The translations under genes were made by a program, and so were the position numbers. Positions 1 through 64,000 of a stretch of 64,000 nt of DNA are shown here, piece after piece; position 1 is the stretch's first letter, and every line of letters begins with the position of its first letter. A model generated the notes under the pieces. That model saw nothing but the letters and a program-made list of their open reading frames with translations, did no database searches and was not told where the DNA came from. The stretch lies in IMG/VR virus record IMGVR_UViG_3300032562_000003, positions 1 through 64,000 of that record; one strand, given 5' to 3'.

Positions 1-354
1 TTGGAATCTAACATGTTCTTTATTAAGGAACACCTGAGCCTGCGCAAGAAACATTCTATTAACGGGGATTACCTGGCCATAGGTCAATTCAAGCTACAGT
101 TATTAGAAAATTTAGGTTTTGGTAAACTGGAAGCCAGGCATAGAAGCGACGGCTGGGAATTCGTAAAGAGATCCAATTTATGGTTAGATACTATACAGCC
201 CGTTATAAATTCTCGTGTGACTAACTCCAAACACACAAAAAGTATTATTAACTGGAATATGTCCATAGGAAACCTTTTAGAGATAGGGCCTGGCTCAAAT
301 GATAATTATGGTATGACAAATCTAATCGGGTTACTTCGCCGCAAAACTTTGTAG
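1..354 (+). CDS. C-terminal part of a gene begun upstream of the window; probable PP-loop ATPase-family paralogue
   Basis: FKLQLLENLGFGKLEARHRSDGWE resembles the C-terminal K..L...GF.....K..GFE motif of 430..1290 and 56840..57790. Confidence 0.45.
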   Translation: MESNMFFIKEHLSLRKKHSINGDYLAIGQFKLQLLENLGFGKLEARHRSDGWEFVKRSNLWLDTIQPVINSRVTNSKHTKSIINWNMSIGNLLEIGPGSNDNYGMTNLIGLLRRKTL

Positions 355-399
355 ACATACCGGTAATGATAAATAAGAATAGTAATGAAGGTCAGAAAT

Positions 400-504
400 A
401 TGTCGTTTATGCAAGCGTTGCGTGAAAAATTAACTGAAGTTAAGGAAGATATTATAGCAGACAAGAGCATCTCTGCTGTCTTTTCGGTTTTTAGCAGCCT
501 TTAG
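400..504 (+). pseudogene. Truncated paralogue of the small Cys-rich protein at 56609..56833
   Basis: GATAAATA late promoter at 368-375; MSFMQALREKLTEVKEDII resembles MTSFADKLKQRLTEVADQV, then runs into the antisense strand of the convergent gene before any CxxC motif. Confidence 0.55.
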
Positions 505-1290
505 GATATCAGTATATTTAAGCGTAACCGAATCGTAATGTTCTTTTAGTTTTTCGAATCCATTATATTTACGAGGTTGCGGTATAACGTCAAACCCGGC
601 CAATTGAAATAATAGACATTTATAGTGATATCCGTCTTTCTCTAATTGTTCATATTCAATTCCTTGCTGCCGACGTATAATCTCAAAAACCGGCATCAGA
701 TATTGGTCGTGCATCCAAAAATAAGGAACCATCGGTTGTTTGGAAATCTCAGAATATCTCTGCAACCCAAATTGTCCATAATTGATCGCTCCGAATTTTC
801 CGATAGATAAAACATAATTTCCGCTAGACACGACAGTACCTTCGGTAATCTTGCTTGCAATATACATGTGTGTGAGAATGTGTGGTGTGGTGCAGTTATA
901 AGTCTTAGCCCATTCTTGTAAATGATTTTCATGAAAATCAATAACATCGATGTCTAGGTAGTCGACCGAAAGCCCCTCACGTTCTGCTAATGCATTTAAC
1001 TCAACTAAATCATAATCATTCATATTGTCATTGTATCTAGCTGAAACGATTCTGAAAGGTACACCGCTGTGCTTCCAGGCTAAAATCATCGCTTGACTAT
1101 CTACACCGCCGCTGCACATCAAGGTATAAGGTGCAGGGTACTTACTAGATATACGTTCAATGGCCTCTTTAGATATTTCTAATGGTGTTTTGTCAGTAGT
1201 TGGAATAGCATTGTTGTAGTTAATATAAAACGGTAGCTTTGGGTCATGTGGTAGATAGTCTGGTCCAAACCCGTATTTTACCCAATCCAT
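430..1290 (-). CDS. PP-loop (adenine nucleotide alpha-hydrolase-like) ATPase, C-terminus probably truncated
   Basis: SGGVDS PP-loop motif; colinear similarity to 56840..57790 (YPAPY.LM.SGG.DSQ.M...W.HSGVPF; CT.PHI..HM); last ~15 aa diverge. Confidence 0.75.
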   Translation of the reverse strand: MDWVKYGFGPDYLPHDPKLPFYINYNNAIPTTDKTPLEISKEAIERISSKYPAPYTLMCSGGVDSQAMILAWKHSGVPFRIVSARYNDNMNDYDLVELNALAEREGLSVDYLDIDVIDFHENHLQEWAKTYNCTTPHILTHMYIASKITEGTVVSSGNYVLSIGKFGAINYGQFGLQRYSEISKQPMVPYFWMHDQYLMPVFEIIRRQQGIEYEQLEKDGYHYKCLLFQLAGFDVIPQPRKYNGFEKLKEHYDSVTLKYTDILKAAKNRKDSRDALVCYNIFLNFS

Positions 1291-1316
1291 AATGTATCCT
1301 AACTCTTTGATATTTA

Positions 1317-1324
1317 TATAAATA
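1317..1324 (+). promoter_or_regulatory. T4-type late promoter TATAAATA, overlapping a divergent copy on the minus strand
   Basis: Exact TATAAATA 5 nt before the ATG at 1330; TAAATA recurs before many late genes in the window. Confidence 0.75.
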
Positions 1325-1329
1325 CATAC

Positions 1330-2721
1330 ATGCGTATTACAGAATTAGTTGAAGCCATTAACCAAACCAGTGTATTGACTGACACTGCGTATACTTTGTT
1401 GCGTAAAGAGATTGATAAGTTCGTAAAAGAAAATCGCAACAGAATCTATCATGCTATAGGTGTAGAAAACATCATTGCTCGAATGGAATCAAATGATAAG
1501 AAAATTGCAGACATTCGTGAACAACAGCTACCGTGGCAAGAAGAAGAAAAACTAGTTGAACCTTTGCAAAATCAGACTATGGATTTGTGGGGCGACGTAG
1601 AGCGCGACTCCTACACTAGTGAACCTAACAAAGAAATTGTCGAAGATTTTAAACACACTTTGGAATTAGATTTACAGAATGTGGCTCGTGATTACATTGA
1701 GACTCAATTTGGTAAAATCATGACTAAAGATCCTTCTCAGAAGGACATCAATTGGGATACCCGAACCAAACAAAATCTATATTGGTTAGAACACATAATT
1801 GTTCAGTTGGATACTAAAGGGGCCAACGCTCGTACCGGAGAACCAAAGACAGGCGGAGGTTACTATCAAGCCTATCCTTCAAAAAACAAAATACAAAGCA
1901 GATATGGGCAAACCATCGATTGGTGGAATGATTTAGCTGTGCATGTTAATGTGTACACTAGCGAAAAGAAATTATGGGAAGTGCTGACCAATAGACTACA
2001 GCAACTAGAAACAGAAGATAGATATGGTGAAAGCAGTATCTCCAATCCAATCCCAAAGTTTTTAAAGGATATACTACATACTTATGTGCATGAAGTTGTT
2101 CACTTAGAACAGGATGCACGTTTAAGAATTAACAAACAACAGGCAGAACTTAGAGGGGAACCATACGGTGTCAATCGAACAGATCATACTATGTTGCCTA
2201 ACCCAGACCAGCCTCGCCCTAAGATAACGATTCTTGATCCGAATAGCACCAAAGGATCTGATGTTAAGAACGCAGATGCCAAATACAGAAAATATCGCGG
2301 TGGAAAACGCGGTAATCCGGTGCAAGATGTTGATAGATTTGAAAACAATCTAAATCGATGGTCAGCATATTTAGGATCAGTTAATGAGATTGAAGCGCAC
2401 GCCGCCCACGCCGCAAGTGAACTTTATATGGAAATGTTGTCAAATTTATCAACATGGAGAAGCTATAGCTATTCAGACATTGATCGACAGCGAGAGATAA
2501 ATCAGTTTGTAGACAATGAGATTGATAATATTCGATATGGGTATTTCCCTAAAAATTTTTATACGATGGCGTCTATAGAACAAACCGCCAAAGAAGCTAT
2601 GCAAAAACCAAACCCAACTAATCAAGAAAAGCGGTTTATTAAGGTATGGCAAACTTATGTTAAGAAGATCATCAAGCATCTGCAAAGCTACAAAAAACCA
2701 GTACCTAAAGAAGAATATTAA
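1330..2721 (+). CDS. Putative internal-head protein with zincin metalloprotease motif
   Basis: HEVVH (HExxH) plus downstream NEIEAHA; N-terminus MRITELVE; late promoter. Confidence 0.55.
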   Translation: MRITELVEAINQTSVLTDTAYTLLRKEIDKFVKENRNRIYHAIGVENIIARMESNDKKIADIREQQLPWQEEEKLVEPLQNQTMDLWGDVERDSYTSEPNKEIVEDFKHTLELDLQNVARDYIETQFGKIMTKDPSQKDINWDTRTKQNLYWLEHIIVQLDTKGANARTGEPKTGGGYYQAYPSKNKIQSRYGQTIDWWNDLAVHVNVYTSEKKLWEVLTNRLQQLETEDRYGESSISNPIPKFLKDILHTYVHEVVHLEQDARLRINKQQAELRGEPYGVNRTDHTMLPNPDQPRPKITILDPNSTKGSDVKNADAKYRKYRGGKRGNPVQDVDRFENNLNRWSAYLGSVNEIEAHAAHAASELYMEMLSNLSTWRSYSYSDIDRQREINQFVDNEIDNIRYGYFPKNFYTMASIEQTAKEAMQKPNPTNQEKRFIKVWQTYVKKIIKHLQSYKKPVPKEEY

Positions 2722-2783
2722 GATTTTTAGTTGACTTATTTTCCTAAAAAGCTTATATTTAATTATAGGAAATGGAGAGCGAA

Positions 2784-3041
2784 ATGCCTGAGACGTATCA
2801 AGAACGAGTTGGACGTTACCGTATTATCCGTCACGAAGAACTTCCTGCTGCGCATAAGGCGGAGTACCGGCTCCGCGGTATCGACCCTGATAATAACTGG
2901 TCTTTGATTTGGTCTTTTGATGAGCCGGCGTCCGCTGAAAAGTGTCTCGAAGACTGCAACTTGACCAAGGCTTCGTTTCAAACCTACAAGCTGGTTGATG
3001 CTGGCCAGACAGAGTATATCGAACGTACTATGTGGTTTTAA
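2784..3041 (+). CDS. Small early hypothetical protein
   Basis: ORF behind promoter/RBS module 1. Confidence 0.75.
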   Translation: MPETYQERVGRYRIIRHEELPAAHKAEYRLRGIDPDNNWSLIWSFDEPASAEKCLEDCNLTKASFQTYKLVDAGQTEYIERTMWF

Positions 3042-3101
3042 AAACCAGTTGACTTCTTTTCAGTAAAAGACTATATTTAATTATAGGAAATGGAGATCAA
3101 G

Positions 3102-3269
3102 ATGGCGCGTAAAACCTATAAGACCTATTTTGTAAGTAAGGAAAACAACTGGGGCACTCCTCGCTGGGTCGTTTGGAAGGAAAATTGTTCGCCCTTCGGC
3201 CGATATCCTACTAAAACGGCTGCTATCAAGGACTGTCGTACATATGGCATTAAGCTTGAAGAACGCTAA
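3102..3269 (+). CDS. Small early hypothetical protein (55 aa, not in ORF track)
   Basis: MARKTYKTYFVSKENNWG...; GGAGA RBS, module 2. Confidence 0.7.
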   Translation: MARKTYKTYFVSKENNWGTPRWVVWKENCSPFGRYPTKTAAIKDCRTYGIKLEER

Positions 3270-3328
3270 ACCCCGTTGACTTATTTTCAGCAAAAGACTA
3301 TATTTAATTATAGGAAATGGAGATAGAG

Positions 3329-3541
3329 ATGTCTAAGGACACTGAACAGTATCGCGACCGTATGGAATTCCCTATGGAAGCCCTTGCCATAGAGCTTTTT
3401 GGATTTGCCGATCTCTCATGCGGAACCATGTCTGACCCTGAAATTGTAGAGCATGCGACCCGTAAGAGTAAGATGCTGAAGGAAATGATTCTGGCTACGG
3501 GCTTCTCTGAGGAAATGCTCAAGGCTTGCATGATAAACTAG
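3329..3541 (+). CDS. Small early hypothetical protein
   Basis: ORF behind module 3. Confidence 0.7.
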   Translation: MSKDTEQYRDRMEFPMEALAIELFGFADLSCGTMSDPEIVEHATRKSKMLKEMILATGFSEEMLKACMIN

Positions 3542-3598
3542 TTGACTTATGGTTCCTATATCTCTACGTTATAGATATAGAAATTGGGACCGATCCAT

Positions 3599-3901
3599 AT
3601 GCTACCGCCTATATCTGACGAACAAATGATGTGGTATATTCTTAAGGGGTATACTATTGATTTGGGCGCATACGGCGATCGGCATTGGTATCTTAACGGG
3701 CAACGTCACCGAGAAGACGGCCCTGCTATTGAATATGCGAACGGCGATCGGCATTGGTATCTTAACGGACAACGTCATCGAGAAGATGGTCCTGCGTGTG
3801 AATATGCGAACGGAGCTCGGTATTGGTATCTAAACGACCAAAACATGACCGAAGAAGAACACCGAAAACTCACACAAAAGAAAATGGCTAATATCGGTTG
3901 A
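3599..3901 (+). CDS. 22-aa repeat (MORN-variant-like, WYLNGQRHREDGPA) protein, paralogue 1 (2 units)
   Basis: 66-bp tandem repeats; termini near-identical to 14173 and 35731 copies. Confidence 0.85.
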   Translation: MLPPISDEQMMWYILKGYTIDLGAYGDRHWYLNGQRHREDGPAIEYANGDRHWYLNGQRHREDGPACEYANGARYWYLNDQNMTEEEHRKLTQKKMANIG

Positions 3902-3958
3902 CATCACGTCTCTGATTTGCTAATATGAATCATAGAGATTCAGCAAACGGAACAAACC

Positions 3959-4126
3959 ATGAATAGTTTTGTTTTTCGGGCCTTTGGTAACTCTAAGGTC
4001 TTTAATGCGAATACGCACAACGAAGCGATGTTGATGGCTAATCGTCATTTTCCGCTTGGTTCTGGGGTTTGGCAGAAGATTTCGGATTCCCAATGGAATT
4101 GGGTCGAAGGTAATTTTTTCGATTAA
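3959..4126 (+). CDS. Small early hypothetical protein (55 aa, not in ORF track)
   Basis: MNSFVFRAFG...; follows TTGACA promoter at 3898. Confidence 0.6.
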   Translation: MNSFVFRAFGNSKVFNANTHNEAMLMANRHFPLGSGVWQKISDSQWNWVEGNFFD

Positions 4127-4237
4127 TTAGTTGACTTCGGGTATCTGATTGCTACTTTTATTAAGACACTTATTCGATAATTAACCGTTAGGTAGTTGAC
4201 ATTGGTCATCTATCGATATAATATAAAAATATAATTT

Positions 4238-4324
4238 GGACGTATTAGTATAGTGGTCGAATACACCTGGCTCTTAATCCGGACGCTTAGCGCATCGTAG
4301 GTTCGAATCCTACTACGTCCTCCA
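4238..4324 (+). tRNA. Atypical tRNA, anticodon CTT (Lys) with long variable arm
   Basis: Acceptor GGACGTA/TACGTCC, T-arm GTAGG-TTCGAAT-CCTAC, loop CTCTTAA, variable hairpin CGC-TTA-GCG, encoded CCA. Confidence 0.75.
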
Positions 4325-4333
4325 TTAAATTAT

Positions 4334-4409
4334 AGCAGTGTAGCATAGTAGCCAATGCAACAGATTCATATTCTGTCTATCGTGGGTGCGAGTCCCATCA
4401 CTGCTTCCA
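4334..4409 (+). tRNA. tRNA-CAT (elongator Met or Ile2)
   Basis: AGCAGTG/CACTGCT acceptor, ACAGA-TTCATAT-TCTGT anticodon arm, T-loop TGCGAGT, CCA. Confidence 0.85.
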
Positions 4410-4460
4410 CTTTTGCCCAATTCAATTGACACCTGAATTGTATTAGAATAAATTGAATAT

Positions 4461-5255
4461 TCAATGGCTCATGGGTCTGCTAGGTGTGGTCGAAGTAACA
4501 CACCTAGGAAGACGAATATCTTTGCTCATTATTCGTTCAATATTTCCTACCGCTGCTAAGCGTAAGTCGTCATCTTCTCGAATGTATCTCTCTCCTTTAA
4601 TTTCTACCCAGTGATCGTAGTCCTTTAGATAGAAATCCGGATAATATTTCCTTGTTTTGCCTGCAGAATCGGTGAATGAGAAATAAGTAGTGGTGTTTTT
4701 GATCCACTGTATTTGGTGTTTATCGAGTAAAAGCGCAAATTGATACTCTGCTCCAGAATCCATCTTGTGCCCGCGGTAAATGCATGTTTTCTTTCGTGTA
4801 GAATTGGGATGATATTTGTTCTTATTGCTACATGCAACGGAACAGTATTTCCTAGTCGATTCACATGGCGTCACCGAAAAAATAGTGCCACATTCTTTAC
4901 AGACCAGTTTGGATCTTATGCGGGTGCTTCGGATAGGTTTGGATTTTTTAGGTTTGGCTCTAGCAACGTTGTTAAATTTAGCAGCACATGATTGATCGCA
5001 GTATGTACCTCCTCTTCTAACATACGGCAGTGGATTATTACACTGTTTGCAATGTTTAGGATTATGTAGGTAAGAACTCGTTGCAATTTCTCGATCTTTG
5101 TTAGCTCTTATTCGAATTCCTTTGCTGATATTTTCACCATTATTAGAACATGCGGCTGCATATGTAGGATCGTGCCAATGTAAATGGGAACGCAGTCCGC
5201 GTTCCGAGTGAAAATATTTGTCGCACGCGGTGCAGGTAAAGGTATTATTTGACAT
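4461..5255 (-). mobile_element. Free-standing putative homing endonuclease (C2H2/Cys zinc motifs + PD-(D/E)xK domain) within the tRNA region
   Basis: CTACDKYF..L.SHLHWH, several CxxC, DSGAE...YYPDFYL...VEIKG. Confidence 0.75.
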
Positions 5256-5432
5256 CAGTGATCTCCAGATAAGTATGTTTGTGGGACAGCCCGGACTCCA
5301 GACTGGGTTTCAAAGAACTACAACTTCTTTGATTACCACAGTGTATTTATTCCTTTTAGCAGTTACCCAAAAAACTTTACAATCACCTAGTAATTTAGTA
5401 TAAAGAACAAGTAATTTACAGAGGAATAGAAA

Positions 5433-5999
5433 ATGAAGGTATCACTGCGTAAGGCAAATGCACTGCAAGTTGCTATCAATGAAGCAATCAAGGGGCTAAA
5501 CTTCAACTACACGGTTGGGCTGAATGAGTTCCAGGACACGATTGCTGCAATCGCAGCGGCTGCTACTACTTTTAGTACTAGCGTCGGTCGTCGTACGGCT
5601 CTGCTTGATGCCCTCTACGAGATTCGCAAGTCAGTTGATGCTGTTAATAACAGCTACGATATCAATAGCACGCTTGCAAATATCGCTCGCCTAGAAAAGG
5701 ACATTCAGTTCTACGGTTCTTATGCTAAGGCTGAGGTTCGTGCTGAACAAGCTGTCATCGACGGTAAGCTAGCTAAGATCCGCACTCGTGCAGAAGATGC
5801 ATTCGGTTATAGACGAGCCGGCGAAGTCCAAACGTCTGTACTCACTACCGAAGACGTAAAAAATTACCGCAGCATTGTTGCTGAATGCAAGAAGCAAAAG
5901 CAAAAGCTGCAAGATGAACTTCTCGAATCCAACGTTCGCAACGTCATTCATCTGACAGATAAGACTGTTGCGGTTCTGCAGGCCGAGAACATCATCTAA
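5433..5999 (+). CDS. Coiled-coil hypothetical protein
   Basis: 188-aa helical ORF with GAGGA RBS. Confidence 0.8.
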   Translation: MKVSLRKANALQVAINEAIKGLNFNYTVGLNEFQDTIAAIAAAATTFSTSVGRRTALLDALYEIRKSVDAVNNSYDINSTLANIARLEKDIQFYGSYAKAEVRAEQAVIDGKLAKIRTRAEDAFGYRRAGEVQTSVLTTEDVKNYRSIVAECKKQKQKLQDELLESNVRNVIHLTDKTVAVLQAENII

Positions 6000-6000
6000 C

Positions 6001-6275
6001 GGTTTGGTGGTATGCCTTGTAGCGCGAACTGCAGGGCAAAACCACCCGAAAAGAAAGAGAGATTAGAGTAGACACCGTAAGTTTCATTAGAAATTTACAT
6101 TTGACAGCTCCGTTTTTGGCATCATAATTACGTGACCCGAACTATTAAAGACATTTTGCACTTTGCTGTTCGAACATATGTAGTTTTTGTAGATTGTGAA
6201 GTGTCTATTGCACACAAGGGTGGCTCTTAAGAGCCCCGCTGTTTTTTGCACAGTCTATGACTTACTCTTTCTTTT
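6001..6275 (+). ncRNA. Candidate structured RNA downstream of the coiled-coil gene
   Basis: GGTGG.GCCTTGTAG/CTGCAGGGC.CCACC hairpin; AAAGAG..TAGAC pairs with GTCTA..CTCTTT; repeated TTGCAC/TTGT. Confidence 0.4.
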
Positions 6276-6515
6276 CGTATTTTTTAAAATAACTGAAAAA
6301 AGTTATTGACTTTGGTCTAGCATATAAGTATACTAACAAAATCGAGAGAGCGCAGAGAAACAAATGTTTCAACAGGTTCTCAATAAAAAATTTAAAAACT
6401 ATAAAAAGGTGTTGACATTCGTTAGCGTCTTTGATATAATGAAATATAAGCTGAGAAATCAGCGATCTTTGACAATTTAGAATAAGAATTGGGGGCATAG
6501 CCCCGATAATGAGAT

Positions 6516-6897
6516 AGCCTTGAGCAATTGAGGTTAAAGCAAGGTTTCCTATAAACTTGCGCCACCAATGGTCTCTCTATGCAAGCACGAACTAATCCGA
6601 AAGGATCCGTCCCTAGAAAGGCGGTAGTCGATAAGTTAGGTGTGTTGTCCGAAAGGATGTGTCACAGAGCCAGTCGGTGAGTGATAAGAGGGTTGGCGCC
6701 CTCATGACATGCAGCCAAACTAACGAACGATGAAAGTTAACGTGTAGTTATTGAGTCTGACCCTGCAAGGAAAGGCAAGATAGCATTTCGAGCGAAGAAG
6801 GTTTCATAAGGAGCCGGACCCGCAAAGAAACATTGAGTATCCCGCAAGGGATTCGGTAATGACCAAAGACGTTCGTTTAAAGCTGTAATCTCAGGCT
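6516..6897 (+). ncRNA. Large ornate ncRNA, GOLLD-like candidate (compact)
   Basis: No ORF; terminal helix AGCCTTGAG/CTCAGGCT; AACGAACG(6722)/CGTTCGTT(6870); many GNRA hairpins (TCC-GAAA-GGA x2, TCCC-GCAA-GGGA); upstream TTGACA..TATAAT promoter; next to tRNAs. Confidence 0.65.
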
Positions 6898-6920
6898 GTA
6901 CAAAAGATAAATAATATTAG

Positions 6921-7016
6921 ACTATTTTGATGAACACACTTACGAAAAAACTAAAAACGGTGATCATTGATCGGCCGGTGACGTTGAGATTAAGAAAGTG
7001 TGTTCTTCTAAATAGT
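6921..7016 (+). ncRNA. Long-stem small RNA candidate after a late promoter
   Basis: ACTATTT..GAACACACTT / AAGTGTGTTC..AAATAGT; GATAAATA at 6906. Confidence 0.4.
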
Positions 7017-7023
7017 TTAATGT

Positions 7024-7103
7024 CGCGGGGTAGAGAAGTCCGGTCGTTCTCGCCAGTCTCATAAACTGGAAATCGGTGGTTCAAATCCAGCCTCCCGCAT
7101 CCA
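7024..7103 (+). tRNA. Initiator-like tRNA-fMet(CAT)
   Basis: CGCGGGG 5' end with C1:A72 mismatch; anticodon arm CCAGT-CTCATAA-ACTGG; CCA. Confidence 0.8.
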
Positions 7104-7220
7104 TTCAGTTTCTTGTTTCTGTAAAAAACAATTGGTGGAGCCCGGTACTGCTGTATCGGTCCTATTAGGATAGAGGGTTGTAAGTGACCTGTACTTGACT
7201 GGGAACTTTCGAAGATTTAT

Positions 7221-7295
7221 GCGGGTGTGGTATAGGAGATGTGCCCTAGCCTTCCAAGCTAGAGAGGACCGGAGCGTTGCCGGCCACCCGCTCCA
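7221..7295 (+). tRNA. tRNA-Gly(TCC)
   Basis: GCGGGTG/CACCCGC, CTAGC-CTTCCAA-GCTAG, U73, CCA; non-canonical T-loop AGCGTTG. Confidence 0.88.
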
Positions 7296-7299
7296 ATAT

Positions 7300-7374
7300 G
7301 CTTCCATAGTATAATGGTCATTACAATGCGTTGCCAACGCGTGGAAATCGGTTCGATCCCGATTGGAAGCTCCA
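7300..7374 (+). tRNA. tRNA-Gly(GCC)
   Basis: GCTTCCA/TGGAAGC, ATGCG-TTGCCAA-CGCGT, TTCGATC T-loop, CCA. Confidence 0.92.
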
Positions 7375-7391
7375 CTTTTCATAAATACTAG

Positions 7392-7880
7392 ATGTTATTA
7401 ATCGCTTATCAGGGAATCTTTAACGGTCAAAATTATGATCAAGCCAACACACCAAACCAAATCGGTTTGGCGTTTAACCATGGATATTCGGTATCAGTGG
7501 ATGTTTGGAGAGTTAACGGTATTTTGTATTTAGGTACGGACCAACCGCTCACAGAAGTTACACCTGATTATCTGAAGGGTAATCGTTTTTGGATCAATGC
7601 TAGAAACGTCGAAATGCAAGAATGGATTTCTACACAGCCGATCAAATCATATCCTAATTATTTTTGGTATGACATAACCCATCCTCCACCGTACGTTACC
7701 ACTAGCGGCGGTCAACTGTGGACCTTCGGAACAGTACCCGTAAATAACTCTAGTATCGTCGTTCTTCCTGAAATAAATGACAGAGGGCTGTTGAGTACAG
7801 TCAAGCTAAATTGCTATGGAATCTGTAGCACATATCCTACGTTTATTAGACGTATGCGCACTGAAGGTAATTGGTACTAA
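7392..7880 (+). CDS. Degenerate glycerophosphodiester phosphodiesterase-like protein
   Basis: MLLIAYQG (usually HRG)...GYSVSVDVW...LYLG.D...GICS; catalytic His residues appear substituted. Confidence 0.5.
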   Translation: MLLIAYQGIFNGQNYDQANTPNQIGLAFNHGYSVSVDVWRVNGILYLGTDQPLTEVTPDYLKGNRFWINARNVEMQEWISTQPIKSYPNYFWYDITHPPPYVTTSGGQLWTFGTVPVNNSSIVVLPEINDRGLLSTVKLNCYGICSTYPTFIRRMRTEGNWY

Positions 7881-8326
7881 TAATAGTACACGCAATATGC
7901 GTTGTTACCAGTCTCGCTTGGGTTAAAATCGCTGGTTAACTTAAACCCAGACTTAGCATAGGTCTTCCAACTAACATCTCTGGGATAACTCCAACATAGT
8001 ACTGCCTTTTCTGATCTACCCTGTGCAATCGTAGCATTCAGCAGTACAACACCTATTCCCTTTCCCCGAAACTTTTCAAATACATATAATCCTCTAGAAC
8101 GATATTCTTTGTCATTGCACATGTGACCGCTGTTGACTCCTGCAATTTCTCCGTCTATCATGTAAGCGAAGAATGTTGCAGGTGTTTCCATATTTGAACC
8201 TAAATATCCGCCGGTTCTGCACATTGCACTGTTAGTTTCGATTGTCGAAATCCTATCGGGCCACAGATAGTTTCGCCAGATTGGTAAAATTTCATCGAAC
8301 GATATGGTTATAAGTTTGTCAGTCAT
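7877..8326 (-). CDS. GNAT acetyltransferase, paralogue of 57800
   Basis: RSRGLYV...FRGKGIG motif A; ILPIW...LWPDR, VNSGH shared with 57800; TATAAATA upstream. Confidence 0.8.
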   Translation of the reverse strand: MTDKLITISFDEILPIWRNYLWPDRISTIETNSAMCRTGGYLGSNMETPATFFAYMIDGEIAGVNSGHMCNDKEYRSRGLYVFEKFRGKGIGVVLLNATIAQGRSEKAVLCWSYPRDVSWKTYAKSGFKLTSDFNPSETGNNAYCVYYY

Positions 8327-8386
8327 TCTAATATTTATAGAACCAAACTGCTTGAATATTAATTTCAATTGTCATATAATTGCAAT

Positions 8387-8818
8387 ATGAATGAAAAAGT
8401 TACACCACCAGACTCTATTAGACTTGTACTAACAAAAAAGAATGAAGTTTCAGTTTGCACCAAATGTAATGGTATCGGGTCGTTTGAAACGGAAGAACTG
8501 ATAGATTATCACAAACGAGACTATAAAACTTTTAGAAAAACTTGTGTAAACTGCAATGGTGATGGTAGAGTGGTATCGTTGATAACATCGTATAAGTTTG
8601 AGCACGAAGCCGCTGCATACCCTAAGACTATTCCTTATCAAGATGCGATTGCACAGGGAATTGAACCACACTTAGATGAACGCTATGTTTTTAGCTATAA
8701 AATTAACAAGACAGACCATGTGTTAAATCGAAAATACCCTGAATTAGCAGCAGTGTCGTATGATGTGTATGACGATTTAGTAGAAAAATATCGCGTTATA
8801 GAGATTTTAAAAGAGTAG
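8387..8818 (+). CDS. DnaJ-type CxxCxGxG zinc-finger protein
   Basis: CTKCNGIG and CVNCNGDG. Confidence 0.6.
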   Translation: MNEKVTPPDSIRLVLTKKNEVSVCTKCNGIGSFETEELIDYHKRDYKTFRKTCVNCNGDGRVVSLITSYKFEHEAAAYPKTIPYQDAIAQGIEPHLDERYVFSYKINKTDHVLNRKYPELAAVSYDVYDDLVEKYRVIEILKE

Positions 8819-8882
8819 TTATTGGGTTGACATGTTCCTATAACTGCGTATAATAGGAACATGTATAGCAATAGGAAGAGTT

Positions 8883-9497
8883 ATGTCTAATCGTTTCGTA
8901 GTTTCTGATACCCATTTTGGTCATACCAATTCATGGGAAAAGTTTAAGAAGGCTGATGGTTCGCCTCTGCGTCCTTTTAACTCAACTGAGGAAATGGACG
9001 AAGCGATGGTTGAACGCTGGAACAATATTGTTAGCCCTAGTGATACGGTGTATCACCTAGGTGATGTGGTCATCAACAAGAAGTCTCTGCATCACATCAA
9101 GCGTCTGAACGGTCACAAGCGTCTGATTCGTGGTAACCACGACATCTTTGACGACAAGCTGTACTATGAGGTTGGCTTCGATAAAATTGTGGCTTACCGA
9201 GTCTTTGTGGATGAATTTGTGTTTTCGCATATTCCTCTGCATCCGGATTGCATCAGTGATCGGTTCAAGTGTAACGTACATGGACATACCCATAGCAATA
9301 TCGTCACGCGAACGATTGTTACTGAACAAGGAGTCGAACAAAAAGAGGTTGATCCTAGGTATCTGTGTGTATCAGTGGAACACACTAACTTTGCCCCTAT
9401 TAGTTTTGAAGAGGTGAAGGCTAGAATACAAGCTCAAAACGAAGCTTGTGGTTATATGCCACCCAATAACAGTTGGGGTAATGGATCACCTACTTAG
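8883..9497 (+). CDS. Calcineurin-like metallophosphoesterase
   Basis: SDTHFGH, HLGD, GNHD, HGHTH. Confidence 0.9.
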   Translation: MSNRFVVSDTHFGHTNSWEKFKKADGSPLRPFNSTEEMDEAMVERWNNIVSPSDTVYHLGDVVINKKSLHHIKRLNGHKRLIRGNHDIFDDKLYYEVGFDKIVAYRVFVDEFVFSHIPLHPDCISDRFKCNVHGHTHSNIVTRTIVTEQGVEQKEVDPRYLCVSVEHTNFAPISFEEVKARIQAQNEACGYMPPNNSWGNGSPT

Positions 9498-10221
9498 TAG
9501 TATTGTGCATCAACCGACCCTTCTTGAACCCAATTGGTAACGGTGATCCGACTTTTATTTTTAAGTTTGTTTCACCGTTATTTATCCACATTGTTTTGTT
9601 CGGTCCTAATTTTTTTCCTTTATTCCAACTCGTATATCCCCTTTTACTCCAATGATTTTTAATTCCATTTTGTTTGTGGGTTTCAGGCTGTTGTTTTCCG
9701 AACCATCTGCTACCATCCCGTCCTAGCACAAACCCAGGTGGAATAGTAGATGTGGGATCAACCATCATTTCAGTGTGGTCGTTGTGTATCCAAATTTTGC
9801 CTCGCTGCATATTTGCTCCAATAACACTACCGAAATTGTTAAACGGAAGTCTACCTAATTTAAATGAATCGTCTGGTGGCGTTTCTCGAAATATTGTAAT
9901 ATTTCCGTCATTCCAGTGCCTGGTAGTTACAGTTGATCCGTCACCGGCTTCTGGTTTTAAATTCGCCCAGGTCTTCTTTCCGAATTCGTCTTTATCTTCG
10001 ACTATGTTCCATAATGTACTATAATACATTCCCCATTCTTTTATTTCTTCAAGTGTTTGACATTCACGTAAAATTTCAGTAGTAATATCTTTTCCATGTA
10101 TTTTAATATGATCCTTCCAATACGTTCCGGAACCTTGATATTTATATGGATTTTGTGTAGTTTTTCCTAAATAGTGTAGACCTGTTTTGTTATGAGTTTT
10201 CTTATACAAATAAATAGTCAT
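9490..10221 (-). mobile_element. Free-standing GIY-YIG (Seg-like) homing endonuclease with WxNNG repeats
   Basis: IYLYKKTHNKTGLHYLGKT..Y.GSG..W; HWNDG/WIHND/WINNG repeats. Confidence 0.85.
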
Positions 10222-10293
10222 GTGCTGATGTTTCCTTTCGTAGCATTAGAGCGGGTAGATGCGCCAACATCGTGATCCGCAACATTATTTATC
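10222..10293 (-). promoter_or_regulatory. Late promoter + two-hairpin structured leader of the HEG (copy A)
   Basis: GATAAATA..GCGGAT-CAC-GATG-TTGGCG-CATC-T-ACCCGC-TCTAATGCTA..AGGA.ACATCAGCACATG; covaries with 30181 copy. Confidence 0.7.
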
Positions 10294-10335
10294 ATTATTC
10301 TTGACTTTTTCTAATAAACCCATTATTATTAATGT

Positions 10336-10527
10336 ATGGATGACTTATTTTCTGATATAATTTGGGCAATTTCTTCTACTATTAGAAATCCTTCGATCAA
10401 AGAAGAACTATTTGCGGAATTGATTCCTATTTTTGACAAACAAAAAACATTTGACGAGACGACTTGTTTCAACATAGATGACTCGTTTGATACTGTATGG
10501 AACAAATGGATAGATGAAACAAGTTGA
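10336..10527 (+). CDS. Hypothetical protein
   Basis: ORF after TTGACT promoter. Confidence 0.55.
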   Translation: MDDLFSDIIWAISSTIRNPSIKEELFAELIPIFDKQKTFDETTCFNIDDSFDTVWNKWIDETS

Positions 10528-10557
10528 CATTCTCTTTAATCTGTACTATTGTAAGTT

Positions 10558-11031
10558 ATGGTTAAGGAGAATGTCATGACTTTGAAGAAGGGTGAAATGC
10601 TTGGTAAGATGCTGGTCATCGCTACTAATGCTCACCAAGGTCAATTTGACAAAGGCGGCGCACCGTATATTCTTCACCCCTTGAAGGTTATGCATTATCT
10701 CAAGACGGACGATGAAGAATTGCAATGCATTGCTCTTGGCCATGATGTCATCGAAGACACTGCGGTCACATACCAAGACCTTCGTAGTCAAGGCATGTCT
10801 GAACGTGTCATCGACGGTATTCGCGCACTTACTAAGGTTCCGGGCCAAACCTACGATGAGTACAAAGAATGCGTCTTTGCGAATAAGGATGCTATGAGAG
10901 TGAAGATGGCTGATCTTCGGCACAACACTGATATTCGTCGTCTTAAGGGCGTTTCTGAAAAGGACATTGCTCGTATGGCAAAGTATCAGATGTTTTATCT
11001 TGAGATTCAGGCCCGCTTGCAAAAGGAGTAG
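10558..11031 (+). CDS. HD-domain hydrolase, stand-alone (p)ppGpp hydrolase (Mesh1/SAH)-like
   Basis: AHQGQ.DK.G.PYI.HP...HDVIEDT...LTK...VKMAD..HN. Confidence 0.8.
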   Translation: MVKENVMTLKKGEMLGKMLVIATNAHQGQFDKGGAPYILHPLKVMHYLKTDDEELQCIALGHDVIEDTAVTYQDLRSQGMSERVIDGIRALTKVPGQTYDEYKECVFANKDAMRVKMADLRHNTDIRRLKGVSEKDIARMAKYQMFYLEIQARLQKE

Positions 11032-11033
11032 AT

Positions 11034-11462
11034 ATGGAAGACGATGACTGGGACTATGCCTCCCTTGATTTGATGGAAAGCTGGACTCAAAACATCTATC
11101 CAATCACGAGTAACCCCTATTCTGAGGAATTAAAAGACATGCAAAACATTGCCAATGCAGCGGTCAAGGCTCTTGAACGCGGAGACACTTTGGATCAGTT
11201 GATCAAGCGCAACCCTTCTTTTAAAAAGTTGTACAAAGAGTACAAAGCTGAACAGGCAGCAATCGATAAGGCGAAGGCCGCGAATGCTGCCCGACTTGAA
11301 AAAGAAGCCGGCCGTCGCGCCGCCGAAGTTGCTGCTCGTACAGAAATCGCAGCCAAGTTAACTCCCGAAGAACTGGCTGTATTTGGTCTAAATGAGCAGG
11401 GTGCCAAAAAGAGGGCTCCTGTAAAGAAAGTTACTAACGCAAGGACAAGGAGTTATCGGTGA
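11034..11462 (+). CDS. Hypothetical protein
   Basis: In operon; C-terminal KLTPEELAVFGL motif similar to the next gene's KLSEKDRKALGL. Confidence 0.7.
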   Translation: MEDDDWDYASLDLMESWTQNIYPITSNPYSEELKDMQNIANAAVKALERGDTLDQLIKRNPSFKKLYKEYKAEQAAIDKAKAANAARLEKEAGRRAAEVAARTEIAAKLTPEELAVFGLNEQGAKKRAPVKKVTNARTRSYR

Positions 11463-11791
11463 GCGAAGAATCCGAAGAACACATCACTCAAGAAGTCTAT
11501 GATGAACTTCTTAAGGTTACTGATGCTAAGACCCGCTATAATAGGGACCACAGAGTCGCAATGAAGTCTATGGTTTCTTTGGTTAAGTCTGGGCACGCCG
11601 CCTTTCTATTCCTTAGGGATGATGAGTGCCGAGAATGGTGGTCAAAGGAAGTTAAGGCTGCTGCGACAAAAGTAAATAACCGAAAGGAAAAGCGTAGAAT
11701 TTACGAACTAAAGAAGTCAGCATGGGATAAGCTGTCAGAAAAGGACCGTAAGGCGCTTGGTCTTCGTAAACCCATCGAACCAAAAGGCTAA
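11459..11791 (+). CDS. Hypothetical protein
   Basis: Overlapping GTGA coupling. Confidence 0.7.
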   Translation: MSEESEEHITQEVYDELLKVTDAKTRYNRDHRVAMKSMVSLVKSGHAAFLFLRDDECREWWSKEVKAAATKVNNRKEKRRIYELKKSAWDKLSEKDRKALGLRKPIEPKG

Positions 11792-11794
11792 TCT

Positions 11795-12283
11795 ATGGAA
11801 GACTTTCTCCTTAGGAATCTTAAAGTAAATGACAGTGTGATTTTTATCGCGCCCGGATCTACTAAGAATTTGGCATTGGGTAGAGTTATCAAGCTTAATC
11901 CAAAAACCGTTAGAATTGTCTACAGAGATGACCGATACGATGGAACGCCATGGGCACAATATCAGCCCAGCAGTGAAGAAGCCAATCGGCCATATAAAGA
12001 AGTCGTCAAGGTCGATGGACCCGATCTAACTATGTATTTGTTGAAGAAGTAATAAATGGCGGAACTACCTAAACATTATGATCTTCTAGGTAGACAATTG
12101 GCAGTCGGTGATTATATCGCCTACCCTGATGGCAATAGTCTAAGACTCGGCACGGTTGACAAACTTAACCCCAAAATGGTTAGAGTTAGCGGGCTAAAAC
12201 GCACATGGAACGTCAATAAATATGCTAGTGACACAGTAAAGCTTGACGGACCCGATCTGGTCATGTATCTACTTAAGAACTAA
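11795..12283 (+). CDS. Two tandem paralogous SH3/KOW-like small proteins (11795..12052, 12056..12283)
   Basis: Shared L.V.D.....LG.V.KLNPK.VR...VK.DGPDL.MYLLK. Confidence 0.75.
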
Positions 12284-12296
12284 TAAAGGAAAACAA

Positions 12297-12602
12297 ATGT
12301 CTATCGCAGTCGTTGAGCCAGAATCTGATTGGACTGATTCTGATTGGAATGTATTTGAAAGTTCTATCAAGGAACTACTTCATAATAAGCTGGTTACAGT
12401 AAAGTTTACTAAAAAGGATGGTAGCGAGCGATTGATGCATTGCACGCTTCAAACTGATCTCCTTCCTCCTCAAGAGATTAAGGAGAATAAGGAACCGCGC
12501 AAGAGGTCTGACACCTCGATTGCAGTCTATGATGTGCAAGCTAATGGTTGGAGAAGCTTCACCTATCGTTCGGTTTATAGAATCGAATATGCTGTAGACT
12601 GA
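12297..12602 (+). CDS. WYL-like/SH3 beta-barrel protein
   Basis: VTVKFTKKDGSERLMHCTL...VYDV...GWRSF. Confidence 0.7.
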   Translation: MSIAVVEPESDWTDSDWNVFESSIKELLHNKLVTVKFTKKDGSERLMHCTLQTDLLPPQEIKENKEPRKRSDTSIAVYDVQANGWRSFTYRSVYRIEYAVD

Positions 12603-12721
12603 CTTAAAAAGTATAAGTGTTTTTAAACTACACCCTCGTACTAAATACTACTGTGTAGGCCTTGAGAAAGCCGAAACACAAAAGGCTTGACACTATATCA
12701 AGTTGGATGTATAGTTAGAAC

Positions 12722-12889
12722 ATGAAACGAGAAATTATTAAGTTTGAACCGAAACGCTTGAAGGCACGTGCCGCCGGACTCATTTTGTTCGGCGATACTC
12801 CCTTCAAGAACAAAGTAATCGAACCTAATACTCGCTACACGCGCAAAGCTAAGCATCCTAAAAAGGAATGTGACCTAAACCGTTACTAA
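12722..12889 (+). CDS. Small basic protein resembling ribosome-rescue factor ArfA (55 aa, not in ORF track)
   Basis: LFGDTPFKNKV....RYTRKAKH vs ArfA L.DPLFRQRV...YMRKGKH; own TTGACA promoter. Confidence 0.5.
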   Translation: MKREIIKFEPKRLKARAAGLILFGDTPFKNKVIEPNTRYTRKAKHPKKECDLNRY

Positions 12890-12914
12890 ACTTTTGATTT
12901 GTATAGTGAAGTGC

Positions 12915-13110
12915 CTGAGAGTCTCTATTGTGGAGATTCTCTGATTAACTGATATTTCAGTTAATTGCCAAATGGCCCTACGTAAGGGGATGCAAAACCC
13001 GTATCCAAGATACGGTTATCCCATTTATGGAAGGCTGATGGAAGTGCTACTGTATATACCTAACAGACTATCGTTGGTGTGGTATATAGCGGCCCAATTA
13101 AGGAAATACT
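12915..13110 (+). promoter_or_regulatory. Highly structured 5' leader of the cell-wall hydrolase gene
   Basis: Consecutive hairpins GAGAGTCTCTA/TGGAGATTCTC, ATTAACTGA/TCAGTTAAT, CTGTATATACC/GGTATATAG. Confidence 0.5.
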
Positions 13111-13695
13111 ATGTATACTTCTCAAACTACGGCTAGTAAAATGGCCAAACTATGTAAAGTTTTAGCTGTCGCACTTTGCATTTCTTTTTCTTGGCAGCAA
13201 CTACATGCGCAAGAAGCCGCAAATACTAATCCGGTTCCCGCTCTTAGTCCGGAACAATTACTAAAAGACGCATACGACAGTGCTAAATTCCTGTCAATCG
13301 TAGACACCGCAGAAAAAATTAACTATACTAATCGAGAACTGACGTGTCTAGCTAAGAATATTTACTATGAAGCAGGGCATGAGACTCAGGTAGGCAAACT
13401 AGCTGTGGCTCAAGTGACTATAAACCGTACTCAAAGTCCTAAATTCGCCAACTCCATTTGCGGAGTGGTACTAGCACCAAACCAATTCAATTGGGCTAGT
13501 AATAAAAAGACTAGGTTGTCATTGCCCAAAGGAGCTGCATGGGAAGACTGTTTGAAGGTCGCCCAACAGGCTCTTGATGGCAAGAGGGTTAAGGGCATAG
13601 AGCACGCCCTGTACTTTCATGCTAGTGTGGTTCATCCTCACTGGGCACGCTTAATACGCCTTGCTCAAATAGGTACTCAGATTTTCTACGGATAA
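13111..13695 (+). CDS. SleB-like cell wall hydrolase (Hydrolase_2)
   Basis: Signal peptide; CLAKNIYYEAGHE..GKLAVAQVTINR...ICGVV...QF.W...ALYFHA. Confidence 0.9.
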   Translation: MYTSQTTASKMAKLCKVLAVALCISFSWQQLHAQEAANTNPVPALSPEQLLKDAYDSAKFLSIVDTAEKINYTNRELTCLAKNIYYEAGHETQVGKLAVAQVTINRTQSPKFANSICGVVLAPNQFNWASNKKTRLSLPKGAAWEDCLKVAQQALDGKRVKGIEHALYFHASVVHPHWARLIRLAQIGTQIFYG

Positions 13696-13935
13696 TCATT
13701 GACTTTCCCTCGTTTTGATCTTATATTGACGTAAGATTGGAACGAGGGTTTTTTATGGATGAACTGGTAGAATTTACCAAAGAATGCGGAGCCCTTGTTC
13801 GTTGGGAAGCTGGCGAACGGCCACAATTTAGCACTGGTGTGTGTGAATCACTCACTTGCGGTTATAGAAAGTTAGATGAATATGGATATTGGGAATATCC
13901 TCTATATCCTGCAGAAAAATATTTGGAGATGTTGC

Positions 13936-14163
13936 GTGATCAATCTAACCGTATTTAAGTGGCTGGGCACTGGATTTACTATTGCAGGAGCAATGGCTAC
14001 TGCATTTAAGTTGGATCCGCTCAATGTAGTGTTGCTGAATTTGGGTTCTGTGTTTTGGCTTGTCGCTGCACTGCGAATGAAGGAATCTTCACTGATTGCA
14101 GTGAACGGTGCCTTGCTCGGCATCTATGTCGTCGGTGCTGCCATTCGTCTCCACATGTTTTAA
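13936..14163 (+). CDS. Small membrane protein
   Basis: Three hydrophobic segments. Confidence 0.6.
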   Translation: MINLTVFKWLGTGFTIAGAMATAFKLDPLNVVLLNLGSVFWLVAALRMKESSLIAVNGALLGIYVVGAAIRLHMF

Positions 14164-14172
14164 GGTTTAGTT

Positions 14173-14406
14173 ATGCTACCTCCGATATCTGACGAACAAA
14201 TGATGTGGTATATTCTTAAGGGGTATACCATTCATGTGGACGTATTCGGAACTCGGGATTGGTTTTTAAACGGGCAACGTCACCGAGAAGATGGTCCTGC
14301 GATTGAATATGCGGATGGAAGTCGGGCTTGGTATCTAAACGACCAAAACATGACCGAAGAAGAACACCGAAAACTCACACAAAAGAAAATGGCTAATATC
14401 GGTTGA
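14173..14406 (+). CDS. 22-aa repeat protein, paralogue 2 (1 unit)
   Basis: Last ~75 nt identical to paralogue 1. Confidence 0.85.
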   Translation: MLPPISDEQMMWYILKGYTIHVDVFGTRDWFLNGQRHREDGPAIEYADGSRAWYLNDQNMTEEEHRKLTQKKMANIG

Positions 14407-14468
14407 CTTCGGGTATGTGTTTTGTTACTATGAATCATAGAGATTGACTCAACAAACGGAGACGTGAA

Positions 14469-14882
14469 ATGGCTTATATGTCGCAAGATCGCAAGCAACA
14501 GATCGCCCCTAAGGTGAAGGAACTTCTTAAGAAGTACAATCTTACGGGTTCTCTTTCGGTCGATAATCACTCTACGTTGGTGCTGACTATCAAGTCTGGT
14601 AAGATTGACTTTGTTGCGAACCAAAATCGCGTTTGCAGCCAGGAGCTGATGCTTATGAAAGTGGCACGTGGATTCACTCCCACTAAGTCAGCTTACGTTA
14701 ACCCGTATCACTATCAAGAGCATTTTGACGGCGAAGCCCTCGCTTTTCTGTCAGAAGTTATTCCGGCACTGAATGAAGGTAACTGGAATAAGTCGGACGT
14801 CCAATCGGACTACTTCAATGTGGGGTGGCACGCGGATGTAAATATCGGACGGTGGAACAAGCCGTACGAAGTAACTGCGTAA
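14469..14882 (+). CDS. Early hypothetical protein
   Basis: GGAG RBS, TTGACT promoter; N.S.VQSDYF.VGW...NIG.W.KPY motif. Confidence 0.8.
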   Translation: MAYMSQDRKQQIAPKVKELLKKYNLTGSLSVDNHSTLVLTIKSGKIDFVANQNRVCSQELMLMKVARGFTPTKSAYVNPYHYQEHFDGEALAFLSEVIPALNEGNWNKSDVQSDYFNVGWHADVNIGRWNKPYEVTA

Positions 14883-14916
14883 AAACTTAACCCCAACACA
14901 AACAAGGAAAACTGAA

Positions 14917-15066
14917 ATGCATACCTATTGGATTCTGGTTCGTAACGATGCCGGCACTAACATTCGTGTCGAGATTCAAGCTAATAACAACTACGAAGCT
15001 ATTCAGCTTGCTAAGGCTCTTTACGGTCCTAAGCTTTACTCTGAGAGCGCGAACTTCATTCGCTAA
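14917..15066 (+). CDS. Small hypothetical protein (49 aa, not in ORF track)
   Basis: AAGGA RBS; MHTYWILVRND... Confidence 0.6.
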   Translation: MHTYWILVRNDAGTNIRVEIQANNNYEAIQLAKALYGPKLYSESANFIR

Positions 15067-15162
15067 TGCGTTTTGGGTATGAGAGTCATTGACTTTCATA
15101 CCCTTCCGTATTATATATAATAATGTGTAATTTTGCACAGGTTCAACTTTTAAAGGTATTAC

Positions 15163-15731
15163 ATGACTACTCAACTATTTAAGGTTGTTGGTATTACGGC
15201 CCATAACGGCAACGCTAAGGTTCGCTTCACTGACGATATGGTTCGCCGTGTAAAGCAATTTGCTAAGGGCGGCGCCCAACGAACCGACTTTATTGAACTG
15301 CCGAACGAAATGAATAAGATCGATGCGCTCAAGCACATGCTTACCCATCCTTCTTATCAATCTGCGGAAGATCAAGCCACTATCAGTGACACTCTCGCTG
15401 ATAAGGAAAAGGAATCTCGTAAGGGCGAGGTCAAGGTTAAGGCTAAGCCTTCGCTAGACGCCATCAAGAATCGTCCTAAGATCGACACTACGGTTGATGA
15501 CATTCTCAATGCTGTAGGTTCCGAGTAATGGCTAAGGTGTTAAAGATCGCTGACAAACTGACTAAGGTCAGTGAAAGTGTTACTGTTCACTTCTACGACA
15601 ATGCTTATATGGTCGAAGTTTCAGGCCACAATAAGAATGATGATTGGGCCAATCTTAAATTGGTCTGTCATGATCTAGATGAAGTTGCTACACTTCTGAA
15701 GGAAGCTGATTCTCTTCCTAAGGATTCCTAA
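15163..15731 (+). CDS. Two hypothetical proteins (15163..15528, 15528..15731)
   Basis: TAATG-coupled ORFs. Confidence 0.75.
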
Positions 15732-15734
15732 TAT

Positions 15735-15760
15735 AAAGAAGCCCCGTAAGGGGCTTCTTT
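15735..15760. terminator. Bidirectional intrinsic terminator
   Basis: AAAGAAGCCCC-GTAA-GGGGCTTCTTT between convergent genes. Confidence 0.85.
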
Positions 15761-16593
15761 TATGGATTGTTGACGGATTTTATGATCCAAAAGTCACTGC
15801 TCATGTTGGTATTTTGAATGACCGCATATGGCATATAAAAATACCCATGATCACCCCAATTGGATCCCCAACTGTTTTTCGCAATAAATTGTTGGGTACT
15901 ATTATTATATCCTACAAGAAGAACCGCATGTCCACCTAAAAGTTGCTCAGTGCGAACGTTAGGATACGGCATTATTCCGGTTCGTGCTACCGTGGTACTT
16001 TCAAAGCTACTGTATACATCAAACCCGACCGTAACAGGATACCCGTTAGACAATGCATTGATACACGCACTAAAATCTAACGCTCTCTCGTATAATGTTA
16101 CTTTGCGTCTCAATCCATCAGATACCGCAGCAGGAGAAGGTGCCTGCTTAAATCTAGTAATATTATAAGGCCAGAGACTTTCTAGAGAAGCACCGTATGT
16201 ATATGTGGCTCTAATACCGTCGCGTATGTATGCACCACTGTCGTAGCTAACTGTGCCTTCGATAAGACGTTCGTAATAGTAGATAAACAATCTACTTACT
16301 TCGGTGCTCTTATTGTTTTTTCTGTTTAGATACTCTATTGCCTCTGCGATGGCGTTTCCGGTACAACTTCCCAATGGACCCTGATTCTCTATTGGTGTCG
16401 AGTATGATCTAAGATCAACGGTCGACGGAGTTACGGATGCTATGGGTTTGTAAATATAATCACGAGAATCAGGTAAATCCCGTACCCAATGATATTTGGG
16501 AATGGCCATCGGAAGGTTAGCTGGCTTGAACTTTACGGGTGTGCGATTAATTCCCGGATCTTGTGATTGATCAATTACGGGCTGCTTTGTCAT
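15760..16593 (-). CDS. Papain-family (C1A) cysteine peptidase
   Basis: QGPLGSCTG, GGHAV, KNSWG catalytic motifs. Confidence 0.9.
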   Translation of the reverse strand: MTKQPVIDQSQDPGINRTPVKFKPANLPMAIPKYHWVRDLPDSRDYIYKPIASVTPSTVDLRSYSTPIENQGPLGSCTGNAIAEAIEYLNRKNNKSTEVSRLFIYYYERLIEGTVSYDSGAYIRDGIRATYTYGASLESLWPYNITRFKQAPSPAAVSDGLRRKVTLYERALDFSACINALSNGYPVTVGFDVYSSFESTTVARTGIMPYPNVRTEQLLGGHAVLLVGYNNSTQQFIAKNSWGSNWGDHGYFYMPYAVIQNTNMSSDFWIIKSVNNP

Positions 16594-16603
16594 TGTGTTA
16601 TCC

Positions 16604-17332
16604 TTATAGACCAAATCGTGAGCGATAATAATTAAAGTTTTGGGAGACTTCTGCATCGGTTAAGGCACGGTCGTAGATGTTGACCACAGCTATTTTGGCA
16701 TTTACTGTTTCATCCAAGTCCCAACGATGTCCAATAAAAAATCTCTGTGTAGGACTACTACCGTTAGGAGCTGCTCCGCCGCCAAAGTTGCCTGGCGCAT
16801 AACTTACAGCACCGTTGATGTAATCTTTATATTCTGCGGCACCTACTGCCATAGTAATATTGTACCAAGTTGATCCATCGTGTGTAAATGCTGTTGCGAC
16901 ATTGTTGGTAGCAAACTGTCCCTGCCAGTTAGTATCGTACCAGCCTGTTTGTAGATAATCAGCAGAGGCGTTTATTGTAAAGTTAAATTGCGCACCAGTA
17001 AATTCATCAGATATTAAACAAGGGGCACCGCCAACTTGACTGGCTGTAAAGTTAAACCATATGTCTATGGTGTAGGTAGGCTGAAATGTGGGCCAAGGCA
17101 CAGTAAAGTATTGAACCGACGGAGCATCCAATACAAAAGTTCCGCCATTAGTTGAACTCCAGGCTGGCGCATTTGTAGGAACCGCTTGAACGCCATTATA
17201 ACTATCAACCCAGTTGCCTGACCCTGAATATGTAGCGGCATCAAAATTTAACAGTAACCCATCAGTTACCAATGGAGGTGCTGTGTATATTCCTGCTCCG
17301 AGGGTTATTCCAGGTCCAAATGTTATTGCCAT
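16604..17332 (-). CDS. LamG/concanavalin-like lectin-domain virion protein
   Basis: VTDGLLLNFDA...YINGA...IYDRALTDAEVSQNF. Confidence 0.8.
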   Translation of the reverse strand: MAITFGPGITLGAGIYTAPPLVTDGLLLNFDAATYSGSGNWVDSYNGVQAVPTNAPAWSSTNGGTFVLDAPSVQYFTVPWPTFQPTYTIDIWFNFTASQVGGAPCLISDEFTGAQFNFTINASADYLQTGWYDTNWQGQFATNNVATAFTHDGSTWYNITMAVGAAEYKDYINGAVSYAPGNFGGGAAPNGSSPTQRFFIGHRWDLDETVNAKIAVVNIYDRALTDAEVSQNFNYYRSRFGL

Positions 17333-17340
17333 TGATTGTC

Positions 17341-18081
17341 CTAATCGGTACTGTAACAGAACTCACCAGTGGTGGAATTGTAATACACTGCTTTGAATCC
17401 TCCGCTGACTAAATTGGCTGTGCTATCACCACGCACAGGTTTCACTGTGAATGTGTTGGCTGTGGGTTGATCTAAGCTACTACCAGTGGCATTCAATATG
17501 ATTGAATTGTTGCCTTGATTGGTTGCACCAGCACTGGCACCAATGGCCACTGCAAAATTACCTTGATTACTAAAACCAGAACTTACACCAATGGCCACTG
17601 CTGAATTGCCCGCGGCACCGGCAGCCGCGCCAATTGCCACCGCGTAGACACCTTGATTGGTTGCACCAGCACCACCACCGATAGCCACTGCTTGTAACCC
17701 TTGATTAGTTTGACCAGCAAATGAACCAACCGCCACTGCGTTATTGCCTTGAGTGTCATATCCAGCCAGCGAACCAACAGCCACTGATTCAATGCCTTGG
17801 GTGTTCCCACCAGCCGAAGGACCAATAGCCACTGCTGAGTCGCCTTGCGATGTTTGGCCGGCACCTGGACCAAATGATACTGCGTTGCCCGCATTATCTT
17901 TTAATACAGCACCGTTTACAAGTGTGACAGTTCCAGTGCTGACATTATTAGCACCAGCGATGTTACCACCAGTTAAAGTGATATCTCCACCTGTGCCTGA
18001 GGTAGCAATGTTGCCACCAGTAATATTGCCTGTTGTGCTAAACCCGCCGTCCGAGTTAAATGGTGTTATGTTTGCTGACAT
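17341..18081 (-). CDS. YadA-head-like repeat fibre/adhesin protein
   Basis: Repeated QG..AVAIG..AG units. Confidence 0.75.
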   Translation of the reverse strand: MSANITPFNSDGGFSTTGNITGGNIATSGTGGDITLTGGNIAGANNVSTGTVTLVNGAVLKDNAGNAVSFGPGAGQTSQGDSAVAIGPSAGGNTQGIESVAVGSLAGYDTQGNNAVAVGSFAGQTNQGLQAVAIGGGAGATNQGVYAVAIGAAAGAAGNSAVAIGVSSGFSNQGNFAVAIGASAGATNQGNNSIILNATGSSLDQPTANTFTVKPVRGDSTANLVSGGFKAVYYNSTTGEFCYSTD

Positions 18082-18090
18082 TTATGATTC

Positions 18091-21000
18091 CTAATCAAAA
18101 GTTTGGTTGAATTCTACAACATCGAATGTAAAGTAGTATGATCCATTGGCAGCTGTTCCGTTGCCAGTAGCAGTGGCATTGATGAACATGGTGCCGTAGA
18201 TTGGATCATAGGCAGGAACAATCACCACATCATCTTCGGTTGGATCTGTTTTGAGTCGATTGGTTATGCTGTAAGTTATGTCGCCCGAATCATTTCTGGC
18301 GGCAAAAATATCGGCCATCTGCATGTTTTGCGGTGTGCCGGCTCCGTGTTGGATACGCATGGTCATCCGAAATGCCCAGACCTTTGCGTTGTATGCGGTG
18401 TAGACCACCTGTGGAGAGCCAAACTGTGGACTCTGTATGATGGTAGAAATTGTAACTTGATTGGTGTTGCCCGAGTTAGGTGATATGATTCTGCGTGTGC
18501 CGTATAGGCCCAGCTGCTCACCTTCGTAAGGATTGCCTGGATCATACGTGATTTCTGTACCGATCTTGACTGCGGGCAATATTACCTGACCGGATTCGTT
18601 GAACAGCGTGGCTTTTGAGTTGACAGTTAGAGTTATATTTCCCCAGTCACCGTCGCCTTGCCCGGCATTGATTAACACACTGCCGCCCACGGTCGCACAG
18701 CCAGTTGCGGTGCCACCATTTAATACCAAGGCTCCACCAGCCGACGGAAGTCCACCTATGCCGTTGGTTGTGCTGCCGCCACTCAAGACCAATGTGCCAG
18801 CTATACGGTCAGTATTGGCAGTTGCCCCGGTGATATACATTGGATTGCCAAGATTGTTGCCGATTATGTTGCCCGGCACAGTCAAGTTACCATCGTTGTC
18901 AAAGTTCCAAGATTGGGTATTGCCGGTGTTGCCAGAATTGCTTGTGATTACTGTACCAAAAGCATCTATGTTTAGTTGACCCATGTCCTCACGGATGTAA
19001 ACACTTTGTTCTGCGCTGAACACAATGCCAGCACCTTGGGATACATTACCGGGGCCAATCAAGTTGCCCGTGCCTGTTTCAAAGATCCAAGTTCCGTAGC
19101 CATCCGTGCCCACATTGACTACCAAATTACCGTCTGCTGTGGCTATATTGGCATAGCTGTTACCGTTGGCAATGAGATTAGTTGCACCACCACCGCCACC
19201 AATGTTGACCTGTGTGCCGTTGGCATAGTTAACAGCGAATGTATTACCAGGTAGTGTTAGATTACCATCATATCCTAAAGTATATGTGTTAGTTCCACCT
19301 ACTTTAAATGATAGATTAGCATTAAATGGTGTGCTTATAGATGCAGTGTTTCCTAATTCATTAGATGGTAAATATATATTACCGTCTATTCCAAATACAG
19401 TTTGATATCCACCTGCATCTATGGTAATGGGTACAATAGGGGAATAACCTGTAATAGTAGCAGTGCCATCTGTAGGTCCTACAAACGTTGTCCAAGTAGA
19501 TGAATCTACGGGTGTGCTATATGTATTATCCGTAAAGATATTAAATGCGTTAAACCAAGACGCCTCATAATACCAAGTACCTATCGCTTGAGTAGTTGAA
19601 TTAACATTGCCAATTACAACAGTACCTCTTTCTGCATAATTAAAAGTATTACCGCTGAGTGTTACATTACAGTTTGGTCCTATACTAATACCGGTTATGG
19701 AATCATTTATGTCTATCTGCGTAGGTATACCACCAGTAATAACTCCACCGCTCACTGCTAGATTGCCAGGAAGATTGAGATTTCCTGAACTAGTCAATAT
19801 TGCGCTATACGCACCGTTGCTTAAACGATCAACTGATAGTCCGGTACCTCCTAGCAAAGCGTCAAAAATAATAGTTAATCCAGTAGCATTTCCGTCGGCG
19901 TCATTCGGTAATACAGCATTAGTACTGTTTACTACTAGATCGGATTGCGGGTTTAAGAATGGTAAACAACTGAAATAGCTGTATTCCCATAGATCAGCTC
20001 CGCTGTTAAGAACCTGATTGACCGTGTTCCATCCGTCCGCATATCCTGCACCATTCTCACTGTTACCAAAATTCGGAGTAGACATGAATACAACACCTGT
20101 TGTGTTGTGTTCTGCTATATTTGCTGTTATAGTAGCAACGTTGCTGGTTGGGTTTACTTGATTGCTGTATTGTGGACCAGAACTAGTCCATGGATTGTTA
20201 AGATTTACATTTTGATAACTAGAAACTATAGTACTTTGATCATCTACATTTATGTCAAAGCTAATAGTAATGACTCCCGAAACAGGAGTAGCGCTGTTGT
20301 TAATAGCGTACCATATTTCACTCTTTTGCCCACATAATGTAGTTGGGTCAACGTAAGAACTTCTTTGAATCCAGGTTAACCCTAATCCAGTAATACCAGT
20401 AATACTTGCAACTGCATTTCCCCCGGAATTTCCGGTTTCACATGCACTGGCAACAACAATCACTGATTGGGCGCCTGCGGTATATGATACCGTAGTTAAG
20501 TTGCCACTTGACATCTGTCCAGTAGCTGACCCTTCAAGGCTAGGATTAGAAGTACCAAATATATGCCCAGAAAGATTAATGTTGTTTACAGTTAGATTGC
20601 CTGCCTGAATATTGTTGGCGCCGATAATATTTCCGCCGCCCACAAAATTAAGACTGCTTCCGGTACGGGATAACTCAAGTTCGTTGTTTGAATCGCTTAT
20701 TCTACCAAAGATATTTTCTGTCAAGAATCCGCCGGTACCGAATATGATGTCCTTAGTTGTACCCTGAGAACCTGTTGCCAACACTAAATTGCCGCCACCT
20801 ATAGCTGGGGCCTGATCCGGAAGATAGGCCTCAGCAAACAGATAACCATCACCTGAACCAGTTATAGTATAATTGGCGTCACTGAAGAATGAGCTAGTAA
20901 AGCCCACATCGACCCAACCCCCAGCGTCGTTGCCGTGATGCCCGTAAGCGACCCAGTCAGCAGAACCGATATCTGCTACGTTGGTGATAGCTGCCTGTAC

Positions 21001-22614
21001 ATATGCAGAACCATTATCACTTATTACAAGTGTGGCGTTTTGTAATGATGCTGCTAGTTCGCTTGCACCCGATCCAATTGTAACTACATTGCCATTGAAA
21101 TCTGCATTGCCAGGCGCTGTTAAGTTGCCATCGGTGCCGAACGTCCAAAGGTTAGTGTTGATTGTAGGGAAATACGTTCCAGTAGGAGGAACACTACCTA
21201 AAGGAGGATTAGTATTCCACTGAGTTAATGGATTAGTCAATGTTCCGATGTTCACATAAAGTGCTTGACCGAATCCTGGGGTCCAAATTCCCCACTCCGT
21301 ATCAAAAAGTATATAAGGATCAGTAGCTGGATTGTAACCCGCCGGATACCAACTTGGCGTTAGCTGATTGAGGTCTCTTATGTACGTAGTGTTCACCGTT
21401 GCAAAATCAGCACCGCTGATAACTATTGTAGTTGGTGCAACCGAAACAAAATCAGTTGATTGAATACTAACTGACCCGTTTGCATTTACTGATACATTTG
21501 CGTTATTATCTCTTCCAAGAATTAGATTTTCACCGTTACCTGCAATGTGAATATCTGGACCGATAGTTAAGTATATATCCAAAAATGCACCTGCATTGTT
21601 GGGATTAGGCTGTAAATGTAAATTACCAGTGCCAATGATGTTAATATCATTGAATGTAACATTACCTGTGTTACCACCTCCACCGTATGGGACACCATTT
21701 GCATAATTGATTGCCACTTCACCATTACCTGGAAGAGTCAAGTTACCTGCATGATCAAATACCCAACCTGCAGAACCAAAGCCCATACCCAACTGTGTCG
21801 AGATAGTTACACTATTTGAACTGTCTATTAATAAAGTATTGATAAATGGCGAGGGCAATAAGTTAGCAGTATTACCTAACCAACCCAAGAAAGCTTCTCC
21901 GGAATAACCCGGCAATGATATACCACCGATGTTCGCATCATCACTCTGTGGAGCAATTAACAGACTGACATTAGGACCCTCATCACCAAATTGCCATGCT
22001 AAACCGGAATTACCGGGATCAGGATTTATTGTAATAAATCCTCTAGTACCATTGATATTAGCATCAAGGTTTAGGTTACCAGTAACAGTTGCATCAACTG
22101 TTGCTAAAGGACCATAGATAGTAGCTTGCTCGGCAGCAAAATTTACAGTGTTTAATTGTGTGTTGGGAGAATCCCAGGTCAATGACGGGCTTCCACCAAA
22201 TAGACCAGAATCATTAAACTGAATCTGAGAGTTTGCTCCGCCCGGATTGCCGTTTCCTGAACCACTTTGAGCAGTCCACGATAGATTACCATTACCATTA
22301 GTCTGTAGAACATATCCATTGTTCCCGCCCGGAATCCTAACAGTACTGACATCAACGACTGACAAGTTAGCTAGTGTACCAACACTGGTTATGTTTGGTT
22401 GCGCGGCGTTAGTTACTGATTGTGCTAAAATTGCTTGGCCTGCCGGCGGAAAATATGATCCACCAGCACCACTAAGAATTAGATTCCCCACAATTTGAAG
22501 ATTAGCATTTTTAGTAGTCGGGGTACCTGACATATCAACCACAGGGAATAGAGAGGTGTAACTGAGATTAGACCCTATGTTGTTAAGACTAGTAATTTTT
22601 ATGCTGGAAATCAT
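18091..22614 (-). CDS. Large modular tail fibre-like protein
   Basis: 1507 aa, G/N/T-rich; AAQPNITSVGTL, YVLQTNGNGNLSW, recurring F..DGNL.LPGN joints. Confidence 0.75.
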   Translation of the reverse strand: MISSIKITSLNNIGSNLSYTSLFPVVDMSGTPTTKNANLQIVGNLILSGAGGSYFPPAGQAILAQSVTNAAQPNITSVGTLANLSVVDVSTVRIPGGNNGYVLQTNGNGNLSWTAQSGSGNGNPGGANSQIQFNDSGLFGGSPSLTWDSPNTQLNTVNFAAEQATIYGPLATVDATVTGNLNLDANINGTRGFITINPDPGNSGLAWQFGDEGPNVSLLIAPQSDDANIGGISLPGYSGEAFLGWLGNTANLLPSPFINTLLIDSSNSVTISTQLGMGFGSAGWVFDHAGNLTLPGNGEVAINYANGVPYGGGGNTGNVTFNDINIIGTGNLHLQPNPNNAGAFLDIYLTIGPDIHIAGNGENLILGRDNNANVSVNANGSVSIQSTDFVSVAPTTIVISGADFATVNTTYIRDLNQLTPSWYPAGYNPATDPYILFDTEWGIWTPGFGQALYVNIGTLTNPLTQWNTNPPLGSVPPTGTYFPTINTNLWTFGTDGNLTAPGNADFNGNVVTIGSGASELAASLQNATLVISDNGSAYVQAAITNVADIGSADWVAYGHHGNDAGGWVDVGFTSSFFSDANYTITGSGDGYLFAEAYLPDQAPAIGGGNLVLATGSQGTTKDIIFGTGGFLTENIFGRISDSNNELELSRTGSSLNFVGGGNIIGANNIQAGNLTVNNINLSGHIFGTSNPSLEGSATGQMSSGNLTTVSYTAGAQSVIVVASACETGNSGGNAVASITGITGLGLTWIQRSSYVDPTTLCGQKSEIWYAINNSATPVSGVITISFDINVDDQSTIVSSYQNVNLNNPWTSSGPQYSNQVNPTSNVATITANIAEHNTTGVVFMSTPNFGNSENGAGYADGWNTVNQVLNSGADLWEYSYFSCLPFLNPQSDLVVNSTNAVLPNDADGNATGLTIIFDALLGGTGLSVDRLSNGAYSAILTSSGNLNLPGNLAVSGGVITGGIPTQIDINDSITGISIGPNCNVTLSGNTFNYAERGTVVIGNVNSTTQAIGTWYYEASWFNAFNIFTDNTYSTPVDSSTWTTFVGPTDGTATITGYSPIVPITIDAGGYQTVFGIDGNIYLPSNELGNTASISTPFNANLSFKVGGTNTYTLGYDGNLTLPGNTFAVNYANGTQVNIGGGGGATNLIANGNSYANIATADGNLVVNVGTDGYGTWIFETGTGNLIGPGNVSQGAGIVFSAEQSVYIREDMGQLNIDAFGTVITSNSGNTGNTQSWNFDNDGNLTVPGNIIGNNLGNPMYITGATANTDRIAGTLVLSGGSTTNGIGGLPSAGGALVLNGGTATGCATVGGSVLINAGQGDGDWGNITLTVNSKATLFNESGQVILPAVKIGTEITYDPGNPYEGEQLGLYGTRRIISPNSGNTNQVTISTIIQSPQFGSPQVVYTAYNAKVWAFRMTMRIQHGAGTPQNMQMADIFAARNDSGDITYSITNRLKTDPTEDDVVIVPAYDPIYGTMFINATATGNGTAANGSYYFTFDVVEFNQTFD

Positions 22615-22629
22615 ATTTGTTTGTTCCTA

Positions 22630-23697
22630 TTATCCGAATGTAACGCTATTTTGGCCAACACAGAACCATTTACTATTTACGTACTGCAGGGTACATCCTG
22701 CACCTACAGCAGCAAATGTTATGGTTCCGGATCCGCTAGCTTTCCAACCAGCAGTAGCGACTGTGATGACCATATCTCCGCCGTGTGTTACCATCATAAA
22801 TGTCTTAATCTGTCCGGCTGTTCCAGCAGCTAATGTAGCAGTGCTTCCTCCGGTCGTGCTAAAGTAACTTGCCGTGACGGCTAGATTTGCAGCAGAACCA
22901 TTAGTTAAATTCTCGCTACTGAATCCAATTGGAGACTCAACGTTAATCGTACCGGCTGATACTATTGGACTACTAGTTACATTCAAGCTGTTGCTAGATA
23001 GTCCAACTGAAGTAACGGTTCCACCTGATGCAGTAGCAGAAATAGTGATATTTCCATTACTACCAGATGCAGTAATTCCGGATCCTGCTGTGATTCTAGT
23101 TACGCCGATGTTAGTAACTGTGATACTACCGTTAGTAGTAATTGGTCCACCGTTAATCTGAATGCCCGCGCCGGGTGTTAGCCCTACGCTAGTTACAGTT
23201 CCAGCTGATGCCCCGTTAGATGCAGATGTTACTCTACCGTAGGCATCAATAGTTAGTATTGGATTAGAGTATGTTCCTGCATTCGCGCCGGTCGTTGCTA
23301 AATCTATAGTGATATTCCCACTAGATACTATAGGAGTATTGGTAACTACTAATCTAGAAGTAGAAATAGGTGTTATACCTATTGAGGTTACAGTACCTAT
23401 TCCGCCTCCTCCGCCAACGAGCGAGATAGTAATATCACCGGTCGTTCCAGTTAACTGAACGCCAGAACCCGCAGAAAGAGAAGTAACACCAGTGTTTGTA
23501 AAAGTGACGATACCATTAGAAGAATCAGTAGTTATGTTTATAGCACCACCGGACGTAAATGTATTATACGGGCTCGCACAAGCAAAAAGTGTGGTGAAGT
23601 TGTTGCTAGCTTTAGTAAAAGCTGTATATAGTGAATCGCTACCTACCGACTCGTTAGGTAGACCAATATTTATTGATTCTTTTCCAGATATACTCAT
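22630..23697 (-). CDS. Virion structural protein with T4 gp9/gp10-like N-terminus and GTVTSV repeats
   Basis: INIG.PN...SDSL..AF.K..NNF..L; repeated GTVTSVG; late promoter. Confidence 0.65.
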   Translation of the reverse strand: MSISGKESINIGLPNESVGSDSLYTAFTKASNNFTTLFACASPYNTFTSGGAINITTDSSNGIVTFTNTGVTSLSAGSGVQLTGTTGDITISLVGGGGGIGTVTSIGITPISTSRLVVTNTPIVSSGNITIDLATTGANAGTYSNPILTIDAYGRVTSASNGASAGTVTSVGLTPGAGIQINGGPITTNGSITVTNIGVTRITAGSGITASGSNGNITISATASGGTVTSVGLSSNSLNVTSSPIVSAGTINVESPIGFSSENLTNGSAANLAVTASYFSTTGGSTATLAAGTAGQIKTFMMVTHGGDMVITVATAGWKASGSGTITFAAVGAGCTLQYVNSKWFCVGQNSVTFG

Positions 23698-23750
23698 TTT
23701 CAATCCTTATGATGTATTTATCAATAAGGATCGAAAGAATTGTCCGTATC

Positions 23751-24458
23751 TCAGTAAAATTCATTCTTTACGTGCGGAGTAAATCCTAAATCTATGACGA
23801 CTGGGCTACCTTTGTAGATTCCCCAGTTACTAGCACGGGAAAAATCACCCAAAAGAATGTTACTGCTGCTAGCCAAGGTCGCAAGTTCGTCTACATAGTG
23901 CATAGTAGTCTCTATGTCTTCTTCAGTGGCGCCCCTTTTAGTCATCCAACTTTTTGCCTCTATTGGATTTAATGACCTATACCGGTCCTGTCCTGATTTA
24001 TTTTCCGCAACTGCTATTAAGTTACGAAGGCCTAAAGTAGAGCACCTCATTAACTTGCATAGTTTTGCTTCAGACGCTTTTTCTGCCAACTCAGTTTGAA
24101 TCCAGACCGGCTTATGATTCTGCTTGTCATAGTCGATAAGAGGAATAACAATGTCTAGTTGTCCAATGTATCCATCTTCTAGAATATCTACCTCAGCTTC
24201 ATTCTGTGCCATGCCTTTAGCGTTCTTTGCAATCTTTAGAACAGTAGGTCTACCTTGATATTCAATAGTCATCGCTACACGAGCAGAACCAGTGCCTAAT
24301 CGTTTGGCACGCTCTAGTGCATACGCCAATCTACTTTTGAAGGATTTAGCTTTTGGTTTTTCTGGAGTAGGTCTGGTACTAAATTCGTTTGGGTCCCAAT
24401 CAGAAGGAAGCGGTACCTCCATAAGATTTTTTTCAAAGATGAACTCATTTGCTCTCAT
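23751..24458 (-). CDS. Protein-kinase-like fold protein, putative internal head protein
   Basis: LGTGSARVA, VLKIAK, QNEAE, D....NWG, VVIDLG; N-terminus MRANEFIFE. Confidence 0.65.
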   Translation of the reverse strand: MRANEFIFEKNLMEVPLPSDWDPNEFSTRPTPEKPKAKSFKSRLAYALERAKRLGTGSARVAMTIEYQGRPTVLKIAKNAKGMAQNEAEVDILEDGYIGQLDIVIPLIDYDKQNHKPVWIQTELAEKASEAKLCKLMRCSTLGLRNLIAVAENKSGQDRYRSLNPIEAKSWMTKRGATEEDIETTMHYVDELATLASSSNILLGDFSRASNWGIYKGSPVVIDLGFTPHVKNEFY

Positions 24459-25009
24459 AGTGACTTACCCCACCTGGTGTTAATCACATTCCAGTTGATG
24501 ATCTTCCAAAGTTCGGTAAGATACTTTTTCTTATCTGAGCCATAGTCAAGCACAAATGAATGTTCCCACCAATCTACTAACAGTAGAATGTCATCGCGCA
24601 CTTCATGGTTCTTGATTGTTTTGATTTTGCCGTCGTAGGCTAGGTAGATCCAACCGGATCCATGAATCTTCATGGCTTCTTCTAAAAAGTCAGCCTGAAA
24701 CTTGCGATAATCACCGAAATGCTTATTGATAAAAGTAAGCATAGGCCCGTTCGGTTTGTTACCGACTCGCACTGCTCTGAATTGAGTAAACCATAAGTTA
24801 TGTAGGAAAACGCCCGCATAATTAAAATCGGGGTCACCTTCTTTGTCATTGAATCTTGTTGCGTAGCCTTTTGCCAACTTCTCATAATGCAGATTAAGGG
24901 TCTCTCCGCTCATGACGGGAGACACTTCTTTGACATCGAAGTTTAGTGCAATAATTTCTACGTCTTGAGGTTTTGATTTGTCCTCGAGGATGGTAATATA
25001 CTCACGCAT
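24455..25009 (-). CDS. sod: Fe/Mn superoxide dismutase (compact)
   Basis: LHY, FLHN, GSGW, DWWEH metal ligands. Confidence 0.85.
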   Translation of the reverse strand: MREYITILEDKSKPQDVEIIALNFDVKEVSPVMSGETLNLHYEKLAKGYATRFNDKEGDPDFNYAGVFLHNLWFTQFRAVRVGNKPNGPMLTFINKHFGDYRKFQADFLEEAMKIHGSGWIYLAYDGKIKTIKNHEVRDDILLLVDWWEHSFVLDYGSDKKKYLTELWKIINWNVINTRWGKSL

Positions 25010-25023
25010 GAGTATATTTATCG

Positions 25024-25239
25024 TTACTTGCGCCGAACTATTCTTCCTCGTGTAAGATCATACGGAGTTAGCTCCACGTCGACCTTATCACCCATAAGTA
25101 TGCGAATTTGATGCTGTCGCATCTTACCTGCTAGATGACTAAACACAATTACACCGTTATCAAGCTTTACTTTAAACGTTGCATTTGGTAGTACGTCTAT
25201 AATTTCTCCTTCCACCTTAATTGAATCCTGATTTGCCAT
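25024..25239 (-). CDS. infA: Translation initiation factor IF-1
   Basis: EG...[12 protein letters not shown]....H.AGKMR...[22 protein letters not shown]. Confidence 0.95.
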
Positions 25240-25242
25240 AAT

Positions 25243-25740
25243 TTATTTCTTTAGTATAGACCATATCGACTCCTTTTCGATAATCTCTTTTTCTAGCTCA
25301 CGATACCTATCACCGAGAGCCTTAAGTTCTTCCCACTTTTCTTCTAGTTGTGGATTTGGGTGAAGAATAGCTAAACGAGCTTCAATATCTTCTAGTGTTT
25401 TAATAAGGTATTTTCCTTTAATTGAAACCTTACCCTGAAAGTCTGCGTCGACCGAAACAGACAAAGTTGAACTTGGTGTAGAAACCGTATACGGACTTGA
25501 TGTCGCAGTAATAGTAGAAGAATATATGCTAGGTGACCAATTAATTCCGTAAGTGGTTCCGTTGGTTACAGAATATCCGCCGGTAGTAATAGTAGAATTA
25601 CTGAAAGTTGTAGCCATTCCTATAGGATTGTTGTTCATATTATTTAACCCATACGTCTGTGTAGGGCTGGTCACTTTAATACTGTTCAATATACTATCTA
25701 ACCTAGAAGTAAAAATACCGTCATCGGTTTCTTCGCTCAT
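25243..25740 (-). CDS. Hypothetical protein (S/T-rich + coiled coil)
   Basis: ORF in operon. Confidence 0.7.
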   Translation of the reverse strand: MSEETDDGIFTSRLDSILNSIKVTSPTQTYGLNNMNNNPIGMATTFSNSTITTGGYSVTNGTTYGINWSPSIYSSTITATSSPYTVSTPSSTLSVSVDADFQGKVSIKGKYLIKTLEDIEARLAILHPNPQLEEKWEELKALGDRYRELEKEIIEKESIWSILKK

Positions 25741-25925
25741 TTGCTTGCCTTTTTAAGAAATATTTGGCCAGAATCATCGATGCCGATTTCCACGTCATCG
25801 CCCTCTTTCCAACCTAATTGTTTTAATAATGGAATAGGTAGCGGAATGATGAGGTCGCCCGTCTCAGCGTCCTCTTGTGTGATTACCTCATACCTTACGC
25901 CGTTTGAATTTTTTGAAGTAGTCAT
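25737..25925 (-). CDS. AbrB/MazE-like DNA-binding protein
   Basis: GDLIIPLP..LLKQLGWKEGDDVEI. Confidence 0.75.
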   Translation of the reverse strand: MTTSKNSNGVRYEVITQEDAETGDLIIPLPIPLLKQLGWKEGDDVEIGIDDSGQIFLKKASK

Positions 25926-25974
25926 TCGCATCCCAAGGGTTGCGAGAATATATTATTGGGTGTCATTATGATAT

Positions 25975-26142
25975 TTATTCCGAACATGAGCAACTGTCAC
26001 AGTTACCGCATCGCTTAGAGTCACATGAAGAACAGTACCAGCCCTTTTCAGTGTGAACTACAGTATTTTGTCCGCATTTACCGCATCGTTTTCCGACAGG
26101 TTTTTTGGGTTGTTCTATCTTAAATACAGGTTCAGTGGTCAC
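25975..26142 (-). CDS. Small Cys-rich zinc-ribbon protein (55 aa, not in ORF track)
   Basis: GTG start overlapping upstream TGA; CGKCG...WYCSSC...CGNCDSCSC. Confidence 0.55.
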   Translation of the reverse strand: MTTEPVFKIEQPKKPVGKRCGKCGQNTVVHTEKGWYCSSCDSKRCGNCDSCSCSE

Positions 26143-26693
26143 TTACTAGTTTCCTTAAAAGCAGAGCAAAGACCACTCACAACCTTATCCAACCTATCTT
26201 CGTCAGCCTGATACTTGATTCCGATTCCGCCGGCAGCAATCCACTTTCGAATATTTACGCCATAGTCATCGATGAGTATGTTTGGAGTACCGTCCTTCTG
26301 AACAGCGTATTTGGCCTTATCATGATCAAATATAACATGTTTTGGTTTCACCGTTATATTCTTATTCAACCATTCGCGCTTTCCCTTGATACTACCGTCC
26401 CGATCAAAGTTCAGTGGGCTACTAAGAATGTCGTAGTCACCGGCAAACTTCTTTACTATTTCCAGCAGTTCGTTTGAAGTGGGGAAAACACCGATGCTTT
26501 TAAACAGATGAAATGCGTTGGAATCTCTGAAAAATGTTTCCCATTGATCAGGAGTCATTTCATTGTAATGTTCTACGTCGTGAAGATCACCTGCGTAACC
26601 GAATAGATCAGCTAGTACGCCATCCATATCCACAAATACGGTTGGTTTACCCTTGTCTAATTGCTTACTTTCTATTAGTTCTATGATCTTCAT
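26139..26693 (-). CDS. HAD-family 5'(3')-deoxyribonucleotidase
   Basis: FVDMDGVLAD, ILSSP, GKREW, LIDD. Confidence 0.85.
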   Translation of the reverse strand: MKIIELIESKQLDKGKPTVFVDMDGVLADLFGYAGDLHDVEHYNEMTPDQWETFFRDSNAFHLFKSIGVFPTSNELLEIVKKFAGDYDILSSPLNFDRDGSIKGKREWLNKNITVKPKHVIFDHDKAKYAVQKDGTPNILIDDYGVNIRKWIAAGGIGIKYQADEDRLDKVVSGLCSAFKETSK

Positions 26694-26791
26694 AGATTAT
26701 ATTTATTCAAACTTACTAAATATTACGTATTATTACATGAAGAATCTTTGATGTCAAGGATCTTCATAGCCAAAAACAATAAGGAAAACAA

Positions 26792-27379
26792 ATGGCTCTA
26801 ATAGACACAGTAATGAACATATTTATGAAAACAACAAAGGACCCAAATGCTCCTAAGCCACCTCCCGGTTCTCGTTCAGAACGTGAGGCAAAAATTAAGG
26901 ACAAAGCAGGCATGGTAATCAACGTGTTTGCATTACTGCTTGCAGTAAATGCCTGGTACGGAGGAAAGTTGAGTAGCACAGTAATGAATAACACTATCGC
27001 TGCGAATGACGTTTGGAATTTTTATGAGGCTAAGTCCATTAAGCAAACACAGTATGAATTAGCTGCGCTACAGACACCTAATAAAATTCTTGCTAAGCAA
27101 TGGCAGGATAAGGCTGCTAGTTACGAAAGCGATCCTAAATCCGGCGAGGGTAAGAAGGAACTTATGGCTAAGGCAAACAAGCTAGAAGCAGAAAGAAATG
27201 AAGCTAAAAAACGCAGTCCATGGATTGGTTTTGCGGGTACTGCATTCCAACTAAGCATTGTTATTCTTTCAGCGAGCATCCTTGCGGTTAGTATGGATTT
27301 GTTTTGGGGTAGTTTTATTGTAGCAGGGATTGGTGTAGTGTTGATGACACAAGGTCTATGGCTTTGGATGCCATTCTAA
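26792..27379 (+). CDS. DUF4337-like membrane protein
   Basis: TM-coiled coil-2TM; W.FY.AKSIKQ. Confidence 0.65.
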   Translation: MALIDTVMNIFMKTTKDPNAPKPPPGSRSEREAKIKDKAGMVINVFALLLAVNAWYGGKLSSTVMNNTIAANDVWNFYEAKSIKQTQYELAALQTPNKILAKQWQDKAASYESDPKSGEGKKELMAKANKLEAERNEAKKRSPWIGFAGTAFQLSIVILSASILAVSMDLFWGSFIVAGIGVVLMTQGLWLWMPF

Positions 27380-27385
27380 CACGAA

Positions 27386-27862
27386 TCAGTGCCTAGTACG
27401 ATTACGACTTTTTCTAATAGGTACGTAATCTTTGTTTGGAATAGGTGATCTGTCGGGGATGATGTGATGAAAATCAATTGCATCGTCCCCGAATTTTATC
27501 ATAGCATATGCTATAATCTTATCCGCATCGTCATTATCACTGAATCCTATGATAAGATGCCCTAAAAAATGAACCTTTGTTTTGATATGCTTTTTGAGAG
27601 TTACATCTGTAAGGATATCAGTAAAATCGTTTGACTCTCTATGAAACAGTATCTTCTTCATTTACTTTTTCCAAACTAAAAATGCTACGTAGTCTCGTTC
27701 GGACTCAAATAGGAATTCAAATTCTTCATACATATTATTGCGAGCATGGTCGAATCCCCATTCTGCTTCACAGTTACGTTTACACCATTCTACAACGTGT
27801 TTTAATTCTCCATATGGAATAGTAACGTTGGCGCTATGAGCAGTCGGTACATTGATAGACAT
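27386..27862 (-). CDS. Two hypothetical proteins (27386..27661, 27662..27862)
   Basis: Coupled ORFs; the latter ends FLFESERDYVAFLVWKK. Confidence 0.65.
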
Positions 27863-28265
27863 TAATACCTCCTTGGGTCAAAAATTTTAAGCCACTGTCA
27901 TCTCTGTATTTTTCTTTATAATAAACAGTGGAAATTTTGGCTTGATATATGAGCTTCGCACAGTCGATACAAGGTGCGTGTGTACAAAAAAAAGTAGCAC
28001 CTTCACTAGATTCCGTACTACACGCTACCTTGCTAATTGAATTTGCTTCGGCGTGCAGTACTTCTGGACGAGTTTTGAGGGTACCGTCCTCTAGTGTAAT
28101 CTCGCAGTTATTGTCCCAACCGGCCGGCATACCATTATAACCAGTAGCAATAATTTGGGAGTCACCTTTAACTATTACGGCTCCTACTTTCAATCGTTTA
28201 GCATAACTGAGTGTAGCAGTTAGTTCAGCAAACTCCATAAAATACTTTATAAATTTAGGTTTCAT
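27834..28265 (-). CDS. dCMP deaminase
   Basis: VGAVIV..GYNG, HAEAN, PCIDC. Confidence 0.92.
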   Translation of the reverse strand: MKPKFIKYFMEFAELTATLSYAKRLKVGAVIVKGDSQIIATGYNGMPAGWDNNCEITLEDGTLKTRPEVLHAEANSISKVACSTESSEGATFFCTHAPCIDCAKLIYQAKISTVYYKEKYRDDSGLKFLTQGGINVYQCTDCS

Positions 28266-29030
28266 GTCTTGCATCGTTCATTGTGGTGTTTATAAAAATT
28301 AGGACTCTCGTTCGCTGTCATACCACATATATTGCATGTGACCTGTTTAATCGAAACCGGCTTTTTATTTGGATTTGTCTTGCAGTTATCCATATGCCAC
28401 CTTTTCATATTTTTATAGTCTCCGGTCTTACCGCAGTGGGAACAAGTGAGTACAGTGGTATCCTGCGGCCGCAATCGCATAGCCTCTTTATGTAATTCTG
28501 ATTTTTTCTTACCTTTAAGTGATTCACTGATTTTTAATGCCGCCACTGCGATCCTAGCATCAGTGTGTTTTGTTTTTCCGATATGCCAACTTTGATTATT
28601 AGGATTGTTTAACCTGGATTCTGTCCTACACCTAATATGTTTTTCTGATTGTTTTCTACCTCTCATTTTCTTTTTTTGCGAATCAATGCTGTGTTTTGAC
28701 TTGTGGTGCCCTAACGTCCCGTCGCCGCCTAATGTCATATTATAACCATTAGAGTTTTCCGAATAGAAATAGGAGTTGTATTCTACAATAAACCAGTTTT
28801 CCATAACTTTCAGTGTATAGTCTCCGTCTTCCGATTCATATATGACCTCCCATATAAAGTTTTCCCAACCATATTTTCGTATAGCATTATAGAACACAGT
28901 TGATCTTTCTGCGCCGCGATTAGCATTGTGTTTGTGTTGGGCCTTCCTGCGCGGCCACCTCGAATCGAAGCCTATATAAACCTTTTGATTCACTGTGTTA
29001 GTTGCTTTGTATATAACATAACTTCTTCAT
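28262..29030 (-). pseudogene. GIY-YIG homing endonuclease with NUMOD3-like repeats; start ATG one base out of frame
   Basis: YVIYKATN...VYIG..R...H; GYNMTLGGDG; ATG at 29030 (after late promoter) is +1 relative to the ORF. Confidence 0.7.
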
Positions 29031-29068
29031 AAACCTATTTATCGAAGGTTATGGGACTAAAAATTAAC

Positions 29069-29593
29069 CTAATCCCAAAGCGAACGGTAGTATGTGGCAA
29101 ACAAATCCAATCCTTCTTGGATTCGATCCTCATGCATTTGTGCACCGACATAATCATGCCAATGCTCTCCGGTATTCTTTAATCGGTAAGTTGGTGAAGA
29201 TTTTCCGGTAGTAGGATCAGTGTAAGATTCAACTTTTTCCCATTCTAGAGACAGATCACCATGATGATATTTGTCTTCGTAATCTTCGTATGCGATCTGT
29301 TGAAAAGACCAGATCATCTTGTCTAGTGTTTCTTCCCACTTATCGCAATTTTTTTGAAAGACTTCATCTTTGTCTTCCTTCATGAAATCGAAAACTGCTT
29401 GGTTGGAATAATCCTCACAAGACTCGTCTATAAATTCACCGGGTACACCGTGTTTAGTTTGCTTTAGCTGTATAAGCGCAGGTAGGATAATGAGGGCTAG
29501 AGTATGATCTAGCCCCCAAGTGTCGAATTTATCTATTTCGATACTAATTTTGCGGTGAGCGTTTTTTAGGAATTTTCCCAGACTAACTTTCAT
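29069..29593 (-). CDS. Phage hypothetical protein
   Basis: D.W.LDHTLA.II.P.L..LK...HG.P motif. Confidence 0.75.
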   Translation of the reverse strand: MKVSLGKFLKNAHRKISIEIDKFDTWGLDHTLALIILPALIQLKQTKHGVPGEFIDESCEDYSNQAVFDFMKEDKDEVFQKNCDKWEETLDKMIWSFQQIAYEDYEDKYHHGDLSLEWEKVESYTDPTTGKSSPTYRLKNTGEHWHDYVGAQMHEDRIQEGLDLFATYYRSLWD

Positions 29594-29933
29594 TGCTTAC
29601 TGATTTTGCCTTTCCGTTAATGAACCAAAATATTTTACTCGATCCAATGTCCGTAGGATAAGTAACGAACGCTAGGTTTATCCGTCTAGTATTTGACAGT
29701 TCTGCTGCAAGCCCATCGATTGTGCTTGATTGACCTAAAAAGGCCTTAGTTTCTTTATCATAAAGATAATAGTTTCCTGACTCATATTCTGCAATGCAGA
29801 ACGGAAAAGAAGACTTTCTCTTGATAAACTGATCCAAATTTTTAGTGAGTTCGGCCGTTAGCGCGGATCTAGTGCCGAGATAGTATCCGGCACCCAAACA
29901 GACCAACGCTAACAAGAGAAGTGCTGCATTCAT
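29583..29933 (-). CDS. Membrane-anchored hypothetical protein
   Basis: N-terminal hydrophobic helix; late promoter. Confidence 0.65.
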   Translation of the reverse strand: MNAALLLLALVCLGAGYYLGTRSALTAELTKNLDQFIKRKSSFPFCIAEYESGNYYLYDKETKAFLGQSSTIDGLAAELSNTRRINLAFVTYPTDIGSSKIFWFINGKAKSVSNES

Positions 29934-30180
29934 GATAATATTTATCCTTACCACTCAGGTCCAAAGACAGCCCCGTACATTAACTCAACTTCCTTGTCAA
30001 GCAAGATTCGGTCAAACTGATCAGTCATAGTCAGTTTACCAGTACTTTCAGTGAGACGCACTACCTTACAATCGTAGATGTCGTCTAATTTTGCTTCCCA
30101 GATAATCATAGTTAAATCTCCAAAAACTTGAGTTGAATGCAATATAACAAACAATAGCAGATGAGTCAACAAAAACGGAC

Positions 30181-30247
30181 TAAATAAAGATGTAGTTCGC
30201 GGATCTAGGAAATCCCAACTACTCTAACGCTATATAGGAGCATCAGC
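30181..30247 (+). promoter_or_regulatory. Late promoter + two-hairpin structured leader of the HEG (copy B)
   Basis: TAAATA..GTAGTT-CGC-GGAT-loop-ATCC-C-AACTAC-TCTAACGCTA..AGGAGCATCAGCATG. Confidence 0.7.
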
Positions 30248-30910
30248 ATGACTATTTATTTGTACAAGAAGACCCACAATAAAACCGGCTTACAATATCT
30301 TGGTAAGACCGAAAAGGATCCATATACCTATTGTGGTTCTGGTACTCGCTGGTTAACCCATCTTGATAAGCACGGCACTGACTTAACTACAGAAATCATC
30401 AAAGAATGTGCTACTAAAGAAGAAATGACTTACTGGGGCTCCTACTACAGCGAACTCTGGAATATTGTAAAGAGTGATGAATGGGCTAACCTAAGACCAG
30501 AAACCGGCGACGGAGGAGACACGAGCAAAACGGAGAACTTTAAGAAATGGATTCCCCGTATGGTTGAGGAAAATAAGCTACGCAGATGGTGGAACAATGG
30601 AACTAACCAAGTGTTTGAGCAACTACCACCAGATGATAGTTATGTTCCAGGTAGATTACAGTTTAACAACCTTGGTGCCAAAATAGGAACTGATAGACAA
30701 CGAGGAAAGGTTTGGATCAATAACGGGAAGCATGAAATGATGGTTCATGGTAATGGCATTCCCGCCGGATATACCGTAGGGAGATTATCATCTCCTAAGA
30801 AGAACAAGCCCAACTTACACGCAGCCGGTACTAAGTGGTGGAACAACGGAATCAAATCTACTATGGCAAGAGAATGCCCTGGACCCGAATGGACCCGAGG
30901 CAGACTTTAA
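30248..30910 (+). mobile_element. Free-standing GIY-YIG homing endonuclease, paralogue of 9490..10221
   Basis: MTIYLYKKTHNKTGL.YLGKT identical start; WWNNG/WINNG repeats. Confidence 0.85.
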
Positions 30911-31794
30911 TCTCTTGACCAGTTGACACCGTCAAACTTCTCCGGCATGTTATCCAAATCAATGAATCGTAGCTTGAAGTTTGCTGCGTTTGGTTCGTGC
31001 CCTGCATAACCTCGAGGGTTAGCTACGACAAAGGTATCACCCATATAGTAACTATGAGGATTATGAACATGTCCCAAAGTCCACAGGACTATCTGAGGAT
31101 GATCTAGGATGAACTCTGACAGGTCGCTATAGTAGCCACCGTTCATCCAGGTGTCCTTCTTATACATTTCATGAATGCTAAGCGATGTAGGAGCATGGTG
31201 TCCAACCACCACATACTTCTTAGTAGCATCACTTTCAACCACCTCCTGAATGTAATTCAGTGTGGCTTCGTGATGCAGCACAGCATCCAATGGGCTGAAC
31301 CTAGCATAGTTACGCCGGCTATTACGAATGATCCTAAAATCATTCATCATACCCTCGATGACATGCATAGTAGTAGGATCACGCTTGTTCATGTTTGACC
31401 AAAGTGTTCCGCCCACAAATGTAACATCGTCAATTACAACGGTGTCCATGTCAAGAAAGTGAATGTTAGGATAGTTCGTAAATTCTTCACGCAGCCAACC
31501 ATAAACATCAGGATAGGGACCATGATAAAACTCGTGGTTGCCCGCCACATATACCACATGCTCATATTCATCACTCACATGCTTGAAGAACTCACGATAC
31601 CTTACAGCGCCGCCTTGGTTTCTGCCAGGCTTCATCGCATCTTCTGGCACAGGCTTATCGATGGGATGATCATGTAGTGAGTGAGCTACACAGATATCGC
31701 CGGATAGGATCAGAACATCGGCCCCGTCGGTGTTGGTAAGGGTGATGGGCGCGATCTCCAAATGAAGATCCGATGCCAAAGCTATCTTAATCAT
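30907..31794 (-). CDS. Calcineurin-like metallophosphoesterase
   Basis: SDLHLE, SGD, GNHE, HHAP, GHVH. Confidence 0.9.
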   Translation of the reverse strand: MIKIALASDLHLEIAPITLTNTDGADVLILSGDICVAHSLHDHPIDKPVPEDAMKPGRNQGGAVRYREFFKHVSDEYEHVVYVAGNHEFYHGPYPDVYGWLREEFTNYPNIHFLDMDTVVIDDVTFVGGTLWSNMNKRDPTTMHVIEGMMNDFRIIRNSRRNYARFSPLDAVLHHEATLNYIQEVVESDATKKYVVVGHHAPTSLSIHEMYKKDTWMNGGYYSDLSEFILDHPQIVLWTLGHVHNPHSYYMGDTFVVANPRGYAGHEPNAANFKLRFIDLDNMPEKFDGVNWSRD

Positions 31795-31844
31795 TTATTA
31801 TACTCCTATCAATCTAAACATATTATCATAGGAGTATTTGAGTG

Positions 31845-32339
31845 TCAAGCAGTATGCCTGTGTTCCTCACAGAGAGTACGAAACCAGGGTCCGTCGGAGC
31901 CATCGCCGGGACTTCCGCAAACCTCACACATGACACCGGACATGTTTTCAGCCATATCAACTAGTCCACGAATGTAATTGTCCCCGCCGCAATAATAAAA
32001 TCGCAGAGTACCAAACTTTTCTTTGACTTGCGTGGCTACAACTTGTTCAATCGGATCGGGAATGGTTCGAGGTTCTTTGCCCCAAACATCCGCCCAGTTT
32101 TCCCAATTGTTATTTTTTGCGGTTTCTAAGTCAGCATTAAACTTGATAGTCCAATCTATGTCGCGTTGAACCTGATCGATATGATTTTGAATGGATATGC
32201 ACAACATATTGATAATAGGATACCATCCATCATCAATGTCAAATCCCCAGCACATCGAGGTCTGATCCATTGGTCCATTCCGATCCTTAAAGATCAACGG
32301 ATACTTCCTGCACAGTTCTTCATCTAGGTCTTTTTTCAT
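31845..32339 (-). CDS. Phage hypothetical protein
   Basis: QVKEKFGTLRFY, CEVCG, TLC. Confidence 0.75.
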   Translation of the reverse strand: MKKDLDEELCRKYPLIFKDRNGPMDQTSMCWGFDIDDGWYPIINMLCISIQNHIDQVQRDIDWTIKFNADLETAKNNNWENWADVWGKEPRTIPDPIEQVVATQVKEKFGTLRFYYCGGDNYIRGLVDMAENMSGVMCEVCGSPGDGSDGPWFRTLCEEHRHTA

Positions 32340-32474
32340 GGTGAAATCTTAACTCCCAATGCAATGCTCAATTGCTTAGCCAATCGAAGGGCACGCAGTT
32401 CTCCTTGCCAAACAAAGTCAGCCACAAACACTCCGTGCTAATAAAGATTTAGTTACTAAAAATAGTAGAGAAGG

Positions 32475-32882
32475 TCAGCGCCGCATTCGGGCGATTTCTT
32501 CCATTTGATTCTTGTTGATTACCGGAACTGCATTAGATTTATGCATAGTTGCGATGCCAGTAATCAACGTGCCGGTGTACTTATTTTCGGTCCTCGCAGC
32601 GACTGAACCCACTTGATCGCCGTAGGATGGAATCTTAGGACTTTGTCGAATGTGTGACTTAGCGTAGAGAGGTTCTTCAATGATTTTGGGTTGGTACTTA
32701 AGCTTACCCTGACGATAAGCAATATATTCATCTACAGTGCGTTCCTTGAGGCCCAAACGCTTTCGTTGCTTGTTGTGTTCACGAAAGTCAGTAGCAACTT
32801 TAGCATCAATGGTCACACCTTTGCTCTTACGCTTCTTAGAAGAAATCGTAGAATAAGCAGGACCGAGTAGATGCATAGTCAT
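32475..32882 (-). CDS. T4-like conserved hypothetical protein
   Basis: GIATMHKSNAVPV C-terminal motif. Confidence 0.7.
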   Translation of the reverse strand: MTMHLLGPAYSTISSKKRKSKGVTIDAKVATDFREHNKQRKRLGLKERTVDEYIAYRQGKLKYQPKIIEEPLYAKSHIRQSPKIPSYGDQVGSVAARTENKYTGTLITGIATMHKSNAVPVINKNQMEEIARMRR

Positions 32883-33491
32883 TGAAATACTCCTTAGTCG
32901 ATTATTGATTGTATCAAAGCGGTTGGATATTGTCAATCCTTAAAGTGGTCCAGCCAAACCGCAATAACCGTGTTCACCCTCGCTTACAACGGTTTTTCCG
33001 TTAGCAACAAAGGCCACTAGCTCATCCTGAATCCACCTCCAAGCCATACAACGTCCACCTATACAATGTGTGCCAGCCGGCGTAACTGCGGAGTCACCTC
33101 GGTTGTATGAGCCATGTGAATGATACTTCGCTGAATGCGGGCACCACTTATCCATTGCTTCCTGTTCAGTCATGCATTTTCCTTAAAATGGAATTTCGTC
33201 ATCATCGTCATTCTGATGCTTTACGGGATTTGACTTGATAAAGATGTAGTCCCTGATGATTGGACCGCCGTGGTTATCTACTTGTTCTTGAATCCACTGC
33301 AGTGGCTCCTTCATTAAATAACCACTGTTCAAATTTCATATTCTGATTGGATTTTCTATTAGCATGAGCGTATGATTGCCTCCATCCAACTTTGGCACCG
33401 CGCAACTCCGATGCATTTGGATAGTTTTCTTCCAACCAGGTTAACCAAATTCGATCTAGTGTTTTTGGACCGAGATATGCTGGCGTAACCT

Positions 33492-33878
33492 TCATGACTC
33501 GACGTGCTTACAAGTTTTTCGAAAACTGAATCCAGGACATGTACAAGTGGATTTACCATTTTCAGTAGTGACAATGTATGTACTACCTTTAGATCCTTGA
33601 ACGATTTTGGTCACCTTATCAGACTTTGCTGGCACGTAGTCAGTCACCGCCCCGTTCACCTCAACAATGTTTTCACGCAGAATACGCCGCATGGGAAAGT
33701 GGGGGATGCCAGAAGTAATACCAATTTCTTCTGCACTCTGCCAGGATTGACGAACAATCGTGCCCGTATATTCGACAAACTCCGGGATCACGATATGTTT
33801 GGCAACACGATCACGCGAAGCCCAATACGGGTTGCGAACCTTAATCGTGACGCGACTGCCTTCAGCGAGCATGTCCAT
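33492..33878 (-). CDS. SWIM zinc-finger protein
   Basis: GSKG..Y.V...CTCPGF.FR..CKH. Confidence 0.8.
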   Translation of the reverse strand: MDMLAEGSRVTIKVRNPYWASRDRVAKHIVIPEFVEYTGTIVRQSWQSAEEIGITSGIPHFPMRRILRENIVEVNGAVTDYVPAKSDKVTKIVQGSKGSTYIVTTENGKSTCTCPGFSFRKTCKHVES

Positions 33879-33880
33879 TT

Positions 33881-35654
33881 TTACACCATAGCCGCTTCGG
33901 CGGCTTCAAAGATGTTGATACAATCGGGCTGTTCTTTAGTCGTGAATTCATACCACAGCCCCAGATTCACATTTTCGTACTGACCTTCTTCGGCCCGCTC
34001 ACGAATACCGCATTCAAGGTCGATGACATGCTTGCCTTTAAGAATGTCACAAATGCCCCAATGGTTAGTTTTCACGTCACCGTAAAACACAATAGCACGA
34101 ACGAACCCGTTATGCTCGCCGGTGCGTTCGTCGCTGCAACGTTCGTAAGTGAGAGCAAAGTCGGTCATCTGTCAGCTCCTTCAATCAGCTTGTGATTCTT
34201 TATAGCTAATTGAGAAACGGGTGTCAACCGAATTTATTGTTTGGTGCAAATATATTCTTTAGGTGCAAGATATATCATTTGCGAGTCTAATGCTGCTTTC
34301 ACCTGATCCTTAGGCATCATGTGATACGGATCCAGTTTCTGTTCGTAGATGCTACGAATAGCTGCGTTACAGCTAGCCAACGTAGAGTAGCTACCCATTG
34401 AAGTATGCATAGCCAAAGAAATCAAAAAATACATTGTTTTACCTCATCAATAAAAAATAAACTAACAGTTTTTCGTCGTCAAATACAAGATACCAAGGGG
34501 TTGCCCCGTACCTCGTAAATCTCCAACCCTTACCGCCTATGCTTTTTGCAGTGTAGTGAGTGCGCGGCCCAACATGCTTAACTAACCACTGAATGATATC
34601 CTCATTCGGAACACATTCTATTTTGGTCGCGCACTCACTCATGTTTAATCGTTGGAGTTGTAGTTGGTAGACTTGAACATGAGGCTGAACAGAACCATCA
34701 GACCCCAAGCTTGCATCCAGCCGATCGGCTTAGCAAAGGTTACTGCCGGAACTAGACATCCGTTCCAAAGCATCATCGCGGGCCAACTAAGTAGAATACC
34801 TAGAATAAGAGCGACAACAAACAAAACCAAAGCCTTGATAAGAGCTTCCATAGTATTTTTCCTAATTAAAGTTTTTCATGATGAAGGTCTACGCCTTCAG
34901 AGTAGTACCCGTTTGACGCGCCCAACCACCTAACATCTACAAATCCCTTAAAGGTAGCGAATTTGTAGAAGGTCCAGGTGCACGATTCTCCTTCATAGTC
35001 CGGAGATTCGCCGTTGACTTCTGCGGCGACGAGCAGAGGCCAAAGTTCAAGGTCTTCCAAATCTCCCCAGATTTCCTCAATTCTGACAGTTTCACAACAA
35101 TCTTGAACATGCGTAAAGGTGTATCTCTCCTCGGCATTTTCAAAAACCATACAATCATCGTCAGCGTAAACCTTAGTAAAGATTTTGCCGACCATATCAC
35201 TTACATTAGGAGACATTTACCTTCAATCCCAATAGAGTGTTGCAGGCGGTATTTTCATCGGGCCAGAAATGCTTGCATTCACCGTCCACTTGATATTGGT
35301 TGAATTCGGCAAGAACCGCAAAGATAGAGGTATAACGTTCCTTAGCCATCTTAATGAGAATAGTGTGAGCCCTGTCCATCGTCATTTTGATTCTCACATC
35401 GACCAATAGCTTTCCCGACTGGGATCACAACATCCGGGAGTGTTCGTCGGGATTTGAATTTCCTTACCAGTCATCAGATTGCGAACAGTCTTCATGCCGA
35501 CCACCTTGTTGTGATAGTCTTCATTGCTCGCATAAGCATACTGAACACTGCCAGCGTTACGGTTCATGCAAGTGCGTCCGCGCTTGGCGCCAGTCTCGTC
35601 TTTGTAAGACTTGCTCAGTTGAGTCGAAGCGATGTGATAGACGATGTACGACAT
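33881..35654 (-). CDS. Array of small early hypothetical genes (33881, 34234, 34439, 34645, 34866, 35206, 35394)
   Basis: Contiguous minus-strand ORFs with RBSs and TTGAC promoters. Confidence 0.7.
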
Positions 35655-35730
35655 TGCAAGTTCCTCGTGTTTGTGTGCGAGAGCACCGTTGCTCTCTATG
35701 TTCTGAATATACAGATATGGATATCCGAAG

Positions 35731-36309
35731 TCAACCGATATTAGCCATTTTCTTTTGAGTGAGTTTTCGGTGTTCTTGTTCGGTCATGTTTTGGTCGTTT
35801 AGATACCAAGCCCGATTGCCGTTCTCCCATTCAACCGCCGGGCCGTCTTCTCGGTGACGTTGCCCGTTAAGATACCAATGCCGATCGCCGTTCGCATATT
35901 CAATAGCAGGGCCGCCTTCTCGGTGACGTTGCCCGTTAAGATACCAATGCCGATCGCCGTTCGCATATTCAATAGCAGGGCCGCCTTCTCGGTGACGTTG
36001 CCCGTTAAGATACCAATGCCGACCGAAGTTCGCATCTTCAACCGCCGGGCCGCCTTCTCGGTGGTATTCTCCGTAGCGATACCAATACCGAGTTCCATCC
36101 GCATATTCAACCGCCGGGCCGTCTTCTCGGTGACGTTGCCCGTTAAGATACCAATCCCGAATGCCGTTCGCATATTCACACGCCGGGCCGTCTTCTCGGT
36201 GAAGTTGTCCGTTTAGACACCACTCCCGATTTCCGAATACGTCCACGTTAATAGTATACCCCTTAAGGATATACCACATCTTTTGTTCGCCAGATAGCGG
36301 CGGTAGCAT
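35731..36309 (-). CDS. 22-aa repeat protein, paralogue 3 (6 units)
   Basis: Six 66-bp repeats; shared termini. Confidence 0.9.
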   Translation of the reverse strand: MLPPLSGEQKMWYILKGYTINVDVFGNREWCLNGQLHREDGPACEYANGIRDWYLNGQRHREDGPAVEYADGTRYWYRYGEYHREGGPAVEDANFGRHWYLNGQRHREGGPAIEYANGDRHWYLNGQRHREGGPAIEYANGDRHWYLNGQRHREDGPAVEWENGNRAWYLNDQNMTEQEHRKLTQKKMANIG

Positions 36310-36448
36310 TTCAATAGATCCTAAACAGATAACTATTAGTACCCTTGCTGAACCAAATCTCCACGACCAAAGCGGACAGCGGATCGTAGAACAGTTCGTT
36401 CTTCTCGCTAGTCTTTAGGTGATTAGGAAAATCAGGATTATCAACCTG

Positions 36449-37039
36449 CTAGTCGCGCTTAGTGACGATCTTATCGATAAGCCCGTATTCCAAAGCTTCT
36501 TGGGCAGACATAAACTTATCGCGGTCCATGTCACGCTCAAAATCTGCATACGTCTTTCCGGCAGAGTTATGTTCGACGTAGATTTCAGTCAAACGCTTCT
36601 TGAGATAGGTGATCTCCTTGTAAGAAATCTCGATATCACTTTGCATTCCGCGGGCGCCACCAGATGGTTGGTGAATCATGTGACGAGCGTTCGGAAGCAT
36701 AAATCGCTTTCCAGCTGCACCTGCCTGAGCAAGCAATGATCCCATCGAGCAGGCCTGTCCCATCACGATAGTGGAAACATCAGGCTTGATGAACTGAATA
36801 GCATCGTAGATCGCCATGCCAGCAGTAACGGAGCCACCTGGCGAGTTTATATAGAGCGAAATGTCAGCAGAAGAATCTTCGGATTCTAGGTAGAGCAATT
36901 GCGCTACGATAAGGTTAGCCATTTGATCATGAACTTCACCCTCCAAAAGAATCACTCTGTCTCTGAGAAGGCGCGAATAAATGTCATAACTTCTTTCGCC
37001 ACGGCTGGTTTGTTCAAGTACGATTGGAACGAGACTCAT
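36449..37039 (-). CDS. clpP: ATP-dependent Clp protease proteolytic subunit
   Basis: [31 protein letters not shown]. Confidence 0.97.
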
Positions 37040-37107
37040 TTAATATCCTTTGTTTGAGTTTATAGATTTATGTTATATAAGCAGGCAGTGAAAAGCAAAT
37101 GTTTCGG

Positions 37108-38049
37108 CTACCAATTTGGAATACTTAACGAAACCTTAGGCATCGCTTCACTTTCGGGTGCATACAGATATGCGCACTCGACCTTAATTTTACCCTTCAT
37201 TTCTTCGTAGGTGGTGAAATACTGTGCTTTTTCTTTTGGAACATCTATCATCAATATTCCATCAAACTTAGATAGGGTTTTGTAGTTGTTATATCCTGCT
37301 CGTAGAAGCTCGTCTAAAATAGTTTCTTTGTCACCGGTCACTAATGCCGTTTCAAATGCATTAGTATCTGTAGCAGTGAATAATCCAGTAGCTATTGTTT
37401 TACATACGTCAGGTAAATTAGTAGTAGGTATCTTAGGTCGATAGATATAAATCCAATCGGAGATAGATAATCTATCTGGTATCGAACTCCCGCTCTGGCC
37501 TTCAATAGCATGTTTTATAGCCGGCATGTTCATGTTAGCCTTGCGTGTATTTAACCATCGTCCGCCAGATTTAATCTTAGTCTTAACTTCAACGCAGATA
37601 CCGCCGACTACGATATCACCGCCACCAGGAACTTGTCCGTTCCATCGGATGGTAGGATTCATAGCTGCAATAGCAACCTCTCCGGGCCCAACACCCTGTG
37701 ACACCAAAGAAATACACAACTCCTTGTATAAGATAGCAGAAAAGCCTGAGCCAACTAACTCCCTAAAGGTGTGTGGATTCTTGTCTAGTAGTAAAGATAC
37801 ATCTAAGACACCTTTAGGATATCTGTTCAAGAAATCATTTTTCTCGATGACCGGAACATCAATGCTAATTATAGTGTTTGCTATTTGATCTGCAAAAGCA
37901 GCAGCAGTAGGATTAGTTTTTAGGACATTTAACGCTCGATTGCGAATATCGCCGTGCTCAAGAACCTTAAGTGAATTGGTCAATACACATAAATCGGTAG
38001 TGTTATTTATTAAATCTAGCATTTGATTTTTGATACGGGTAATAGTCAT
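37108..38049 (-). CDS. PD-(D/E)xK restriction-endonuclease-like protein
   Basis: G.GPGE...GD....VEVK. Confidence 0.5.
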   Translation of the reverse strand: MTITRIKNQMLDLINNTTDLCVLTNSLKVLEHGDIRNRALNVLKTNPTAAAFADQIANTIISIDVPVIEKNDFLNRYPKGVLDVSLLLDKNPHTFRELVGSGFSAILYKELCISLVSQGVGPGEVAIAAMNPTIRWNGQVPGGGDIVVGGICVEVKTKIKSGGRWLNTRKANMNMPAIKHAIEGQSGSSIPDRLSISDWIYIYRPKIPTTNLPDVCKTIATGLFTATDTNAFETALVTGDKETILDELLRAGYNNYKTLSKFDGILMIDVPKEKAQYFTTYEEMKGKIKVECAYLYAPESEAMPKVSLSIPNW

Positions 38050-38125
38050 ATTTTCTCTTTATTAGTTTAGTCCTATGGTAGTCATCATAAATACACTTGA
38101 AGACCAACAAATAGGAGAATATTTT

Positions 38126-38509
38126 ATGGTATTTCTATTAGGAATAATCGTAGTTGCAGCAGTAGCTACAGTTGTTTATTTTTATTACAAAAAGAATAAC
38201 AAGTCTATAACACAGGTTACCGAAACAGTTACTAGCGAGGCAGCCAAAGTAGAAGCAGTTATTGAAAAATATGCGCCGCAGGCTGAGGCAGTTGCTGCAA
38301 ATGTTGAAGTGGCTGTTAAACAATATGCACCGGAAGTCCAAGAAGTTGCTGAAAAGGTTGAAGATGTAGTTGAAGTAGCCTTAAAGAAGGCATCTCCTCG
38401 TATTAAGGCCGCTGCTAAGCAAGTCGAAAATGTAGTAGTTAATGAAGCTGAATCCGTAGTGAAGAAGGCCGGCACTCCACGTAAGCCTAAGCTAGATGTT
38501 GCAAAATAA
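38126..38509 (+). CDS. Membrane-anchored helical protein
   Basis: N-terminal TM, internal KY/QYAP repeats; late promoter. Confidence 0.65.
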   Translation: MVFLLGIIVVAAVATVVYFYYKKNNKSITQVTETVTSEAAKVEAVIEKYAPQAEAVAANVEVAVKQYAPEVQEVAEKVEDVVEVALKKASPRIKAAAKQVENVVVNEAESVVKKAGTPRKPKLDVAK

Positions 38510-38515
38510 TTATAC

Positions 38516-39214
38516 ATGCAAGACATAGGCTTTGATGTAATCAGTGACCTTAATCTATCTTCCCATGACAGTTTTAATTGGGAAGGTAAGGCAACCAGCC
38601 TTTATTGTATAGTTGCAGGTAATGTCAGTTCTGACATAATGACAGTCCTTCAAACATTAGCACATTTGGGTAGATTCTATCAAGGAGTATTCTATACTCC
38701 AGGTATATTAGAATACGAAACAGCCATTGATATTGTTTCTAGAACCGAAGAGCTAATGTCTATTTCACAAAGTCTACCTAAAGTCTGTATGCTTCATCAG
38801 CACGTTGTAATTATTGACGGTATTGCTATTGTAGGCATAAATGGATGGAGTAACGTTAGCGATGCTCTTACACTAGAGAATCTTTTACCGGCAGCAGCAA
38901 GACACGAAGATATTACATATCTACACAAAGCTATCGGTAAATTGCAAAAACACCTAGATGTTAAGAAAATAATCGTAGTGTCTAACGCAGTACCTAATCC
39001 AAATCTATATTTCGGTGAAGGACCCAATGTCGTAGAAGACCAAATACCACTAAATGTTTCTTTGGATAGTGATACCGAACACAAAGTAACACATTGGGTA
39101 TTTGGCACCTACGATAAGGGGTCTGATACTGTAGTTAGTAACATCAACTACATTAATAATCCATACATTAAAAAGTCGCCCTATTGGGCTAAGCGAATCA
39201 CAGTATTAGTTTGA
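38516..39214 (+). CDS. Degenerate metallophosphoesterase-fold protein
   Basis: ISDLNL, AGNV, PGILE, WVFGTY: metal-binding His/Asp replaced. Confidence 0.6.
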   Translation: MQDIGFDVISDLNLSSHDSFNWEGKATSLYCIVAGNVSSDIMTVLQTLAHLGRFYQGVFYTPGILEYETAIDIVSRTEELMSISQSLPKVCMLHQHVVIIDGIAIVGINGWSNVSDALTLENLLPAAARHEDITYLHKAIGKLQKHLDVKKIIVVSNAVPNPNLYFGEGPNVVEDQIPLNVSLDSDTEHKVTHWVFGTYDKGSDTVVSNINYINNPYIKKSPYWAKRITVLV

Positions 39215-39514
39215 TTCTGCTTCTACCTTCACTTGTAGAGGATATCCTTGTGCACGGGCATCAAGCGTGACTTCAATTCCTTTCTGTTCGGCGATTTCAT
39301 ATGGCAGAACAGCAACCACCGCGCTACCTTGCTCATGAATATCAACAGTAATGACTGATGCAGTGTCTGGATTGTAATTAAAGTACTCAACGAGAGAACT
39401 AATCACGAATTCCATAGAAGTATGATTATCATTGATGTAGATAATCTTGTATAGTGGCGGCTCCTTAAGAGCTACGTTAGGCTTAATTTTGCTTTTGATT
39501 TCTGCATTTGCCAT
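39206..39514 (-). CDS. clpS: Clp protease adaptor ClpS
   Basis: PPLYKII.INDN.TSMEFV...IHEQG.AVV...YEIAE.K...YPL. Confidence 0.92.
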   Translation of the reverse strand: MANAEIKSKIKPNVALKEPPLYKIIYINDNHTSMEFVISSLVEYFNYNPDTASVITVDIHEQGSAVVAVLPYEIAEQKGIEVTLDARAQGYPLQVKVEAESN

Positions 39515-39532
39515 TTTATTAATCCTTGATAG

Positions 39533-39563
39533 TGTGCTTGCAGCCACATCGGCTGCAAGCACT
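39533..39563. terminator. Strong hairpin between hsp20 and clpS
   Basis: GTGCTTGCAGCC-ACATC-GGCTGCAAGCAC. Confidence 0.6.
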
Positions 39564-39573
39564 ATTATTTATA

Positions 39574-40023
39574 TTACTTTTTATATGAAACCGCAATGGT
39601 TTTGGGTTTTTGTTCCTCAGGAACCTTGCGCTCAAGATCAATAGTTAGAATGCCGTTATTAACGTCAGCTCCTTCAACCTCAACATGTTCTGCTAAAGTG
39701 AACGAACGAGTAAAACTGCGGGCCGAAATACCGCGATGTAGATACACAGGTCCATTTAGATTGTCTTCTACTGCTTGTTTACCTTGAATAGTTAGAACGT
39801 TTTTTTCCAAAGTAACATCGATATCTCCTTCGTTAAATCCGGCCACAGCAAGTTCGATGCTGAATCTATCGTCAGAATGTTGTACTACATTAAATGGTGG
39901 ATAATTGACATTAGATTGCAGAAAATGTGCTCTACTCAATTCATTAAAAACGCTGTCAAAACCTACTGCAAATTTATGAATTGATGGAATGTCGAAGGCA
40001 CGAAGGGTTAGTTCATTAGTCAT
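39574..40023 (-). CDS. Small heat-shock protein Hsp20 (IbpA-like)
   Basis: NYPPFN, IELAVAGF, YLHRGIS.RSF, NGIL.IDL. Confidence 0.95.
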   Translation of the reverse strand: MTNELTLRAFDIPSIHKFAVGFDSVFNELSRAHFLQSNVNYPPFNVVQHSDDRFSIELAVAGFNEGDIDVTLEKNVLTIQGKQAVEDNLNGPVYLHRGISARSFTRSFTLAEHVEVEGADVNNGILTIDLERKVPEEQKPKTIAVSYKK

Positions 40024-40090
40024 GTTTTATCTCCTTTATTAAGCAAGACTATTATTGTAGACCTCATTGAGCATCTACAATAGTATTTAT
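40024..40090 (-). promoter_or_regulatory. ROSE-like RNA thermometer leader under a late promoter
   Basis: TAAATA, long hairpin, then TCTTGCTT-AATA-AAGGAGA pairing the UUGCU motif with the SD. Confidence 0.7.
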
Positions 40091-40128
40091 ACTACTATAA
40101 ATTCGTAAAAATTCTAGTATTTTGGGTA

Positions 40129-41325
40129 TTATACTAGTGGTGTAGGGTTGGTTATTTGATCTACATCGATTGTTATAGTTTTAATACCGCATTCCTTATA
40201 CTTATGAATGTGGAACATATGTTGCATTAGCACACGTTCTATTTCCGTGTGTAGGCCTCTAGCACCCGTATGTAAATCTATACAATTTTGCGCAGTCTTC
40301 ACGATAGCATCTTCGGTAAATGAGAGTTCAATTCCATCAAGTTCGAACAGATATTGATATTGCTCAATAAAGCTGTTTTTGATGGTAGTCAACACTGCAA
40401 CCAGTTGATCTAAAGTTAGATCCTGCAAGGTTATAGTAGTAGTAAATCTTCCGATAAACTCTGGAATCATACCAAACTTTGTTAAATCATCAGGACTCAC
40501 AGATGATAAACAAACAGCGTCATTTTTTGGTTTCATCACCGGGCCGAACCCGATAGACGATCCCTGTGTTCTACTTTTGATTATGTTTTCTATTCCGACA
40601 AAGGCTCCACCTGCAATAAACAGAATATTTTTGGTATCCACTTCAATCATTTCACCTTGTGGATGCTTGCGTTTGCCAATCGGGCTTACCCGGCATTTAG
40701 TTCCCTCTACCAACTTCAAAAGTGCTTGTTGAACGCCCTCTCCGCTAACATCACGGGTAATGCTAGCACTCTCACTCTTGCGAGAGATTTTATCAATCTC
40801 GTCAATAAAGACTATCCCGCGTTCTGCTTTGCTCACATCGTTATCTGCAAGAGCTAATAGCATTGCAATCATGGTTTCGGCATCTTCGCCTACGTACCCT
40901 GCCTCAGTCAAGTTAGTAGCATCTGCAATCACGAAAGGAACGTTCAGATATTTTGCTACTGTTTTAGCTAAAAGGGTCTTACCAGAACCAGTTGGTCCAA
41001 TCAGTAGCACGTTTCCCTTTTGAATTTCTAAATCCTTAGGTGGATTATTAATTCGCTTGTAATGATTAGAAATCGCTACCGACAAAACCTTCTTAGCTTC
41101 ATCCTGACCTATGACATGCTGGTCAAGATATTCCTTAATGCTATATGCATCAATCTCTGTTTGATCAGGTTTAATACTTGAGGAGGATTTTCCAGATGCA
41201 ATAAGTTGATTGCACAAGTCTATACAGTCGCTACAAATCGCTACGTCTTCACTAACGATAAGCTTTGTTACTTGGTCTTTATGAGTTCCACAGAAGGAAC
41301 AATGATCTAATTTTGTGTCTACCAT
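40129..41325 (-). CDS. clpX: ATP-dependent Clp protease ATP-binding subunit
   Basis: CSFC..C..C zinc finger, GPTGSGKT, GYVG, DEIDK, RKH, IGF. Confidence 0.97.
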   Translation of the reverse strand: MVDTKLDHCSFCGTHKDQVTKLIVSEDVAICSDCIDLCNQLIASGKSSSSIKPDQTEIDAYSIKEYLDQHVIGQDEAKKVLSVAISNHYKRINNPPKDLEIQKGNVLLIGPTGSGKTLLAKTVAKYLNVPFVIADATNLTEAGYVGEDAETMIAMLLALADNDVSKAERGIVFIDEIDKISRKSESASITRDVSGEGVQQALLKLVEGTKCRVSPIGKRKHPQGEMIEVDTKNILFIAGGAFVGIENIIKSRTQGSSIGFGPVMKPKNDAVCLSSVSPDDLTKFGMIPEFIGRFTTTITLQDLTLDQLVAVLTTIKNSFIEQYQYLFELDGIELSFTEDAIVKTAQNCIDLHTGARGLHTEIERVLMQHMFHIHKYKECGIKTITIDVDQITNPTPLV

Positions 41326-41362
41326 CTGATTTACTTATCTTACTGAAACGGTGTGTGTGAAA

Positions 41363-42799
41363 TTATGATTTTTTAGATTGTAGATATTGTTCCAATTCTG
41401 CTTTCTCGTTTTCAGAAAGCAATTCTACGTCGTACTCGCCCCTCTCAATTTTAGTAACAAGGTAGTTTAGGTATTCTTTATCATATAGATAGGAGTCAGT
41501 TTGTTCTTTATTAATCTCTATCCACTTTAAGCTATCAAACTTAAAGACTCGATTTGGCAGTGAATCCACTCTAACAAAGATATCGCCTTTTTTAGCAAAG
41601 TTAGGAAAAGACGTTCCGAAGTTAGTATTAACTTGTTCGGCGTCTGGTTTAGCGGCGAACAAGTCAGTTCTAAGTTCTTTGAGTGCATGACTAGGAATAG
41701 ATTTACCGGCATATGTTAAATAGACGCCCTCACTTTTTTCTAGCATCACGTTTTCAGTTTTGATATCAGACTCTAAAACTGGGGAAATTCTTGGCTCAGC
41801 ATCTTCGATAGTGTCTGGTTCTGTGATTGGTTCTGCTGCTCCTGAAGGTTCGTCTTCAACTGGTTCCAATTCTTCAACATGTTCAATTGCATCGGGAATA
41901 TGTTCTTTTGGTAAATCGTCTCCCAATTCAACATCCACGTCAACATCATCTGGTTGTATAGATTCTGATTCATCTTCTGGTGCCTCCTCTAGGACTTTTG
42001 GGCTATCTTGTTGTTTATTATCTTCTTCTAGCCACTCGTAACTGCTTTGTGCTGCAAGCACTAGCATCAGCGCTAATGGGTCAAACACAAATACAATTAG
42101 AATTATAACCCATCGCACTGCACGCTCTAGTAAATCGTTACTAGGGTTGTCTCCGTATATCAGTGCGGCGATGTATTTTATAGGCCCAACTTCCGCCTCC
42201 ACCTTGCGCGCGGCGCCCTTAATCGGGGCCATTTGCTCATTAAGTTTAGCACTGTTTGCCTGTTCGGTTTCAATTTCGTTGGCAAGACGATTGCGCTCAT
42301 CGGATTGACTTCTACGTAAAGATACCGCCCTTGCCGCGCCCTTCGCGTCCGTTGTTCTACCCAACGTTTGGTCCACTGCCTCATCGAGTTGTTTAAGTGC
42401 TTTACGGTCAGCATCTATCGTGTCCTTTGATGTTTGAAGTTTTTGTTCGTATATTTCTATTTTTGCTTGTACGTCTCCGCTTACCAAGCTTTGGTCGCTG
42501 TGTGCTTTTGCCAAATATCCATATATCCCCATGCTGGTCAAAAATGCTAGGGCGACTACAGATGGGACCAAATAAAGTTTCATCTGCCATTTAGCACGAT
42601 GCCAATATCGATGCAGCCAAACCGTGGTGACAACCTTAGCGAATTCTAATGATCCGCCCATAATCATGATAGGCAATGCTGCCGCAGAGAAAATTGCCAC
42701 AAGGCCCTGTATGGAGTACCAGGCAGCAATACTACCGAGAGAAAGTGCAACTAGAAGTGTTACGGTTGCAAAACTAAAAATTCTTTTAATTAAAGTCAT
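41363..42799 (-). CDS. Multi-TM coiled-coil protein with acidic linker
   Basis: 3 TM - coiled coil - TM (VFDPLA) - acidic region. Confidence 0.7.
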   Translation of the reverse strand: MTLIKRIFSFATVTLLVALSLGSIAAWYSIQGLVAIFSAAALPIMIMGGSLEFAKVVTTVWLHRYWHRAKWQMKLYLVPSVVALAFLTSMGIYGYLAKAHSDQSLVSGDVQAKIEIYEQKLQTSKDTIDADRKALKQLDEAVDQTLGRTTDAKGAARAVSLRRSQSDERNRLANEIETEQANSAKLNEQMAPIKGAARKVEAEVGPIKYIAALIYGDNPSNDLLERAVRWVIILIVFVFDPLALMLVLAAQSSYEWLEEDNKQQDSPKVLEEAPEDESESIQPDDVDVDVELGDDLPKEHIPDAIEHVEELEPVEDEPSGAAEPITEPDTIEDAEPRISPVLESDIKTENVMLEKSEGVYLTYAGKSIPSHALKELRTDLFAAKPDAEQVNTNFGTSFPNFAKKGDIFVRVDSLPNRVFKFDSLKWIEINKEQTDSYLYDKEYLNYLVTKIERGEYDVELLSENEKAELEQYLQSKKS

Positions 42800-43057
42800 A
42801 CTGTATTTAGTTCAAATAATGCAGTAACTACGGCAATTCTTCAAACAGATGTCCGTATGTTACTTTAAATTCGTCTAGCATCATTAGCAGCTTTCTAGGA
42901 ATACCGGGTCCTTGGTGAACATGGTACGTGACCCACGGACCAGTTTCTCTGCGTTTGATTTGTACGATTTCAATGCTATCGCCATCTTCAAATTGGTATC
43001 GTTTGCCAACCATTTGTTGGAGAGCAACGTAGTCTACTTCTTCTTCATCTTCCATCT

Positions 43058-43240
43058 TCAACGTCCCCGCCTAATGTCAAATATTCTTTCATGCGCATTT
43101 CAGTGACCGCCTCGTCCTTCATAGCACAGTCAAAACAAACTTCTTCGTGATTGAGTCCATATTGGACGTGTCTCAGCAATCACATCACACTGTTCACATC
43201 GTTGCGGTGGTTCTTCATAAATAATTCCAAATGTAGTCAT
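43058..43240 (-). pseudogene. Small zinc-finger gene with +1 frameshift
   Basis: CEQC..ETRP|YGLNHEEVCFDC needs removal of one A near 43162. Confidence 0.55.
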
Positions 43241-43730
43241 AATCAATCCTCTTCTACTTCCACATAAACAGGCTTAACAACAGATCCATAACGCTTGGCT
43301 ACGGCTTCTGTCTTATAGACCTTGATAGGTTCTTTTCGCTGAAACCATTGTCCTTCTGAACGAATATTACGAACAGGTCCAGACTCAGACCATACAATAT
43401 AACCGATAGTTTGCTTAGTCATTAAAGTCCCATCTTACCACAAGTCCTCTGAGAACAATTCATCCCCGTTATAGCCACCGGGCTTACGAGGAAGAACCTG
43501 ATTAGCTTCTGTTGCGATCTTAAATGCGGTTCGTCTATCGACAAACTCGCCGATATCAGTGAGGAACCCCTGATTCTTGGGTTCTATGATAGTGTCATAT
43601 CCCAGCGCATGAACCATATGTAAAATGTGATGGTGCCTGCATGGTCGCGGCATGGATAGGATGAGTTCGTCACCTGCTTTTACTGCACCCAAATCTACTG
43701 GAGCAATCAGTCTACATGCCACAGAAACGA

Positions 43731-45152
43731 TCATTTATCATCCCTAAAGCGAACAAATCGAGGGAAACGAAGCGAATAAGTGCCGTCTCGATTTTGAGTT
43801 ACAGCATCAGCCATAACCTCAACCGTATTACCAATGTGTTGAGTTCCACTAGGAGTTTCAGTCATAGTAACCCAAACCTTGTTAACCTTCTTTTCCCAAG
43901 TAACAGTAGTGTTAGTAATGTCTGCCCAAATTTGAGCCCGAAGCTGGTCATCGTATCCACTTCCGACATTTACCGTGATTTCTCGACCATTATCTACACC
44001 GGCGCAAATCAATGCCCCCAACCTGCCTTCGTTACGACCAGTACCTTCTTCGGACCCGACAATTTGAAGATCAACCGTAATAGTAGGTTTCCACTTCATC
44101 CATGCAGTGCTGCGATCACAGACGTATGGTTGATCTAGGTCTTTGATCATAATACCTTCATACCCAAGTGCGACCATCTCACTGGCGTACTTCTCTAGCT
44201 CAGACTTACCTTCTGCGGTGTCAAGATTAACCTGAATATGAGGCAGCAGTTCCAAATTTGGCATACGGTCAAACGTAGAGCGCACGGTCTCAAGAAGGGC
44301 AATTCGATCAGACAGCGGGGTCGACCAAATCTTTTTGCGGAAATCTACCAGAGGAATAATGTCAAACACATGGAAAACGCTGTCATCTGCTTGCACGTCT
44401 GTTTTACGACGAGCCTGTCGCATAAGTTCTTGAAAAGAATTACCAACGACTTCACCGTCAAGCACGAAACTGTACCATCCTCCGTTTTGACCAAATGCAG
44501 ACATGATCGGCGTAAGATTAGCTTTGATCTGATTTTCGATTCCAGTGAAATTTTCAAAAACCTTACCATTGCGGCTGTACGAAGTCACAGTGATAGTAGG
44601 AATCGCACCCGGGCCCAGGTCAACAACCATAAGAACACGAACACCATCAAGCTTGGGTTCAAGACGCTTGATGCCGCGCATTTCGGGGCGCCCTTCACAG
44701 TTAGTAGCCAACTGACATTCAAAAGTCGCTACTTCATACGGAGTACCCTTAAACACCTTGTTGATTGTGCTAGTGCTGATACCCGCACGAACATCACGAC
44801 GAAGAACGGCAGCAGCAAAAGTGTTCCATTCATCGCTGTCAAAGCGTTCAGCCATTGATTGAATAGCGTCTCGCGCAGCATTACCTGACAATTCACGCTT
44901 AGCAAGACGATTCAGAAGTCCCATAAAATCTTCGTATGGGTTCTCGCCGCCGACAATTCCGTCAGTGGTAGGAATCTGCTTGACTCCGTACGTGCTGAAT
45001 GGGTCGTAACATGCACCCAACAGGGTTATAAAAGTGCTAGCGGTCTTATTGCCGATTGCAGCAGCAGTATACGCCTTCTTAAGGACCTCTTCTTTGTGCA
45101 GACGAGATTCGCTTTTGTTGAGTTCTTTAATCCAATAAGCCGACATGTGCAT
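43731..45152 (-). CDS. ATP-dependent DNA ligase
   Basis: KLDGVR, SRNGK, LDGE, EGIMIK, KWKP, SLRFPRF. Confidence 0.95.
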   Translation of the reverse strand: MHMSAYWIKELNKSESRLHKEEVLKKAYTAAAIGNKTASTFITLLGACYDPFSTYGVKQIPTTDGIVGGENPYEDFMGLLNRLAKRELSGNAARDAIQSMAERFDSDEWNTFAAAVLRRDVRAGISTSTINKVFKGTPYEVATFECQLATNCEGRPEMRGIKRLEPKLDGVRVLMVVDLGPGAIPTITVTSYSRNGKVFENFTGIENQIKANLTPIMSAFGQNGGWYSFVLDGEVVGNSFQELMRQARRKTDVQADDSVFHVFDIIPLVDFRKKIWSTPLSDRIALLETVRSTFDRMPNLELLPHIQVNLDTAEGKSELEKYASEMVALGYEGIMIKDLDQPYVCDRSTAWMKWKPTITVDLQIVGSEEGTGRNEGRLGALICAGVDNGREITVNVGSGYDDQLRAQIWADITNTTVTWEKKVNKVWVTMTETPSGTQHIGNTVEVMADAVTQNRDGTYSLRFPRFVRFRDDK

Positions 45153-45206
45153 TCCTTAATGATTTAAAAGTATTATAGCTTAGGAGCGTGAGGTTGTCAA
45201 ACTAAA

Positions 45207-46107
45207 TCATCCCCATCGAAGAATGCACCAAGAGGCATCTTCACCTGAAATGAACAAAATCTCACTGTAATCAAATTTAGCTATATAGGGCTCTGTACAG
45301 GCCTGCGCAAGCCAAATCTTAATTTCTTCCGCTTTTGGATTGTTTATAGTGACAACATGATGTTTGCTGCTCAACGATTTGACTACTTCCCAATCGAGTT
45401 CTTTGGATACTTCTTCTGAAAGTTTTTTCCAGAGTTCCGTATCGAGGTCATCCGCTGATTGTATTATCAACGGGTCCATCGTCCATTTAGCATCTAATGT
45501 TCTCGGCGTTGAGTTAACAACCGTTCTATTAATTTTTGGAATCATTAAAAATCATCTTTACGTCTGCGAGACCATAAATTACAGGATGAACAGGTTCTAG
45601 TTTGTACAGCGTGAATGCCGTCTTTTTTGGGTTCTGACCATTTCAACCAACGATGCCAGCCAAACCTACACCAAAAACTAGTAACCAATAATGGTTCATC
45701 TTTTAAGACTCTAAAAACATTTTCTTTTTCAGCACTAGACATTATTCCCACCTCAACGCAGCAAAGGTTTCCCAACTAGGATTGGTTGTTTGTAAAGTTA
45801 TATACGGACATGGCCAATCAATGTATCCATGATCAGGTTGACTAAGCCACATAATTCTTTCAGGAACTATATCAACGCTGAGACGCCAGCCCGAACCATC
45901 AATTCCGTTGACAACATTTTCTTGCCACGGAAGTGAAGGACCAAAGGTTTCCTCGCACCACGTCGTGATCTCACCGAAATCCTCTATGTTTTTACCGAGC
46001 CTAATCACGATAGTATATAAATGCCTGAGAGACAGTCCACTTAGGGAATTTACAACCCACTTAAGGGAGACCCAATTTACGAAAGACCACTCGGGTCCCT
46101 CAGGCAC
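45207..46107 (-). CDS. Three small hypothetical proteins (45207, 45545, 45742)
   Basis: Coupled ORFs; two end in ..LRW. Confidence 0.6.
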
Positions 46108-46269
46108 TTATTCAGTTCCCGCAGACTTTGTTAATTTCTTCGGGAGTGTGGTTATACTTAGAATAGGCGATTCTGCACTGAGCCTTGTAGTGAGAATCAT
46201 ATGCCTGCTCAGCAAACATACTAGCAAAAATCACAGCTATTGCAATAAAATACCACTTCATATCCATAA

Positions 46270-46920
46270 TTAAATAACCTTTGTGTGTGATAGTTGGGTG
46301 GAACCGTCCCGGTGAGCCTTAACCCGACCGCTGACCTTAATAGTGTTGCCAACAAGCAGACGTTCCCGATAGCTAAAGAACACCGCTTGCTTGTCGGGAG
46401 TGAGGCACGTAATGAAATACACACCGTACTTTTCAGAATAGACGGACTTCATAACCTCAAGCACAACATCATTGACCTTAACGCCCGGAGCAGCAAGATA
46501 GCCACCATTAGCGTAACGAACCTTGCGTTCGGCTTCATCGCGGGCGATAGAACGAAGATAGCAAGACGGAAGAGACGTGATCACTCCGACGCCTAGAGAA
46601 GTCTCGATAGTTTCACAGTTAGCGAGCGTCAGAGCCTGATATTCAAAATCATTCAGCGTGATTCCCTTAAGAATCTTGAAAGTAAGGCCCTGATAATACT
46701 GCCGAACCTTGGCGCCTTCAATGCGATCCTCTTCGGTAATTTGAGTAGTATCAGCCAAAAGGCGGTTGACGATGTTACGATTGAGTTGAGTACCTTCGGG
46801 GGGTTCAGCAGTGAGTTCCCGAATATAAGAACCGTTGATGCGTTGCGCAGCAGTAGCCGCAGAAAACACGTCGGCAGTTTCGTAAGAGCGAATCACTTTT
46901 TGATAAGAAGGGCGAGCCAT
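46270..46920 (-). CDS. Hypothetical protein with C-terminal OB-like fold
   Basis: VSGRVKAH...TQL..KV; early promoter. Confidence 0.6.
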   Translation of the reverse strand: MARPSYQKVIRSYETADVFSAATAAQRINGSYIRELTAEPPEGTQLNRNIVNRLLADTTQITEEDRIEGAKVRQYYQGLTFKILKGITLNDFEYQALTLANCETIETSLGVGVITSLPSCYLRSIARDEAERKVRYANGGYLAAPGVKVNDVVLEVMKSVYSEKYGVYFITCLTPDKQAVFFSYRERLLVGNTIKVSGRVKAHRDGSTQLSHTKVI

Positions 46921-47030
46921 TTCTTTGTTCCGTTGCTTCAAACTATGTACTAGTTATAATGCTGAATGAGGAAAAGGTCAAGCCGAAAGTTTACCTATTT
47001 TCGTATTAGGTTATGCACTGACTTAGTAGG

Positions 47031-47474
47031 TTATCTAAGCCAGGATTCAATTAGGGTGTTCAAGTCATCGTCGCAAGGGTCAGCGTCTTCTTTTGCAAGG
47101 CGCTTCGCCATATTTTGTTGAATTTTTATGTTGGGTGGTTGGCCCGTACCCAATTGAGCATGGGTGAATACTCCGTATAATTTAATTGTTGTAGGCTTTC
47201 TACCGGATAGTTCATACACTATAGACATGTCCGAAGACAAGTGGGCCTTTCTAGCTTTTGGCATATACTGGGCGTATGCCCCTTCGGATTTAAAGCGATT
47301 ATCACTTGGACCAAACGGTGTTATTGGATCCCGACTCTTAACTTCTTGAAACTCCTCAATCTTCTTGAGAATATTAGGAGTGTCCTTGATGGCAGAAATC
47401 AATGACTCGTCCCAAAGAGGTCCGTAATCAAACACCACTGTGTTTACAGGTTGACCTTTAAAAGGAGATGCCAT
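47031..47474 (-). CDS. RelE/YafQ-like mRNA interferase toxin
   Basis: R.AHL..D..IVY.....I.LYGVFTH..L pattern of YafQ-type toxins. Confidence 0.6.
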   Translation of the reverse strand: MASPFKGQPVNTVVFDYGPLWDESLISAIKDTPNILKKIEEFQEVKSRDPITPFGPSDNRFKSEGAYAQYMPKARKAHLSSDMSIVYELSGRKPTTIKLYGVFTHAQLGTGQPPNIKIQQNMAKRLAKEDADPCDDDLNTLIESWLR

Positions 47475-47658
47475 TAGCTTCCGCTACCGCTCGCAACCGA
47501 GCCTTAGATTCCTCAAGGGTGTAAGGCCCAGACCACGGACCGTTCTTGCTCTTGATGATCTTGACAACATCTTCGGTACGAAGACCGGTGTCATTGTTAG
47601 CATCGATAGCTTCAAAGAGCGCTTGCTCGCTCGGTTGCATGACTTCGTTGATATTCAT
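47458..47658 (-). CDS. Small protein overlapping the toxin gene, putative antitoxin
   Basis: TATAAATA promoter, AAGGA RBS, MNINEV start; 17-nt overlap. Confidence 0.5.
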   Translation of the reverse strand: MNINEVMQPSEQALFEAIDANNDTGLRTEDVVKIIKSKNGPWSGPYTLEESKARLRAVAEANGISF

Positions 47659-49282
47659 GTGACGTTCCTTAGATGTATTTATAAATCTACGAATTATAAT
47701 AGTAGAATGGGCAATAGGTGTCAACCTATATTTTGAAATCTTTTGATTTAATTCTCAGCCTGTTCAAGTTGAATGATCTTTTGTCCGAGACGGAGGAGTT
47801 CAAACTGCGCCGCCATAAGAGCGTAGTGATGCTTTTCATCAGAAGATTTGATAAGAGCGTCAAGTTCCTTAACGCGATTATCAATCATGATTTTAACGGC
47901 AAGCGGTGTCATGTCTCGTCTTTCTCAATGCTTCACAATAGCTAATGGTCTATATTTTTGGGACCTTGGATTTTTATCTCAAATTTTCTCTTTGGACCAA
48001 AAATCATGATTTTTGTGCAGCACTTAAAGTCGCTATAAAGCCGGGCGCTGGATATTTAAAATGTTTAGCCATTATTCTTACTCTGTAATTTTAGATTCGT
48101 CGAAATTTTGCATAGCAATAGTTAGCGATTCCTCAATCAATTGATTGAGTGTTATGTCTCGCTCGTGTGCCATAAGCATAAGATCATAAATTTCTTCATG
48201 CTCTAGCTCGATTTCCAAATCTACTCGGTTGTCTTCCTTCTTCGCTCTCGGTGCAAATTCCTGAACGTATAAGCTCCATTTTTCCATAGCATCAGCGTAG
48301 CTAGCCTTCACCCGTGCTAATTCCGAAGCTAACTTTTCGTTTTGCATAGCCAACTGTGCCGCGCGCCGATCAGCTTCCTCAGCCCGATTCATGTAGATAA
48401 TAGTATGAGTGTCCATTGTTTTTCAATCCTTAAACGTGAATACCCAATTTGGTACCGGAAGATTAACATACGAGTTTTTAAACCAGGCCGGCCACGTTAA
48501 CGCAATATATGCTTCTCCGTACAAATTGATTGCAGGGATATTACTCTTAAAGAGTAATCCTACATACGAACCAACAAGCAAATATGTACTAATTACGGCG
48601 ATACATAGAAGGCTGATAATCTGTTTCCGATTACCTGGCATGCGTTATCCGCTCATCAGAAAAACAAATCCGGCAACTGCGGCCGCAATACCAAGCACAG
48701 ATCCGGCCACGACAAGCTTGGCGCCCTTAGAGAAAGTAGGACCCTTCCTAGAACCAGACCAAGCAACTTCGCCGGCTTGAAGACCAAGGCCCTTAGCAGA
48801 ACCATGACGAAGCATGGATTGATACGTTTCACCCGGCATACGCGGAAGTTCAGAAGGCATTGTCGTTCTCCATAAGTTAGATCGTATTAGTACTATACAC
48901 TAAGAATGCAGCAAGTCAACCGTTTAATCATAACTCGCGTTTGATTCGATTTCAGCATATGAAGACGGCATCCAAGCTTCTTCATACACACCGTGATTAT
49001 ATCGATACTTCAATACTTTGTATGATTGAAACAGACCAAAGAAAACCGGCTTTGCACTCCAGGAAATAGGTTGCTTAACTTTCCAAAAATGATCATGTAA
49101 TACTAGCTGACCATCTTTATTGACATACATTCCCATCGGAGTTCCTCTTCATCCAGTCAAAGAAATGCCATCCCAGCACTGCTGGCGTCCATTCCTTATC
49201 AGGATTGGCGTCTTGCCATTCACGAATTTGCCGAAGATTTAGTTCGGTAATTACGGTAATGTTGTTCTTTACCCATTCGTAG

Positions 49283-49714
49283 CTATTCATTGATTTTGCT
49301 TTCTAGATATGTCTTAATGCTAGATGGATTGGCCTTACCGCCAACAGACTTCATGGTTTGTCCGACGAACCAGCCGATAGTCTTTTCAGACAGAATCTTC
49401 TCAGGATTGCCAGCAATCAGTATATCACAGACAGGCTGAAAATCAACCATGTCTGTTTGTTGACTGTAGGCAGAGACAATCTGTACTTCACGTTCTAGTT
49501 CCGGAGAACTCATCTTGACTGATGCAAGAGCCTGAATGTTGGCGTCTAGATTCTTTAGAAACTTGCGAACACCCTTACCAACTTGATCGTCATTCGGTTC
49601 CTTAGTTTCTCGGCATAGCTCTGCAATGAGCGTATTAAGTACGTTCACCTTAGCCTGGTCACGGTCCTTACGAGCCTGAAGGACATCAGCTTTGATAGTT
49701 TCAAAAATAGTCAT
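49283..49714 (-). CDS. GatB/YqeY domain protein
   Basis: IK.D...ARK.RD..K...L; GWFVGQ.MK..GGKANP. Confidence 0.8.
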   Translation of the reverse strand: MTIFETIKADVLQARKDRDQAKVNVLNTLIAELCRETKEPNDDQVGKGVRKFLKNLDANIQALASVKMSSPELEREVQIVSAYSQQTDMVDFQPVCDILIAGNPEKILSEKTIGWFVGQTMKSVGGKANPSSIKTYLESKINE

Positions 49715-50490
49715 TTATTTACCTTCATTTTTAGTAGTCCAACCGCCTGGCGGAGGTTGTTGTCTTTTGCTGATAAGATTAGGGTTACGGAACTCATCGA
49801 TATGAATCGTCTTGTGCGGTTCATTCCAAGTAGCATACGCTACCCAATCGTTTGGTTCTATTCCTTGATCCCAGCAGGTGCTTCTAGTTATTTCAGTCAT
49901 AATATTTTAGTTTAGCCAAAGTGAGTGTCGGTGGGTATACAACCAATGAACGGTCAATAAAACAAAACTCATAGTTGACATACCGAAAATAAACATCAGT
50001 AACAAGTAAAAGCCAATAGCACTGAAAACTTTAAATGACGGTCTTTTCCATTGAATGAAATTTTTCTTAGCCTTTTTCTTACTGCTCGGGTTTCTGCTTT
50101 CTAGAATAGCACGAACCTCCGAAATGATTGAATCCGGATTAGTGAATCCAAACATCGGCAAAAAGAAAAAGGGCGTGTTATTCTCGCGCAAGAAGTCTGC
50201 ACCCTGAATCTCAAATGCAGCATATCGAGCTACTGAACACGTAAAAAGATTTTCCTGCGTAAGAAGATCAGCGTGATGTCCTGCTAATTCCATCTTCTCA
50301 TAATCACATTTATGAGCCATGATCGCAGAAACCTGAGCCTTCGTTTCAGCATCAGAGTAATGTTCATCGTGTTCCCATAAGTTTGGTTTCGCTGCACACA
50401 ACGCACCTATAACATTACCATGATCTTCCGGAATCATCTTCATGAGATAGCACAAAAATGCTTCGACAGATTTAGTTTTAGGTCCGTACT

Positions 50491-50664
50491 TCATTCGGCC
50501 CGTCCGCAGCGCCTCTCATCCTCAATGAATTCTTCATATTCTTGATCACGAGCAGCATTCCATCCACGCATAAATTCTTTATAGTCGTTGATATCTTCGG
50601 GTCGATATCCGTTACCCGAATAGAAGGCATTGTGCCCTTCAGAAAAGTAATTGCGTTGTGTCAT
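50491..50664 (-). CDS. Small Rmf/CrpP-fold-like protein (57 aa, not in ORF track)
   Basis: F.EG..AF..G.........FMRGWNAA. Confidence 0.4.
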   Translation of the reverse strand: MTQRNYFSEGHNAFYSGNGYRPEDINDYKEFMRGWNAARDQEYEEFIEDERRCGRAE

Positions 50665-50972
50665 ATTACATCACCTGCGAGTCATCAAAGGAAAACATCT
50701 GTGGAGTATCGAATTCGGTACCTTTGGCAAATACCACCGTATCCCAATCCATAACCATAGATTTGGCTCGACCGTCCCAAAAACGATGGATGAAATCGGG
50801 CTTGCCAAAAAAAGCACAGGCCCTGGTGAATTCATCACCGTTAAATCCGACGAAATGTGTGCAACTCTTTTCCATAATTCATAGTATCAAAAATTGTAGC
50901 TGTAGTCAACCTCTTTATCCAAAATAAATGCCCGACGAATCGAGCATTTATCCCCCTTACCGATTGGGTAGT

Positions 50973-51251
50973 TTATTTAGATGCAGTTGGTCGACTTTGA
51001 TTAACAAAATCGTACATCTTTTGTGCAGTTTCTAGAACCTTGTCCAGTCCTGGAAATTCCGGAGCTTCAACCCGCGCAACAAGCTGACCGGTCTTCTCGT
51101 CCCGATACTGTTGCATTTCCCATCCCGCCCACTTCATGTTATATTCAGCTTGCACTAGGTCTTTTGCCATTGCAAGGACGTCGGTCCTAATTTCGTAGCC
51201 GTTCTTATTGAACTTTACTTCCGGTAAATTATGAATCTTATTTTCGCTCAT
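50973..51251 (-). CDS. Phage hypothetical protein
   Basis: NGYEIR.DVL.MA...A.KMY.FV. Confidence 0.7.
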   Translation of the reverse strand: MSENKIHNLPEVKFNKNGYEIRTDVLAMAKDLVQAEYNMKWAGWEMQQYRDEKTGQLVARVEAPEFPGLDKVLETAQKMYDFVNQSRPTASK

Positions 51252-51382
51252 TTGTGCGTTTCCTGTATTATATAGTGAAAATTGTAAAAACGACGAGAGA
51301 TAACACACCGAGCGTAGCTCCGCCCGCTACTGCTACCTTACCGATCACGTCGTCTAAATCTAGTTGACAATTCTTAAACAAT

Positions 51383-51658
51383 TTACTTACCTTTCTTTGA
51401 AGTTGGGAATAGAGTTTCGACCTGAGCCTGTGCGTTCTTGAAAGCATCTTCATAGAACTTTGGAGTAGACAATGTGGTCGCAACTTTGGTGCCAGCATCA
51501 ACTGATGCATCTACAAACTTTTTGGTGTACTCGGTTTGAGCATCCACAAAATCAGTGAGAGATTTGGCAAGTCCTTCGTGCTTCACGAAAGTATCGACAG
51601 CTACCTTTTTAGCTGACTGAACCGTTTCAATAACGGTGTTGGCAAATAATTTATACAT
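51383..51658 (-). CDS. Phasin-like helical protein
   Basis: Amphipathic helices FVDAQTEYTK; late promoter, AAGGA RBS. Confidence 0.5.
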   Translation of the reverse strand: MYKLFANTVIETVQSAKKVAVDTFVKHEGLAKSLTDFVDAQTEYTKKFVDASVDAGTKVATTLSTPKFYEDAFKNAQAQVETLFPTSKKGK

Positions 51659-51732
51659 ATTAGTTCCTTTCTGTGTGTGTTTGTAGTAAAACTACAGTAG
51701 TATTTATACTATATGTAACCGTGTTTTTAAAG

Positions 51733-53613
51733 TTATTTGGGTAATCGAATAGATTCCAAATAACTATTAGTATCACCGTACAGCGTCATCATCACTGCAA
51801 TGCGATGATCGTATATTCTAATAAAAGGTTTTCTTTTTTTATCTACTATTTCTGTACCTAAATAGTACGGACATTTAATTTTCTTATCTAGCTCTAATGA
51901 ATACATCGACCATCCGCCGGTCGATGGAGCCCCTGACAGGTCTTTGGGCCCATCAAATGGAAGATCATAATGCGCTATTTTGGCATACTCAAACGCATTG
52001 CGACCAGGATCAGTCAATCGTAGTCCACTACCAGATCGCCCTGTTGTCCACCAGGCAAACATCAACTTATCTACAGGGATATCCTTCCATGGACTATCAG
52101 GATCATCTCCTATCTCTGCAAGAATCTTTCTTGTGATTTCTTCTTTAGAATTAGGATAGGTCATCGGGATATACGGTTCTTCCGGAATTTAGAAAAACAA
52201 CCGTAAATTTGTCGGTCCTGAACTGTGAGTTTAACTTTCGACATAGATTTCTAGCGTGTCCTGGATTAGAGAAACTAGTTTTCTTGTACTTAGGGGCAGC
52301 ATCATCCTTGAGATAATGTGAGGATTTAAGATTGATAGGTTGATCATCATAGAATACTGCCCAAATACCTGAGGCTTCTACAATTTGATCGCACTTGTAT
52401 GTTTTTTTATCTACATGTTCTAACAGAACATTAGGTTGCGTCCTGCTCATTTAAAGGTGCCTCCTTTTATCTCAATCTGCATAACCTCATTATCAATAGG
52501 ACGCGCAACATTCAATTCATGTAGGTCAGCTAATAATTTAGCTACGTCATCACGCAATCCACGGGCTTCTGCGATAGGAAGAACCAAATCCTTATTAAGT
52601 TTGGCCTCAACCACTGCCATCTTGTCCAAAAATCGCTTGATGTGTATCATAACTAAGTATTTAGTGCCGCTTTAGCATCTTCCTCAGATTTGAACGGGCC
52701 CTTATAATTGTAGCGCTGAATGAAGATATACTTCGGACAAAACGATATAGTTTGAGTTCCATTTTGATCCATAACAAACCATCCGGCAGCATATTGGCAC
52801 TTGCTCTTGTTAGTCTTAGTAAACAGATGTAATCCGCGTTTGATATCAAACACAGAGTTATATGTGCGAGCGGTTGTTGGATATTGCGGATACGGCAAAG
52901 CCGCCTTCGTCTTGTTAGACTTGAGCGGTTCAAACTTTATTTGTGTCTTTTTCTTTAATTCAGTAGCATTGTTAAACTGTAAAAAGTGACCATTGATCTG
53001 AACGCCGTACCCTGCGTTGTTTGCCTCAATGTTTCCTACTTTCTTTTCACCGTCTGTTACAATCCAGAATTGATTCTTAACGATTGGCTTAGCAATTAGC
53101 TCTGTCATTTTGTTAGTACGCTCCATATATATTCCTTTTCACTGAGACATATTTCCCTGTCAGGTATGTAGTCTATGAACTCAACTCCGTAGTAGGCCTT
53201 TTGCAAAAATAGAAACTTACCTGATTTTTCACATTTACGGAATGGGTTGTAGACTCTCCTTTGGTCCCAACGCCATTCAGACTCGCCGGTCATCCAGTCT
53301 TCATACATCATTCTGAATGGTCCTTTGTAATCAATTTAAATAGGTCTTTCTTGTGTTTAGGAGACCACAACTTAGCGTTCGGACCGCACACACTAGTAGC
53401 TCTGGTCATTCGACAGGATTCATATTCAGCCTTACTTTTTTGGGGGCCAGTCACTACATCCTCTTTCTCAACCGATTCCTTATAATTTTTGAGGCACTTG
53501 TAATCATATGATGGAGGATTTCCGAAATAAAAAACCATGTCTGCAAATGACACAGAACTATGCTTACAGTCCTTGCAGAGATATTCAGTGTGCTTGGTTT
53601 GGTTGTCACTCAT
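51733..53613 (-). CDS. Run of hypothetical genes (51733, 52151, 52447, 52653, 53105, 53308)
   Basis: Overlapping/coupled ORFs downstream of the RNase H gene. Confidence 0.7.
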
Positions 53614-54604
53614 GTAATGCTCCAGAATAAGGCTTGTTCAGCCATTTAGAGAAAGTTTCGGCTTGTTCAGAAATCTTATTAAGTTCGTACTTACCACAGA
53701 ACTTCATCAGATGAACGCCGACCTGAGGAGTAATGTTAGTACGAACATCTCCGCGAATAACAGCATCGACCGCCTCTTTAATTTCTTGCGGTTGAGCAGT
53801 TAGATCGATGAGAGTACGATTACGCTCATAATCATCCTTAACACGGTGTTCGACACCGTTATGGTCAGTCCACCGTTGAAGCATCAGATTATTCCACTTG
53901 AAGCCCTGCTTCGTGCGGTCGTCAAATGCTTCCTTAATGCCTACTGTATTTTTACTTCCCTTTTCTCGCACGCCAGGATAAGCACTAAACACGTTATCAG
54001 TGGCGTCACCACGAATGATCTTCTTGAACAGCAGATATTCGGGGTCTTCCAAAAGCTTTTGTGTGCCGGACTTCTTGTCCTTAACAGGACGGCCACGATC
54101 ATCATAGTAACCGTCAAGCTTGATCAGTTGACCAGCAACACCGTTGTACTGACTCACATTCTCGCTAATCAACTGCACAAAGTCAGTGTCAGACGACAGG
54201 ATGTAGTGCTGATCCTCAGGATGCAGATGAATGAAGCGAGCGATAAGGTCATCGGCTTCTGCATTCTCGCAGCGAAGGACACTAGTGTTGGTCTTTTCAC
54301 GAAGATAGTTAGTAAACGTTTCATACGTCTCCCAAAACATCTTGTTTTCTTCGACTTCGGCCTCAGTAGCATTAGTAGCTACTCGATTGGCCTTATAAGG
54401 AGCATAGAACTTCTTGCGCCAAGAACGTCCTTCAAGACAAAACACAACGTGGTCAATGTCAAACATGCGAACAGCCTGATTGACAGACGACAGCGTTAGG
54501 TGCATCGCCATCCCGATCTTTTCCCACGTGTCGCTATTGCGAGACGCGACGTGCCGAGCGCGAAAGAATGTGTTAGCAGTATCTACTAATGCATACTTTA
54601 TCAT
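53606..54604 (-). CDS. T4 RNase H-like 5'-3' exonuclease / flap endonuclease
   Basis: LVD..N, YKANR, EADD, SSD.DF.QL, GD..DN. Confidence 0.92.
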   Translation of the reverse strand: MIKYALVDTANTFFRARHVASRNSDTWEKIGMAMHLTLSSVNQAVRMFDIDHVVFCLEGRSWRKKFYAPYKANRVATNATEAEVEENKMFWETYETFTNYLREKTNTSVLRCENAEADDLIARFIHLHPEDQHYILSSDTDFVQLISENVSQYNGVAGQLIKLDGYYDDRGRPVKDKKSGTQKLLEDPEYLLFKKIIRGDATDNVFSAYPGVREKGSKNTVGIKEAFDDRTKQGFKWNNLMLQRWTDHNGVEHRVKDDYERNRTLIDLTAQPQEIKEAVDAVIRGDVRTNITPQVGVHLMKFCGKYELNKISEQAETFSKWLNKPYSGALHE

Positions 54605-54722
54605 CTATATCCTCATTATTTTCACTATAATACAATGATTATAAGATAATGTCAATGTTTAATTTGATAAGATGATCTCCGATGATAAATAAGACATATA
54701 CTCCCGATTATAGGAACCCATT

Positions 54723-56606
54723 ATGAATTATCTAATCGACTTTGCTACCACGTTATCTGATGCTGATATCAACGCATATTTAGCCGCTAATAACATGACC
54801 TCAGTAAAGGCATACACGACTTTCAAGAATGTACATCTTGTTTCCTCAGAGGTAGAACCTAAGGTCGATTCCTCAGTACTAAAAGTAAATTCTGATGATG
54901 GCAATGATATCAAACTTCTAGATTTTGATATCACAGTGACTCAACCAAAGAGCGAAGAATTAGATATACAGGTACATGACGATAAGGATTGGTGGAAGGT
55001 AGTTTCTCTTAATGACGTTGATCTTTCCAAGCCAACTTACACACAGGAACGTCGTGGTTTTGGTAGCGTCGTATATATTATGGACAGCGGAATCGAAGCT
55101 ACTCATCCTGATTTTACGAACGCTAAAGTTACTTTGTTACATAGTTTTACTACTGACTTTACTGATACAAAGGGACACGGCACTGCTTTGGCTAGTTTAG
55201 TTGCAGGTGATACTTGTGGGCTGACTAGAGCTGAAATTAAGGTAGTTAAGGTATTCGATATTAACACTGCCACTAAACAAAGTGATCTATTATCAGCACT
55301 AGATGCGATTGCAGTAGATTATAATAGCAATGGTCTTCCTCCATCAGTTCTTAACTTAAGTTGGTCTATTGCCAGAAACATATATGTAGACTCTAAAATT
55401 CAAGAGCTAATCGATTTAGGTATTTTTGTGGTAGCTGCTGCTGGTAATAGTGGAACTACAATCGGTGACGTTACCCCTGCTGCTATTCCTGATGTATTGA
55501 CTATTGGTTCATTTGGTCACTCACTAACCCCTAGTGATTTTTCTGATTACACAGGCAGCGCTATTTCGGTAACGGGTTCTACTACAAACTCTGGCGCGCT
55601 AGACGGCTGGGCACCTGGAGAGAAGATTTGGGCTGCTGGATTAAAAGGTACATATGCATTTATTGCAGGTACTTCAGCTTCTTCTGCAATTGCTTCAGGA
55701 GCTATTGCTCATAATTTAAGTGTATATGTAGATAGTAACGGAAATACACCTAGTGTTTACACAAATCATAGTGCCAGAAAAGATTACTTTGCAGGGGTAT
55801 TGTCAACTTCAAATATTACTATGGACGATAATACGATGTACAGAATGATGTGTTTAGGTAAGAAAGATGTGCTGAATCTTTCTGACCCTAAATATGCTCT
55901 TTCTGAGAATTTAATCGCATCATACCTACAATCAGTTGCTATAGTGTCTCCTACAATCAGAATAATTTCAGAATCAGGTAAGCCGTACTATTCAGATGTA
56001 CTAGTCAATGCACCTATCACTAGAATCACTGGACCAGATTTACCTAGTTACGTCACAATCGATGAAACCGGACTAATGACTATTACCTCTCCGACAATAA
56101 CCGATCCATATGAACAACTTCCTTCTTTGAGCTTAACAACGTACTCAGCCTCTGGTGCAACTCAAAATATTAGTGTTATGTTGTTTGTATTCAGAGATGG
56201 GGTAACGTTAGGCAATATCTCTACACTAGTTCCTACGACAGATCCTGTAGTAAATGCAGTATTACTAGCCAATACCTGTTTGACTAACGGATATTGCGGC
56301 GTTGACGACTGTTATCTTGAAGGACCTTTTGCGTGTCTGGGCAGCGGGAAATTTGGTTGCTATTGTCAATATGGTAGTGACGAGAGAGTTAAGGACAATA
56401 TCCTCTTAGAGGACACTATAGATGGACTGAATATCTATTCATACAACTATATTTGGGATAAGCATCGTAGGCTTTCTGGTGTAATGGCACAAGAGCTGAT
56501 CGGTACAGTTCACGAAAAGGCTGTGGTCAATACAGAATCCGGTTACTTCAAGGTCGATTATAATCGGTTACCTTCTAACGTAAAGTTCAGAATTTTCGGT
56601 AAGTAA
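54723..56606 (+). CDS. Subtilisin (S8) protease fused to a Cys-rich segment and a C-terminal S74 intramolecular chaperone
   Basis: MDSG, HGT, AAGN, GTS; 6-Cys segment 56277-56375; SDERVKDNI...GVMAQEL...KVDY; late promoter. Confidence 0.85.
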   Translation: MNYLIDFATTLSDADINAYLAANNMTSVKAYTTFKNVHLVSSEVEPKVDSSVLKVNSDDGNDIKLLDFDITVTQPKSEELDIQVHDDKDWWKVVSLNDVDLSKPTYTQERRGFGSVVYIMDSGIEATHPDFTNAKVTLLHSFTTDFTDTKGHGTALASLVAGDTCGLTRAEIKVVKVFDINTATKQSDLLSALDAIAVDYNSNGLPPSVLNLSWSIARNIYVDSKIQELIDLGIFVVAAAGNSGTTIGDVTPAAIPDVLTIGSFGHSLTPSDFSDYTGSAISVTGSTTNSGALDGWAPGEKIWAAGLKGTYAFIAGTSASSAIASGAIAHNLSVYVDSNGNTPSVYTNHSARKDYFAGVLSTSNITMDDNTMYRMMCLGKKDVLNLSDPKYALSENLIASYLQSVAIVSPTIRIISESGKPYYSDVLVNAPITRITGPDLPSYVTIDETGLMTITSPTITDPYEQLPSLSLTTYSASGATQNISVMLFVFRDGVTLGNISTLVPTTDPVVNAVLLANTCLTNGYCGVDDCYLEGPFACLGSGKFGCYCQYGSDERVKDNILLEDTIDGLNIYSYNYIWDKHRRLSGVMAQELIGTVHEKAVVNTESGYFKVDYNRLPSNVKFRIFGK

Positions 56607-56608
56607 CA

Positions 56609-56833
56609 ATGACTTCGTTTGCTGATAAACTTAAGCAACGATTGACTGAGGTAGCAGACCAAGTAAGTTCGGCCATCGAAGTTGTAACATCAATCGAAGC
56701 CGAGCAGCGACTAGACATATGTAAAGGGTGCCCGGAGCTTACTCATCTTACTCACCAATGTAAGTTATGCGGCTGCTTTATGTTAGCAAAAACTAAATTA
56801 AAATCAGCTTCCTGTCCGATTAATAAATGGTAG
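56609..56833 (+). CDS. Small Cys-rich metal-binding protein
   Basis: RL.ICKGC...CKLCGC...K......CP..KW. Confidence 0.8.
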   Translation: MTSFADKLKQRLTEVADQVSSAIEVVTSIEAEQRLDICKGCPELTHLTHQCKLCGCFMLAKTKLKSASCPINKW

Positions 56834-56839
56834 GATTCA

Positions 56840-57790
56840 GTGCACCAATGGACTAGGATGGGTTGGGGAAGCGAATTCTCTGATGTTTTTCATGAAGAAA
56901 AGCAGTTACACATAGACCTATCTAATCTTACCCCAACGTACAATAAAATAACTGAAATCGCTAAGAGAGTCATACGCGATATTTCTAACCAGTACCCTGC
57001 ACCATATAATCTTATGGTAAGCGGTGGTTCCGACAGTCAGACTATGCTTTGGTGTTGGATGCATTCTGGTGTTCCTTTTAATTGTATCTCTATAGAATAT
57101 GTAGACAATACTGGAAAGGTTTACAACGAACATGATCTTGAACAGTTAAAAGAATTTGCAAATAAATTCAACATACCTATAACTTACAAACAGCTTAATA
57201 TCTTTGACTTTCTAGAGAACCATCTTTACGATTATGCTGCCAAATATCGTTGCACAAGTCCTCATATATGCTCTCATATGAAAATAGCCGAAATGGTATC
57301 TGGTACAAATATATTCAGCGGAAACTTTATTCAAGAAGGATGCTATACCTATACTGTTTTGGGTCTTAAGAGATACGCTGACGTAAACACTAATGTAATT
57401 CCGTTCTTCCTTCTACACGACGCAGAGTTAGCTGCCGCTATGGCTCAGTTTATGTATGATCCTCTAGAGGACCAAACTAAAGGCTTAGAGTGGCATATAG
57501 AAATGCTTCATAAGTATAATAATAAAATATCAATACTTCATAAAGCAGGTATACCCGTTATTCCACAGAAAACCAAATTTACCGGATTTGAGTTAATCAA
57601 AGACTATTATGACGAACATAATACGTTAACACCTATAGAACGCATTCGATATGGTAATATGCCTAGTAAAAGAGCATTTGATATACTATTTCGATATAAA
57701 TTATCAGAACAAGTTAAATATAATGATATGGTAGTGTATTTGTACAAAGACGAACTCTACTCAAACCAGAAATTAACTGTAGGCACGTAG
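56840..57790 (+). CDS. PP-loop ATPase
   Basis: SGGSDS; paralogue of 430..1290. Confidence 0.8.
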   Translation: MHQWTRMGWGSEFSDVFHEEKQLHIDLSNLTPTYNKITEIAKRVIRDISNQYPAPYNLMVSGGSDSQTMLWCWMHSGVPFNCISIEYVDNTGKVYNEHDLEQLKEFANKFNIPITYKQLNIFDFLENHLYDYAAKYRCTSPHICSHMKIAEMVSGTNIFSGNFIQEGCYTYTVLGLKRYADVNTNVIPFFLLHDAELAAAMAQFMYDPLEDQTKGLEWHIEMLHKYNNKISILHKAGIPVIPQKTKFTGFELIKDYYDEHNTLTPIERIRYGNMPSKRAFDILFRYKLSEQVKYNDMVVYLYKDELYSNQKLTVGT

Positions 57791-57799
57791 GATACTCAT

Positions 57800-58369
57800 A
57801 TGCTAGATGTTCAGGTTATAACTTTCACTCAGATTCTTCCTATTTGGAAAAATGAACTATGGCCCGACAGAATGTCAGAAATTGAAACACATAGTGCTAT
57901 GACTTGGCCTAAGCCAAAAGCTGAACCATACGACATGGGTATATTCAGTAATCCAGTTTATTTTTGGGGAATTTACGATGGGGGAGATTTAATTGCCGTT
58001 AACAGCGGACATTTATCTAGTCCACTAGAGTTTAGGAGCCGCGGTCTTTGGGTTCATCCTAATTATAGAAGTTTAGGTTTATCTCAGCAGCTTTTATTAG
58101 CAGCAAAACAAACTGCGATATCTTCTACCACAGATGGTGTGATGCCAGTTTTACTCCAACTACTAAAAATTTTCAAGATATTTATCTGGATACTTAAGTG
58201 CGAGTGTAATAAAATTCTTAAGGTCAGGACTTTCTATGTTAAGAGGAAGATATTCCTTTTTTACAATATGTACAGATGGAATACCTTCAATTTTTTTGCG
58301 AAAATATTCTTCTACCACAGATGGTGTGATGCCAGTTTTACTGACACTTATATATTCTGTACGATCTAG
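57800..58369 (+). pseudogene. GNAT acetyltransferase, C-terminally truncated near 58120
   Basis: RSRGLWV.P.YRSLG; the WS.PR..Y...GF end seen in the 7877 paralogue is missing and replaced by antisense read-through. Confidence 0.65.
58121..58342 (+). repeat. 35-bp exact direct duplication (58121-58155, 58308-58342)
   Basis: TCTTCTACCACAGATGGTGTGATGCCAGTTTTACT occurs twice. Confidence 0.95.
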
Positions 58370-58594
58370 TCCATTAAATCTAGACCTATGGGGTTTTAGG
58401 TAGGTTTTCCCGTCTTCCTCTAAGGTTCTGATCTGCCCCTCAAAACCTGGCTGAGCAATAGCTAAAAAATGTATTACTGCTGTATTTCCGATTTTAGTAT
58501 ATGCATTGGTGCGACTGTATAAATCTGTTGTAATTCCAGGTTTGGTATAGGTGTCAACCCCTTTTATTTCTGCGATATACAGAACTAATGTCAT
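58163..58594 (-). CDS. GIY-YIG/T5orf172-like nuclease-fold protein
   Basis: LYIA......YTKPGIT.....R...Y; TEY. Confidence 0.5.
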   Translation of the reverse strand: MTLVLYIAEIKGVDTYTKPGITTDLYSRTNAYTKIGNTAVIHFLAIAQPGFEGQIRTLEEDGKTYLKPHRSRFNGLDRTEYISVSKTGITPSVVEEYFRKKIEGIPSVHIVKKEYLPLNIESPDLKNFITLALKYPDKYLENF

Positions 58595-59817
58595 TTTAAG
58601 ATAGCAGTCTGCTTAGCCTGCGACAAAGCATGAAACAACGTATATCCGTTGTCATCATAGTCGTCCAAAAAATTCTTAGATATGTTTTTGAAAGTTCCGC
58701 CGGCCTGATAATATATCTGCAACCATAGAGCCAATGAAGCGTCTGCTGGTGTGTTAGGTATCTTCTCCTTAGGATATTTCATACTATACCAGTGTTTGTA
58801 CGTGGCGTCTGCTAAGAGTCGAAATTCTCCGGGAGAACCTTCAAGATTGTAAATGATGTTACCTAAAGTATGTAAAAATTCTTTTATTGTTTTGTTAGAC
58901 AGTGACGTAGTACCTTTAATTTTCCTACGTAGGGTTACCATCGGTAAAACCTCAACCGAATCTACTGCTCGGTCATCCCAGTTCCATTTATGAATTTGGC
59001 ACCACCAATGCATTTCTTCTACAGTAAGATCCTTAAGCAAATCTACCCGAGTGAAGGCTCCGGGTTTATCCTTGTTTTCATCATCTCTTTCGTGAACCGG
59101 AGTGATGTCATATGATTCCATAATTTTCTGAAATGCATATGCAGTTTCATACTTGTCGAGCGTTATGGAATTCGGACTATCCTGACGTTTAGCCAATACG
59201 TAATTTTTCCATTTGTCAAAGGACGCAAGTTTCTTTTTGTCATCTCCGTTAATACCTAAAAAGTGTTCCCGTGCAAATATAAAGTTGTCAAATTCCACAA
59301 CCTGACATTCAATTTTTAGATCAAGCCACTTATCTGATGAAATGCCTTTGCTAGAATGATAGTATCCCCATTTGGCTAATATACCATGACAGATCGCGGT
59401 GTGTTGCCCGTCTGTGATGTAATAATTAAGCTTATTTCCGCGCTTGATTTTCAGCACATTGACGAACTGAGATTTTTTACTATCAAAGTTTTCTAATATC
59501 TTTTTGATATGTTTTGGGCTATACGGTCGCTGGACGGCCTGCGCACTGAGTAATTTGCGCAACGGAATCTCCTCAGGCTTTGGCTTGATGGCCAGATTCG
59601 GAGTCGATTTCTTTTCTAAAATGTCCTTCGTTTTTACACCGAGCGGACAACTAACAAAATCATTTACTAAACTTTCTACAGATACCCCAGCAACGTCTCC
59701 TGGTTTCTTGTCCAATACGTTAGTAGGTCTAGCGGCCGAATCAATCGTATCTTGACCCTTTCTATTGTTTAGAATATCAATCCGTTTGAAAACTGACGGA
59801 AACTTAGAACTTGACAT
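58591..59817 (-). CDS. ParB/Srx-like DGQH-domain protein
   Basis: VQR....H...I...F; YYITDGQHT; F..IN. Confidence 0.65.
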   Translation of the reverse strand: MSSSKFPSVFKRIDILNNRKGQDTIDSAARPTNVLDKKPGDVAGVSVESLVNDFVSCPLGVKTKDILEKKSTPNLAIKPKPEEIPLRKLLSAQAVQRPYSPKHIKKILENFDSKKSQFVNVLKIKRGNKLNYYITDGQHTAICHGILAKWGYYHSSKGISSDKWLDLKIECQVVEFDNFIFAREHFLGINGDDKKKLASFDKWKNYVLAKRQDSPNSITLDKYETAYAFQKIMESYDITPVHERDDENKDKPGAFTRVDLLKDLTVEEMHWWCQIHKWNWDDRAVDSVEVLPMVTLRRKIKGTTSLSNKTIKEFLHTLGNIIYNLEGSPGEFRLLADATYKHWYSMKYPKEKIPNTPADASLALWLQIYYQAGGTFKNISKNFLDDYDDNGYTLFHALSQAKQTAILK

Positions 59818-59847
59818 ACTTAATAAATCCTTTTTGTCGTTAGGTTT

Positions 59848-60360
59848 TTAATGAAAAATATGTGGTCTGCAAACTTCTTGGAATGAACAAGCGTACTTCA
59901 TGAGCGGGCTAGTGGGAGTTCCACCCGATCCTAAGCCAAACTTCAATGCAACTTGTTCGGCGTTGCTGTTTTTAATATATTGCTGGTAAGCTTCATGCGG
60001 TATGAATAGGAAAAACAATTTGTGAAATTTCTGTCCAGGTACACATAGACACACTCTCAGAGGTCCAATTTTATTTTTTATTCCGGATACTTAGGCTTGA
60101 AAAGTGAGATTGCACTCGCCTGTACGGTAGAATGTTGCAAATTTTGCATCAGTGTTGTCATCATAATCCCTACCTACCGTCTGTTTCCCAAGCCATGTCG
60201 TGTGACCCGACATGGCTTTAGCCAAAACACCCTCCCAAAAATATCCTTTGTTATTGTCTGTGGTTTTTACGACCTGTTCTGTGACATATTGTCGAACACT
60301 TTCGGTAGAATCGCTGTGTAAGTAGTCTACTAGTTCATGTAAAAATTTAAAATTATTCAT
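59848..60360 (-). pseudogene. Single gene split by an in-frame TAA at 60091-60093; putative PD-(D/E)xK nuclease
   Basis: ORFs 60091..60360 and 59848..60054 are in frame (QA*VSGIKNKIGPLRVCLC); WE...D.DD..DAK motif. Confidence 0.6.
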
Positions 60361-60813
60361 TTAGCTGACCTCAGTAAATCCGTTACCCAAATCTCGCTGA
60401 GCTATGATACGAACATCGTCACGCTTAGCCGGGTCTGCTTGTTCTTGCTCATACACTTCTAGTGCAATATTGCGACAAACTGTTTGAAACCAGCGGTCAA
60501 CAATCTCTGCATCAGTGTCATTTTGTCTAAATTTGTAACCTTGTTTGACAAGATTTAACACAAACTTGTCATTCCAGTCTAATTCAAACGATCCATTGTT
60601 AATGTCTTTGGGATCAAGTTCGACTTTAGTAATTGCGATATATGGTTGACCAGCAGCAGTAGCCAGTTCCTTAGCAGTCAATGCGGGTACCGCTGGTTTA
60701 GGAGCCCTAGGCTTTCTAGGCTTTCTAACCTTAGGAACTTCGACTAGTTCTGGGATAGGTGCAGGCTGCTCAACAGGTGTGCCATTCCACCACTTTTTTA
60801 ATGCATCAAACAT
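60361..60813 (-). CDS. Phage hypothetical protein
   Basis: G.FELDWND.F...L...GY......IVD.WF. Confidence 0.7.
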   Translation of the reverse strand: MFDALKKWWNGTPVEQPAPIPELVEVPKVRKPRKPRAPKPAVPALTAKELATAAGQPYIAITKVELDPKDINNGSFELDWNDKFVLNLVKQGYKFRQNDTDAEIVDRWFQTVCRNIALEVYEQEQADPAKRDDVRIIAQRDLGNGFTEVS

Positions 60814-60822
60814 AATTTTTCC

Positions 60823-61410
60823 TTATATAGTAGTATATATCGTCTTGTCCTTAACCCGTTGAGAAACAACAGCACCGTCAATCCAAACAGGAGGCTCTCG
60901 ATTAGACCAGCGATGCAAGTCTTTCTTACCTTTGTTGTAATAATTTCGATAGTTGACGATAGGATCATCACTGATAATAAATTCGACAGCCATGCAAGAC
61001 GGCATTTTAGTCATTGCGTTTCGGCGCAAGTTCGTTGGGGTAGTCTCAAGAATCCGAGCTACGCTTTTCATAGTAGAATGCTGCTTGCCATAACGATGAG
61101 TATACTCATCACCTAATGCGATCAAATGTGCATGTAGCCACTTGTAATTATCCAATGATTCCCGGGCCCAAACAGCAGACGGGTGATTTGCGTGGGTACT
61201 TTTGTACAGATGATCCTCGCGGCTATCTGATAGAACATATCGCTTAATGTTACGGCCTCGGGCCGTCTTTTGAGCTTCCTGAACCCCGTCGAGCATACGA
61301 TGGGCAGTTGATAGCAATTGTGCTGTCTCGATGATCATTTTGACCACGTGCCGATCGACCATAGACTGCGCAGCAAGCTTGGGATCAGAGTTTACATAGA
61401 AAATGTTAAT
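60823..61410 (-). CDS. DenV-like pyrimidine-dimer DNA glycosylase family protein, apparent ATT start
   Basis: (M)NIFY...P..AA....D.HVVKMI.E.AQLLSTAH, H.NHPS..W, Y..RYGK.H; GGAG RBS before ATT. Confidence 0.75.
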   Translation of the reverse strand: MNIFYVNSDPKLAAQSMVDRHVVKMIIETAQLLSTAHRMLDGVQEAQKTARGRNIKRYVLSDSREDHLYKSTHANHPSAVWARESLDNYKWLHAHLIALGDEYTHRYGKQHSTMKSVARILETTPTNLRRNAMTKMPSCMAVEFIISDDPIVNYRNYYNKGKKDLHRWSNREPPVWIDGAVVSQRVKDKTIYTTI

Positions 61411-61463
61411 CGTACTTCTCCAGATGAATGATAAATAGTTTATACTTAACAATGGGATTATAT

Positions 61464-62666
61464 ATGGACATTCGTAGAATTATAGACATAATAAATGAAA
61501 ACACCGGAGAAGTCAAGGGAACACCTCCGTTTTCGGATAACTTGAATGTCATGACGTTGGGACAGTTTCTAAACATGTCAGGAATCCTCACTCCAGATGA
61601 GAAAGAGGAAGAGGTTGACGAAGCAAAACTAGATGCGACCGCGAGACCTTTTGGCAAAGAGGAAATGACAAAGTACCTCGATACAATCACAAGCAAAACT
61701 AAAGGCAAAGCAGATAAGTATAAAAAGCCATATATTCATGGTAGTAACATTCCTATTGTTGGTGAAGGCGGCGAAAAATACGATCTAAAGAAACTACGTT
61801 CAGATATCACTAAGAGGCCAGCCAAAGTACTCAAGCAGAACGAAAAGATGCAACACAGTGATGGTACTGCAAGCGTCTTCTACAATGTAGGTCTGCCTGC
61901 GCTTAAAGGCTTAGCGGTCGATGAAGACAACGGAGAATTCGTAATCATCGACACTTGTCCGGGTGCGGGTGCATGTCAAACATATTGTTACGCTATGAAG
62001 GGCGGCTACATACAATGGAAGAATGTATCGATGGACCAGTCACAGCTTTTAAACTTCCTCTATAATGATCCATCAGGATTTATGGACATGATGGGTAGTG
62101 AAATTGAAGCAGCAGACAAAAAGTTTAACAAGAAAGACAAGAAGACCAAACTAGTAATTCGTTGGCACGACGCAGGTGACTTCTTCTCTCCACAATATCT
62201 TGCAATGGCATATTCACTAGCTAAAAAGTATCCTAAAGTAGACTTCTATGCTTACACAAAATTAGCATCGGTTGCTAAATCAGAAAAGCCTGATAACTTC
62301 AAGATTAACTATTCAATGGGTGCAAAACCTTCTCAAGAAAAAGAAATCGATTTTGCTGTTACTAAAAACAGTAGAGTTGTTCCTCGTGAATTATTCACTG
62401 ATCTTATTGCTAAAGACGGAGCAAAACTACTGAAGGACGCCAAAGGTCGTATGCAGTTCAAAACAAAACAGGATCTCAAGGCATTCAAAGAACGCCTTGC
62501 TGCAAAATACAGTGTAGATCCAAAGTCAATACTAACATACGATGAAATGATGTCAACCCCAGTTAGTTCCGAAAAAAACAAGTACAACGTGATCGTCATG
62601 CCGGGAGACGGTGACGACTCTGCAAACAGAAGTGACGTTCTAAACAGCTTCCTGCTAATGCACTAA
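61464..62666 (+). CDS. Gp88-like Cys-cluster protein, putative internal head protein
   Basis: TCPGAGACQTYCYA, RWHDAGDF, FYAYTK; N-terminus MDIRRIIDIINE; late promoter. Confidence 0.65.
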   Translation: MDIRRIIDIINENTGEVKGTPPFSDNLNVMTLGQFLNMSGILTPDEKEEEVDEAKLDATARPFGKEEMTKYLDTITSKTKGKADKYKKPYIHGSNIPIVGEGGEKYDLKKLRSDITKRPAKVLKQNEKMQHSDGTASVFYNVGLPALKGLAVDEDNGEFVIIDTCPGAGACQTYCYAMKGGYIQWKNVSMDQSQLLNFLYNDPSGFMDMMGSEIEAADKKFNKKDKKTKLVIRWHDAGDFFSPQYLAMAYSLAKKYPKVDFYAYTKLASVAKSEKPDNFKINYSMGAKPSQEKEIDFAVTKNSRVVPRELFTDLIAKDGAKLLKDAKGRMQFKTKQDLKAFKERLAAKYSVDPKSILTYDEMMSTPVSSEKNKYNVIVMPGDGDDSANRSDVLNSFLLMH

Positions 62667-64000
62667 AATTCAAATAAATCTAGGCCCGATAGTTCTTTCT
62701 TAGGTTCGAACATCGGGTCTTTTGTTAAGTATGTATCGTTATCCGTATAGATAACTCTGAACTTATGCTTATTGGTTAGAACAGACTTTATGTCATCGAT
62801 GCAGATTATCTTTCTACCTAAATCTTTTATAAAATCAGCATACTTTACAGTGGTTTCATTGCATATCTTAGCAGTGCTATTGTTTGACTTCTTTTCAACA
62901 AAGTTATTGATACAGTTACTCCAGCTGTGAAATACCGTTGATTCCATAGCTATAGCATTGGATAGTGATCCTACTTGATACCAATCATTTGCAGTAGGGT
63001 ACTTTTCATAAGCAACTATGATGTCATTAGCCATCGTTTTCTTATTGGTTTCAAAAAAGAATTTCTTGTTAAAGTTATTAGTCCATCGCTGATTTTCAAG
63101 CACAAATGTAGGTAATTGTATGTGCTGTTCATAAAAAGCCATGCCATAGCTTTCTACGGTGCTAGGATTAAATGCTATCCTAGACCCTGAAATGAAATCT
63201 ACTTTTTCTTGTCCTATGATCCCTACCTTAATTTCGTATTTGGCATTGATAGTTTTCAGACGATCTTCAAACTTCTTAGCGCCGGTGGCACTGGTCATGA
63301 TACGGGCCGGCAGTTTAACCTGATTTATCAATTCTATAAAAAGTTCGGGCTGTTTTCCGTCTTCCCATCTACCTACAAATAAAATACCCTCGCGAGGTCC
63401 GCTGTATTTTTCGAGCAATCCTTTTTCTGATATAGGAATAGGTAGATACTCTGCGTTAGAGAATGTCGATTGATTAAACCTACTTTGTGTTCCAATAGTA
63501 AGGCTATTCAACTGTAACTGCTCACGCATCATTTCATTGACACTGTCCAAAAAAGGATTTTTAGTATCTTTAAAAATCTGTGATTCTAGGTGAGTGTAAG
63601 CGATATTTTGAATACAATCAGATAATCCTAATGCGGCGGCAACTTGTATAGTTTCATAGGTGTTGCATACAAATGCGTCATAGATGTTAGTTGTTAATGC
63701 TTTAACGATTGCATCTCTAAAGTTAGCCATGCGTTCATAACAATAGCTATCTTCATACATAAAAATTGCACTGTGATCAGTGTATTGAAGCGGAACCTTA
63801 GGATAAATTACATTAACCTTAAGCTCTTTAACAAAATCTTCTGCAAGACCCTGTGGAACTTTATCTGTAATGATATCAACTTTTATGCCATGACTACTCA
63901 TCATTTCACAGAAACTCTTTGCGAATTGTCCAATTCCACCATGCGGAATTAGGGTCTGTGAACTAACCAAAAAGCCAATTCTGTGAGTATATAAGTTCAT
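62663..64000 (-). CDS. GT-B (family 4) glycosyltransferase
   Basis: GGIG, LFVGR...K, ESYGMAFYE. Confidence 0.8.
   Translation of the reverse strand: MNLYTHRIGFLVSSQTLIPHGGIGQFAKSFCEMMSSHGIKVDIITDKVPQGLAEDFVKELKVNVIYPKVPLQYTDHSAIFMYEDSYCYERMANFRDAIVKALTTNIYDAFVCNTYETIQVAAALGLSDCIQNIAYTHLESQIFKDTKNPFLDSVNEMMREQLQLNSLTIGTQSRFNQSTFSNAEYLPIPISEKGLLEKYSGPREGILFVGRWEDGKQPELFIELINQVKLPARIMTSATGAKKFEDRLKTINAKYEIKVGIIGQEKVDFISGSRIAFNPSTVESYGMAFYEQHIQLPTFVLENQRWTNNFNKKFFFETNKKTMANDIIVAYEKYPTANDWYQVGSLSNAIAMESTVFHSWSNCINNFVEKKSNNSTAKICNETTVKYADFIKDLGRKIICIDDIKSVLTNKHKFRVIYTDNDTYLTKDPMFEPKKELSGLDLFEF

What the first reader, a model, noticed from the sequence alone, without database searches (positions are those of the whole stretch)
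1..1290. Relic second and third copies of the same module fused by a deletion
Seen: 430..1290 is a colinear paralogue of the 56840 PP-loop protein. 400..504 starts like the 56609 Cys protein but loses its Cys domain where the PP-loop C-terminus also diverges (~478), consistent with one deletion joining two convergent genes. 1..354 carries the PP-loop family C-terminal motif, and an intact GNAT paralogue lies at 7877..8326. Inference: the linkage recurs independently, supporting a functional, expanded module.
Basis: partly seen in the sequence, partly recalled or inferred. Interest (0 to 1): 0.6.

Follow-up and report, generated by a model that had tools for sequence, protein, structure and literature searches.

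The report
Recent deletion in duplicated phage module
A large freshwater phage carries a second copy of a conserved three-gene set (small cysteine-rich protein, subtilisin-like protease, PP-loop ATPase), and in this genome a 1,970-base deletion between two 9-base repeats has removed the protease and cut the two flanking genes; this is an ordinary kind of gene loss, but both versions coexist in lake samples.

Summary
Window 430..1290(-) is a paralogue of the PP-loop gene at 56840 (37% identity, E 2e-56). Window 400..474 matches the first 25 codons of a DUF6171 gene exactly. Window 1..354 is the 3' third of a third, divergent PP-loop gene.

Near-identical contigs show the intact layout: PP-loop3 > DUF6171 > S8 peptidase < PP-loop2. 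The window lacks 1,970 bp of it. The intact form has GCATCTCTG at both edges, and the window keeps one copy at 467..475. The loss covers 42 codons of DUF6171, the whole 569-aa S8 gene and the last 30 codons of PP-loop2, including a family-conserved S-R-YD-LFRY block.

This is not a mis-assembly. In four lake or freshwater metagenome runs the junction stands at depth 20-88, and the intact branch coexists at depth 5-11. A separate 314-kb contig has the same junction.

- This is one second locus with an internal deletion, not two module copies fused.
- 1..354 is an intact gene cut by the record end.
- The deletion is recent, with only 3 substitutions in 274 codons.

The DUF6171 / PP-loop / S8 linkage recurs in distant phage contigs, so the module is real. 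Its function is unknown. The mechanism is ordinary, so interest is modest.

The parts
1..354 (+). Last 117 codons plus stop of a third, divergent PP-loop gene (PP-loop3). The gene is cut by the start of the record and is not broken.
   Evidence: 94% identical to residues 174-290 of the L003 290-aa gene. That gene matches the PP-loop family profile at probability 95.7%, E 9e-9. It is full length in L024, which carries the same deletion. The window is C1:1-64000.
355..399 (.). Intergenic spacer, 19 nt shorter than in L003
   Evidence: One 19-nt gap after window 362 in the alignment to L003
400..504 (+). Stub of a DUF6171 gene: 25 native codons (400..474), then 9 foreign codons and a stop, read from the antisense of the PP-loop gene. 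The Cys domain is lost.
   Evidence: identical N-terminus MSFMQALREKLTEVKEDIIADKSIS; profile E 0.0025, positions 1-26 of 68
467..475 (.). Deletion junction: a single copy of GCATCTCTG, which stands at both edges of the 1,970-bp segment in the intact allele
   Evidence: Junction-bearing contigs in 4 runs and in L024.
430..1290 (-). PP-loop2 gene, truncated at the C-terminus: 275 native codons (1290..466), then 11 foreign codons and a stop. It lacks the last 30 codons, which hold the conserved S-R-YD-LFRY block.
1330..2721 (+). Conserved 463-aa neighbour of unknown function. It forms the right flank of the locus in all close relatives.
   Evidence: 455 identical residues to the L003 461-aa gene. 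No family hit.
7877..8326 (-). Full-length GNAT acetyltransferase, paralogue of the GNAT next to the first module
54723..56606 (+). The only S8 (subtilisin-like) peptidase gene left in the record. It is a paralogue of the deleted one and has a C-terminal Peptidase_S74 chaperone domain.
   Evidence: (49% identity over 354 aa, E 4e-90)
56609..56833 (+). Intact DUF6171 gene of the first module
   Evidence: (32.9 bits, cut-off 27)
56840..57790 (+). Intact PP-loop gene of the first module
57800..58120 (+). GNAT gene of the first module. Homology covers only residues 7-98 of 149, and the rest of the open frame is unrelated sequence.

Best explanation
The window begins inside a second, paralogous copy of a conserved phage gene set. 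Its intact order, in window orientation, is PP-loop3 (+), DUF6171 (+), S8 peptidase (+), PP-loop2 (-).

In this genome a 1,970-bp deletion has occurred between two 9-bp direct repeats (GCATCTCTG), one inside the DUF6171 gene and one inside the convergent PP-loop2 gene. The deletion removed 42 codons of DUF6171 (its whole Cys domain), the entire S8 peptidase gene and the last 30 codons of PP-loop2.

What is shown: the two stubs now overlap tail to tail at 430..504. The deletion is the derived state. It is recent. In the four metagenome runs examined it is the majority allele, with the intact allele persisting as a minority.

What is inferred: the mechanism is replication slippage or other recombinase-independent illegitimate recombination at short direct repeats. 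The truncated PP-loop2 and the DUF6171 stub are probably non-functional. The loss is tolerated because the genome keeps an intact S8 / DUF6171 / PP-loop set at 54.7-57.8 kb.
For: Breakpoints: window 467..2874 = L003 2402..1 (99.3% identity) and window 1..475 = L003 4857..4364. The 9-mer stands at both edges in L003 and once in the window.

Polarity: the extra DNA completes three conserved reading frames.
- The PP-loop C-terminus is shared by all 19 relatives in A1, and its S, R, D and R positions are kept in at least 90% of the 63 sequences in A2.
- The DUF6171 Cys domain is restored.
- The S8 gene is 49% identical to the copy at 54723.

Not a frameshift: no minus-strand frame holds the missing tail.

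Not an artefact: junction contigs stand at depth 41, 88, 20 and 65 in runs X1, X2, X3 and X6 (four studies). An alternative branch with the intact sequence stands at depth 8.1, 5, 6.5 and 10.9. In X6 that branch is 2,021 nt (30+1,961+30) and rejoins at 467..496. The same junction occurs in a 314-kb contig from another sample, and the intact form in a 2.4-kb contig.

Recent: 2 synonymous and 1 non-synonymous substitution in 274 codons against L003 (the fourth 'difference' there is the junction codon).

Other points: the deleted DNA is not elsewhere in the 259-kb record. The record holds only one S8 gene and one intact DUF6171 gene.
Against: The runs laid are Logan contigs, not raw reads. Depths are therefore contig means, and all four runs are flagged as possible sources of this DNA, so the allele shares (about 5-24% intact) are rough.

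Loss of function of the truncated PP-loop2 is inferred from conservation alone. With only 3 substitutions there is no signal of relaxed selection either way.

The record is 73% complete, so a further S8 or DUF6171 copy in the missing part cannot be excluded.

A 9-bp repeat would also be compatible with a site-specific event, although no recombinase gene lies in or next to the segment.
Confidence: 0.93

Rival explanations
1. Mis-assembly: the junction at 467..475 is a chimeric join made near the end of the contig.
For: The junction lies only 475 bp from the record end. The assembly graph does branch there.
Against: A 9-bp repeat is too short to mislead a 31-mer graph. Contigs carrying the junction stand at depth 20-88 in four runs from four studies. 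An independently assembled 314-kb contig from another sample is 100% identical over window 1..1892.
Confidence: 0.01
2. The window form is ancestral, and relatives such as L003 gained a 1,970-bp insertion carrying the S8 gene.
For: Presence or absence alone does not give direction.
Against: The extra DNA supplies the family-conserved C-terminus of PP-loop2 and the Cys domain of DUF6171, both in frame. The more distant L005 (65% protein identity) has the same intact layout. The window's tails after the junction are antisense read-through with no relatives.
Confidence: 0.01
3. Programmed or site-specific excision: the 9-bp repeats are recombination sites, and the S8 cassette is switched out reversibly, which would explain why both forms coexist.
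For: Both alleles coexist in every run examined. The repeats are exact.
Against: No recombinase, integrase or transposase gene lies in the segment or in the neighbouring genes. The repeats lie inside coding sequence, and excision destroys two further genes. A nearby 1,093-bp difference between L024 and L003 has only 3 bp of microhomology, which looks like sporadic illegitimate recombination.
Confidence: 0.03
4. The truncated genes are still functional: a shortened PP-loop2 and a 34-aa peptide from the DUF6171 start have a use, so the deletion is remodelling and not loss.
For: Both stubs keep open frames with their native starts. The allele is the majority in four runs. One divergent family member, PP-loop3, also lacks the S-R-YD-LFRY block.
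Against: The lost residues are nearly invariant in the family. They fall in a confidently modelled helix and strand of the fold (pLDDT 96-97 over residues 271-300). The stub has lost all six invariant Cys.
Confidence: 0.1

Closest known systems
Deletions between short direct repeats in phage genomes (classical cases in T4 rII and T7; cited from my own knowledge, not looked up here)
   Same: Exact short repeat at both edges with one copy left at the junction. No recombinase is involved. A non-essential or redundant region is lost.
   Different: Here the event is seen as a natural polymorphism in lake metagenomes. It strikes one of two paralogous gene sets and fuses two convergent genes tail to tail.
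PP-loop ATP pyrophosphatases (AsnB synthetase domain 1ct9, TtuA 5b4e, NcsA 6scy, LarE 8cp4, beta-lactam synthetase 1jgt)
   Same: SGGxDS motif. The confident model (pLDDT 92) matches these structures at Foldseek E 4e-6 to 1e-4.
   Different: Identity is 8-15% and TM-scores only 0.3-0.45. No Pfam or NCBIfam model reaches its cut-off. A profile search finds no relative among solved structures. The family is almost entirely viral and unnamed. The C-terminal S-R-YD-LFRY block is specific to this family.
DUF6171 (PF19668; PHROG 13558)
   Same: The copy at 56609 passes the Pfam cut-off (32.9 bits against 27) and matches phrog_13558 at E 2e-18.
   Different: No function is known, and no paper in the library mentions it. 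The copy at 400..504 keeps only the N-terminal 25 residues.
Peptide-maturation gene sets with an S8 protease (PatA/PatG cyanobactin proteases, QhpE)
   Same: An S8 protease is linked to a small Cys-rich protein and to modifying enzymes. Weak hits to PatA/PatG and QhpE models.
   Different: All hits are far below the curated cut-offs (35 bits against 421 and 165). Nothing shows that DUF6171 is a substrate. This is a lead only.

Membership tests
Deletion between short direct repeats (illegitimate recombination or slippage) | The same short sequence at both edges in the intact allele, and one copy at the junction | tested here: met
   GCATCTCTG at both edges in L003, 1,970 bp apart; a single copy at window 467..475
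Deletion between short direct repeats (illegitimate recombination or slippage) | The short form is derived | tested here: met
   The extra DNA completes three conserved genes. L005, a more distant relative, has the intact layout.
Deletion between short direct repeats (illegitimate recombination or slippage) | The junction is real in the DNA of natural samples | tested here: met
   Junction contigs in 4 runs and in L024. These are contigs only; no raw reads were available.
Deletion between short direct repeats (illegitimate recombination or slippage) | No dedicated recombinase or mobile-element features | tested here: met
   The segment holds only the S8 gene and two gene ends. The neighbours have no integrase or transposase hits.
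PP-loop ATP pyrophosphatase superfamily | SGGxDS PP-loop motif near the N-terminus of the nucleotide-binding domain | tested here: met
   SGGVDSQ (430..1290 product), SGGSDSQ (56840 product), SGGLDSE (PP-loop3). G, G, D and S are invariant in 63 sequences.
PP-loop ATP pyrophosphatase superfamily | Alpha/beta fold like that of AsnB, TtuA and LarE | tested here: met
   Foldseek E 4e-6 to 1e-4 with probability 1.00, but TM-scores only 0.3-0.45
PP-loop ATP pyrophosphatase superfamily | ATP is cleaved to AMP and PPi with adenylation of a substrate | not testable with these tools
   Needs an enzyme assay
QueC (PF06508), ATP_bind_3/TilS (PF01171) as specific families | Score over the curated cut-off | tested here: not met
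   14-19 bits against cut-offs of 22 and 27. TilS_N scores 20 bits against 93.6.
DUF6171 (PF19668) | Cys-rich core C-x2-C...C-x2-C-G-C...C-P...W, with score over the cut-off | tested here: met
   For 56609..56833: 32.9 bits against 27, with six invariant Cys
DUF6171 (PF19668) | The same core in the 400..504 product | tested here: not met
   Only profile positions 1-26 are present and no Cys is left. It is a remnant of a member, not a member.
Peptidase_S8 | Pfam score over the cut-off, and Asp/His/Ser motifs | tested here: met
   59.9 bits (window copy) and 85.3 bits (deleted copy in L003) against 21.8. DSG, GHGT and GTS motifs are visible in both sequences.
GNAT acetyltransferase | Full Acetyltransf_1 domain | tested here: met
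   For 7877..8326: 38.4 bits against 20.7, profile positions 28-116 of 116. The copy at 57800 reaches only profile position 90 and matches only residues 7-98 of its paralogue.

The most novel reading that the evidence does not exclude
The DUF6171 / PP-loop / S8 peptidase set (with a GNAT in some phages) may be an undescribed, virus-specific enzymatic pathway of large freshwater phages. In it, an ATP-dependent adenylating enzyme would work with, or on, a small six-Cys protein, with a protease as the third partner.

This population would then show the set being reduced from two copies to one by reciprocal losses. The second locus has lost its S8 gene, its DUF6171 gene and one PP-loop gene. The first locus has a shortened GNAT. 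Exactly one full-length copy of each component remains.
Probability: 0.3. Interest if true: 0.55.

Novelty: new member of a known kind. Interest (0 to 1): 0.3.

Why it matters
The event itself is routine: a deletion between short repeats. It has three modest points of value.

- **Cleanly documented gene loss in the wild.** Exact breakpoints, polarity and both alleles are seen side by side in lake metagenomes, which could be followed over time.
- **Annotation.** Window 385/400..504, and residues 276-286 of the 430..1290 product, are deletion artefacts and not genes in their own right. Window 1..354 is a normal gene cut by the record end.
- **A pointer to an unstudied module.** The comparison shows that DUF6171, a virus-specific PP-loop family and an S8 peptidase stay linked across distant phage contigs despite changes in gene order. 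No member has been studied. The deletion shows that a second copy is dispensable in nature.

Tried and rejected
**Frameshift or sequencing error at the PP-loop C-terminus.** Rejected: none of the three minus-strand frames over 300..600 holds the missing tail.

**Direct BLASTP of 1..354 against the PP-loop protein.** No similarity. The relation appeared only through the full-length orthologue and a profile.

**Isolated phages.** No DNA match for window 1..6000 and no tblastn match for the PP-loop protein.

**Solved structures by sequence profile.** None.

**Curated libraries.** PHROGs, NCBIfam and PADLOC name nothing for the PP-loop proteins. The S8 hits are below cut-off.

**Papers.** No paper mentions DUF6171. 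Nothing relevant turned up for PP-loop, subtilisin and jumbo phage.

**Complex prediction of the PP-loop protein with DUF6171.** No verdict (score 0.00). This is not evidence either way.

**Scans of viral contigs for the deletion junction and for the intact left edge.** No matches. Uninformative, since near records may be left out.

**Further module parts.**
- The two 287-aa genes in L007 are not PP-loop relatives.
- The genes beyond window base 1 in L024 (351, 67, 132 and 127 aa) are not module parts; one is a cREC_REC domain protein.
- The small gene upstream of the PP-loop gene in L006 is not DUF6171-like.

**A tRNA-modification role suggested by nearby tRNA genes.** tRNA genes lie near the set in 3 of 7 loci only, and none lie near the first module. 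It remains an untested lead.

**Other notes.** The large representative protein search was not used. No other genetic code was used.

Full report
**Setting.** The window is bases 1-64000 of a 258,859-bp linear IMG/VR virus record, estimated 73% complete. It carries five tRNA genes between 4238 and 7374. Nothing similar is held among isolated phages. Twenty lake-water or freshwater metagenome runs from 17 studies hold window 1..3000 almost word for word. This is an uncultured large freshwater phage. The window starts at the record's first base, so 'inspect upstream sequence' could only be done on other contigs.

**Check of the observation.** The product of 430..1290(-), 286 aa, aligns colinearly with the product of 56840..57790(+), 316 aa. 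Identity is 37% over 263 residues, E 2e-56, and the alignment stops at residue 253. The GNAT at 7877..8368(-) (ATG at 8326) matches the GNAT at 57800 with E 4e-22 and passes Pfam Acetyltransf_1. The 56609 protein is a DUF6171 member (32.9 bits against a cut-off of 27; phrog_13558 at E 2e-18).

Taken directly, the two weaker claims are marginal or negative. The 385..504 product against the 56609 protein gives 13/31 identities, E 9e-4. The 1..354 product against the PP-loop protein gives nothing. Both claims are nevertheless correct, as the relatives show.

**What the relatives show.** A word search with the 286-aa protein found 95 relatives, all unnamed. The closest, P0001, is 98% identical but 305 aa long. 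In the alignment, P0001 and all other relatives carry a C-terminal block (consensus PS-R-YDILFRY-L). The window's protein follows P0001 up to ...KDSRDA and then reads LVCYNIFLNFS-stop. No other minus-strand frame holds the missing tail, so this is not a frameshift.

P0001 is encoded on two contigs, L003 (7.3 kb) and L004 (6.9 kb). A 65%-identical protein, P0002, is encoded on L005. In all three, the PP-loop gene is followed by a convergent Peptidase_S8 gene of 569-577 aa and then a gene of 290-328 aa. A 67-aa DUF6171 gene is called between them in L003 and L005.

BLASTN places window 467..2874 on L003 2402..1 (99.3% identity) and window 1..475 on L003 4857..4364. The two alignments overlap by nine bases. 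L003 reads GACAAGA-GCATCTCTG-ATACC at one edge and AAGTGAC-GCATCTCTG-CTGTC at the other. The window reads GACAAGA-GCATCTCTG-CTGTC. The window therefore lacks 1,970 bp (1,961 bp plus one repeat copy).

**What was lost.**
- The last 30 codons and the stop of PP-loop2.
- The whole S8 gene, which is 49% identical over 354 residues to the S8 gene at 54723 (E 4e-90).
- The last 42 codons of DUF6171, which hold all six Cys that are invariant in eight family members.

The first 25 residues of the L003 DUF6171 protein match the product of window 400..474 exactly. A DUF6171 profile finds 400..477 at E 0.0025. The missing DNA is not elsewhere in the record.

**The frame at 1..354.** It is 94% identical to the last 117 residues of the 290-aa gene of L003. 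So it is a third, divergent PP-loop paralogue.

It is not a relic. A scan of metagenome contigs with a 32-mer common to both alleles returned L024, part of a 314,240-bp contig. L024 is 100% identical to window 1..1892, has the same deletion junction and runs 3.5 kb beyond window base 1. In L024 the gene is full length. In the laid contigs too, the sequence runs 612-1,003 nt to the left of window base 1.

**Is the junction real?** Logan contigs of four runs from four studies were laid on window 1..3000. In X1, X2 and X3, one contig covers 446..3000 across the junction, at depth 41, 88 and 20. In X6, a 51-nt contig covers 446..496 at depth 65.5.

In all four runs a second contig shares 446..475. 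In X1-X3 it then continues with ATACCAGGATTGCAATTTG..., which is the intact sequence of L003, at depth 8.1, 5 and 6.5. In X6 the second contig (depth 10.9) is 2,021 nt long, that is 30 + 1,961 + 30, and rejoins the window at 467..496. Both alleles therefore coexist, with the deletion as the majority and the intact form at very roughly 5-24%.

These are contig mean depths, and the runs may include the record's own source, so the shares are rough. A chimeric join is excluded as far as contigs can show. L025, a 2.4-kb contig, carries the intact form and is 100% identical to L003.

**Polarity, age and mechanism.** The long form completes three conserved frames, and the more distant L005 has it too, so the short form is derived. 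Against L003, the retained 274 codons of PP-loop2 show 2 synonymous changes and 1 non-synonymous change (D219N). The fourth difference listed, at codon 275, is the junction itself. The left flank shows 7 substitutions and one 19-nt intergenic indel. The deletion is therefore recent, and no further decay has followed.

An exact 9-bp repeat at the breakpoints, with one copy left, is the signature of slippage or illegitimate recombination at short direct repeats. A chance 9-bp match at a random pair of breakpoints has odds of about 4e-6. The mechanism itself is inferred. No recombinase gene is nearby.

**Consequences for the genes.** The two stubs overlap tail to tail at 430..504. PP-loop2 has lost positions that are kept in at least 90% of 63 family members (S276, R278, D281 and R285 in the numbering of the 56840 protein). 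These lie in a confidently modelled part of the fold (helix 279-291, block pLDDT 96-97). Loss of function is likely but inferred.

**Census of the record.**
- S8: one gene.
- DUF6171: one intact gene plus the stub.
- PP-loop: one intact, one truncated, one cut by the record end.
- GNAT: one full length at 7877..8326, and one at 57815..58102 that covers only residues 7-98 of 149.

As far as the record shows, one full-length copy of each component remains. This fits redundancy being resolved, though the record is incomplete.

**Is the module real?** In four distant relatives on long contigs, the PP-loop gene is directly followed by an S8 gene (L006-L009). In L007, L008 and L009 it is directly preceded by a DUF6171-like gene, 3 nt upstream or overlapping. 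In L006 the small upstream gene is unrelated. L007 also has a GNAT 3.4 kb downstream.

Gene order differs between the window's first module (S8 > DUF6171 > PP-loop > GNAT), the second locus (PP-loop3 > DUF6171 > S8 < PP-loop2) and the distant loci (DUF6171 > PP-loop > S8). Linkage kept through rearrangement is the real support for functional coupling. The two copies in this genome are old paralogues (37% identity). PP-loop2 has relatives at 54-65% identity in other contigs, and the copy at 56840 has relatives at up to 50%.

**What the module might do.** The PP-loop protein folds with high confidence (pLDDT 92.2, pTM 0.90). It resembles the AsnB synthetase domain, TtuA, NcsA, LarE and beta-lactam synthetase, at low TM-scores (0.3-0.45) and 8-15% identity. 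No Pfam or NCBIfam model reaches its cut-off, and no solved relative is found by sequence. Atlas look-alike clusters are 93-100% viral and unnamed.

My best guess is an ATP-dependent adenylating enzyme (amidation or sulfur insertion) that works with the six-Cys DUF6171 protein as a metal-binding partner or as a substrate, with the S8 protease in the same pathway. Confidence in this is low. The complex prediction gave no verdict. tRNA genes lie near the set in only 3 of 7 loci. No paper mentions DUF6171.

**Verdict.** But this is one locus and not two fused copies, an S8 gene was lost as well, 1..354 is an intact gene cut by the record end, and the event is recent. The kind of event is well known. 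The module it strikes is uncharacterised and is the more interesting lead.

Noticed in passing
window 57800..58594: The GNAT next to the first module is homologous to its paralogue only up to about 58102. A 35-nt exact direct repeat stands at 58121..58155 and 58308..58342. An antisense 143-aa ORF (58163..58594, no family hit) overlaps the rest of the GNAT frame. This looks like a replaced or disrupted GNAT 3' end. All near-identical contigs share this state.
   Followed up: partly
L024:2482-2766 against L003:5470-6562 (just left of window base 1): The genome with the 1,970-bp deletion also lacks 1,093 bp of L003, with 3-bp microhomology (CCC). That segment holds most of a Sulfotransfer_2 gene and the C-terminal part of a DUF6445 gene. 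There is also a ~105-bp indel next to tRNA-Lys(ttt). So the same locus shows a second gene loss.
   Followed up: partly
window 2723..2786, 3041..3104, 3268..3331: Three copies (78-100% identity) of a 64-nt element with GTTGACTT, TATATTTAAT and AGGAAATGGAGA before an ATG. It looks like a repeated promoter plus ribosome-binding cassette in front of three small genes that start MESEM, MEIKM and MEIEM.
   Followed up: no
window 3584..3901: The ORF holds a 69-nt tandem repeat (3672..3809, 90% identity) that encodes a repeated GDRHWYLNGQRHREDGP motif.
   Followed up: no
window 54723..56606: The remaining S8 peptidase has a C-terminal Peptidase_S74 (endosialidase chaperone) domain at residues 552-593, after a Cys-rich stretch. 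Pfam finds no such domain in the deleted paralogue in L003.
   Followed up: partly
window 4238..7374 and L024:2907-3133: The second locus sits inside the phage's tRNA region: Lys(ctt), Met(cat) twice, Gly(tcc) and Gly(gcc) in the window, and Lys(ttt) and Ser(gct) just upstream of base 1. One of the two CAT tRNAs could be an Ile2-type tRNA. This was not examined.
   Followed up: no
L024:3144-3527 (upstream of window base 1): A 127-aa gene with a cREC_REC (cyclic-phosphate processing receiver) domain, E 7e-20. The same family was also called in L005.
   Followed up: no
window 4461..5255: A 264-aa minus-strand ORF rich in Cys/His zinc-finger-like motifs lies directly after the tRNA-Lys/tRNA-Met pair. 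It may be a homing-endonuclease-like gene. It was not scanned.
   Followed up: no

What the first reader, a model, noticed from the sequence alone, without database searches (positions are those of the whole stretch)
1330..62666. T4-like capsid-targeting N-termini on an enzyme cargo (SOD, kinase, nucleotidase, metalloprotease, Gp88-like, TA partner)
Seen: late-expressed genes start MRITELVE (1330), MRANEFIFE (24458), MREYITILE (25009, SOD), MKIIELIE (26693), MNINEV (47658) and MDIRRIIDIINE (61464). Known: T4 internal proteins carry a ~10-aa capsid-targeting sequence (MKTYQEFIAE type) removed after Glu by the prohead protease. Inference: this phage may package and inject a superoxide dismutase, a kinase-like protein, a deoxyribonucleotidase and a zincin at infection.
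Basis: partly seen in the sequence, partly recalled or inferred. Interest (0 to 1): 0.65.

Follow-up and report, generated by a model that had tools for sequence, protein, structure and literature searches.

The report
Capsid-address tags on phage enzymes
A giant lake-water phage related to T4 puts the same short N-terminal peptide, almost identical to T4's known capsid-targeting sequence, on some twenty unrelated late proteins, including a superoxide dismutase, a nucleotidase and kinase-like enzymes, so it very probably loads these enzymes into its head, perhaps to deliver them with its DNA.

Summary
The window is the first 64 kb of a 258,859-bp uncultivated lake-water jumbo phage. It has T4-type capsid protein, scaffold, S77 (gp21-like) prohead protease and gp55-like late sigma factor.

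All six cited N-termini exist. Three fit a strict tag, M-[RK]-x-x-E-[FL]-x(1-3)-E. That tag occurs at 15 gene starts, all within three genes of an ATAAATA late promoter (15/99 against 0/228, p=7.5e-9). Its core (MRVTEFIAE) nearly equals the T4 IPII/IPIII capsid-targeting sequence MKTYQEFIAE.

The SOD tag (MR[DE]φIxLLE) is kept in 80 relatives, and structurally it is a 15-residue add-on to a complete Fe/Mn SOD fold. The GP88-like protein shares a second tag (..IDIINE) with a neighbouring gene's product; a protein in the head gene cluster carries a looser version (..LVINE). MNINEV is weak.

The same cargo bodies carry different, lineage-specific tags in other S77-protease phages. The slot beside the SOD gene is hypervariable, yet its ORFs are always tagged. 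In cultured relative PA5oct, 7 of 9 tagged proteins and the SOD homologue were found in virions by mass spectrometry.

Cleavage, packaging and injection remain untested in this phage. "Metalloprotease" and "TA partner" are not supported; "kinase-like" is a lead only.

The parts
1317..1324 (+). T4-type late promoter box TATAAATA, 5 nt before the ATG of gene 1330 (leaderless-type spacing). It overlaps a divergent box that serves 430-1290(-).
   Evidence: Sequence read. ATAAATA lies within 60 nt upstream of 50 genes against 3.4 expected.
1330..1353 (+). Tag MRITELVE; predicted cleavage after E8, before A9.
   Evidence: M1, L6, E8 and A9 are invariant in 15 homologues of 36-54% identity. Residues 1-10 have pLDDT below 50 and form a short helix at 3-9.
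1330..2721 (+). 463-aa tagged protein with invariant HEVVH (H254, E255, H258). Fold unassigned.
   Evidence: No Pfam, PHROG or PDB sequence match. Homologues. No fold match.
23751..24458 (-). 235-aa tagged protein-kinase-like protein. Tag MRANEFIFE is encoded at 24432-24458. It is the second gene of the SOD operon.
   Evidence: phrog_4301. Nearest named clusters in the ESM Atlas are Pkinase / T7 kinase. Homologues in XacN1 and Alishewanella phages carry other tags before the same PLPDDWD body.
24455..25009 (-). 184-aa Fe/Mn superoxide dismutase with a 15-residue N-terminal add-on: tag MREYITILE (encoded at 24983-25009) plus linker DKSKPQ.
   Evidence: Pfam Sod_Fe_C 7e-23 and Sod_Fe_N. Model residues 16-182 align to E. 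coli FeSOD 1-192, Z 17.7. Metal ligands H41, H70, D146 and H150 are invariant. The tag is kept in 80 relatives. The PA5oct homologue was detected by virion MS.
25015..25021 (-). Late promoter core ATAAATA, 5 nt before the SOD start codon.
   Evidence: The same arrangement occurs in relatives.
26139..26693 (-). 184-aa NT5C-type 5'(3')-deoxyribonucleotidase. Tag MKIIELIE (encoded at 26670-26693) and a linker precede the DMDGV motif.
   Evidence: Pfam NT5C 1.2e-8 from residue 17, phrog_2643. Relatives occur in tagged, half-tagged and untagged forms.
26700..26706 (-). Late promoter core ATAAATA, 6 nt before the nucleotidase start codon.
47458..47658 (-). 66-aa late protein starting MNINEV. Weak candidate: a possible 17-residue propeptide ending ALFE|A.
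   Evidence: Late box at 47676-47682 with an RBS. MK[IL]NEV..ALFE|A is conserved in 8 relatives. No family match.
61431..61437 (+). Late promoter core ATAAATA. It overlaps the upstream in-frame ATG at 61428, so it favours 61464 as the true start.
   Evidence: Relatives start at MDIR...
61464..62666 (+). 400-aa GP88-family protein with the second-class tag MDIRRIIDIINE (encoded at 61464-61499).
   Evidence: Pfam GP88 1.4e-30. The tag class is shared with C1:125336-125848 (Sigma70_r4); C1:130530-131360, a head-cluster protein, carries a looser ..LVINE form. 80 relatives carry MDIRNILNIITE, MNFRKLIKLVTE, MKIHEIITE or MKTFKQHLNE.

Best explanation
**What it is.** The short N-terminal peptides are capsid-targeting propeptides of the T4 kind. 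The phage is a T4-superfamily jumbo phage.

**Proposed mechanism.**
1. Late in infection, gp55-type late transcription from ATAAATA promoters makes about 15-20 proteins. Each starts with an 8-12-residue amphipathic helix that ends in hydrophobic-x-Glu. The main form is M-R-[AV]-x-E-F-[IL]-x-E or M-K-I-x-E-L-x-E. A second form is ..I-[DN]-I-I-N-E.
2. The tag docks the protein onto the gp22-like scaffolding core while the prohead assembles.
3. The S77 (gp21-like) prohead protease then cuts after the Glu. It also cuts the capsid protein's propeptide and shreds the scaffold.
4. The mature proteins stay inside the DNA-filled head. By analogy with T4 IPI-III and Alt, they leave with the DNA at infection.

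**Cargo.** In the window: a Fe/Mn SOD, an NT5C nucleotidase, a kinase-like protein, an HExxH protein and a GP88-family protein. Elsewhere in the genome: a methyltransferase, a Sigma70-region-4 protein, a T7-kinase-like protein, a 756-aa GH19 hydrolase and several unknowns.

**Shown versus inferred.**
- Shown: the tag, its statistics, its modularity, the head machinery, and late-promoter linkage at sequence level.
- Shown in a relative: virion association of tagged proteins in PA5oct.
- Inferred: docking on the scaffold, cleavage, retention in the head, ejection, and what the enzymes do on arrival.
For: **Head machinery.** Gp23 capsid protein (1.4e-98). Peptidase_S77 (3.7e-26). Between them lies a 363-aa protein with about 38 phi-x-E sites. 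The capsid protein has four such sites in its first 44 residues and only one more, near its C-terminus. A gp55-like late sigma factor is present (6e-75).

**Identity with T4's tag.** Read from the T4 record: IPII/IPIII MKTYQEFIAE|A, Alt MELITELFDE|D, gp22 MLKEQLIAE|A. Here: MRVTEFIAE|G, MRANEFIFE|K and MRITELVE|A.

**Statistics.**

**Unrelated bodies.** SOD, NT5C, GP88, GH19, methyltransferase and Sigma70_r4. Only four small paralogue groups exist among 21 candidate proteins.

**The tag is an add-on.** SOD residues 16-182 equal FeSOD 1-192; residues 1-15 are a low-confidence detached helix. NT5C homologues exist with and without a tag.

**Lineage-specific tags on the same body.** The kinase-like body follows MRANEFIFE here, MKQVRLSQFLSE in XacN1 and MKIYNLYSTLLE in Alishewanella phage Slicko01. 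Three of its neighbours in Slicko01 start M[KM][IM]xxLYES[IL]LE and a fourth starts MKFNFLYESMLNE. All these phages encode S77. GP88 relatives show the same pattern.

**Hypervariable tagged slot.** Beside the SOD gene in 80 relatives there are 65 tagged ORFs in 11 body families. This mirrors the T-even ip loci, whose proteins share only the leader (PMC3012670, PMC12373910).

**Virion data in PA5oct.** Seven of 9 tagged annotated genes are ESI-MS/MS positive, against 86 of 436 others (p=3.6e-4). All four of this phage's tagged proteins that have a PA5oct homologue are positive there, including the SOD (PMC7318152).

**Position.** Tagged genes 124158, 124739 and 125336 lie downstream of the capsid gene, separated from it by two other ORFs (one of them the weak candidate 125900). 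130530 lies just upstream of the protease gene.
Against: - There is no proteomic, transcript or cleavage evidence for this uncultivated phage. Only DNA metagenome runs hold it.
- The PA5oct virion preparation also contained untagged cytoplasmic enzymes such as RNR, thymidylate synthase and ligase; the authors list '7 virion-unrelated enzymes'. Detection of the SOD homologue could therefore be contamination.
- Gene starts come from my own crude caller.
- Some NT5C relatives keep only MRAxEL without the second Glu, so cleavage may not be universal.
- The Vibrio phage 2.275.O SOD has no tag.
- The partner that T4's CTS binds is itself not defined structurally (PMC9958956).
- Whether a metal-dependent dimeric SOD survives passage through the tail is unknown.
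- MNINEV cannot be told from chance by sequence.
Confidence: 0.74

Rival explanations
1. The tags are real prohead-protease propeptides, but the proteins are resident internal head components that act inside the capsid or in assembly. For example, the SOD could protect packaged DNA from oxidative damage in lake water, and acidic proteins could serve as core material. On this view they are not effectors delivered to the host.
For: The second-class tag relates to a looser form (..LVINE) on the very acidic head-cluster protein 130530-131360, whose PA5oct homologue is a virion 'structural protein'. 77500 and 92087 are homologous to PA5oct structural gp205. Nothing here tests ejection.
Against: T4 proteins with the same tag (IPI-III, Alt) are injected and act in the host (PMC12373910, PMC9958956). 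Kinase-like enzymes, a nucleotidase, a methyltransferase and a sigma-region-4 protein have substrates in a cell and not in a capsid. The hypervariable tagged slot looks like arms-race cargo.
Confidence: 0.14
2. The N-terminal peptide is a recognition signal for the phage's own ClpXP (or ClpS/ClpAP) machinery and times the degradation of late proteins.
For: The window encodes ClpP (36449-37039) and ClpX (40129-41325). PA5oct has ClpX, ClpS, ClpP and ClpA. Known ClpX N-motifs begin Met-basic-hydrophobic (own knowledge, not tested here).
Against: Near-identical tags work as capsid-targeting sequences in T4, which as far as I know encodes no ClpXP (own knowledge, not checked). Tagged proteins are enriched in PA5oct virions. 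Tagged genes cluster with head genes. The invariant feature is the phi-x-E protease site followed by a variable residue.
Confidence: 0.04
3. The motif is a translation feature, a preferred codon or peptide start for leaderless or weakly SD-led late mRNAs, with no targeting role.
For: Four tagged genes (1330, 25009, 26693, 79100) have ATAAATA 5-6 nt before the ATG. Most others lack a clear Shine-Dalgarno sequence.
Against: Codons in the tag vary synonymously while the residues are fixed. Seven other leaderless-type genes have no tag. Tail and baseplate late genes lack it. The Glu and the hydrophobic residue at P3 are the invariant positions.
Confidence: 0.03
4. Chance resemblance, or shared ancestry of a paralogous family.
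For: A bare phi-x-E near an N-terminus is common: 31% of genes. Four small paralogue groups exist among the candidates.
Against: 17 observed against 2.7 expected. 14 of 16 six-frame matches fall at gene starts. 11 DNA matches against 1 in the control. The bodies have unrelated Pfam folds.
Confidence: 0.02

Closest known systems
T4 capsid-targeting sequence of internal proteins IPI/IPII/IPIII and Alt, removed by prohead protease gp21 (Mullaney and Black 1996; reviews PMC3012670, PMC9958956, PMC5694885)
   Same: An extreme N-terminal 8-19-residue peptide ends in hydrophobic-x-Glu. The core EFIAE is identical (MKTYQEFIAE against MRVTEFIAE). It is shared by otherwise unrelated late proteins. The genome has gp21, gp22-like, gp23 and gp55 homologues. 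There is a hypervariable locus whose ORFs share only the leader. One T4 cargo, Alt, is also an enzyme.
   Different: The tag is one residue shorter and Arg-rich. There are at least 15 carriers instead of about 4-5. Most carriers are recognisable enzymes or larger multidomain proteins (up to 756 aa) rather than small basic anti-restriction proteins. A second tag class (..IDIINE) coexists. No experimental test exists.
Ejection and inner-body proteins of phiKZ, 201phi2-1 and SPN3US, processed by their S77-type proteases (PMC5694885, PMC10052503)
   Same: These are jumbo phages with a homologous protease that cuts after Glu. Many packaged proteins, including enzymes such as the virion RNA polymerase, carry N-terminal propeptides thought to act as targeting signals.
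   Different: Their cleavage motif is S/A/G-x-E, with a small residue at P3. Most propeptides are longer than 100 residues. There is no shared short consensus tag.
Pseudomonas jumbo phage PA5oct virion proteome (PMC7318152)
   Same: It is the nearest cultured phage found here that carries the tagged SOD (38% identity, N-terminus MNDSIKKYISIAE|A). Its virion MS list contains the SOD homologue and 7 of 9 proteins with M[KR]-phi-x-[EDN]-phi..E starts.
   Different: The authors did not note the tags, the SOD identity or any processing. The preparation also held untagged cytoplasmic enzymes. The tag consensus is looser than in this clade.
Virion-packaged superoxide dismutase of chlorovirus PBCV-1 (Kang et al. 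2014, as reviewed in PMC7019647)
   Same: A late-expressed viral SOD is carried in the particle and is proposed to lower superoxide at the start of infection.
   Different: It is a Cu/Zn SOD in a eukaryotic giant virus, with a different packaging route and no cleavable T4-type tag.

Membership tests
T4-type capsid-targeting sequence (CTS) cargo | Short peptide at the extreme N-terminus that ends in hydrophobic-x-Glu, the gp21 cleavage motif | tested here: met
   T4 reference peptides were read from NC_000866. L6, E8 and A9 are invariant in P0001 homologues. L8 and E9 are invariant in SOD relatives.
T4-type capsid-targeting sequence (CTS) cargo | The same leader sits on proteins with no other similarity | tested here: met
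   Pfam folds differ. All-against-all BLAST of the bodies gives only four small paralogue groups. There are 11 body families in the slot beside the SOD gene.
T4-type capsid-targeting sequence (CTS) cargo | Genome encodes the gp21-type prohead protease, a scaffolding core protein and the Gp23 capsid protein | tested here: met
   The scaffold is assigned by position and its phi-x-E density only; it has no Pfam match.
T4-type capsid-targeting sequence (CTS) cargo | Late expression together with the head proteins | tested here: inconclusive
   At sequence level, all 15 strict tags are in operons headed by ATAAATA and a gp55-like sigma factor is present. No RNA data exist.
T4-type capsid-targeting sequence (CTS) cargo | Protein is present in virions | tested here: inconclusive
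   Evidence comes only from the relative PA5oct: 7 of 9 tagged genes and the SOD homologue are ESI-MS/MS positive. That preparation also contained untagged enzymes.
T4-type capsid-targeting sequence (CTS) cargo | Leader is removed by the prohead protease after the Glu | not testable with these tools
   Needs semi-tryptic peptides or N-terminal sequencing.
T4-type capsid-targeting sequence (CTS) cargo | Leader is sufficient to encapsidate a foreign protein, and the cargo is ejected into the host | not testable with these tools
   Experimental only.
Fe/Mn superoxide dismutase (24455-25009) | Two-domain SOD fold with the His, His, Asp, His metal ligands | tested here: met
   Pfam matches are above cut-off. 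The alignment to 1ues keeps all four ligands. H41, H70, D146 and H150 are invariant in 22 sequences. Z 17.7 over 166 residues to 1isa. The N-domain hairpin is shortened. Activity is untested.
NT5C 5'(3')-deoxyribonucleotidase (26139-26693) | HAD-type DxDxV/T nucleophile motif and an NT5C profile match | tested here: met
   Pfam NT5C scores 35.4 bits against a cut-off of 24.8, and phrog_2643 matches. DMDGV lies at residues 22-26.
Protein kinase-like fold (23751-24458) | Profile or fold match to Pkinase with the catalytic Lys, D-x4-N loop and DxG | tested here: inconclusive
   No Pfam or PDB sequence match. ESM Atlas: the nearest named clusters are T7 kinase and Pkinase at 0.94, and the structure TM is 0.47-0.52. 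The motifs VLKIAK, DFSRASN and IDLGF were seen by eye only.
Zincin metalloprotease (1330-2721) | HExxH on an active-site helix within a zincin fold | tested here: inconclusive
   HEVVH is invariant in 15 homologues. There is no Pfam, PHROG or PDB match. There is no fold match by Foldseek or VIA-align. The model is above 400 residues and the domain was not folded alone.
Pfam GP88 (61464-62666) | Profile match above the gathering score | tested here: met
   107.3 bits against a cut-off of 24.4. The family's function is unknown.
Toxin-antitoxin partner (47458-47658) | Match of either gene of the pair to a toxin or antitoxin family | tested here: not met
   No Pfam or PHROG match at E of 0.001 or better for 47458-47658 or the overlapping 47031-47474. 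PADLOC was not searched.

The most novel reading that the evidence does not exclude
Lake-water jumbo phages of this clade carry a swappable, address-labelled enzyme kit: SOD, nucleotidase, several kinases, a methyltransferase, a sigma-region-4 protein and a wall hydrolase. The kit is pre-loaded in the head and delivered with the DNA, so that host redox state, nucleotide or signalling pools, and transcription are altered before any phage gene is expressed. The lineage-specific tag co-evolves with the scaffold. It therefore works as a readable code that predicts the injected proteome of uncultivated phages from sequence alone.
Probability: 0.3. Interest if true: 0.8.

Novelty: new variant of a known kind. 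Interest (0 to 1): 0.62.

Why it matters
In T-even phages, injected internal proteins are the first line of counter-defence, and they were found precisely by their shared leader. The same logic appears to operate on a much larger scale and with enzymatic cargo in an abundant, uncultivated freshwater jumbo-phage clade, with parallels in PA5oct, XacN1 and the Alishewanella phages.

If so, the tag gives a cheap sequence rule for listing the proteins a phage brings into the cell. It would point to unexpected early-infection activities such as superoxide removal, dephosphorylation of deoxynucleotides, phosphorylation and methylation. It would identify a hypervariable cargo locus worth mining for anti-defence functions. 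It would also offer new encapsidation tags for phage engineering.

In addition, it re-interprets part of the published PA5oct virion proteome.

Tried and rejected
- **Nearest relatives.** Megablast of 12 kb of the window against cultured phages found nothing. Relatives were reached only through protein or distant DNA searches.
Enrichment among genes with their own TAAATA box is not significant (3/50 against 12/277). The operon-level test was used instead.
- **Bare phi-x-E.** It is useless as a criterion, being present in 31% of genes in both classes.
- **P0001 as a zincin.** Pfam, PHROG, PDB sequence search, the pattern-based locus search, Foldseek and VIA-align wide all gave nothing.
- **P0002.** The PDB sequence search gave only chance-level hits.
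- **'TA partner'.** No family match.
- **PA5oct supplementary tables.** They are not held, so peptide-level evidence for cleavage could not be read.
- **Complex prediction.** There is no result either way.
- **Expression data.** Only DNA lake-water metagenomes hold the sequence.
- **Literature.** Searches found no description of these tags or of a packaged phage SOD. This shows absence from the held library only.
- **DNA polymerase fragment 72953-74197 (MNLTKIILE).** Rejected as cargo. It does not fit the strict tag.

Full report
**What the window is**

The 64-kb window is the start of a 258,859-bp IMG/VR viral contig, 40.6% G+C, estimated 73% complete. No cultured phage is close at DNA level.

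The contig encodes:
- a Gp23-family major capsid protein at C1:127403-128599(-) (Pfam 1.4e-98);
- a Peptidase_S77 (T4 gp21-type) prohead protease at 129736-130374(-) (3.7e-26);
- a gp55-like late sigma factor at 145890-146786(-) (phrog_12791, 6e-75);
- a large terminase.

Its capsid gene is 68-71% identical at DNA level to those of Rak2/CBB-like jumbo phages, Sinorhizobium phage Phosso and Vibrio phage 2.275.O. The same DNA is present in lake-water and freshwater metagenomes of 17 studies. No RNA run holds it.

Gene coordinates come from my own simple caller, which uses codon bias, an RBS score and greedy overlap removal. It gave 327 genes covering 94% of the contig.

**The observation**

All six quoted N-termini are in the sequence as stated.

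Genome-wide, E-phi-phi-(x)-E within the first 14 residues occurs in 17 of 327 proteins, against 2.7 expected from internal windows. Among all 9,463 ATG triplets in six frames, 16 open with M[RKI]xxE[phi]x(1-3)E, and 14 of them are called gene starts. A DNA-level pattern gives 11 matches here against 1 for the reversed control.

The carriers form a tight consensus:
- MRANEFIFE (24458), MRANEFLIE (78513), MRVTEFIAE (88474), MRVTEFLSE (90501), MRAREFISE (92090), MRAIEFLIE (93376), MRAWEFIVE (216692), MRAHEFITE (217114);
- MKIIELIE (26693), MRITELVE (1330), MKIQELFE (125320), MKIQELLNE (124736), MIGNEIILE (79100).

Arg, Ala, Glu, Phe, Ile and Leu codons vary synonymously among them, so the constraint is on the peptide.

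A second class..IDIINE, links 61464 (GP88) to 125336-125848. The head-cluster protein 130530-131360 carries a looser ..LVINE version.

**Link to late transcription**

ATAAATA occurs 91 times. It lies in sense orientation within 60 nt upstream of 50 genes, against 3.4 expected.

All 15 strict tags sit within three genes and 30-nt gaps downstream of such a box: 15/99 against 0/228, p=7.5e-9. This is robust to the operon definition used. The test restricted to genes with their own box is not significant (3/50 against 12/277), because most tagged genes are internal to late operons.

A bare phi-x-E is equally common in both classes (31%). It carries no information.

**Comparison with T4, read from the T4 record itself**

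| T4 protein | N-terminus |
|---|---|
| IPII, IPIII | MKTYQEFIAE\|A |
| IPI | MKTFKEF...ITE\|A |
| Alt | MELITELFDE\|D |
| gp22 | MLKEQLIAE\|A |

The present MRVTEFIAE|G differs from the IPIII leader essentially by one missing residue. In T4 this leader directs proteins into the scaffolding core and is cut off by gp21. The internal proteins share nothing else, and they are injected with the DNA (PMC3012670, PMC9958956, PMC5694885, PMC12373910).

Here, the protein between the protease and capsid genes has about 38 phi-x-E sites in 363 residues. The capsid protein has four such sites in its first 44 residues (last: LAE44|SSAG) and only one more, near its C-terminus. This is the pattern expected if a gp21-like specificity operates.

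**The tag is a module**

*SOD (24455-25009).*
- It matches both Fe/Mn SOD Pfam domains from residue 18.
- It keeps all four metal ligands, H41, H70, D146 and H150, which are invariant in 22 relatives.
- In an AlphaFold model, residues 16-182 superpose on E. coli FeSOD residues 1-192 (Z 17.7, rmsd 3.0 A, 166 aligned). Residues 1-15 are a detached low-confidence helix plus linker.
- In 80 IMG/VR relatives (70-100% identity) the N-terminus is M-R-[DE]-phi-I-x-[LI]-L-E followed by a variable residue and KSKPQD.
- The Vibrio phage 2.275.O SOD lacks the extension. The PA5oct homologue has MNDSIKKYISIAE|A.

*Nucleotidase (26139-26693).* It matches NT5C from residue 17, and DMDGV lies at 22-26. Its relatives occur in three forms:
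- fully tagged (MKIQELLE.., MRAREFIIE..);
- half-tagged (MRASELKLPQG..);
- untagged (MKKPEVYLDMDGV).

*Kinase-like body of 23751-24458.* It is preceded by MKQVRLSQFLSE in Xanthomonas phage XacN1 and by MKIYNLYSTLLE in Alishewanella phage Slicko01. Three of its neighbours in Slicko01 begin M[KM][IM]xxLYES[IL]LE and a fourth begins MKFNFLYESMLNE. In longer relatives the same domain is C-terminal, yet the tag stays at the extreme N-terminus.

*GP88 relatives.* They carry MDIRNILNIITE, MNFRKLIKLVTE, MKIHEIITE or MKTFKQHLNE.

XacN1, Slicko01, PA5oct and the Vibrio phage all encode Peptidase_S77.

*The slot beside the SOD gene.* In the 80 relatives it holds 65 tagged ORFs falling into 11 body families, nearly all starting MRAxEFxxE. 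This is the counterpart of the hyperplastic ip loci of the T-even phages.

**Virion evidence from a cultured relative**

PA5oct's GenBank record marks the 93 gene products found by ESI-MS/MS of purified particles (PMC7318152).
- Of nine annotated genes with a tag-like start, seven are marked, against 86 of the other 436 (Fisher p=3.6e-4).
- Every tagged protein of the present phage that has a PA5oct homologue is marked there: the SOD, 77500, 92087 and 130530.

Caveat: the same preparation contained untagged ribonucleotide reductase, thymidylate synthase, ligase and others. The paper itself lists seven 'virion-unrelated enzymes'. A single detection therefore proves little. No peptide-level data were available.

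**The cargo labels**

| Gene | Label | Verdict | Basis |
|---|---|---|---|
| 24455-25009 | SOD | stands | |
| 26139-26693 | NT5C nucleotidase | stands | |
| 61464-62666 | GP88-like | stands | |
| 23751-24458 | kinase | lead only | no Pfam or PDB sequence match; ESM Atlas places it next to Pkinase / T7-kinase clusters; plausible VLKIAK, DFSRASN and IDLGF motifs seen by eye |
| 1330-2721 | metalloprotease | not shown | 15 homologues with invariant M1, L6, E8, A9 and HEVVH; no family or fold match |
| 47458-47658 | TA partner | no support | no family; its start, MK[IL]NEV...ALFE\|A in relatives, is only a weak candidate propeptide |

Outside the window, further tagged proteins include:
- a methyltransferase (124739-125320);
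- a Sigma70-region-4 protein (125336-125848);
- a T7-kinase-like protein (124158-124736, phrog_15752);
- a 756-aa GH19/endolysin-like protein (86204-88474);
- several proteins of unknown function.

**Rivals**

- *Phage ClpXP degron.* Conceivable, because ClpP and ClpX are encoded in the window. It does not explain the identity with T4's leader, the head-gene linkage or the virion enrichment.
- *Translational feature of leaderless mRNAs.* Contradicted by synonymous variation and by untagged leaderless-type genes.
- *Chance or paralogy.* Excluded for the strict tag.
- *Resident head components.* The serious open alternative is that the proteins stay in the head rather than being delivered. Nothing here tests ejection.

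**Novelty**

The mechanism is T4's. The following appear undescribed in the literature held here:
- the scale, at least 15 carriers;
- the enzymatic cargo;
- the second tag class;
- the lineage-specific tag exchange on shared bodies;
- the SOD.

A virion-packaged SOD is known for chlorovirus PBCV-1 (PMC7019647). I found none described for a phage.

**Limits**

- The gene calls are mine.
- The phage is uncultivated.
- There are no expression, cleavage, packaging or injection data for it.
No alternative genetic code was used.

Noticed in passing
window 1318-1324, 7381-7387 region, 8326(-), 25015-25021(-), 26700-26706(-), 29933(-); also C1:79100(-), 106666(-), 109475(-), 220717, 228635: Eleven genes have the late box ATAAATA ending only 1-6 nt (mode 5) before the ATG, with no Shine-Dalgarno sequence. 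If transcription starts where it does at T4 late promoters, these would be leaderless late mRNAs. The spacing is kept in SOD orthologues of relatives.
   Followed up: partly
window 1291-1329: Two overlapping, divergent TATAAATA boxes in one 39-nt spacer serve 430-1290(-) and 1330-2721(+).
   Followed up: no
L015-L094, about 2050-3500 (downstream of the SOD gene); window 23751-24458: The gene slot after the SOD is hypervariable among 80 relatives: 65 tagged ORFs in 11 body families, all with the MRAxEFxxE start. It is an analogue of the T-even ip locus and a place to mine for injected effectors.
   Followed up: partly
window 36449-37039(-), 40129-41325(-), 25024-25215(-): The phage encodes ClpP, ClpX and a translation initiation factor IF1-like protein. 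The relative PA5oct has ClpX, ClpS, ClpP, ClpA, FtsH and ribosomal protein S21.
   Followed up: no
window 54723-56606(+): A 627-aa protein with a subtilisin-like S8 protease domain. Its nearest phage matches are Bacillus phage 'intracellular serine protease' genes at 25-33% identity.
   Followed up: no
window 2739-2783, 3057-3101, 3284-3328: Three consecutive small genes (2784, 3102, 3329) are each preceded by a near-identical 45-nt cassette, TTTTC.G.AAAAG..TATATTTAATTATAGGAAATGGAGA. This is probably a repeated non-late promoter plus RBS.
   Followed up: no
window 3599-3901(+), 14173-14406(+), 35731-36309(-); contig end: A repeated gene family starts MLPP[IL]S[DG]EQ[MK]MWYILKGYTI (MORN-like repeat proteins by eye). 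A further copy runs off the contig's 3' end.
   Followed up: no
window 9490-10221(-), 30248-30910(+); C1:132578, 141975: Paralogous ORFs start MTIYLYKKTHNKTGL and resemble GIY-YIG homing endonucleases by eye. They share a conserved upstream motif and are scattered through the genome, including inside the head gene cluster.
   Followed up: no
window 4238-4409 and 7025-7374: Five tRNA genes: Lys-CTT, two Met-CAT, Gly-TCC and Gly-GCC.
   Followed up: no
C1:72953-74197(-) and 75112-76791(-): Family B DNA polymerase seems split into two ORFs, with an opposite-strand gene (74252-75151) between them. PA5oct has the same split around a homing endonuclease.
   Followed up: no
C1:125336-125848(-): A tagged 170-aa protein with a Sigma-70 region 4 domain lies downstream of the capsid gene, two ORFs away. 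If packaged, it could act on host RNA polymerase on arrival, as T4 Alt does by another route.
   Followed up: partly

What the first reader, a model, noticed from the sequence alone, without database searches (positions are those of the whole stretch)
6516..6897. Compact (~380 nt) ornate ncRNA, GOLLD-like, in the tRNA cluster
Seen: ORF-free, with its own sigma70 promoter, terminal and long-range helices and many GNRA-capped stems. Known: GOLLD RNAs are large phage- and tRNA-associated RNAs of unknown function, typically around 800 nt. Inference from recalled resemblance only: a minimal GOLLD-type RNA or a new class.
Basis: partly seen in the sequence, partly recalled or inferred. Interest (0 to 1): 0.65.

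Follow-up and report, generated by a model that had tools for sequence, protein, structure and literature searches.

The report
GOLLD RNA missing its conserved half
This is not a new RNA class. It is a phage GOLLD RNA gene that lost about 424 bases, nearly all of the conserved cage-forming 3' half, through a deletion between two look-alike hairpins, leaving an intact and apparently still expressed 5' "cap" domain.

Summary
The structured, ORF-free RNA is real, but it runs from about 6447 to 6897 (about 450 nt), not 6516-6897. It scores only 16 bits against Rfam GOLLD (cut-off 150). Related lake jumbo-phage contigs carry a homologous ~390-nt stretch directly followed by a full Rfam GOLLD 3' domain of 189-213 bits. 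The window's last 47 nt match the extreme 3' end of that domain.

The window therefore holds a GOLLD 5' domain joined to the GOLLD 3' tip. About 424 nt are missing, including the linker tRNA. The junction lies in a 7-nt repeat, CGCAAGG (6843-6849), shared by two GCAA hairpins.

- **Structure:** the 5' domain has strong covariation (56 of 87 pairs change on both sides). The window keeps 86 of 88 predicted pairs.
- **Distribution:** among 88 contigs with this 5' domain, only the window's own lineage has the deletion, and all its copies are identical.
- **Assembly check:** independent assemblies span the junction.
- **Expression:** a lake metatranscriptome holds an identical 174-nt piece.

Best reading: a lineage-specific, probably recent truncation that abolishes cage formation. 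A functional "cap-only" RNA is not excluded. This is a new variant of a known kind, of moderate interest.

The parts
6412..6440 (+). Sigma70-type promoter (TTGACA, 17 nt, extended TG-TATAAT). The start site is predicted near 6447.
   Evidence: 12 of 12 consensus match. The same promoter sits at the same distance upstream of full-length GOLLD genes in L014 and many other relatives. The start site is inferred, not mapped.
6450..6463 (+). Leader hairpin (5-bp stem, GAAA loop)
   Evidence: Relatives that have the promoter carry a hairpin at the same place, with different but complementary stems (sequence inspection).
6464..6489 (+). Conserved single-stranded leader before the first helix of the 5' domain
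   Evidence: Aligned and conserved across relatives.
6490..6830 (+). GOLLD 5' (cap) domain. Helices:
- 6490-6494 / 6501-6505
- 6513-6522 / 6529-6535 (GCAA loop)
- 6539-6543 / 6556-6560 (conserved 12-nt loop)
- 6561-6564 / 6569-6572
- long-range 6585-6592 / 6736-6745, enclosing 6607-6611 / 6620-6624, 6627-6630 / 6728-6731, 6635-6639 / 6720-6724, 6640-6648 / 6704-6712, 6649-6650 / 6655-6656 and 6690-6693 / 6698-6701
- 6747-6762 / 6769-6784
- 6786-6801 / 6814-6830
   Evidence: nhmmer E-values of 1e-39 to 1e-58 to stretches that directly precede Rfam-scored GOLLD 3' domains. RNAalifold finds 88 pairs, 57 with compensatory changes. In the pair count, 96.3% of cells are paired against 81% in shuffles and 33-40% when partners are slid. 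The window keeps 86 of 88 pairs. Many conserved G-U pairs fix the strand as +.
6832..6857 (+). Chimeric hairpin created by the deletion. Its 5' strand and loop come from the last 5'-domain hairpin. Its 3' strand comes from a hairpin near the end of the 3' domain.
   Evidence: Alignment of the window with 11 full-length relatives. Pairs 6839-6843 / 6848-6852 and 6832-6835 / 6854-6857 are read from the sequence.
6843..6849 (+). Deletion junction: the 7-nt microhomology CGCAAGG, present in both parental hairpins. 423-425 nt are missing relative to most relatives (395-428 overall).
   Evidence: DNA contigs of three independent runs and of four to five IMG assemblies cross it without any difference.
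6851..6897 (+). Retained 3' tip of GOLLD, about the last 45 of the 416 Rfam model positions. It holds two orphan 3' helix strands and the complete terminal hairpin 6882-6884 / 6894-6896 with its 9-nt loop.
   Evidence: cmscan aligns it to the end of RF02032 with high posterior probability. The matching segment in the full-length L014 is shown. The terminal stem covaries (GCU/GGC, GCA/UGC, GGA/UCC, GGU/ACC).
7025..7374 (+). Downstream tRNA-Met, tRNA-Gly(UCC) and tRNA-Gly(GCC). No terminator lies in between, so they are probably co-transcribed with the RNA.
   Evidence: Co-transcription is an inference.
4461..5255 (-). Context: an endonuclease-like ORF inside the tRNA/GOLLD island. It is replaced by other DNA in a sister strain.
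   Evidence: Matches PHROG HNH and endonuclease families. A homologue (26% identity, E 4e-12) is inserted between the two GOLLD domains in L142. Strain difference.

Best explanation
The element is the GOLLD RNA gene of an uncultured freshwater jumbo phage that has undergone an internal deletion of about 424 nt.

**How the deletion arose.** It joined two similar GCAA-tetraloop hairpins at a shared 7-nt repeat, CGCAAGG (6843-6849). This looks like replication slippage or microhomology-mediated repair. Endonuclease genes that invade this island may have favoured it.

**What was lost.** The 3' half of the last 5'-domain hairpin, the linker with its embedded tRNA, and Rfam GOLLD model positions 1 to about 372 of 416.

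**What remains.** The ancestral promoter, the leader, the complete 5' domain, a tidy chimeric hairpin, and the last 47 nt.

**How it most likely works (inferred).** The RNA is still transcribed from the consensus promoter and folds as the 5' domain. [quoted passage not shown] The ring contacts, and all contacts between the two half-shells, lie in the deleted 3' domain, so this RNA cannot build the closed cage and cannot enclose a linker tRNA.

I read it as a fairly recent, tolerated loss-of-function allele, fixed in one phage lineage that also has a shrunken tRNA island. It is an expressed relic rather than a designed 'mini-GOLLD'.

**What is shown and what is inferred.** Shown: homology, deletion borders, covariation, lineage restriction, the junction in independent assemblies. 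Inferred: deletion mechanism, loss of cage formation, recency.

Confidence is about 0.93 that it is a 3'-deleted GOLLD, and about 0.6 for the whole statement including 'relic'.
For: **Homology**
- Window 6458-6850 matches about 390-nt stretches in 12 or more related loci. Window 6839-6919 matches about 410 nt further downstream in the same loci.
- The DNA in between is a full RF02032 GOLLD 3' domain of 189-213 bits.
- The full alignment shows one clean gap of 423-425 nt, flanked by the repeat.
- The Rfam alignment of L014 places the gap at model positions 1 to about 372.

**The short form is derived**
- All uncut contigs outside the window's lineage, among 30 viral and 58 metagenome contigs with the 5' motif, are full length.
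- The distance from the first helix to the 3' loop is 394 nt here and 793-850 nt everywhere else.
- The window sits among full-length forms in the 5'-domain tree, with moderate support.

**The deletion is real DNA**
- Contigs from four other IMG samples are identical across the RNA.
- Logan contigs of three runs cross 6850 with no difference.

**No second copy found**
- The 258,859-base record holds no other GOLLD.
- A complete relative of 360,683 bases has exactly one.

**The same kind of event elsewhere**
- L080 carries a partial duplicate of its 3' domain, with a 60-nt deletion exactly between two copies of a 12-nt GCAA-hairpin repeat.
- L142 has an endonuclease-like ORF inserted at the boundary between the two domains.

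**Reduction of the island**
- The genome has 5 tRNAs, against 10-26 within about 8.5 kb in most relatives sampled.

**Consistent with a recent event**
- The orphaned tail is as conserved as tails of intact GOLLDs: 0.65-0.91 identity, against 0.56-0.83 for full-length pairs.
- All deleted copies are identical.

**Roles of the two domains**
- In env-38 GOLLD the 5' region forms the cap and the 3' region forms the ring and equator (doi 10.1038/s41586-025-09073-0).
- The 3' domain of the S. agalactiae GOLLD assembles on its own (PMC12990946).
Against: - There is no sign of decay in what remains. The window keeps 86 of 88 pairs, as intact GOLLDs do (83-88 of 88, leaving aside two divergent sequences).
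- Its share of changes at highly conserved columns (0.18) lies within the range of full-length sequences on similar branches (0.16-0.26).
- The promoter and leader are intact.
- An RNA library holds an identical 174-nt piece of the 5' domain and nothing from the flanking genes.
- The lineage is found in at least 19 lake metagenome runs.

All of this fits continued selection on the 5' domain just as well as a recent deletion. The nearest full-length 5' domain is only about 80% identical, so the deletion cannot be dated.
Confidence: 0.6

Rival explanations
1. Functional cap-only GOLLD. After losing the 3' domain, the 5' domain is kept by selection as an autonomous module. It assembles through its own 5'-5' bridges into an open ring or rosette of six or seven copies, or acts as a monomer, and serves whatever the cap does in the intact particle, for example binding a host or phage partner.
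For: - The 5' domain structure, promoter and leader are fully intact despite a long branch.
- The chimeric junction hairpin is perfectly paired.
- An exact-match RNA contig lies inside the domain.
- The lineage is abundant and widespread in lake metagenomes.
- In env-38 GOLLD, each 5' domain makes eight bridges to neighbouring caps, and the two domains are structurally separate.
Against: - Only one lineage with no sequence diversity shows it, so there is no post-deletion evidence of selection.
- The orphaned tail is equally well preserved although its partners are gone. This points to too little elapsed time rather than to constraint.
- In the S. agalactiae GOLLD the 3' domain, not the 5' domain, drives assembly, and the 5' domain only caps it.
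- The RNA evidence is one low-depth contig. By my estimate, a piece that size would fall wholly inside the RNA by chance about one time in ten, and DNA carry-over is not excluded.
Confidence: 0.27
2. The short form is ancestral, or is an independent RNA class, and the 3' domain is an insertion acquired by the other phages.
For: The two GOLLD domains fold separately and evolve at different rates.
Against: - The window's last 47 nt are homologous to the very end of the 3' domain, including helix strands whose partners are absent here.
- The 3' domain is the universally conserved part of GOLLD across bacteria and phages.
- The window sits among full-length sequences in the tree, with moderate support.
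- The junction sits in a repeat present at both ends of the missing segment, which is the signature of a deletion.
Confidence: 0.03
3. Assembly artefact: the assembler collapsed two similar hairpins and skipped the 3' domain.
For: The junction lies in a short repeat, which is where assemblers can err.
Against: - A 7-nt repeat is far below the k-mer size of assemblers.
- The same junction appears in four to five IMG assemblies from different samples and in Logan contigs of three runs at depths of 17-84. There are no loose ends at 6850.
Confidence: 0.02

Closest known systems
GOLLD RNA (Rfam RF02032; env-38 tetradecamer, PDB 9MEE as listed in PMC12990946)
   Same: - The 5' domain is homologous to 5' domains that are contiguous with Rfam-scored GOLLD 3' domains in sister phages.
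- It has the same promoter and leader, the same place in a phage tRNA island, and the same 3'-terminal hairpin and loop.
- The first ~130 nt of env-38, as printed in the paper's supplement, show the same order of elements. This rests on visual comparison only.
   Different: - About 424 nt are lacking: the linker tRNA and about 372 of the 416 Rfam model positions.
- It scores 16 bits against a cut-off of 150.
- It is about 450 nt long instead of about 800-880.
- All ring and equatorial contact elements of the cage are gone.
S. agalactiae GOLLD 3'-domain-only construct (laboratory truncation; decamer, PDB 9LMF as listed in PMC12990946)
   Same: A GOLLD reduced to one of its two structural domains.
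   Different: It is the reciprocal half and was made in the laboratory. The 3' domain self-assembles. The papers read here report no 5'-only assembly and no natural 5'-only GOLLD.
ROOL RNA (Rfam RF03087)
   Same: A large ornate RNA associated with phages and tRNA genes, which forms cages.
   Different: There is no match even at E up to 10, and ROOL has an unrelated sequence and fold.

Membership tests
GOLLD (RF02032) | Scores at or above the Rfam gathering threshold (150 bits) | tested here: not met
   16.1 bits at 6685-6897 (E 0.039 for the 421-nt search). Nothing appears at gathering level.
GOLLD (RF02032) | The universally conserved 3' domain is present | tested here: not met
   Only about the last 45 model positions are present (6851-6897). 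Relatives have 423-425 nt more.
GOLLD (RF02032) | The 5' domain is homologous to that of genuine GOLLDs | tested here: met
   nhmmer E-values of 1e-39 to 1e-58. The 5'-domain profile scores 336 bits, although the window's own sequence was in that profile. The homologues are contiguous with 189-213-bit GOLLD 3' domains.
GOLLD (RF02032) | Conserved secondary structure supported by covariation | tested here: met
   For the 5' domain, 56 of 87 pairs change on both sides and 0 of 500 shuffles reach the observed values. The window keeps 86 of 88 pairs.
GOLLD (RF02032) | Located in a phage or prophage tRNA island | tested here: met
   tRNAs lie at 4238-4409 and 7025-7374. The record is a 258,859-base virus record, and relatives lie in dense tRNA arrays.
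GOLLD (RF02032) | Length of about 700-850 nt or more | tested here: not met
   About 450 nt. The distance from the first helix to the 3' loop is 394 nt, against 793-850 nt in relatives.
GOLLD (RF02032) | Assembles into a closed homo-oligomeric cage | not testable with these tools
   This needs mass photometry or cryo-EM. The elements that make the ring and equatorial contacts in published structures lie in the deleted part.
   None of these families matches within 6500-6920 at E up to 10. None matches over 6000-7400 either.

The most novel reading that the evidence does not exclude
The GOLLD 5' 'cap' domain is an autonomous functional module. In this abundant lake phage it is maintained and expressed without the cage-forming 3' domain, and it forms an open ring or acts alone. 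GOLLD's biological activity would then reside at least partly in the cap, and the closed cage with its enclosed tRNA would be dispensable.
Probability: 0.25. Interest if true: 0.6.

Novelty: new variant of a known kind. Interest (0 to 1): 0.38.

Why it matters
GOLLD's function is unknown. Its two structural domains have so far been separated only in the test tube, and only the 3' half has been studied alone. Here nature has made the reciprocal construct, a 5'-only GOLLD, in a phage that is common in lake metagenomes.

At the least, this shows that a wild jumbo phage persists without the conserved cage-forming half and its linker tRNA. It also suggests that the many near-identical GNRA hairpins make GOLLD genes prone to deletion.

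If the remnant proves to be under selection, it would separate the function of the cap from that of the cage. It would also provide a natural 450-nt construct for assembly and binding studies.

Tried and rejected
- **Rfam:** at gathering level on the whole window, only tRNAs appear. At E up to 10, only the weak GOLLD tail match is meaningful; the others (Lacto-rpoB, SOX2OT and so on) are chance.
- **GenBank phages:** blastn matched only the tRNAs.
rejected for lack of covariation. A similar pairing between the leader and the 3' end in the minimum-free-energy fold of 6447-6900 is also rejected, because the leader forms its own conserved hairpin.
- **Relaxed constraint:** three tests (pairs kept, changes at conserved columns, terminal branch length) were inconclusive. 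The window looks like intact GOLLDs on similar branches.
- **Strain comparison:** uninformative. The sister strain has 7 differences in 4,575 nt, all upstream of the RNA. The following 3 kb are identical as well.
- **Longer contig of the same phage:** it could not be searched for a second GOLLD because the record is not held.
- **Alignment to env-38:** Only a visual comparison of a supplement snippet was made.
- **Flanking ORFs:** Pfam and PHROGs gave no function for 5433-5999, and only a family of unknown function for 7392-7880.

Full report
**What is at the coordinates**

The window is the first 64 kb of a 258,859-base IMG/VR virus record, estimated 73% complete, so it is a jumbo phage. The stretch 6516-6897 has no ORF of 40 aa or more apart from a 48-aa minus-strand frame that clips its start. 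It lies between tRNA-Lys and tRNA-Met (4238-4409) and tRNA-Met, tRNA-Gly and tRNA-Gly (7025-7374). A perfect sigma70-type promoter with an extended -10 lies at 6412-6440.

It is better for 6447-6900 (z = -3.15). Rfam gives no match at gathering level. At relaxed thresholds the only meaningful signal is a 16-bit match to GOLLD (RF02032, cut-off 150). Its last ~35 nt align almost perfectly to the 3' end of the model.

**Relatives settle the identity**

I used the upstream 188-aa ORF to fetch 52 related viral loci. nhmmer showed that window 6458-6850 is homologous to a ~390-nt stretch in a dozen of them (E 1e-39 to 1e-58). Window 6839-6919 matches a second place about 410 nt further downstream in the same loci. 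Rfam scores the DNA in between as a complete GOLLD 3' domain, at 189-213 bits in 13 loci, often with a tRNA in the linker.

A full alignment shows one clean gap in the window, 423-425 nt long against most relatives. On the 5' side, relatives have a GCAA hairpin that ends the 5' domain. On the 3' side they have another GCAA hairpin near the end of the 3' domain. Both contain CGCAAGG, and the window has a single hybrid hairpin with the crossover inside that 7-mer (6843-6849).

The deletion removes Rfam model positions 1 to about 372 of 416. What remains downstream (6851-6897) holds two helix strands whose partners are gone, plus the complete terminal hairpin. The 3-bp stem of that hairpin covaries among relatives.

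**The 5' domain is a real, conserved structure and is intact here**

In an alignment of 24 distinct sequences (A1), RNAalifold predicts 88 pairs, 57 of them with compensatory changes. For the 87-pair version:

- 96.3% of cells are paired, against 81% in shuffles and 33-40% when partners are slid.
- 56 pairs change on both sides.
- None of 500 shuffles reaches any observed measure.

The window keeps 86 of 88 pairs, as do the full-length sequences (83-88, leaving aside the two most divergent ones). Conserved G-U pairs fix the + strand.

Its two strands belong to a local GNRA hairpin and to the loop of the terminal hairpin, and relatives show no compensation.

The RNA also starts earlier than 6516. 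Many full-length relatives share the promoter, a leader hairpin with covarying stems (6450-6463 here) and a conserved leader. Others have a tRNA directly upstream instead.

**The short form is derived, real and confined to one lineage**

I scanned IMG/VR and the JGI metagenome contigs with a motif of the 5' domain and found 30 and 58 contigs. Every contig outside the window's lineage that is not cut by a contig end has the 3' domain. Only the window's own lineage lacks it (L002/L003/L004, L060, L069, L070, L083, L131, L132), and its RNA is 100% identical in all copies.

The distance from the first helix to the 3' loop is 394 nt here and 793-850 nt in all others. In a maximum-likelihood tree of 5' domains, the window sits among full-length forms with moderate support. 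Its terminal branch is 0.23, similar to three full-length sequences.

Logan contigs from three runs cross the junction without any difference, at depths of 17-84, with no loose ends there. An assembly artefact is therefore very unlikely. The held genome has no second GOLLD. A complete relative of 360,683 bases with terminal repeats has exactly one.

**Mechanism of the deletion (inferred)**

GOLLD DNA is full of near-identical GNRA hairpins, which act as short direct repeats. I found an independent example in L080. There, a partial duplicate of the phage's own 3' domain carries a 60-nt deletion exactly between two copies of a 12-nt repeat formed by two GCAA hairpins.

The boundary between the two domains is also a target of mobile DNA. 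In L142, a 255-aa endonuclease-like ORF sits between the 5' and 3' domains. It is homologous (E 4e-12) to window ORF 4461-5255. That window ORF matches PHROG HNH and endonuclease families and is replaced by other DNA in a sister strain. Breaks made by such enzymes and repaired through microhomology would produce exactly this junction. This step is an inference.

**What the RNA can and cannot do (inferred from published structures)**

[quoted passage not shown] Residues 421-833 form the ring and the contacts between the half-shells, and the linker points inward (doi 10.1038/s41586-025-09073-0). For the S. agalactiae GOLLD, the 3' domain alone assembles into decamers, and the 5' domain caps the assembly and makes it homogeneous (PMC12990946).

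The window's RNA has the cap and none of the ring. It cannot form the closed cage or hold a linker tRNA. Whether it forms an open ring is untested, and the papers read here report no 5'-only assembly.

**Relic or functional remnant?**

Evidence that it is still used, or was only recently broken:

- The promoter and leader are intact.
- The pairs are intact.
- Its share of changes at highly conserved columns (0.18) is within the range of intact GOLLDs on similar branches (0.16-0.26).
- A lake metatranscriptome holds a 174-nt contig identical to 6643-6816 and nothing from the flanking genes. It is low depth, DNA carry-over is not excluded, and I estimate about a one in ten chance that a piece of that size would fall wholly inside the RNA.
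- The phage is present in at least 19 lake metagenome runs.

Evidence for a recent, unselected loss:

- It occurs in a single lineage without any diversity.
- The orphaned tail is as well preserved as tails in intact GOLLDs, which is hard to explain by function because its partners are gone.
- The genome's tRNA island is shrunken: 5 tRNAs, against 10-26 within about 8.5 kb in most relatives sampled.

The nearest full-length 5' domain is only about 80% identical, so the event cannot be dated. I put about 0.93 on '3'-deleted GOLLD'. Within that, I put about 0.6 on a tolerated relic and about 0.27 on a functional cap-only RNA.

**Comparison and novelty**

The element works like, and descends from, GOLLD. 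It fails the family's defining test, the conserved 3' domain and the Rfam score. It is best described as a natural domain-deletion variant of GOLLD, not as a member in good standing and not as a new class.

I found no report of a natural 5'-only GOLLD among the GOLLD papers I read. The literature search was a single search on the family name, so absence is not proven.

Noticed in passing
L142:1767-2534 (minus strand of the locus, same strand as its GOLLD): A 255-aa Cys-rich, endonuclease-like ORF is inserted between the 5' and 3' domains of a GOLLD gene. It replaces the linker tRNA and the first ~39 profile positions of the 3' domain. It is homologous to window ORF 4461-5255.
   Followed up: partly
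L080:1829-1966 (also L087, L113, L125): A partial duplicate of the phage's own GOLLD 3' domain lies directly upstream of its complete GOLLD. It carries a 60-nt deletion exactly between two copies of a 12-nt GCAA-hairpin repeat.
   Followed up: yes
window 4156-5422: The segment holding two tRNAs and the endonuclease-like ORF 4461-5255 is replaced by about 1.8 kb of different DNA in the sister strain L004, which is 99.85% identical elsewhere. This looks like presence or absence of a mobile element.
   Followed up: partly
window 6101-6245: A sigma70-like promoter (11 of 12, 6101-6128) is followed by a stable hairpin fold (z = -2.4) and an intrinsic terminator (6222-6235 plus a T run). This could be an sRNA of about 110 nt. 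It is about 71% conserved in L009-type relatives and has no Rfam match.
   Followed up: partly
G000:C1:202603-203008 (outside the window): The phage encodes a permuted tmRNA with the tag ANENDAYEGLALAA. Relatives L040 and L045 score as betaproteobacterial-type tmRNA in Rfam, which hints at a betaproteobacterial host.
   Followed up: no
whole record G000, compared with L005-L136: The 258,859-base record has only 5 tRNAs. Most relatives sampled carry 10-26 tRNAs within about 8.5 kb around GOLLD, so the tRNA/GOLLD island is reduced in this lineage.
   Followed up: partly
window 6877-6938: About 50 nt from the GOLLD 3' hairpin into the spacer are identical to L014, although the flanking sequence is much more diverged. 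L142 matches 6907-7019 at 95%. Logan assembly graphs branch at 6908-6938. This looks like a mosaic or recombination boundary shared among co-occurring phages.
   Followed up: partly
linker of GOLLD in L007, L008, L009, L014, L050 and others (for example L014:5362-5432): By my reading of the alignment, the tRNA embedded in the GOLLD linker has a different anticodon loop in different relatives. The linker tRNA therefore seems to be exchanged between lineages while the surrounding RNA is conserved.
   Followed up: no

What the first reader, a model, noticed from the sequence alone, without database searches (positions are those of the whole stretch)
8883..31794. GIY-YIG mobile element with a covarying leader RNA, twice inserted tail-to-tail with metallophosphoesterase genes
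Seen: both HEGs (9490..10221, 30248..30910) have TAAATA-[P1a]-C(A/G)C-[P1b]-loop-[P1b']-Y-[P1a']-TCTAAYGCTA...AGGA..CATCAGC(AC)ATG. The stem sequences differ but pairing is kept (GCGGAT/ACCCGC vs GTAGTT/AACTAC; GATG/CATC vs GGAT/ATCC), and the second hairpin covers the SD. Both overlap the stop codon of a convergent calcineurin-like phosphoesterase. Known: T4 HEGs are translationally damped by RBS hairpins and cut neighbouring conserved genes. Inference: a conserved cis-regulatory RNA motif lying downstream of the late promoter, and a shared target gene family.
Basis: partly seen in the sequence, partly recalled or inferred. Interest (0 to 1): 0.6.

Follow-up and report, generated by a model that had tools for sequence, protein, structure and literature searches.

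The report
Antisense-RNA control cassette of phage homing endonucleases
A 95-base control cassette sits in front of many unrelated selfish nuclease genes in uncultured giant phages, and its two covarying hairpins fit the opposite strand best, so it probably makes a small antisense RNA that restrains the nuclease.

Summary
The leader is: late-promoter word NATAAATA, a bulged hairpin P1, TCTAAYGCTA, a Shine-Dalgarno (SD) site, ATCAGC, then ATG. It precedes both window HEGs. It occurs 8 times in this 259-kb phage record and in at least 190 distinct versions in IMG/VR. It sits in front of 13 N-terminal ORF families, including GIY-YIG and HNH nucleases. Both P1 and a second helix, P2, which holds the SD in its loop, covary strongly.

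The structure is built for the opposite strand. Almost all non-Watson-Crick pairs are A.C on the HEG strand, which are G.U on the antisense strand (P1 27 vs 5; P2 131 vs 14). The antisense fold is more stable in 93 of 98 cases. HEG codons 2-4 (TATTTAT) are held at synonymous sites and in two reading frames. Their complement is a second late-promoter word, 5 nt from the foot of P2. On the antisense strand P1 is followed by a U-rich tail.

Best reading: a portable expression cassette with face-to-face late promoters that makes a roughly 70-nt cis-antisense RNA over the RBS, like IS10 RNA-OUT or SymR. No RNA data could be obtained.

The "shared phosphoesterase target family" is not supported: neighbours are diverse. 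Each phosphoesterase 3' end is nevertheless a real, recurrent insertion site.

The parts
8883..9497 (+). MPE1, a calcineurin-like phosphoesterase. Its last 8 nt overlap the HEG1 stop region. It is the probable homing target of HEG1.
   Evidence: Pfam Metallophos E 4.6e-6 and phrog_547 E 3.6e-51. In the HEG-less allele L326-328, MPE1 is followed directly by the orf157 homologue. An old 3' remnant lies beyond a different HEG in L331-337.
9490..10221 (-). HEG1, a seg-like GIY-YIG homing endonuclease of 243 aa.
   Evidence: 48% identical to HEG2. phrog_314 is weak. The family N-terminus folds like I-TevI.
10209..10216 (+). Reverse late-promoter word AATAAATA, the complement of HEG1 codons 2-4. The predicted antisense start is at 10222.
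   Evidence: Read. It is one of only 9 antisense-in-gene ATAAATA words in the 259-kb genome, and 7 of those lie in cassettes. Synonymous-site constraint on these codons.
10222..10293 (+). Predicted cis-antisense RNA of cassette 1: 5' hairpin P2' with the anti-SD in its loop, hairpin P1', and a U-rich tail.
   Evidence: strand folding gives two hairpins, -18.3 kcal/mol, z -1.49. The sense leader gives z +0.03.
10222..10250 (-). P2 region of the HEG1 leader: tail TCTAATGCTA, SD AGGA at 10236..10233, and the ATCAGC arm.
10251..10280 (-). P1 hairpin of the HEG1 leader: 6 bp, C-A-C with a central pair, then 4 bp. It has one A.C on this strand, which is G.U on the antisense strand.
10286..10293 (-). 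Forward late-promoter word GATAAATA, 5 nt before the first G of P1.
   Evidence: ATAAATA is 69% intergenic in this genome. The genome has a gp55-like late sigma factor.
10336..10527 (+). orf63, a small ORF that is absent from the HEG-less allele together with HEG1 and its leader. It is probably cargo of the insert.
   Evidence: L326-328 lack it. A sigma-70-like promoter lies at 10301..10329 (+).
30179..30186 (+). Forward late-promoter word ACTAAATA of cassette 2.
   Evidence: This variant occurs in 6 of 83 leaders.
30192..30222 (+). P1 hairpin of the HEG2 leader.
30223..30247 (+). P2 region of the HEG2 leader: tail TCTAACGCTA, SD AGGAG at 30236..30240, and ATCAGC.
30180..30247 (-). Predicted cis-antisense RNA of cassette 2.
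   Evidence: strand folding gives two hairpins, -18.8 kcal/mol, z -2.27. The sense leader gives z +1.19.
30253..30260 (-). Reverse late-promoter word AATAAATA inside HEG2 codons 2-5. The predicted antisense start is the complement of 30247.
30248..30910 (+). HEG2, a seg-like GIY-YIG homing endonuclease of 220 aa.
   Evidence: Orthologues (56-81% identity) sit at the same place next to MPE2 orthologues in L245-250, L259, L262 and L263.
30907..31794 (-). MPE2, a calcineurin-like phosphoesterase of a different family from MPE1. It is the probable homing target of HEG2.
   Evidence: Pfam Metallophos and phrog_1649 E 1.3e-53. HEG-less alleles end near residue 280 (L251-257, L261, L268). An old 3' remnant lies in L249/L250.

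Best explanation
The element is a portable expression-and-control cassette of about 95 bp for free-standing homing endonuclease genes of uncultured jumbo phages that use T4-type late transcription.

The cassette supplies the following, in order:
- a forward late promoter (NATAAATA);
- a predicted mRNA start at the first G of hairpin P1;
- a second helix, P2, with the SD in its loop;
- the ATG and the first codons.

The complement of codons 2-4 is a second late promoter that faces back. From it a roughly 70-nt antisense RNA is made. This RNA starts at the foot of P2', displays the anti-SD in that loop, continues through P1' and ends in the U-rich complement of the forward promoter.

This countertranscript pairs with the leader over the RBS and start codon. 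It keeps nuclease synthesis low, as IS10 RNA-OUT does for transposase and SymR does for SymE. Because the cassette is conserved and multicopy, it may also act on other copies.

Shown: the cassette, its spread, the covariation of both helices, the strand bias, the nucleotide-level constraint on the reverse promoter word, and the late sigma factor.

Inferred: both transcription starts, termination, and repression.
For: Covariance model R1 finds 8 copies in the window's own genome and 13, 13 and 7 copies in three other large records. Thirteen N-terminal ORF families follow the cassette, including HNH and GIY-YIG.

**Structure.** All 11 P1 pairs covary. P2 covaries, with 0 of 500 shuffles reaching the observed value.

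**Strand.**
- P1 non-Watson-Crick cells are 27 A.C against 5 G.U. As distinct states this is 9 against 0, p 0.004.
- P2 has 131 A.C against 14 G.U.
- P2 folds at -6.81 kcal/mol antisense against -2.83 sense, and antisense is the more stable in 93 of 98.
- P1 folds at -10.53 against -9.08, p 2e-6. The 10 nt after P1 hold 6.1 U on the antisense strand against 3.5 on the sense strand.
- For the window copies, z is -2.27 and -1.49 antisense against +1.19 and +0.03 sense.

**Reverse promoter.**
- NATAAATA is present on the reverse strand at codons 2-4 in 78 of 83 leaders, and lies 5 nt from GCTGAT in 65.
- TATTTAT is kept in two reading frames.
- Ile codon 3 is ATT in 63 of 64 ORFs against 39% elsewhere, p 4e-23.
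- ATAAATA is 69% intergenic in this genome, and 7 of its 9 antisense-in-gene occurrences are in cassettes.
- A gp55-like late sigma factor is encoded (phrog_12791, E 6e-75).
- Both promoters have T at -1 and G at +1.
Against: There is no RNA evidence: no RNA run was listed for this sequence, so no read mapping could be done.

The simple terminator scan does not call the bulged P1'. The U tract is largely a by-product of the forward promoter.

The ATAAATA/TATTTAT pair could instead be the arms of a T4-style long-range helix. Weak instance-specific extension is seen, p about 0.03.

Sequences are related and partly ascertained by the motif itself, so counts are not independent events.

Both promoters would fire at the same time, so the regulatory logic (a threshold, damping or cross-talk) is inferred.
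Confidence: 0.5

Rival explanations
1. Sense-strand leader. P1 is a 5'-terminal stabiliser hairpin of the late HEG mRNA. P2 presents or damps the SD. TATTTAT pairs with the promoter word in read-through transcripts, so that only late transcripts are translated (the T4 I-TevI / segB / mobE rule).
For: The forward promoter lies 5 nt before P1 in 52 of 83 leaders, with T at -1 and G at +1. T4 precedent is described in PMC2988022. ATAAATA and TATTTAT are complementary, and complementarity extends to 13-14 bp in L044 and L083. P1 also folds on the sense strand at -9.1 kcal/mol.
Against: The A.C excess over G.U in both helices. Sense P2 averages -2.8 kcal/mol and RNAfold leaves the SD open. Both helices lie downstream of the promoter, so late transcripts keep them. 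Extension of the long-range helix is weak overall, p 0.03-0.09. Half of the cassettes are antiparallel to both neighbours, so no upstream sense transcripts are expected there.
Confidence: 0.2
2. Terminator/insulator and promoter donor for the host strand. On the strand opposite to the HEG, the hairpins plus U tract stop transcripts that run antisense through the HEG. The embedded reverse promoter restores or adds late transcription of the flanking genes. This would be a PeSL-like punctuation unit, and any short RNA would be a by-product.
For: 36 of 67 scorable cassettes are antiparallel to both neighbours. In 18 of 81 a TTGAC-type -35 box for the divergent neighbour abuts the cassette, including both window copies. 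The strand bias fits. T4 HEGs are known to embed promoters for neighbouring genes (PMC2988022).
Against: 20 of 67 cassettes are co-oriented with both neighbours yet keep the same architecture. P2' is not needed for termination. There is no conserved sequence upstream of the forward promoter (information about 0). A terminator between the reverse promoter and the neighbour contradicts promoter donation.
Confidence: 0.17
3. DNA-level element. The conserved block is a portable homology or recombination site, possibly a strand-specific ssDNA hairpin. It lets endonuclease ORFs be swapped between sites, and it is conserved by gene conversion among copies rather than by an RNA function.
For: Different HEG families occupy the same site behind the same leader: the MPE2 site in L041/L279, L266 and L242, and the MPE1 site in L322 against L331. 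There are 7 to 13 copies per genome in the four cassette-rich records. PeSL cassettes are proposed to shuffle ORFs in this way (PMC4122927). G.T is also the best-tolerated mismatch in DNA hairpins.
Against: Stems vary freely while pairing is kept, which gene conversion alone does not produce. Promoter words, SD and ATG show that the block is an expression unit. No recombinase or HUH-type protein is linked to it.
Confidence: 0.1

Closest known systems
IS10/Tn10 RNA-IN / RNA-OUT, and SymE/SymR (cis-antisense control of a mobile-element or toxic nuclease gene); named from my own knowledge
   Same: Face-to-face promoters. The antisense promoter lies in the first codons of the gene. The result is a roughly 70-nt structured antisense RNA over the RBS and start codon. 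The stem is bulged. Multicopy elements could cross-inhibit.
   Different: The setting is a lytic jumbo phage with T4-type late promoters on both strands. The regulated genes are homing endonucleases of several families. There are two hairpins, with the anti-SD in a loop. No experimental RNA exists, and there is no sequence relation to these systems.
T4-type RBS-sequestering hairpins of I-TevI, I-TevII, I-TevIII, segB and Aeh1 mobE (PMC2988022)
   Same: A late promoter lies immediately upstream of a HEG, with RNA structure next to the RBS. The aim is to limit nuclease expression. The seg43(25) hairpin of Aeromonas phage 25, which lies upstream of the RBS without pairing to it, looks most like P1.
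   Different: In T4 the promoter lies inside the hairpin and the SD is paired. Here both helices are downstream of the promoter, the SD is in a loop, and the fold is optimised on the other strand. One conserved cassette also serves many unrelated HEGs.
PeSL / PmSL mobile regulatory cassettes of T4-like phages (PMC2839356, PMC4122927)
   Same: Short, conserved, multicopy promoter-plus-stem-loop units at the borders of variable ORFs, proposed to mediate modular exchange.
   Different: PeSLs are a stem-loop followed by a sigma-70 early or MotA middle promoter, and they are not tied to HEGs. This cassette has late-type promoter words on both strands, two covarying helices, an SD, the ATG and four codons. 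It precedes endonuclease genes almost exclusively.

Membership tests
GIY-YIG homing endonuclease (HEG1, HEG2) | GIY-YIG catalytic fold (beta-beta-alpha-beta-alpha) | tested here: met
   AF2 model of the family N-terminus, pLDDT 87.5. The Foldseek top hits are I-TevI 1mk0/1ln0, E 4.4e-4, prob 1.0, TM 0.65-0.67. Pfam and a PDB sequence profile gave nothing significant.
GIY-YIG homing endonuclease (HEG1, HEG2) | Conserved catalytic Arg, Glu and Asn in place | not tested
   Alignment A3 has invariant Y, G-S-G, W, N and E columns. They were not mapped onto I-TevI residues.
GIY-YIG homing endonuclease (HEG1, HEG2) | Presence/absence polymorphism at a fixed site in related genomes | tested here: met
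   HEG-less MPE1 alleles are L326-328. HEG-less MPE2 alleles are L251-257, L261 and L268. Orthologous HEG2 sits at the same site in 10 loci.
GIY-YIG homing endonuclease (HEG1, HEG2) | Site-specific cleavage of the HEG-less allele | not testable with these tools
   The only evidence is indirect: duplicated old MPE 3' ends beyond the insert.
T4-type RBS-sequestering hairpin | SD or AUG base-paired in a stable hairpin | tested here: not met
   The SD lies in the P2 loop. Sense MFE from tail to ATG averages -2.83 kcal/mol. RNAfold leaves the SD open in both window copies.
T4-type RBS-sequestering hairpin | Late promoter inside the hairpin, so that late transcripts lack the 5' arm | tested here: inconclusive
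   Not true for P1 or P2. It is possible for the 7-nt ATAAATA/TATTTAT pair, but extension beyond the core is weak, p 0.03.
PeSL cassette | Stem-loop followed by a sigma-70 early (or MotA middle) promoter | tested here: not met
   The conserved block carries NATAAATA words. A TTGAC box on the opposite strand occurs in only 18 of 81 and lies outside the conserved block.
PeSL cassette | Multicopy conserved unit at the borders of variable ORFs | tested here: met
   8, 13, 13 and 7 copies in the four cassette-rich records. 13 ORF families follow it.
cis-antisense RNA control (IS10 RNA-OUT / SymR type) | Outward-facing promoter within the first codons of the regulated gene | tested here: met
   This holds at sequence level only. 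NATAAATA is present in 78 of 83, with fixed 5-nt spacing in 65. Synonymous-site and two-frame constraint, and rarity of the word inside genes elsewhere.
cis-antisense RNA control (IS10 RNA-OUT / SymR type) | Antisense transcript has its own selected fold | tested here: met
   Covariation plus G.U bias towards the antisense strand in both helices. Energy differences agree.
cis-antisense RNA control (IS10 RNA-OUT / SymR type) | The RNA exists and represses the gene | not testable with these tools
   No RNA run was listed.
Intrinsic terminator (antisense P1' plus U tract) | G+C-rich stem immediately followed by a U run | tested here: inconclusive
   11 pairs with bulges, mean -10.5 kcal/mol, and 6.1 U in the next 10 nt. 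The simple scan does not call it.
Any Rfam 15 family | Covariance-model match | tested here: not met
   No match at E up to 1 on either strand of four cassette loci.

The most novel reading that the evidence does not exclude
The conserved antisense RNA acts in trans across all cassettes in an infected cell, including those of a co-infecting phage. Carrying any one cassette would then damp every cassette-driven endonuclease. That would make it an RNA-based cross-immunity network among selfish nucleases, and it would explain why unrelated HEG families keep the same leader sequence.
Probability: 0.15. Interest if true: 0.85.

Novelty: new variant of a known kind. Interest (0 to 1): 0.72.

Why it matters
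Free-standing homing endonucleases are thought to depend on the transcription of their insertion site or on individual hairpins. This cassette shows a different arrangement: one self-contained promoter/leader/start unit shared by GIY-YIG and HNH nucleases, present in 7 to 13 copies in each of the four cassette-rich records. It is seen in hundreds of metagenomic contigs and in none of 50,697 GenBank phage records at blastn sensitivity.

If the antisense RNA is real, it would be, as far as I could find, the first countertranscript control described for phage homing endonucleases, and a new abundant phage RNA family absent from Rfam. It also gives a directly testable explanation of how endonuclease ORFs are exchanged at one site. 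It would offer a compact, context-independent late-expression part. Finally, the G.U/A.C asymmetry is a clean worked example of assigning the strand of a structured RNA from sequence alone.

Tried and rejected
- **tRNA-like minihelix or tRNA remnant.** The loops are not T-loop-like and the stems differ between copies, so this was dropped.
- **Known RNA family.** Rfam gave no match.
- **Long-range helix between promoter and codons 2-4, beyond the 7-nt core.** The first script had an indexing error. When redone, only a weak signal remained, driven by two related loci.
- **YUNR U-turn motif in the P1 loops.** Not enriched: 19 sense against 15 antisense of 54.
- **Expression evidence.** No RNA run was listed, so no read mapping could be done.
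- **Cultured relatives of the leader.** blastn 'distant' with two leaders found nothing in 50,697 phage records. Megablast of both loci also found nothing.
- **Profile-based locus search with alignment A3.** It was replaced by a DNA pattern anchored on P1.
- **Alignment-based counting of P2 on A4.** Abandoned because the register shifts between variants. It was replaced by a register-searching script with a swapped-partner control.
- **Metallophosphoesterase as the general neighbour.** Rejected.
- **Mutational bias as the cause of the A.C excess.** Considered and judged unlikely. Cassettes lie in both orientations, and deamination of the coding strand would give the opposite bias. This is inference.

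Full report
**What is at the coordinates**

The window is the first 64 kb of a 258,859-bp IMG/VR virus record estimated at 73% complete.

- HEG1 (9490..10221, minus strand, 243 aa) and HEG2 (30248..30910, plus strand, 220 aa) are 48% identical.
- HEG1 overlaps the stop region of MPE1 (8883..9497, plus) by 8 nt. HEG2 overlaps that of MPE2 (30907..31794, minus) by 4 nt. In both cases the phosphoesterase is convergent.
- Both MPEs hit Pfam Metallophos, but they belong to different PHROG families (547 and 1649) and do not align with each other (BLAST E 0.77).
- The HEGs have no Pfam hit. An AlphaFold model of the family's N-terminal 100 residues (pLDDT 87.5) matches the I-TevI catalytic domain best (E 4.4e-4, TM 0.65). 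The GIY-YIG label therefore holds by fold.

**The leader is real and very widespread**

- A protein search of the window's own genome found two more seg-like copies with the same leader.
- A DNA pattern built from the tail and the ATCAGC box hit at least 117 IMG/VR loci. A second pattern, anchored only on the promoter word and the commonest P1 arm, hit at least 119 more. After de-duplication these gave 83 and 110 distinct leaders.
- A covariance model built from the first set (R1) finds 8 cassettes in the window's own genome. They lie at about 10.2, 30.2, 97.2, 131.5, 132.5, 142.7, 199.3 and 210.1 kb.
- R1 also finds 13 cassettes in a complete 360,683-bp record, 13 in a 333-kb record, and 7 divergent ones with the same architecture in a complete 195-kb record. 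It finds none in a 303-kb record that does have an MPE2 homologue.
- Rfam 15 has no match on either strand. blastn found nothing in 50,697 GenBank phage records. The paper library holds neither the motif words nor an antisense control of phage HEGs.

**It is not specific to one endonuclease**

- The ORFs behind the 83 leaders fall into 13 N-terminal families.
- These include the seg-like GIY-YIG family (28 members), other GIY-YIG types, an HNH family with an I-TevI-type DNA-binding domain (10), and an HNH_3 family (7).
- All of them begin with ATG followed by a conserved TATTTAT. In one HNH family the same bases are read in another frame (M-I-F-I instead of M-T-I-Y), while their distance from ATCAGC stays 5 nt.
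- Among 64 ORFs that start M-x-I-Y, Ile codon 3 is ATT in 63, against 39% of Ile codons elsewhere in the same ORFs (p 4e-23). Tyr codon 4 is TAT in 59, against 71% elsewhere (p 9e-5).
- The first four codons therefore belong to the cassette and are constrained as nucleotides.

**Two helices, both with covariation**

- P1 consists of 6 bp, a G-C or A-U pair flanked by two bulged C, then 4 bp, with a 6-7 nt loop.
- All 11 P1 pairs have changes on both sides. 95.9% of cells are paired, against 28-50% in slid controls. The covariation score is 0.494 against 0.146 in shuffles (0 of 500).
- P2 pairs the tail (TCTAAYGCT and its variants) with the bases just before the ATG, with the SD in its loop.
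- In the P1-anchored set, where P2 was not part of the search pattern, the tail varies widely. Each tail pairs with its own partner at 7.72 of 9 positions, against 6.71 (sd 0.07) with swapped partners (0 of 500).

**The fold belongs to the other strand**

- In P1 the non-Watson-Crick cells are 27 A.C or C.A against 5 G.U on the HEG strand. Counted as distinct states this is 9 against 0 (p 0.004).
- In P2 the counts are 131 A.C against 14 G.U. An A.C on one strand is a G.U wobble on the complement.
- The tail-to-ATG segment folds at -6.81 kcal/mol as antisense against -2.83 as sense. The antisense fold is the more stable in 93 of 98 leaders (p 2e-17).
- P1 folds at -10.53 kcal/mol antisense against -9.08 sense (p 2e-6).
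- The two window antisense stretches fold into two clean hairpins (z -2.27 and -1.49). The sense leaders score z +1.19 and +0.03 and leave the SD open.
- A mutational explanation is unlikely, because cassettes lie in both orientations relative to their neighbours. This is inference.

**A promoter for that strand**

- The complement of TATTTAT plus the next base is NATAAATA. It is present in 78 of 83 leaders, and in 65 it lies exactly 5 nt from the G that begins the antisense P2 arm.
- The forward word likewise lies 5 nt from the first G of P1 in 52 of 83 leaders. Both promoters have T at -1 and G at +1.
- In this genome ATAAATA behaves as a reserved signal. 63 of its 91 occurrences fall in the 9.4% of the genome that is intergenic, whereas words of the same composition are 7-30% intergenic, apart from TAAATAA (48%), which overlaps the motif itself.
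- Only 9 occurrences lie antisense inside genes, and 7 of these are in cassettes.
- Non-cassette copies precede many genes at 17-45 nt, with a purine at position 6 after the word in 23 of 30.
- The genome encodes a gp55-type late sigma factor (phrog_12791, E 6e-75).
- T4 late promoters consist essentially of this 8-bp word. This last point is from my own knowledge; the I-TevI context is described in PMC2988022.
- On the antisense strand P1 is followed by the complement of the forward promoter and its A-rich spacer. That gives 6.1 U in 10 nt, against 3.5 on the sense strand. The cassette spacer is more A-rich than in the other late promoters of the genome.

**Most likely mechanism**

The cassette is a self-contained late expression unit with face-to-face promoters about 85 bp apart. 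The forward promoter gives an mRNA that begins with P1. The reverse promoter gives an antisense RNA of about 70 nt: P2' with the anti-SD in its loop, then P1', then a U tail.

This RNA is fully complementary to the 5' UTR up to the start codon. Pairing would block initiation or expose the duplex to RNase III, and the convergent promoters would also interfere with each other. That is the architecture of IS10 RNA-IN/RNA-OUT and of SymE/SymR (my own knowledge).

The G.U/A.C asymmetry would make the antisense RNA stably folded while leaving the mRNA leader open.

- Shown: the anatomy, the covariation, the strand bias, the constraint on the reverse word, and the sigma factor.
- Inferred: the two start sites, termination, and repression. 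No RNA run was listed.

Predicted duplexes between the antisense RNA of one cassette and the leaders of the other seven in this genome range from -34 to -107 kcal/mol, so cross-talk is thermodynamically possible.

**Rivals**

It explains the promoter spacing and the TATTTAT constraint. It does not explain the strand bias, and instance-specific extension of that helix is weak.
2. *Host-strand terminator plus promoter donation.* This fits the 36 of 67 cassettes that are antiparallel to both neighbours, and the abutting TTGAC boxes in 18 of 81. It does not fit the 20 co-oriented ones or the conservation of P2'.
3. *A DNA-level exchange site.* Different HEG families do occupy the same site behind the same leader, as PeSL cassettes are proposed to allow (PMC4122927). 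Free variation of the stems with pairing kept argues for an RNA function as well.

These readings are not mutually exclusive.

**The phosphoesterase link**

- Across 83 cassettes, the 150 nearest neighbours fall into 108 clusters.
- Of 73 downstream neighbours, 5 are Metallophos, 4 are NUDIX and 3 are RNA ligase.
- Three of those five are MPE2 and its orthologues, and one is MPE1. A shared target family is therefore not supported.

Each site, however, is a genuine homing site.

- HEG-less alleles exist for both MPEs (L326-328; L251-257, L261, L268).
- HEG2 orthologues (56-81% identical) sit at the same position next to MPE2 orthologues (57-79% identical) in ten loci.
- In L249/L250 and in L331-337, a remnant of the old MPE 3' end lies beyond the insert, while the working gene carries a different 3' end.
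- The insert therefore brings a replacement 3' end, and the break is probably made inside the conserved 3' coding region.
- The window's HEG1 insert also carries orf63 (10336..10527), which the HEG-less allele lacks.
- MPE2 can also have a second cassette just upstream of its start.

**Context**

The nearest cultured relatives, by an SbcC-like protein at 39% identity, are PA5oct-type Pseudomonas jumbo phages. The HEG proteins have only distant relatives in cultured phages.

**Verdict**

It is probably wrong about the strand and wrong about a shared target family.

As a kind of system, the element is a new variant of two known principles: antisense control of a mobile-element nuclease, and PeSL-like regulatory cassettes. 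As an RNA family it is undescribed in Rfam and in the papers searched.

Noticed in passing
L249:4780-4960 and L250; L331-L337 (for example L333:4100-4300): Remnants of the old 3' ends of the phosphoesterase genes lie downstream of the HEG cassette, while the intact gene carries a different C-terminus. For MPE2 the remnant covers residues 249-283 and ends ..FQLKFMEI*. For MPE1 it covers residues 165-202. Three small ORFs (61, 66 and 81 aa) lie between the cassette and the remnant in L249.
   Followed up: partly
window 10301-10527 (+): orf63 is absent from the HEG-less MPE1 allele and so appears to have arrived with HEG1. It is preceded by a sigma-70-like promoter (TTGACT-17-TATTAT) that abuts the cassette on the opposite strand. 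The HEG2 cassette has a similar box at 30169..30141 (-).
   Followed up: partly
L245-L250, L261, L264-L269, about 2330-2460 (-): Some phages carry a second leader cassette with its HEG immediately upstream of, and divergent from, the MPE2 start. The gene is then flanked by cassettes on both sides.
   Followed up: no
G000 about 132492-132880 (+) and 97177-97276 (-): Two of the eight cassettes in the window's genome lead decayed genes. One is a seg-like ORF broken by a TAG after 35 codons. The other is a 75-aa truncated GIY-YIG ORF whose leader has a compensatory change in P2 (GCT/AGC to ACT/AGT). In the 83-leader IMG/VR set, 7 ORFs are shorter than 90 aa.
   Followed up: partly
G000 about 145890-146786 (-) (L352:1405-2301): The late sigma factor homologue is 298 aa, against 185 aa for T4 gp55. 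Only residues 42-115 of gp55 align directly (32% identity), so it carries a large extra N-terminal part.
   Followed up: no
window 10558-11031 (+): The gene next to the HEG1 insert has a weak RelA/SpoT-type HD domain match (Pfam HD_4, E 4.7e-5, below the curated cut-off). It may be a phage (p)ppGpp hydrolase. Nearby are a GNAT acetyltransferase (7877..8368, -) and a protein with DnaJ-type zinc-finger repeats (8369..8818, +).
   Followed up: partly
G005 (303,057-bp record holding L319): This large record has an MPE2 homologue but no cassette at all, whereas relatives have 7-13. The cassette family is either present in force or absent.
   Followed up: no
L044:7326-7425 and L083:2431-2530: In these two related HNH cassettes, complementarity between the region upstream of the forward promoter and the codons after TATTTAT extends to 13-14 bp. 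A long-range helix, or an inverted duplication, may exist in this sub-lineage.
   Followed up: partly
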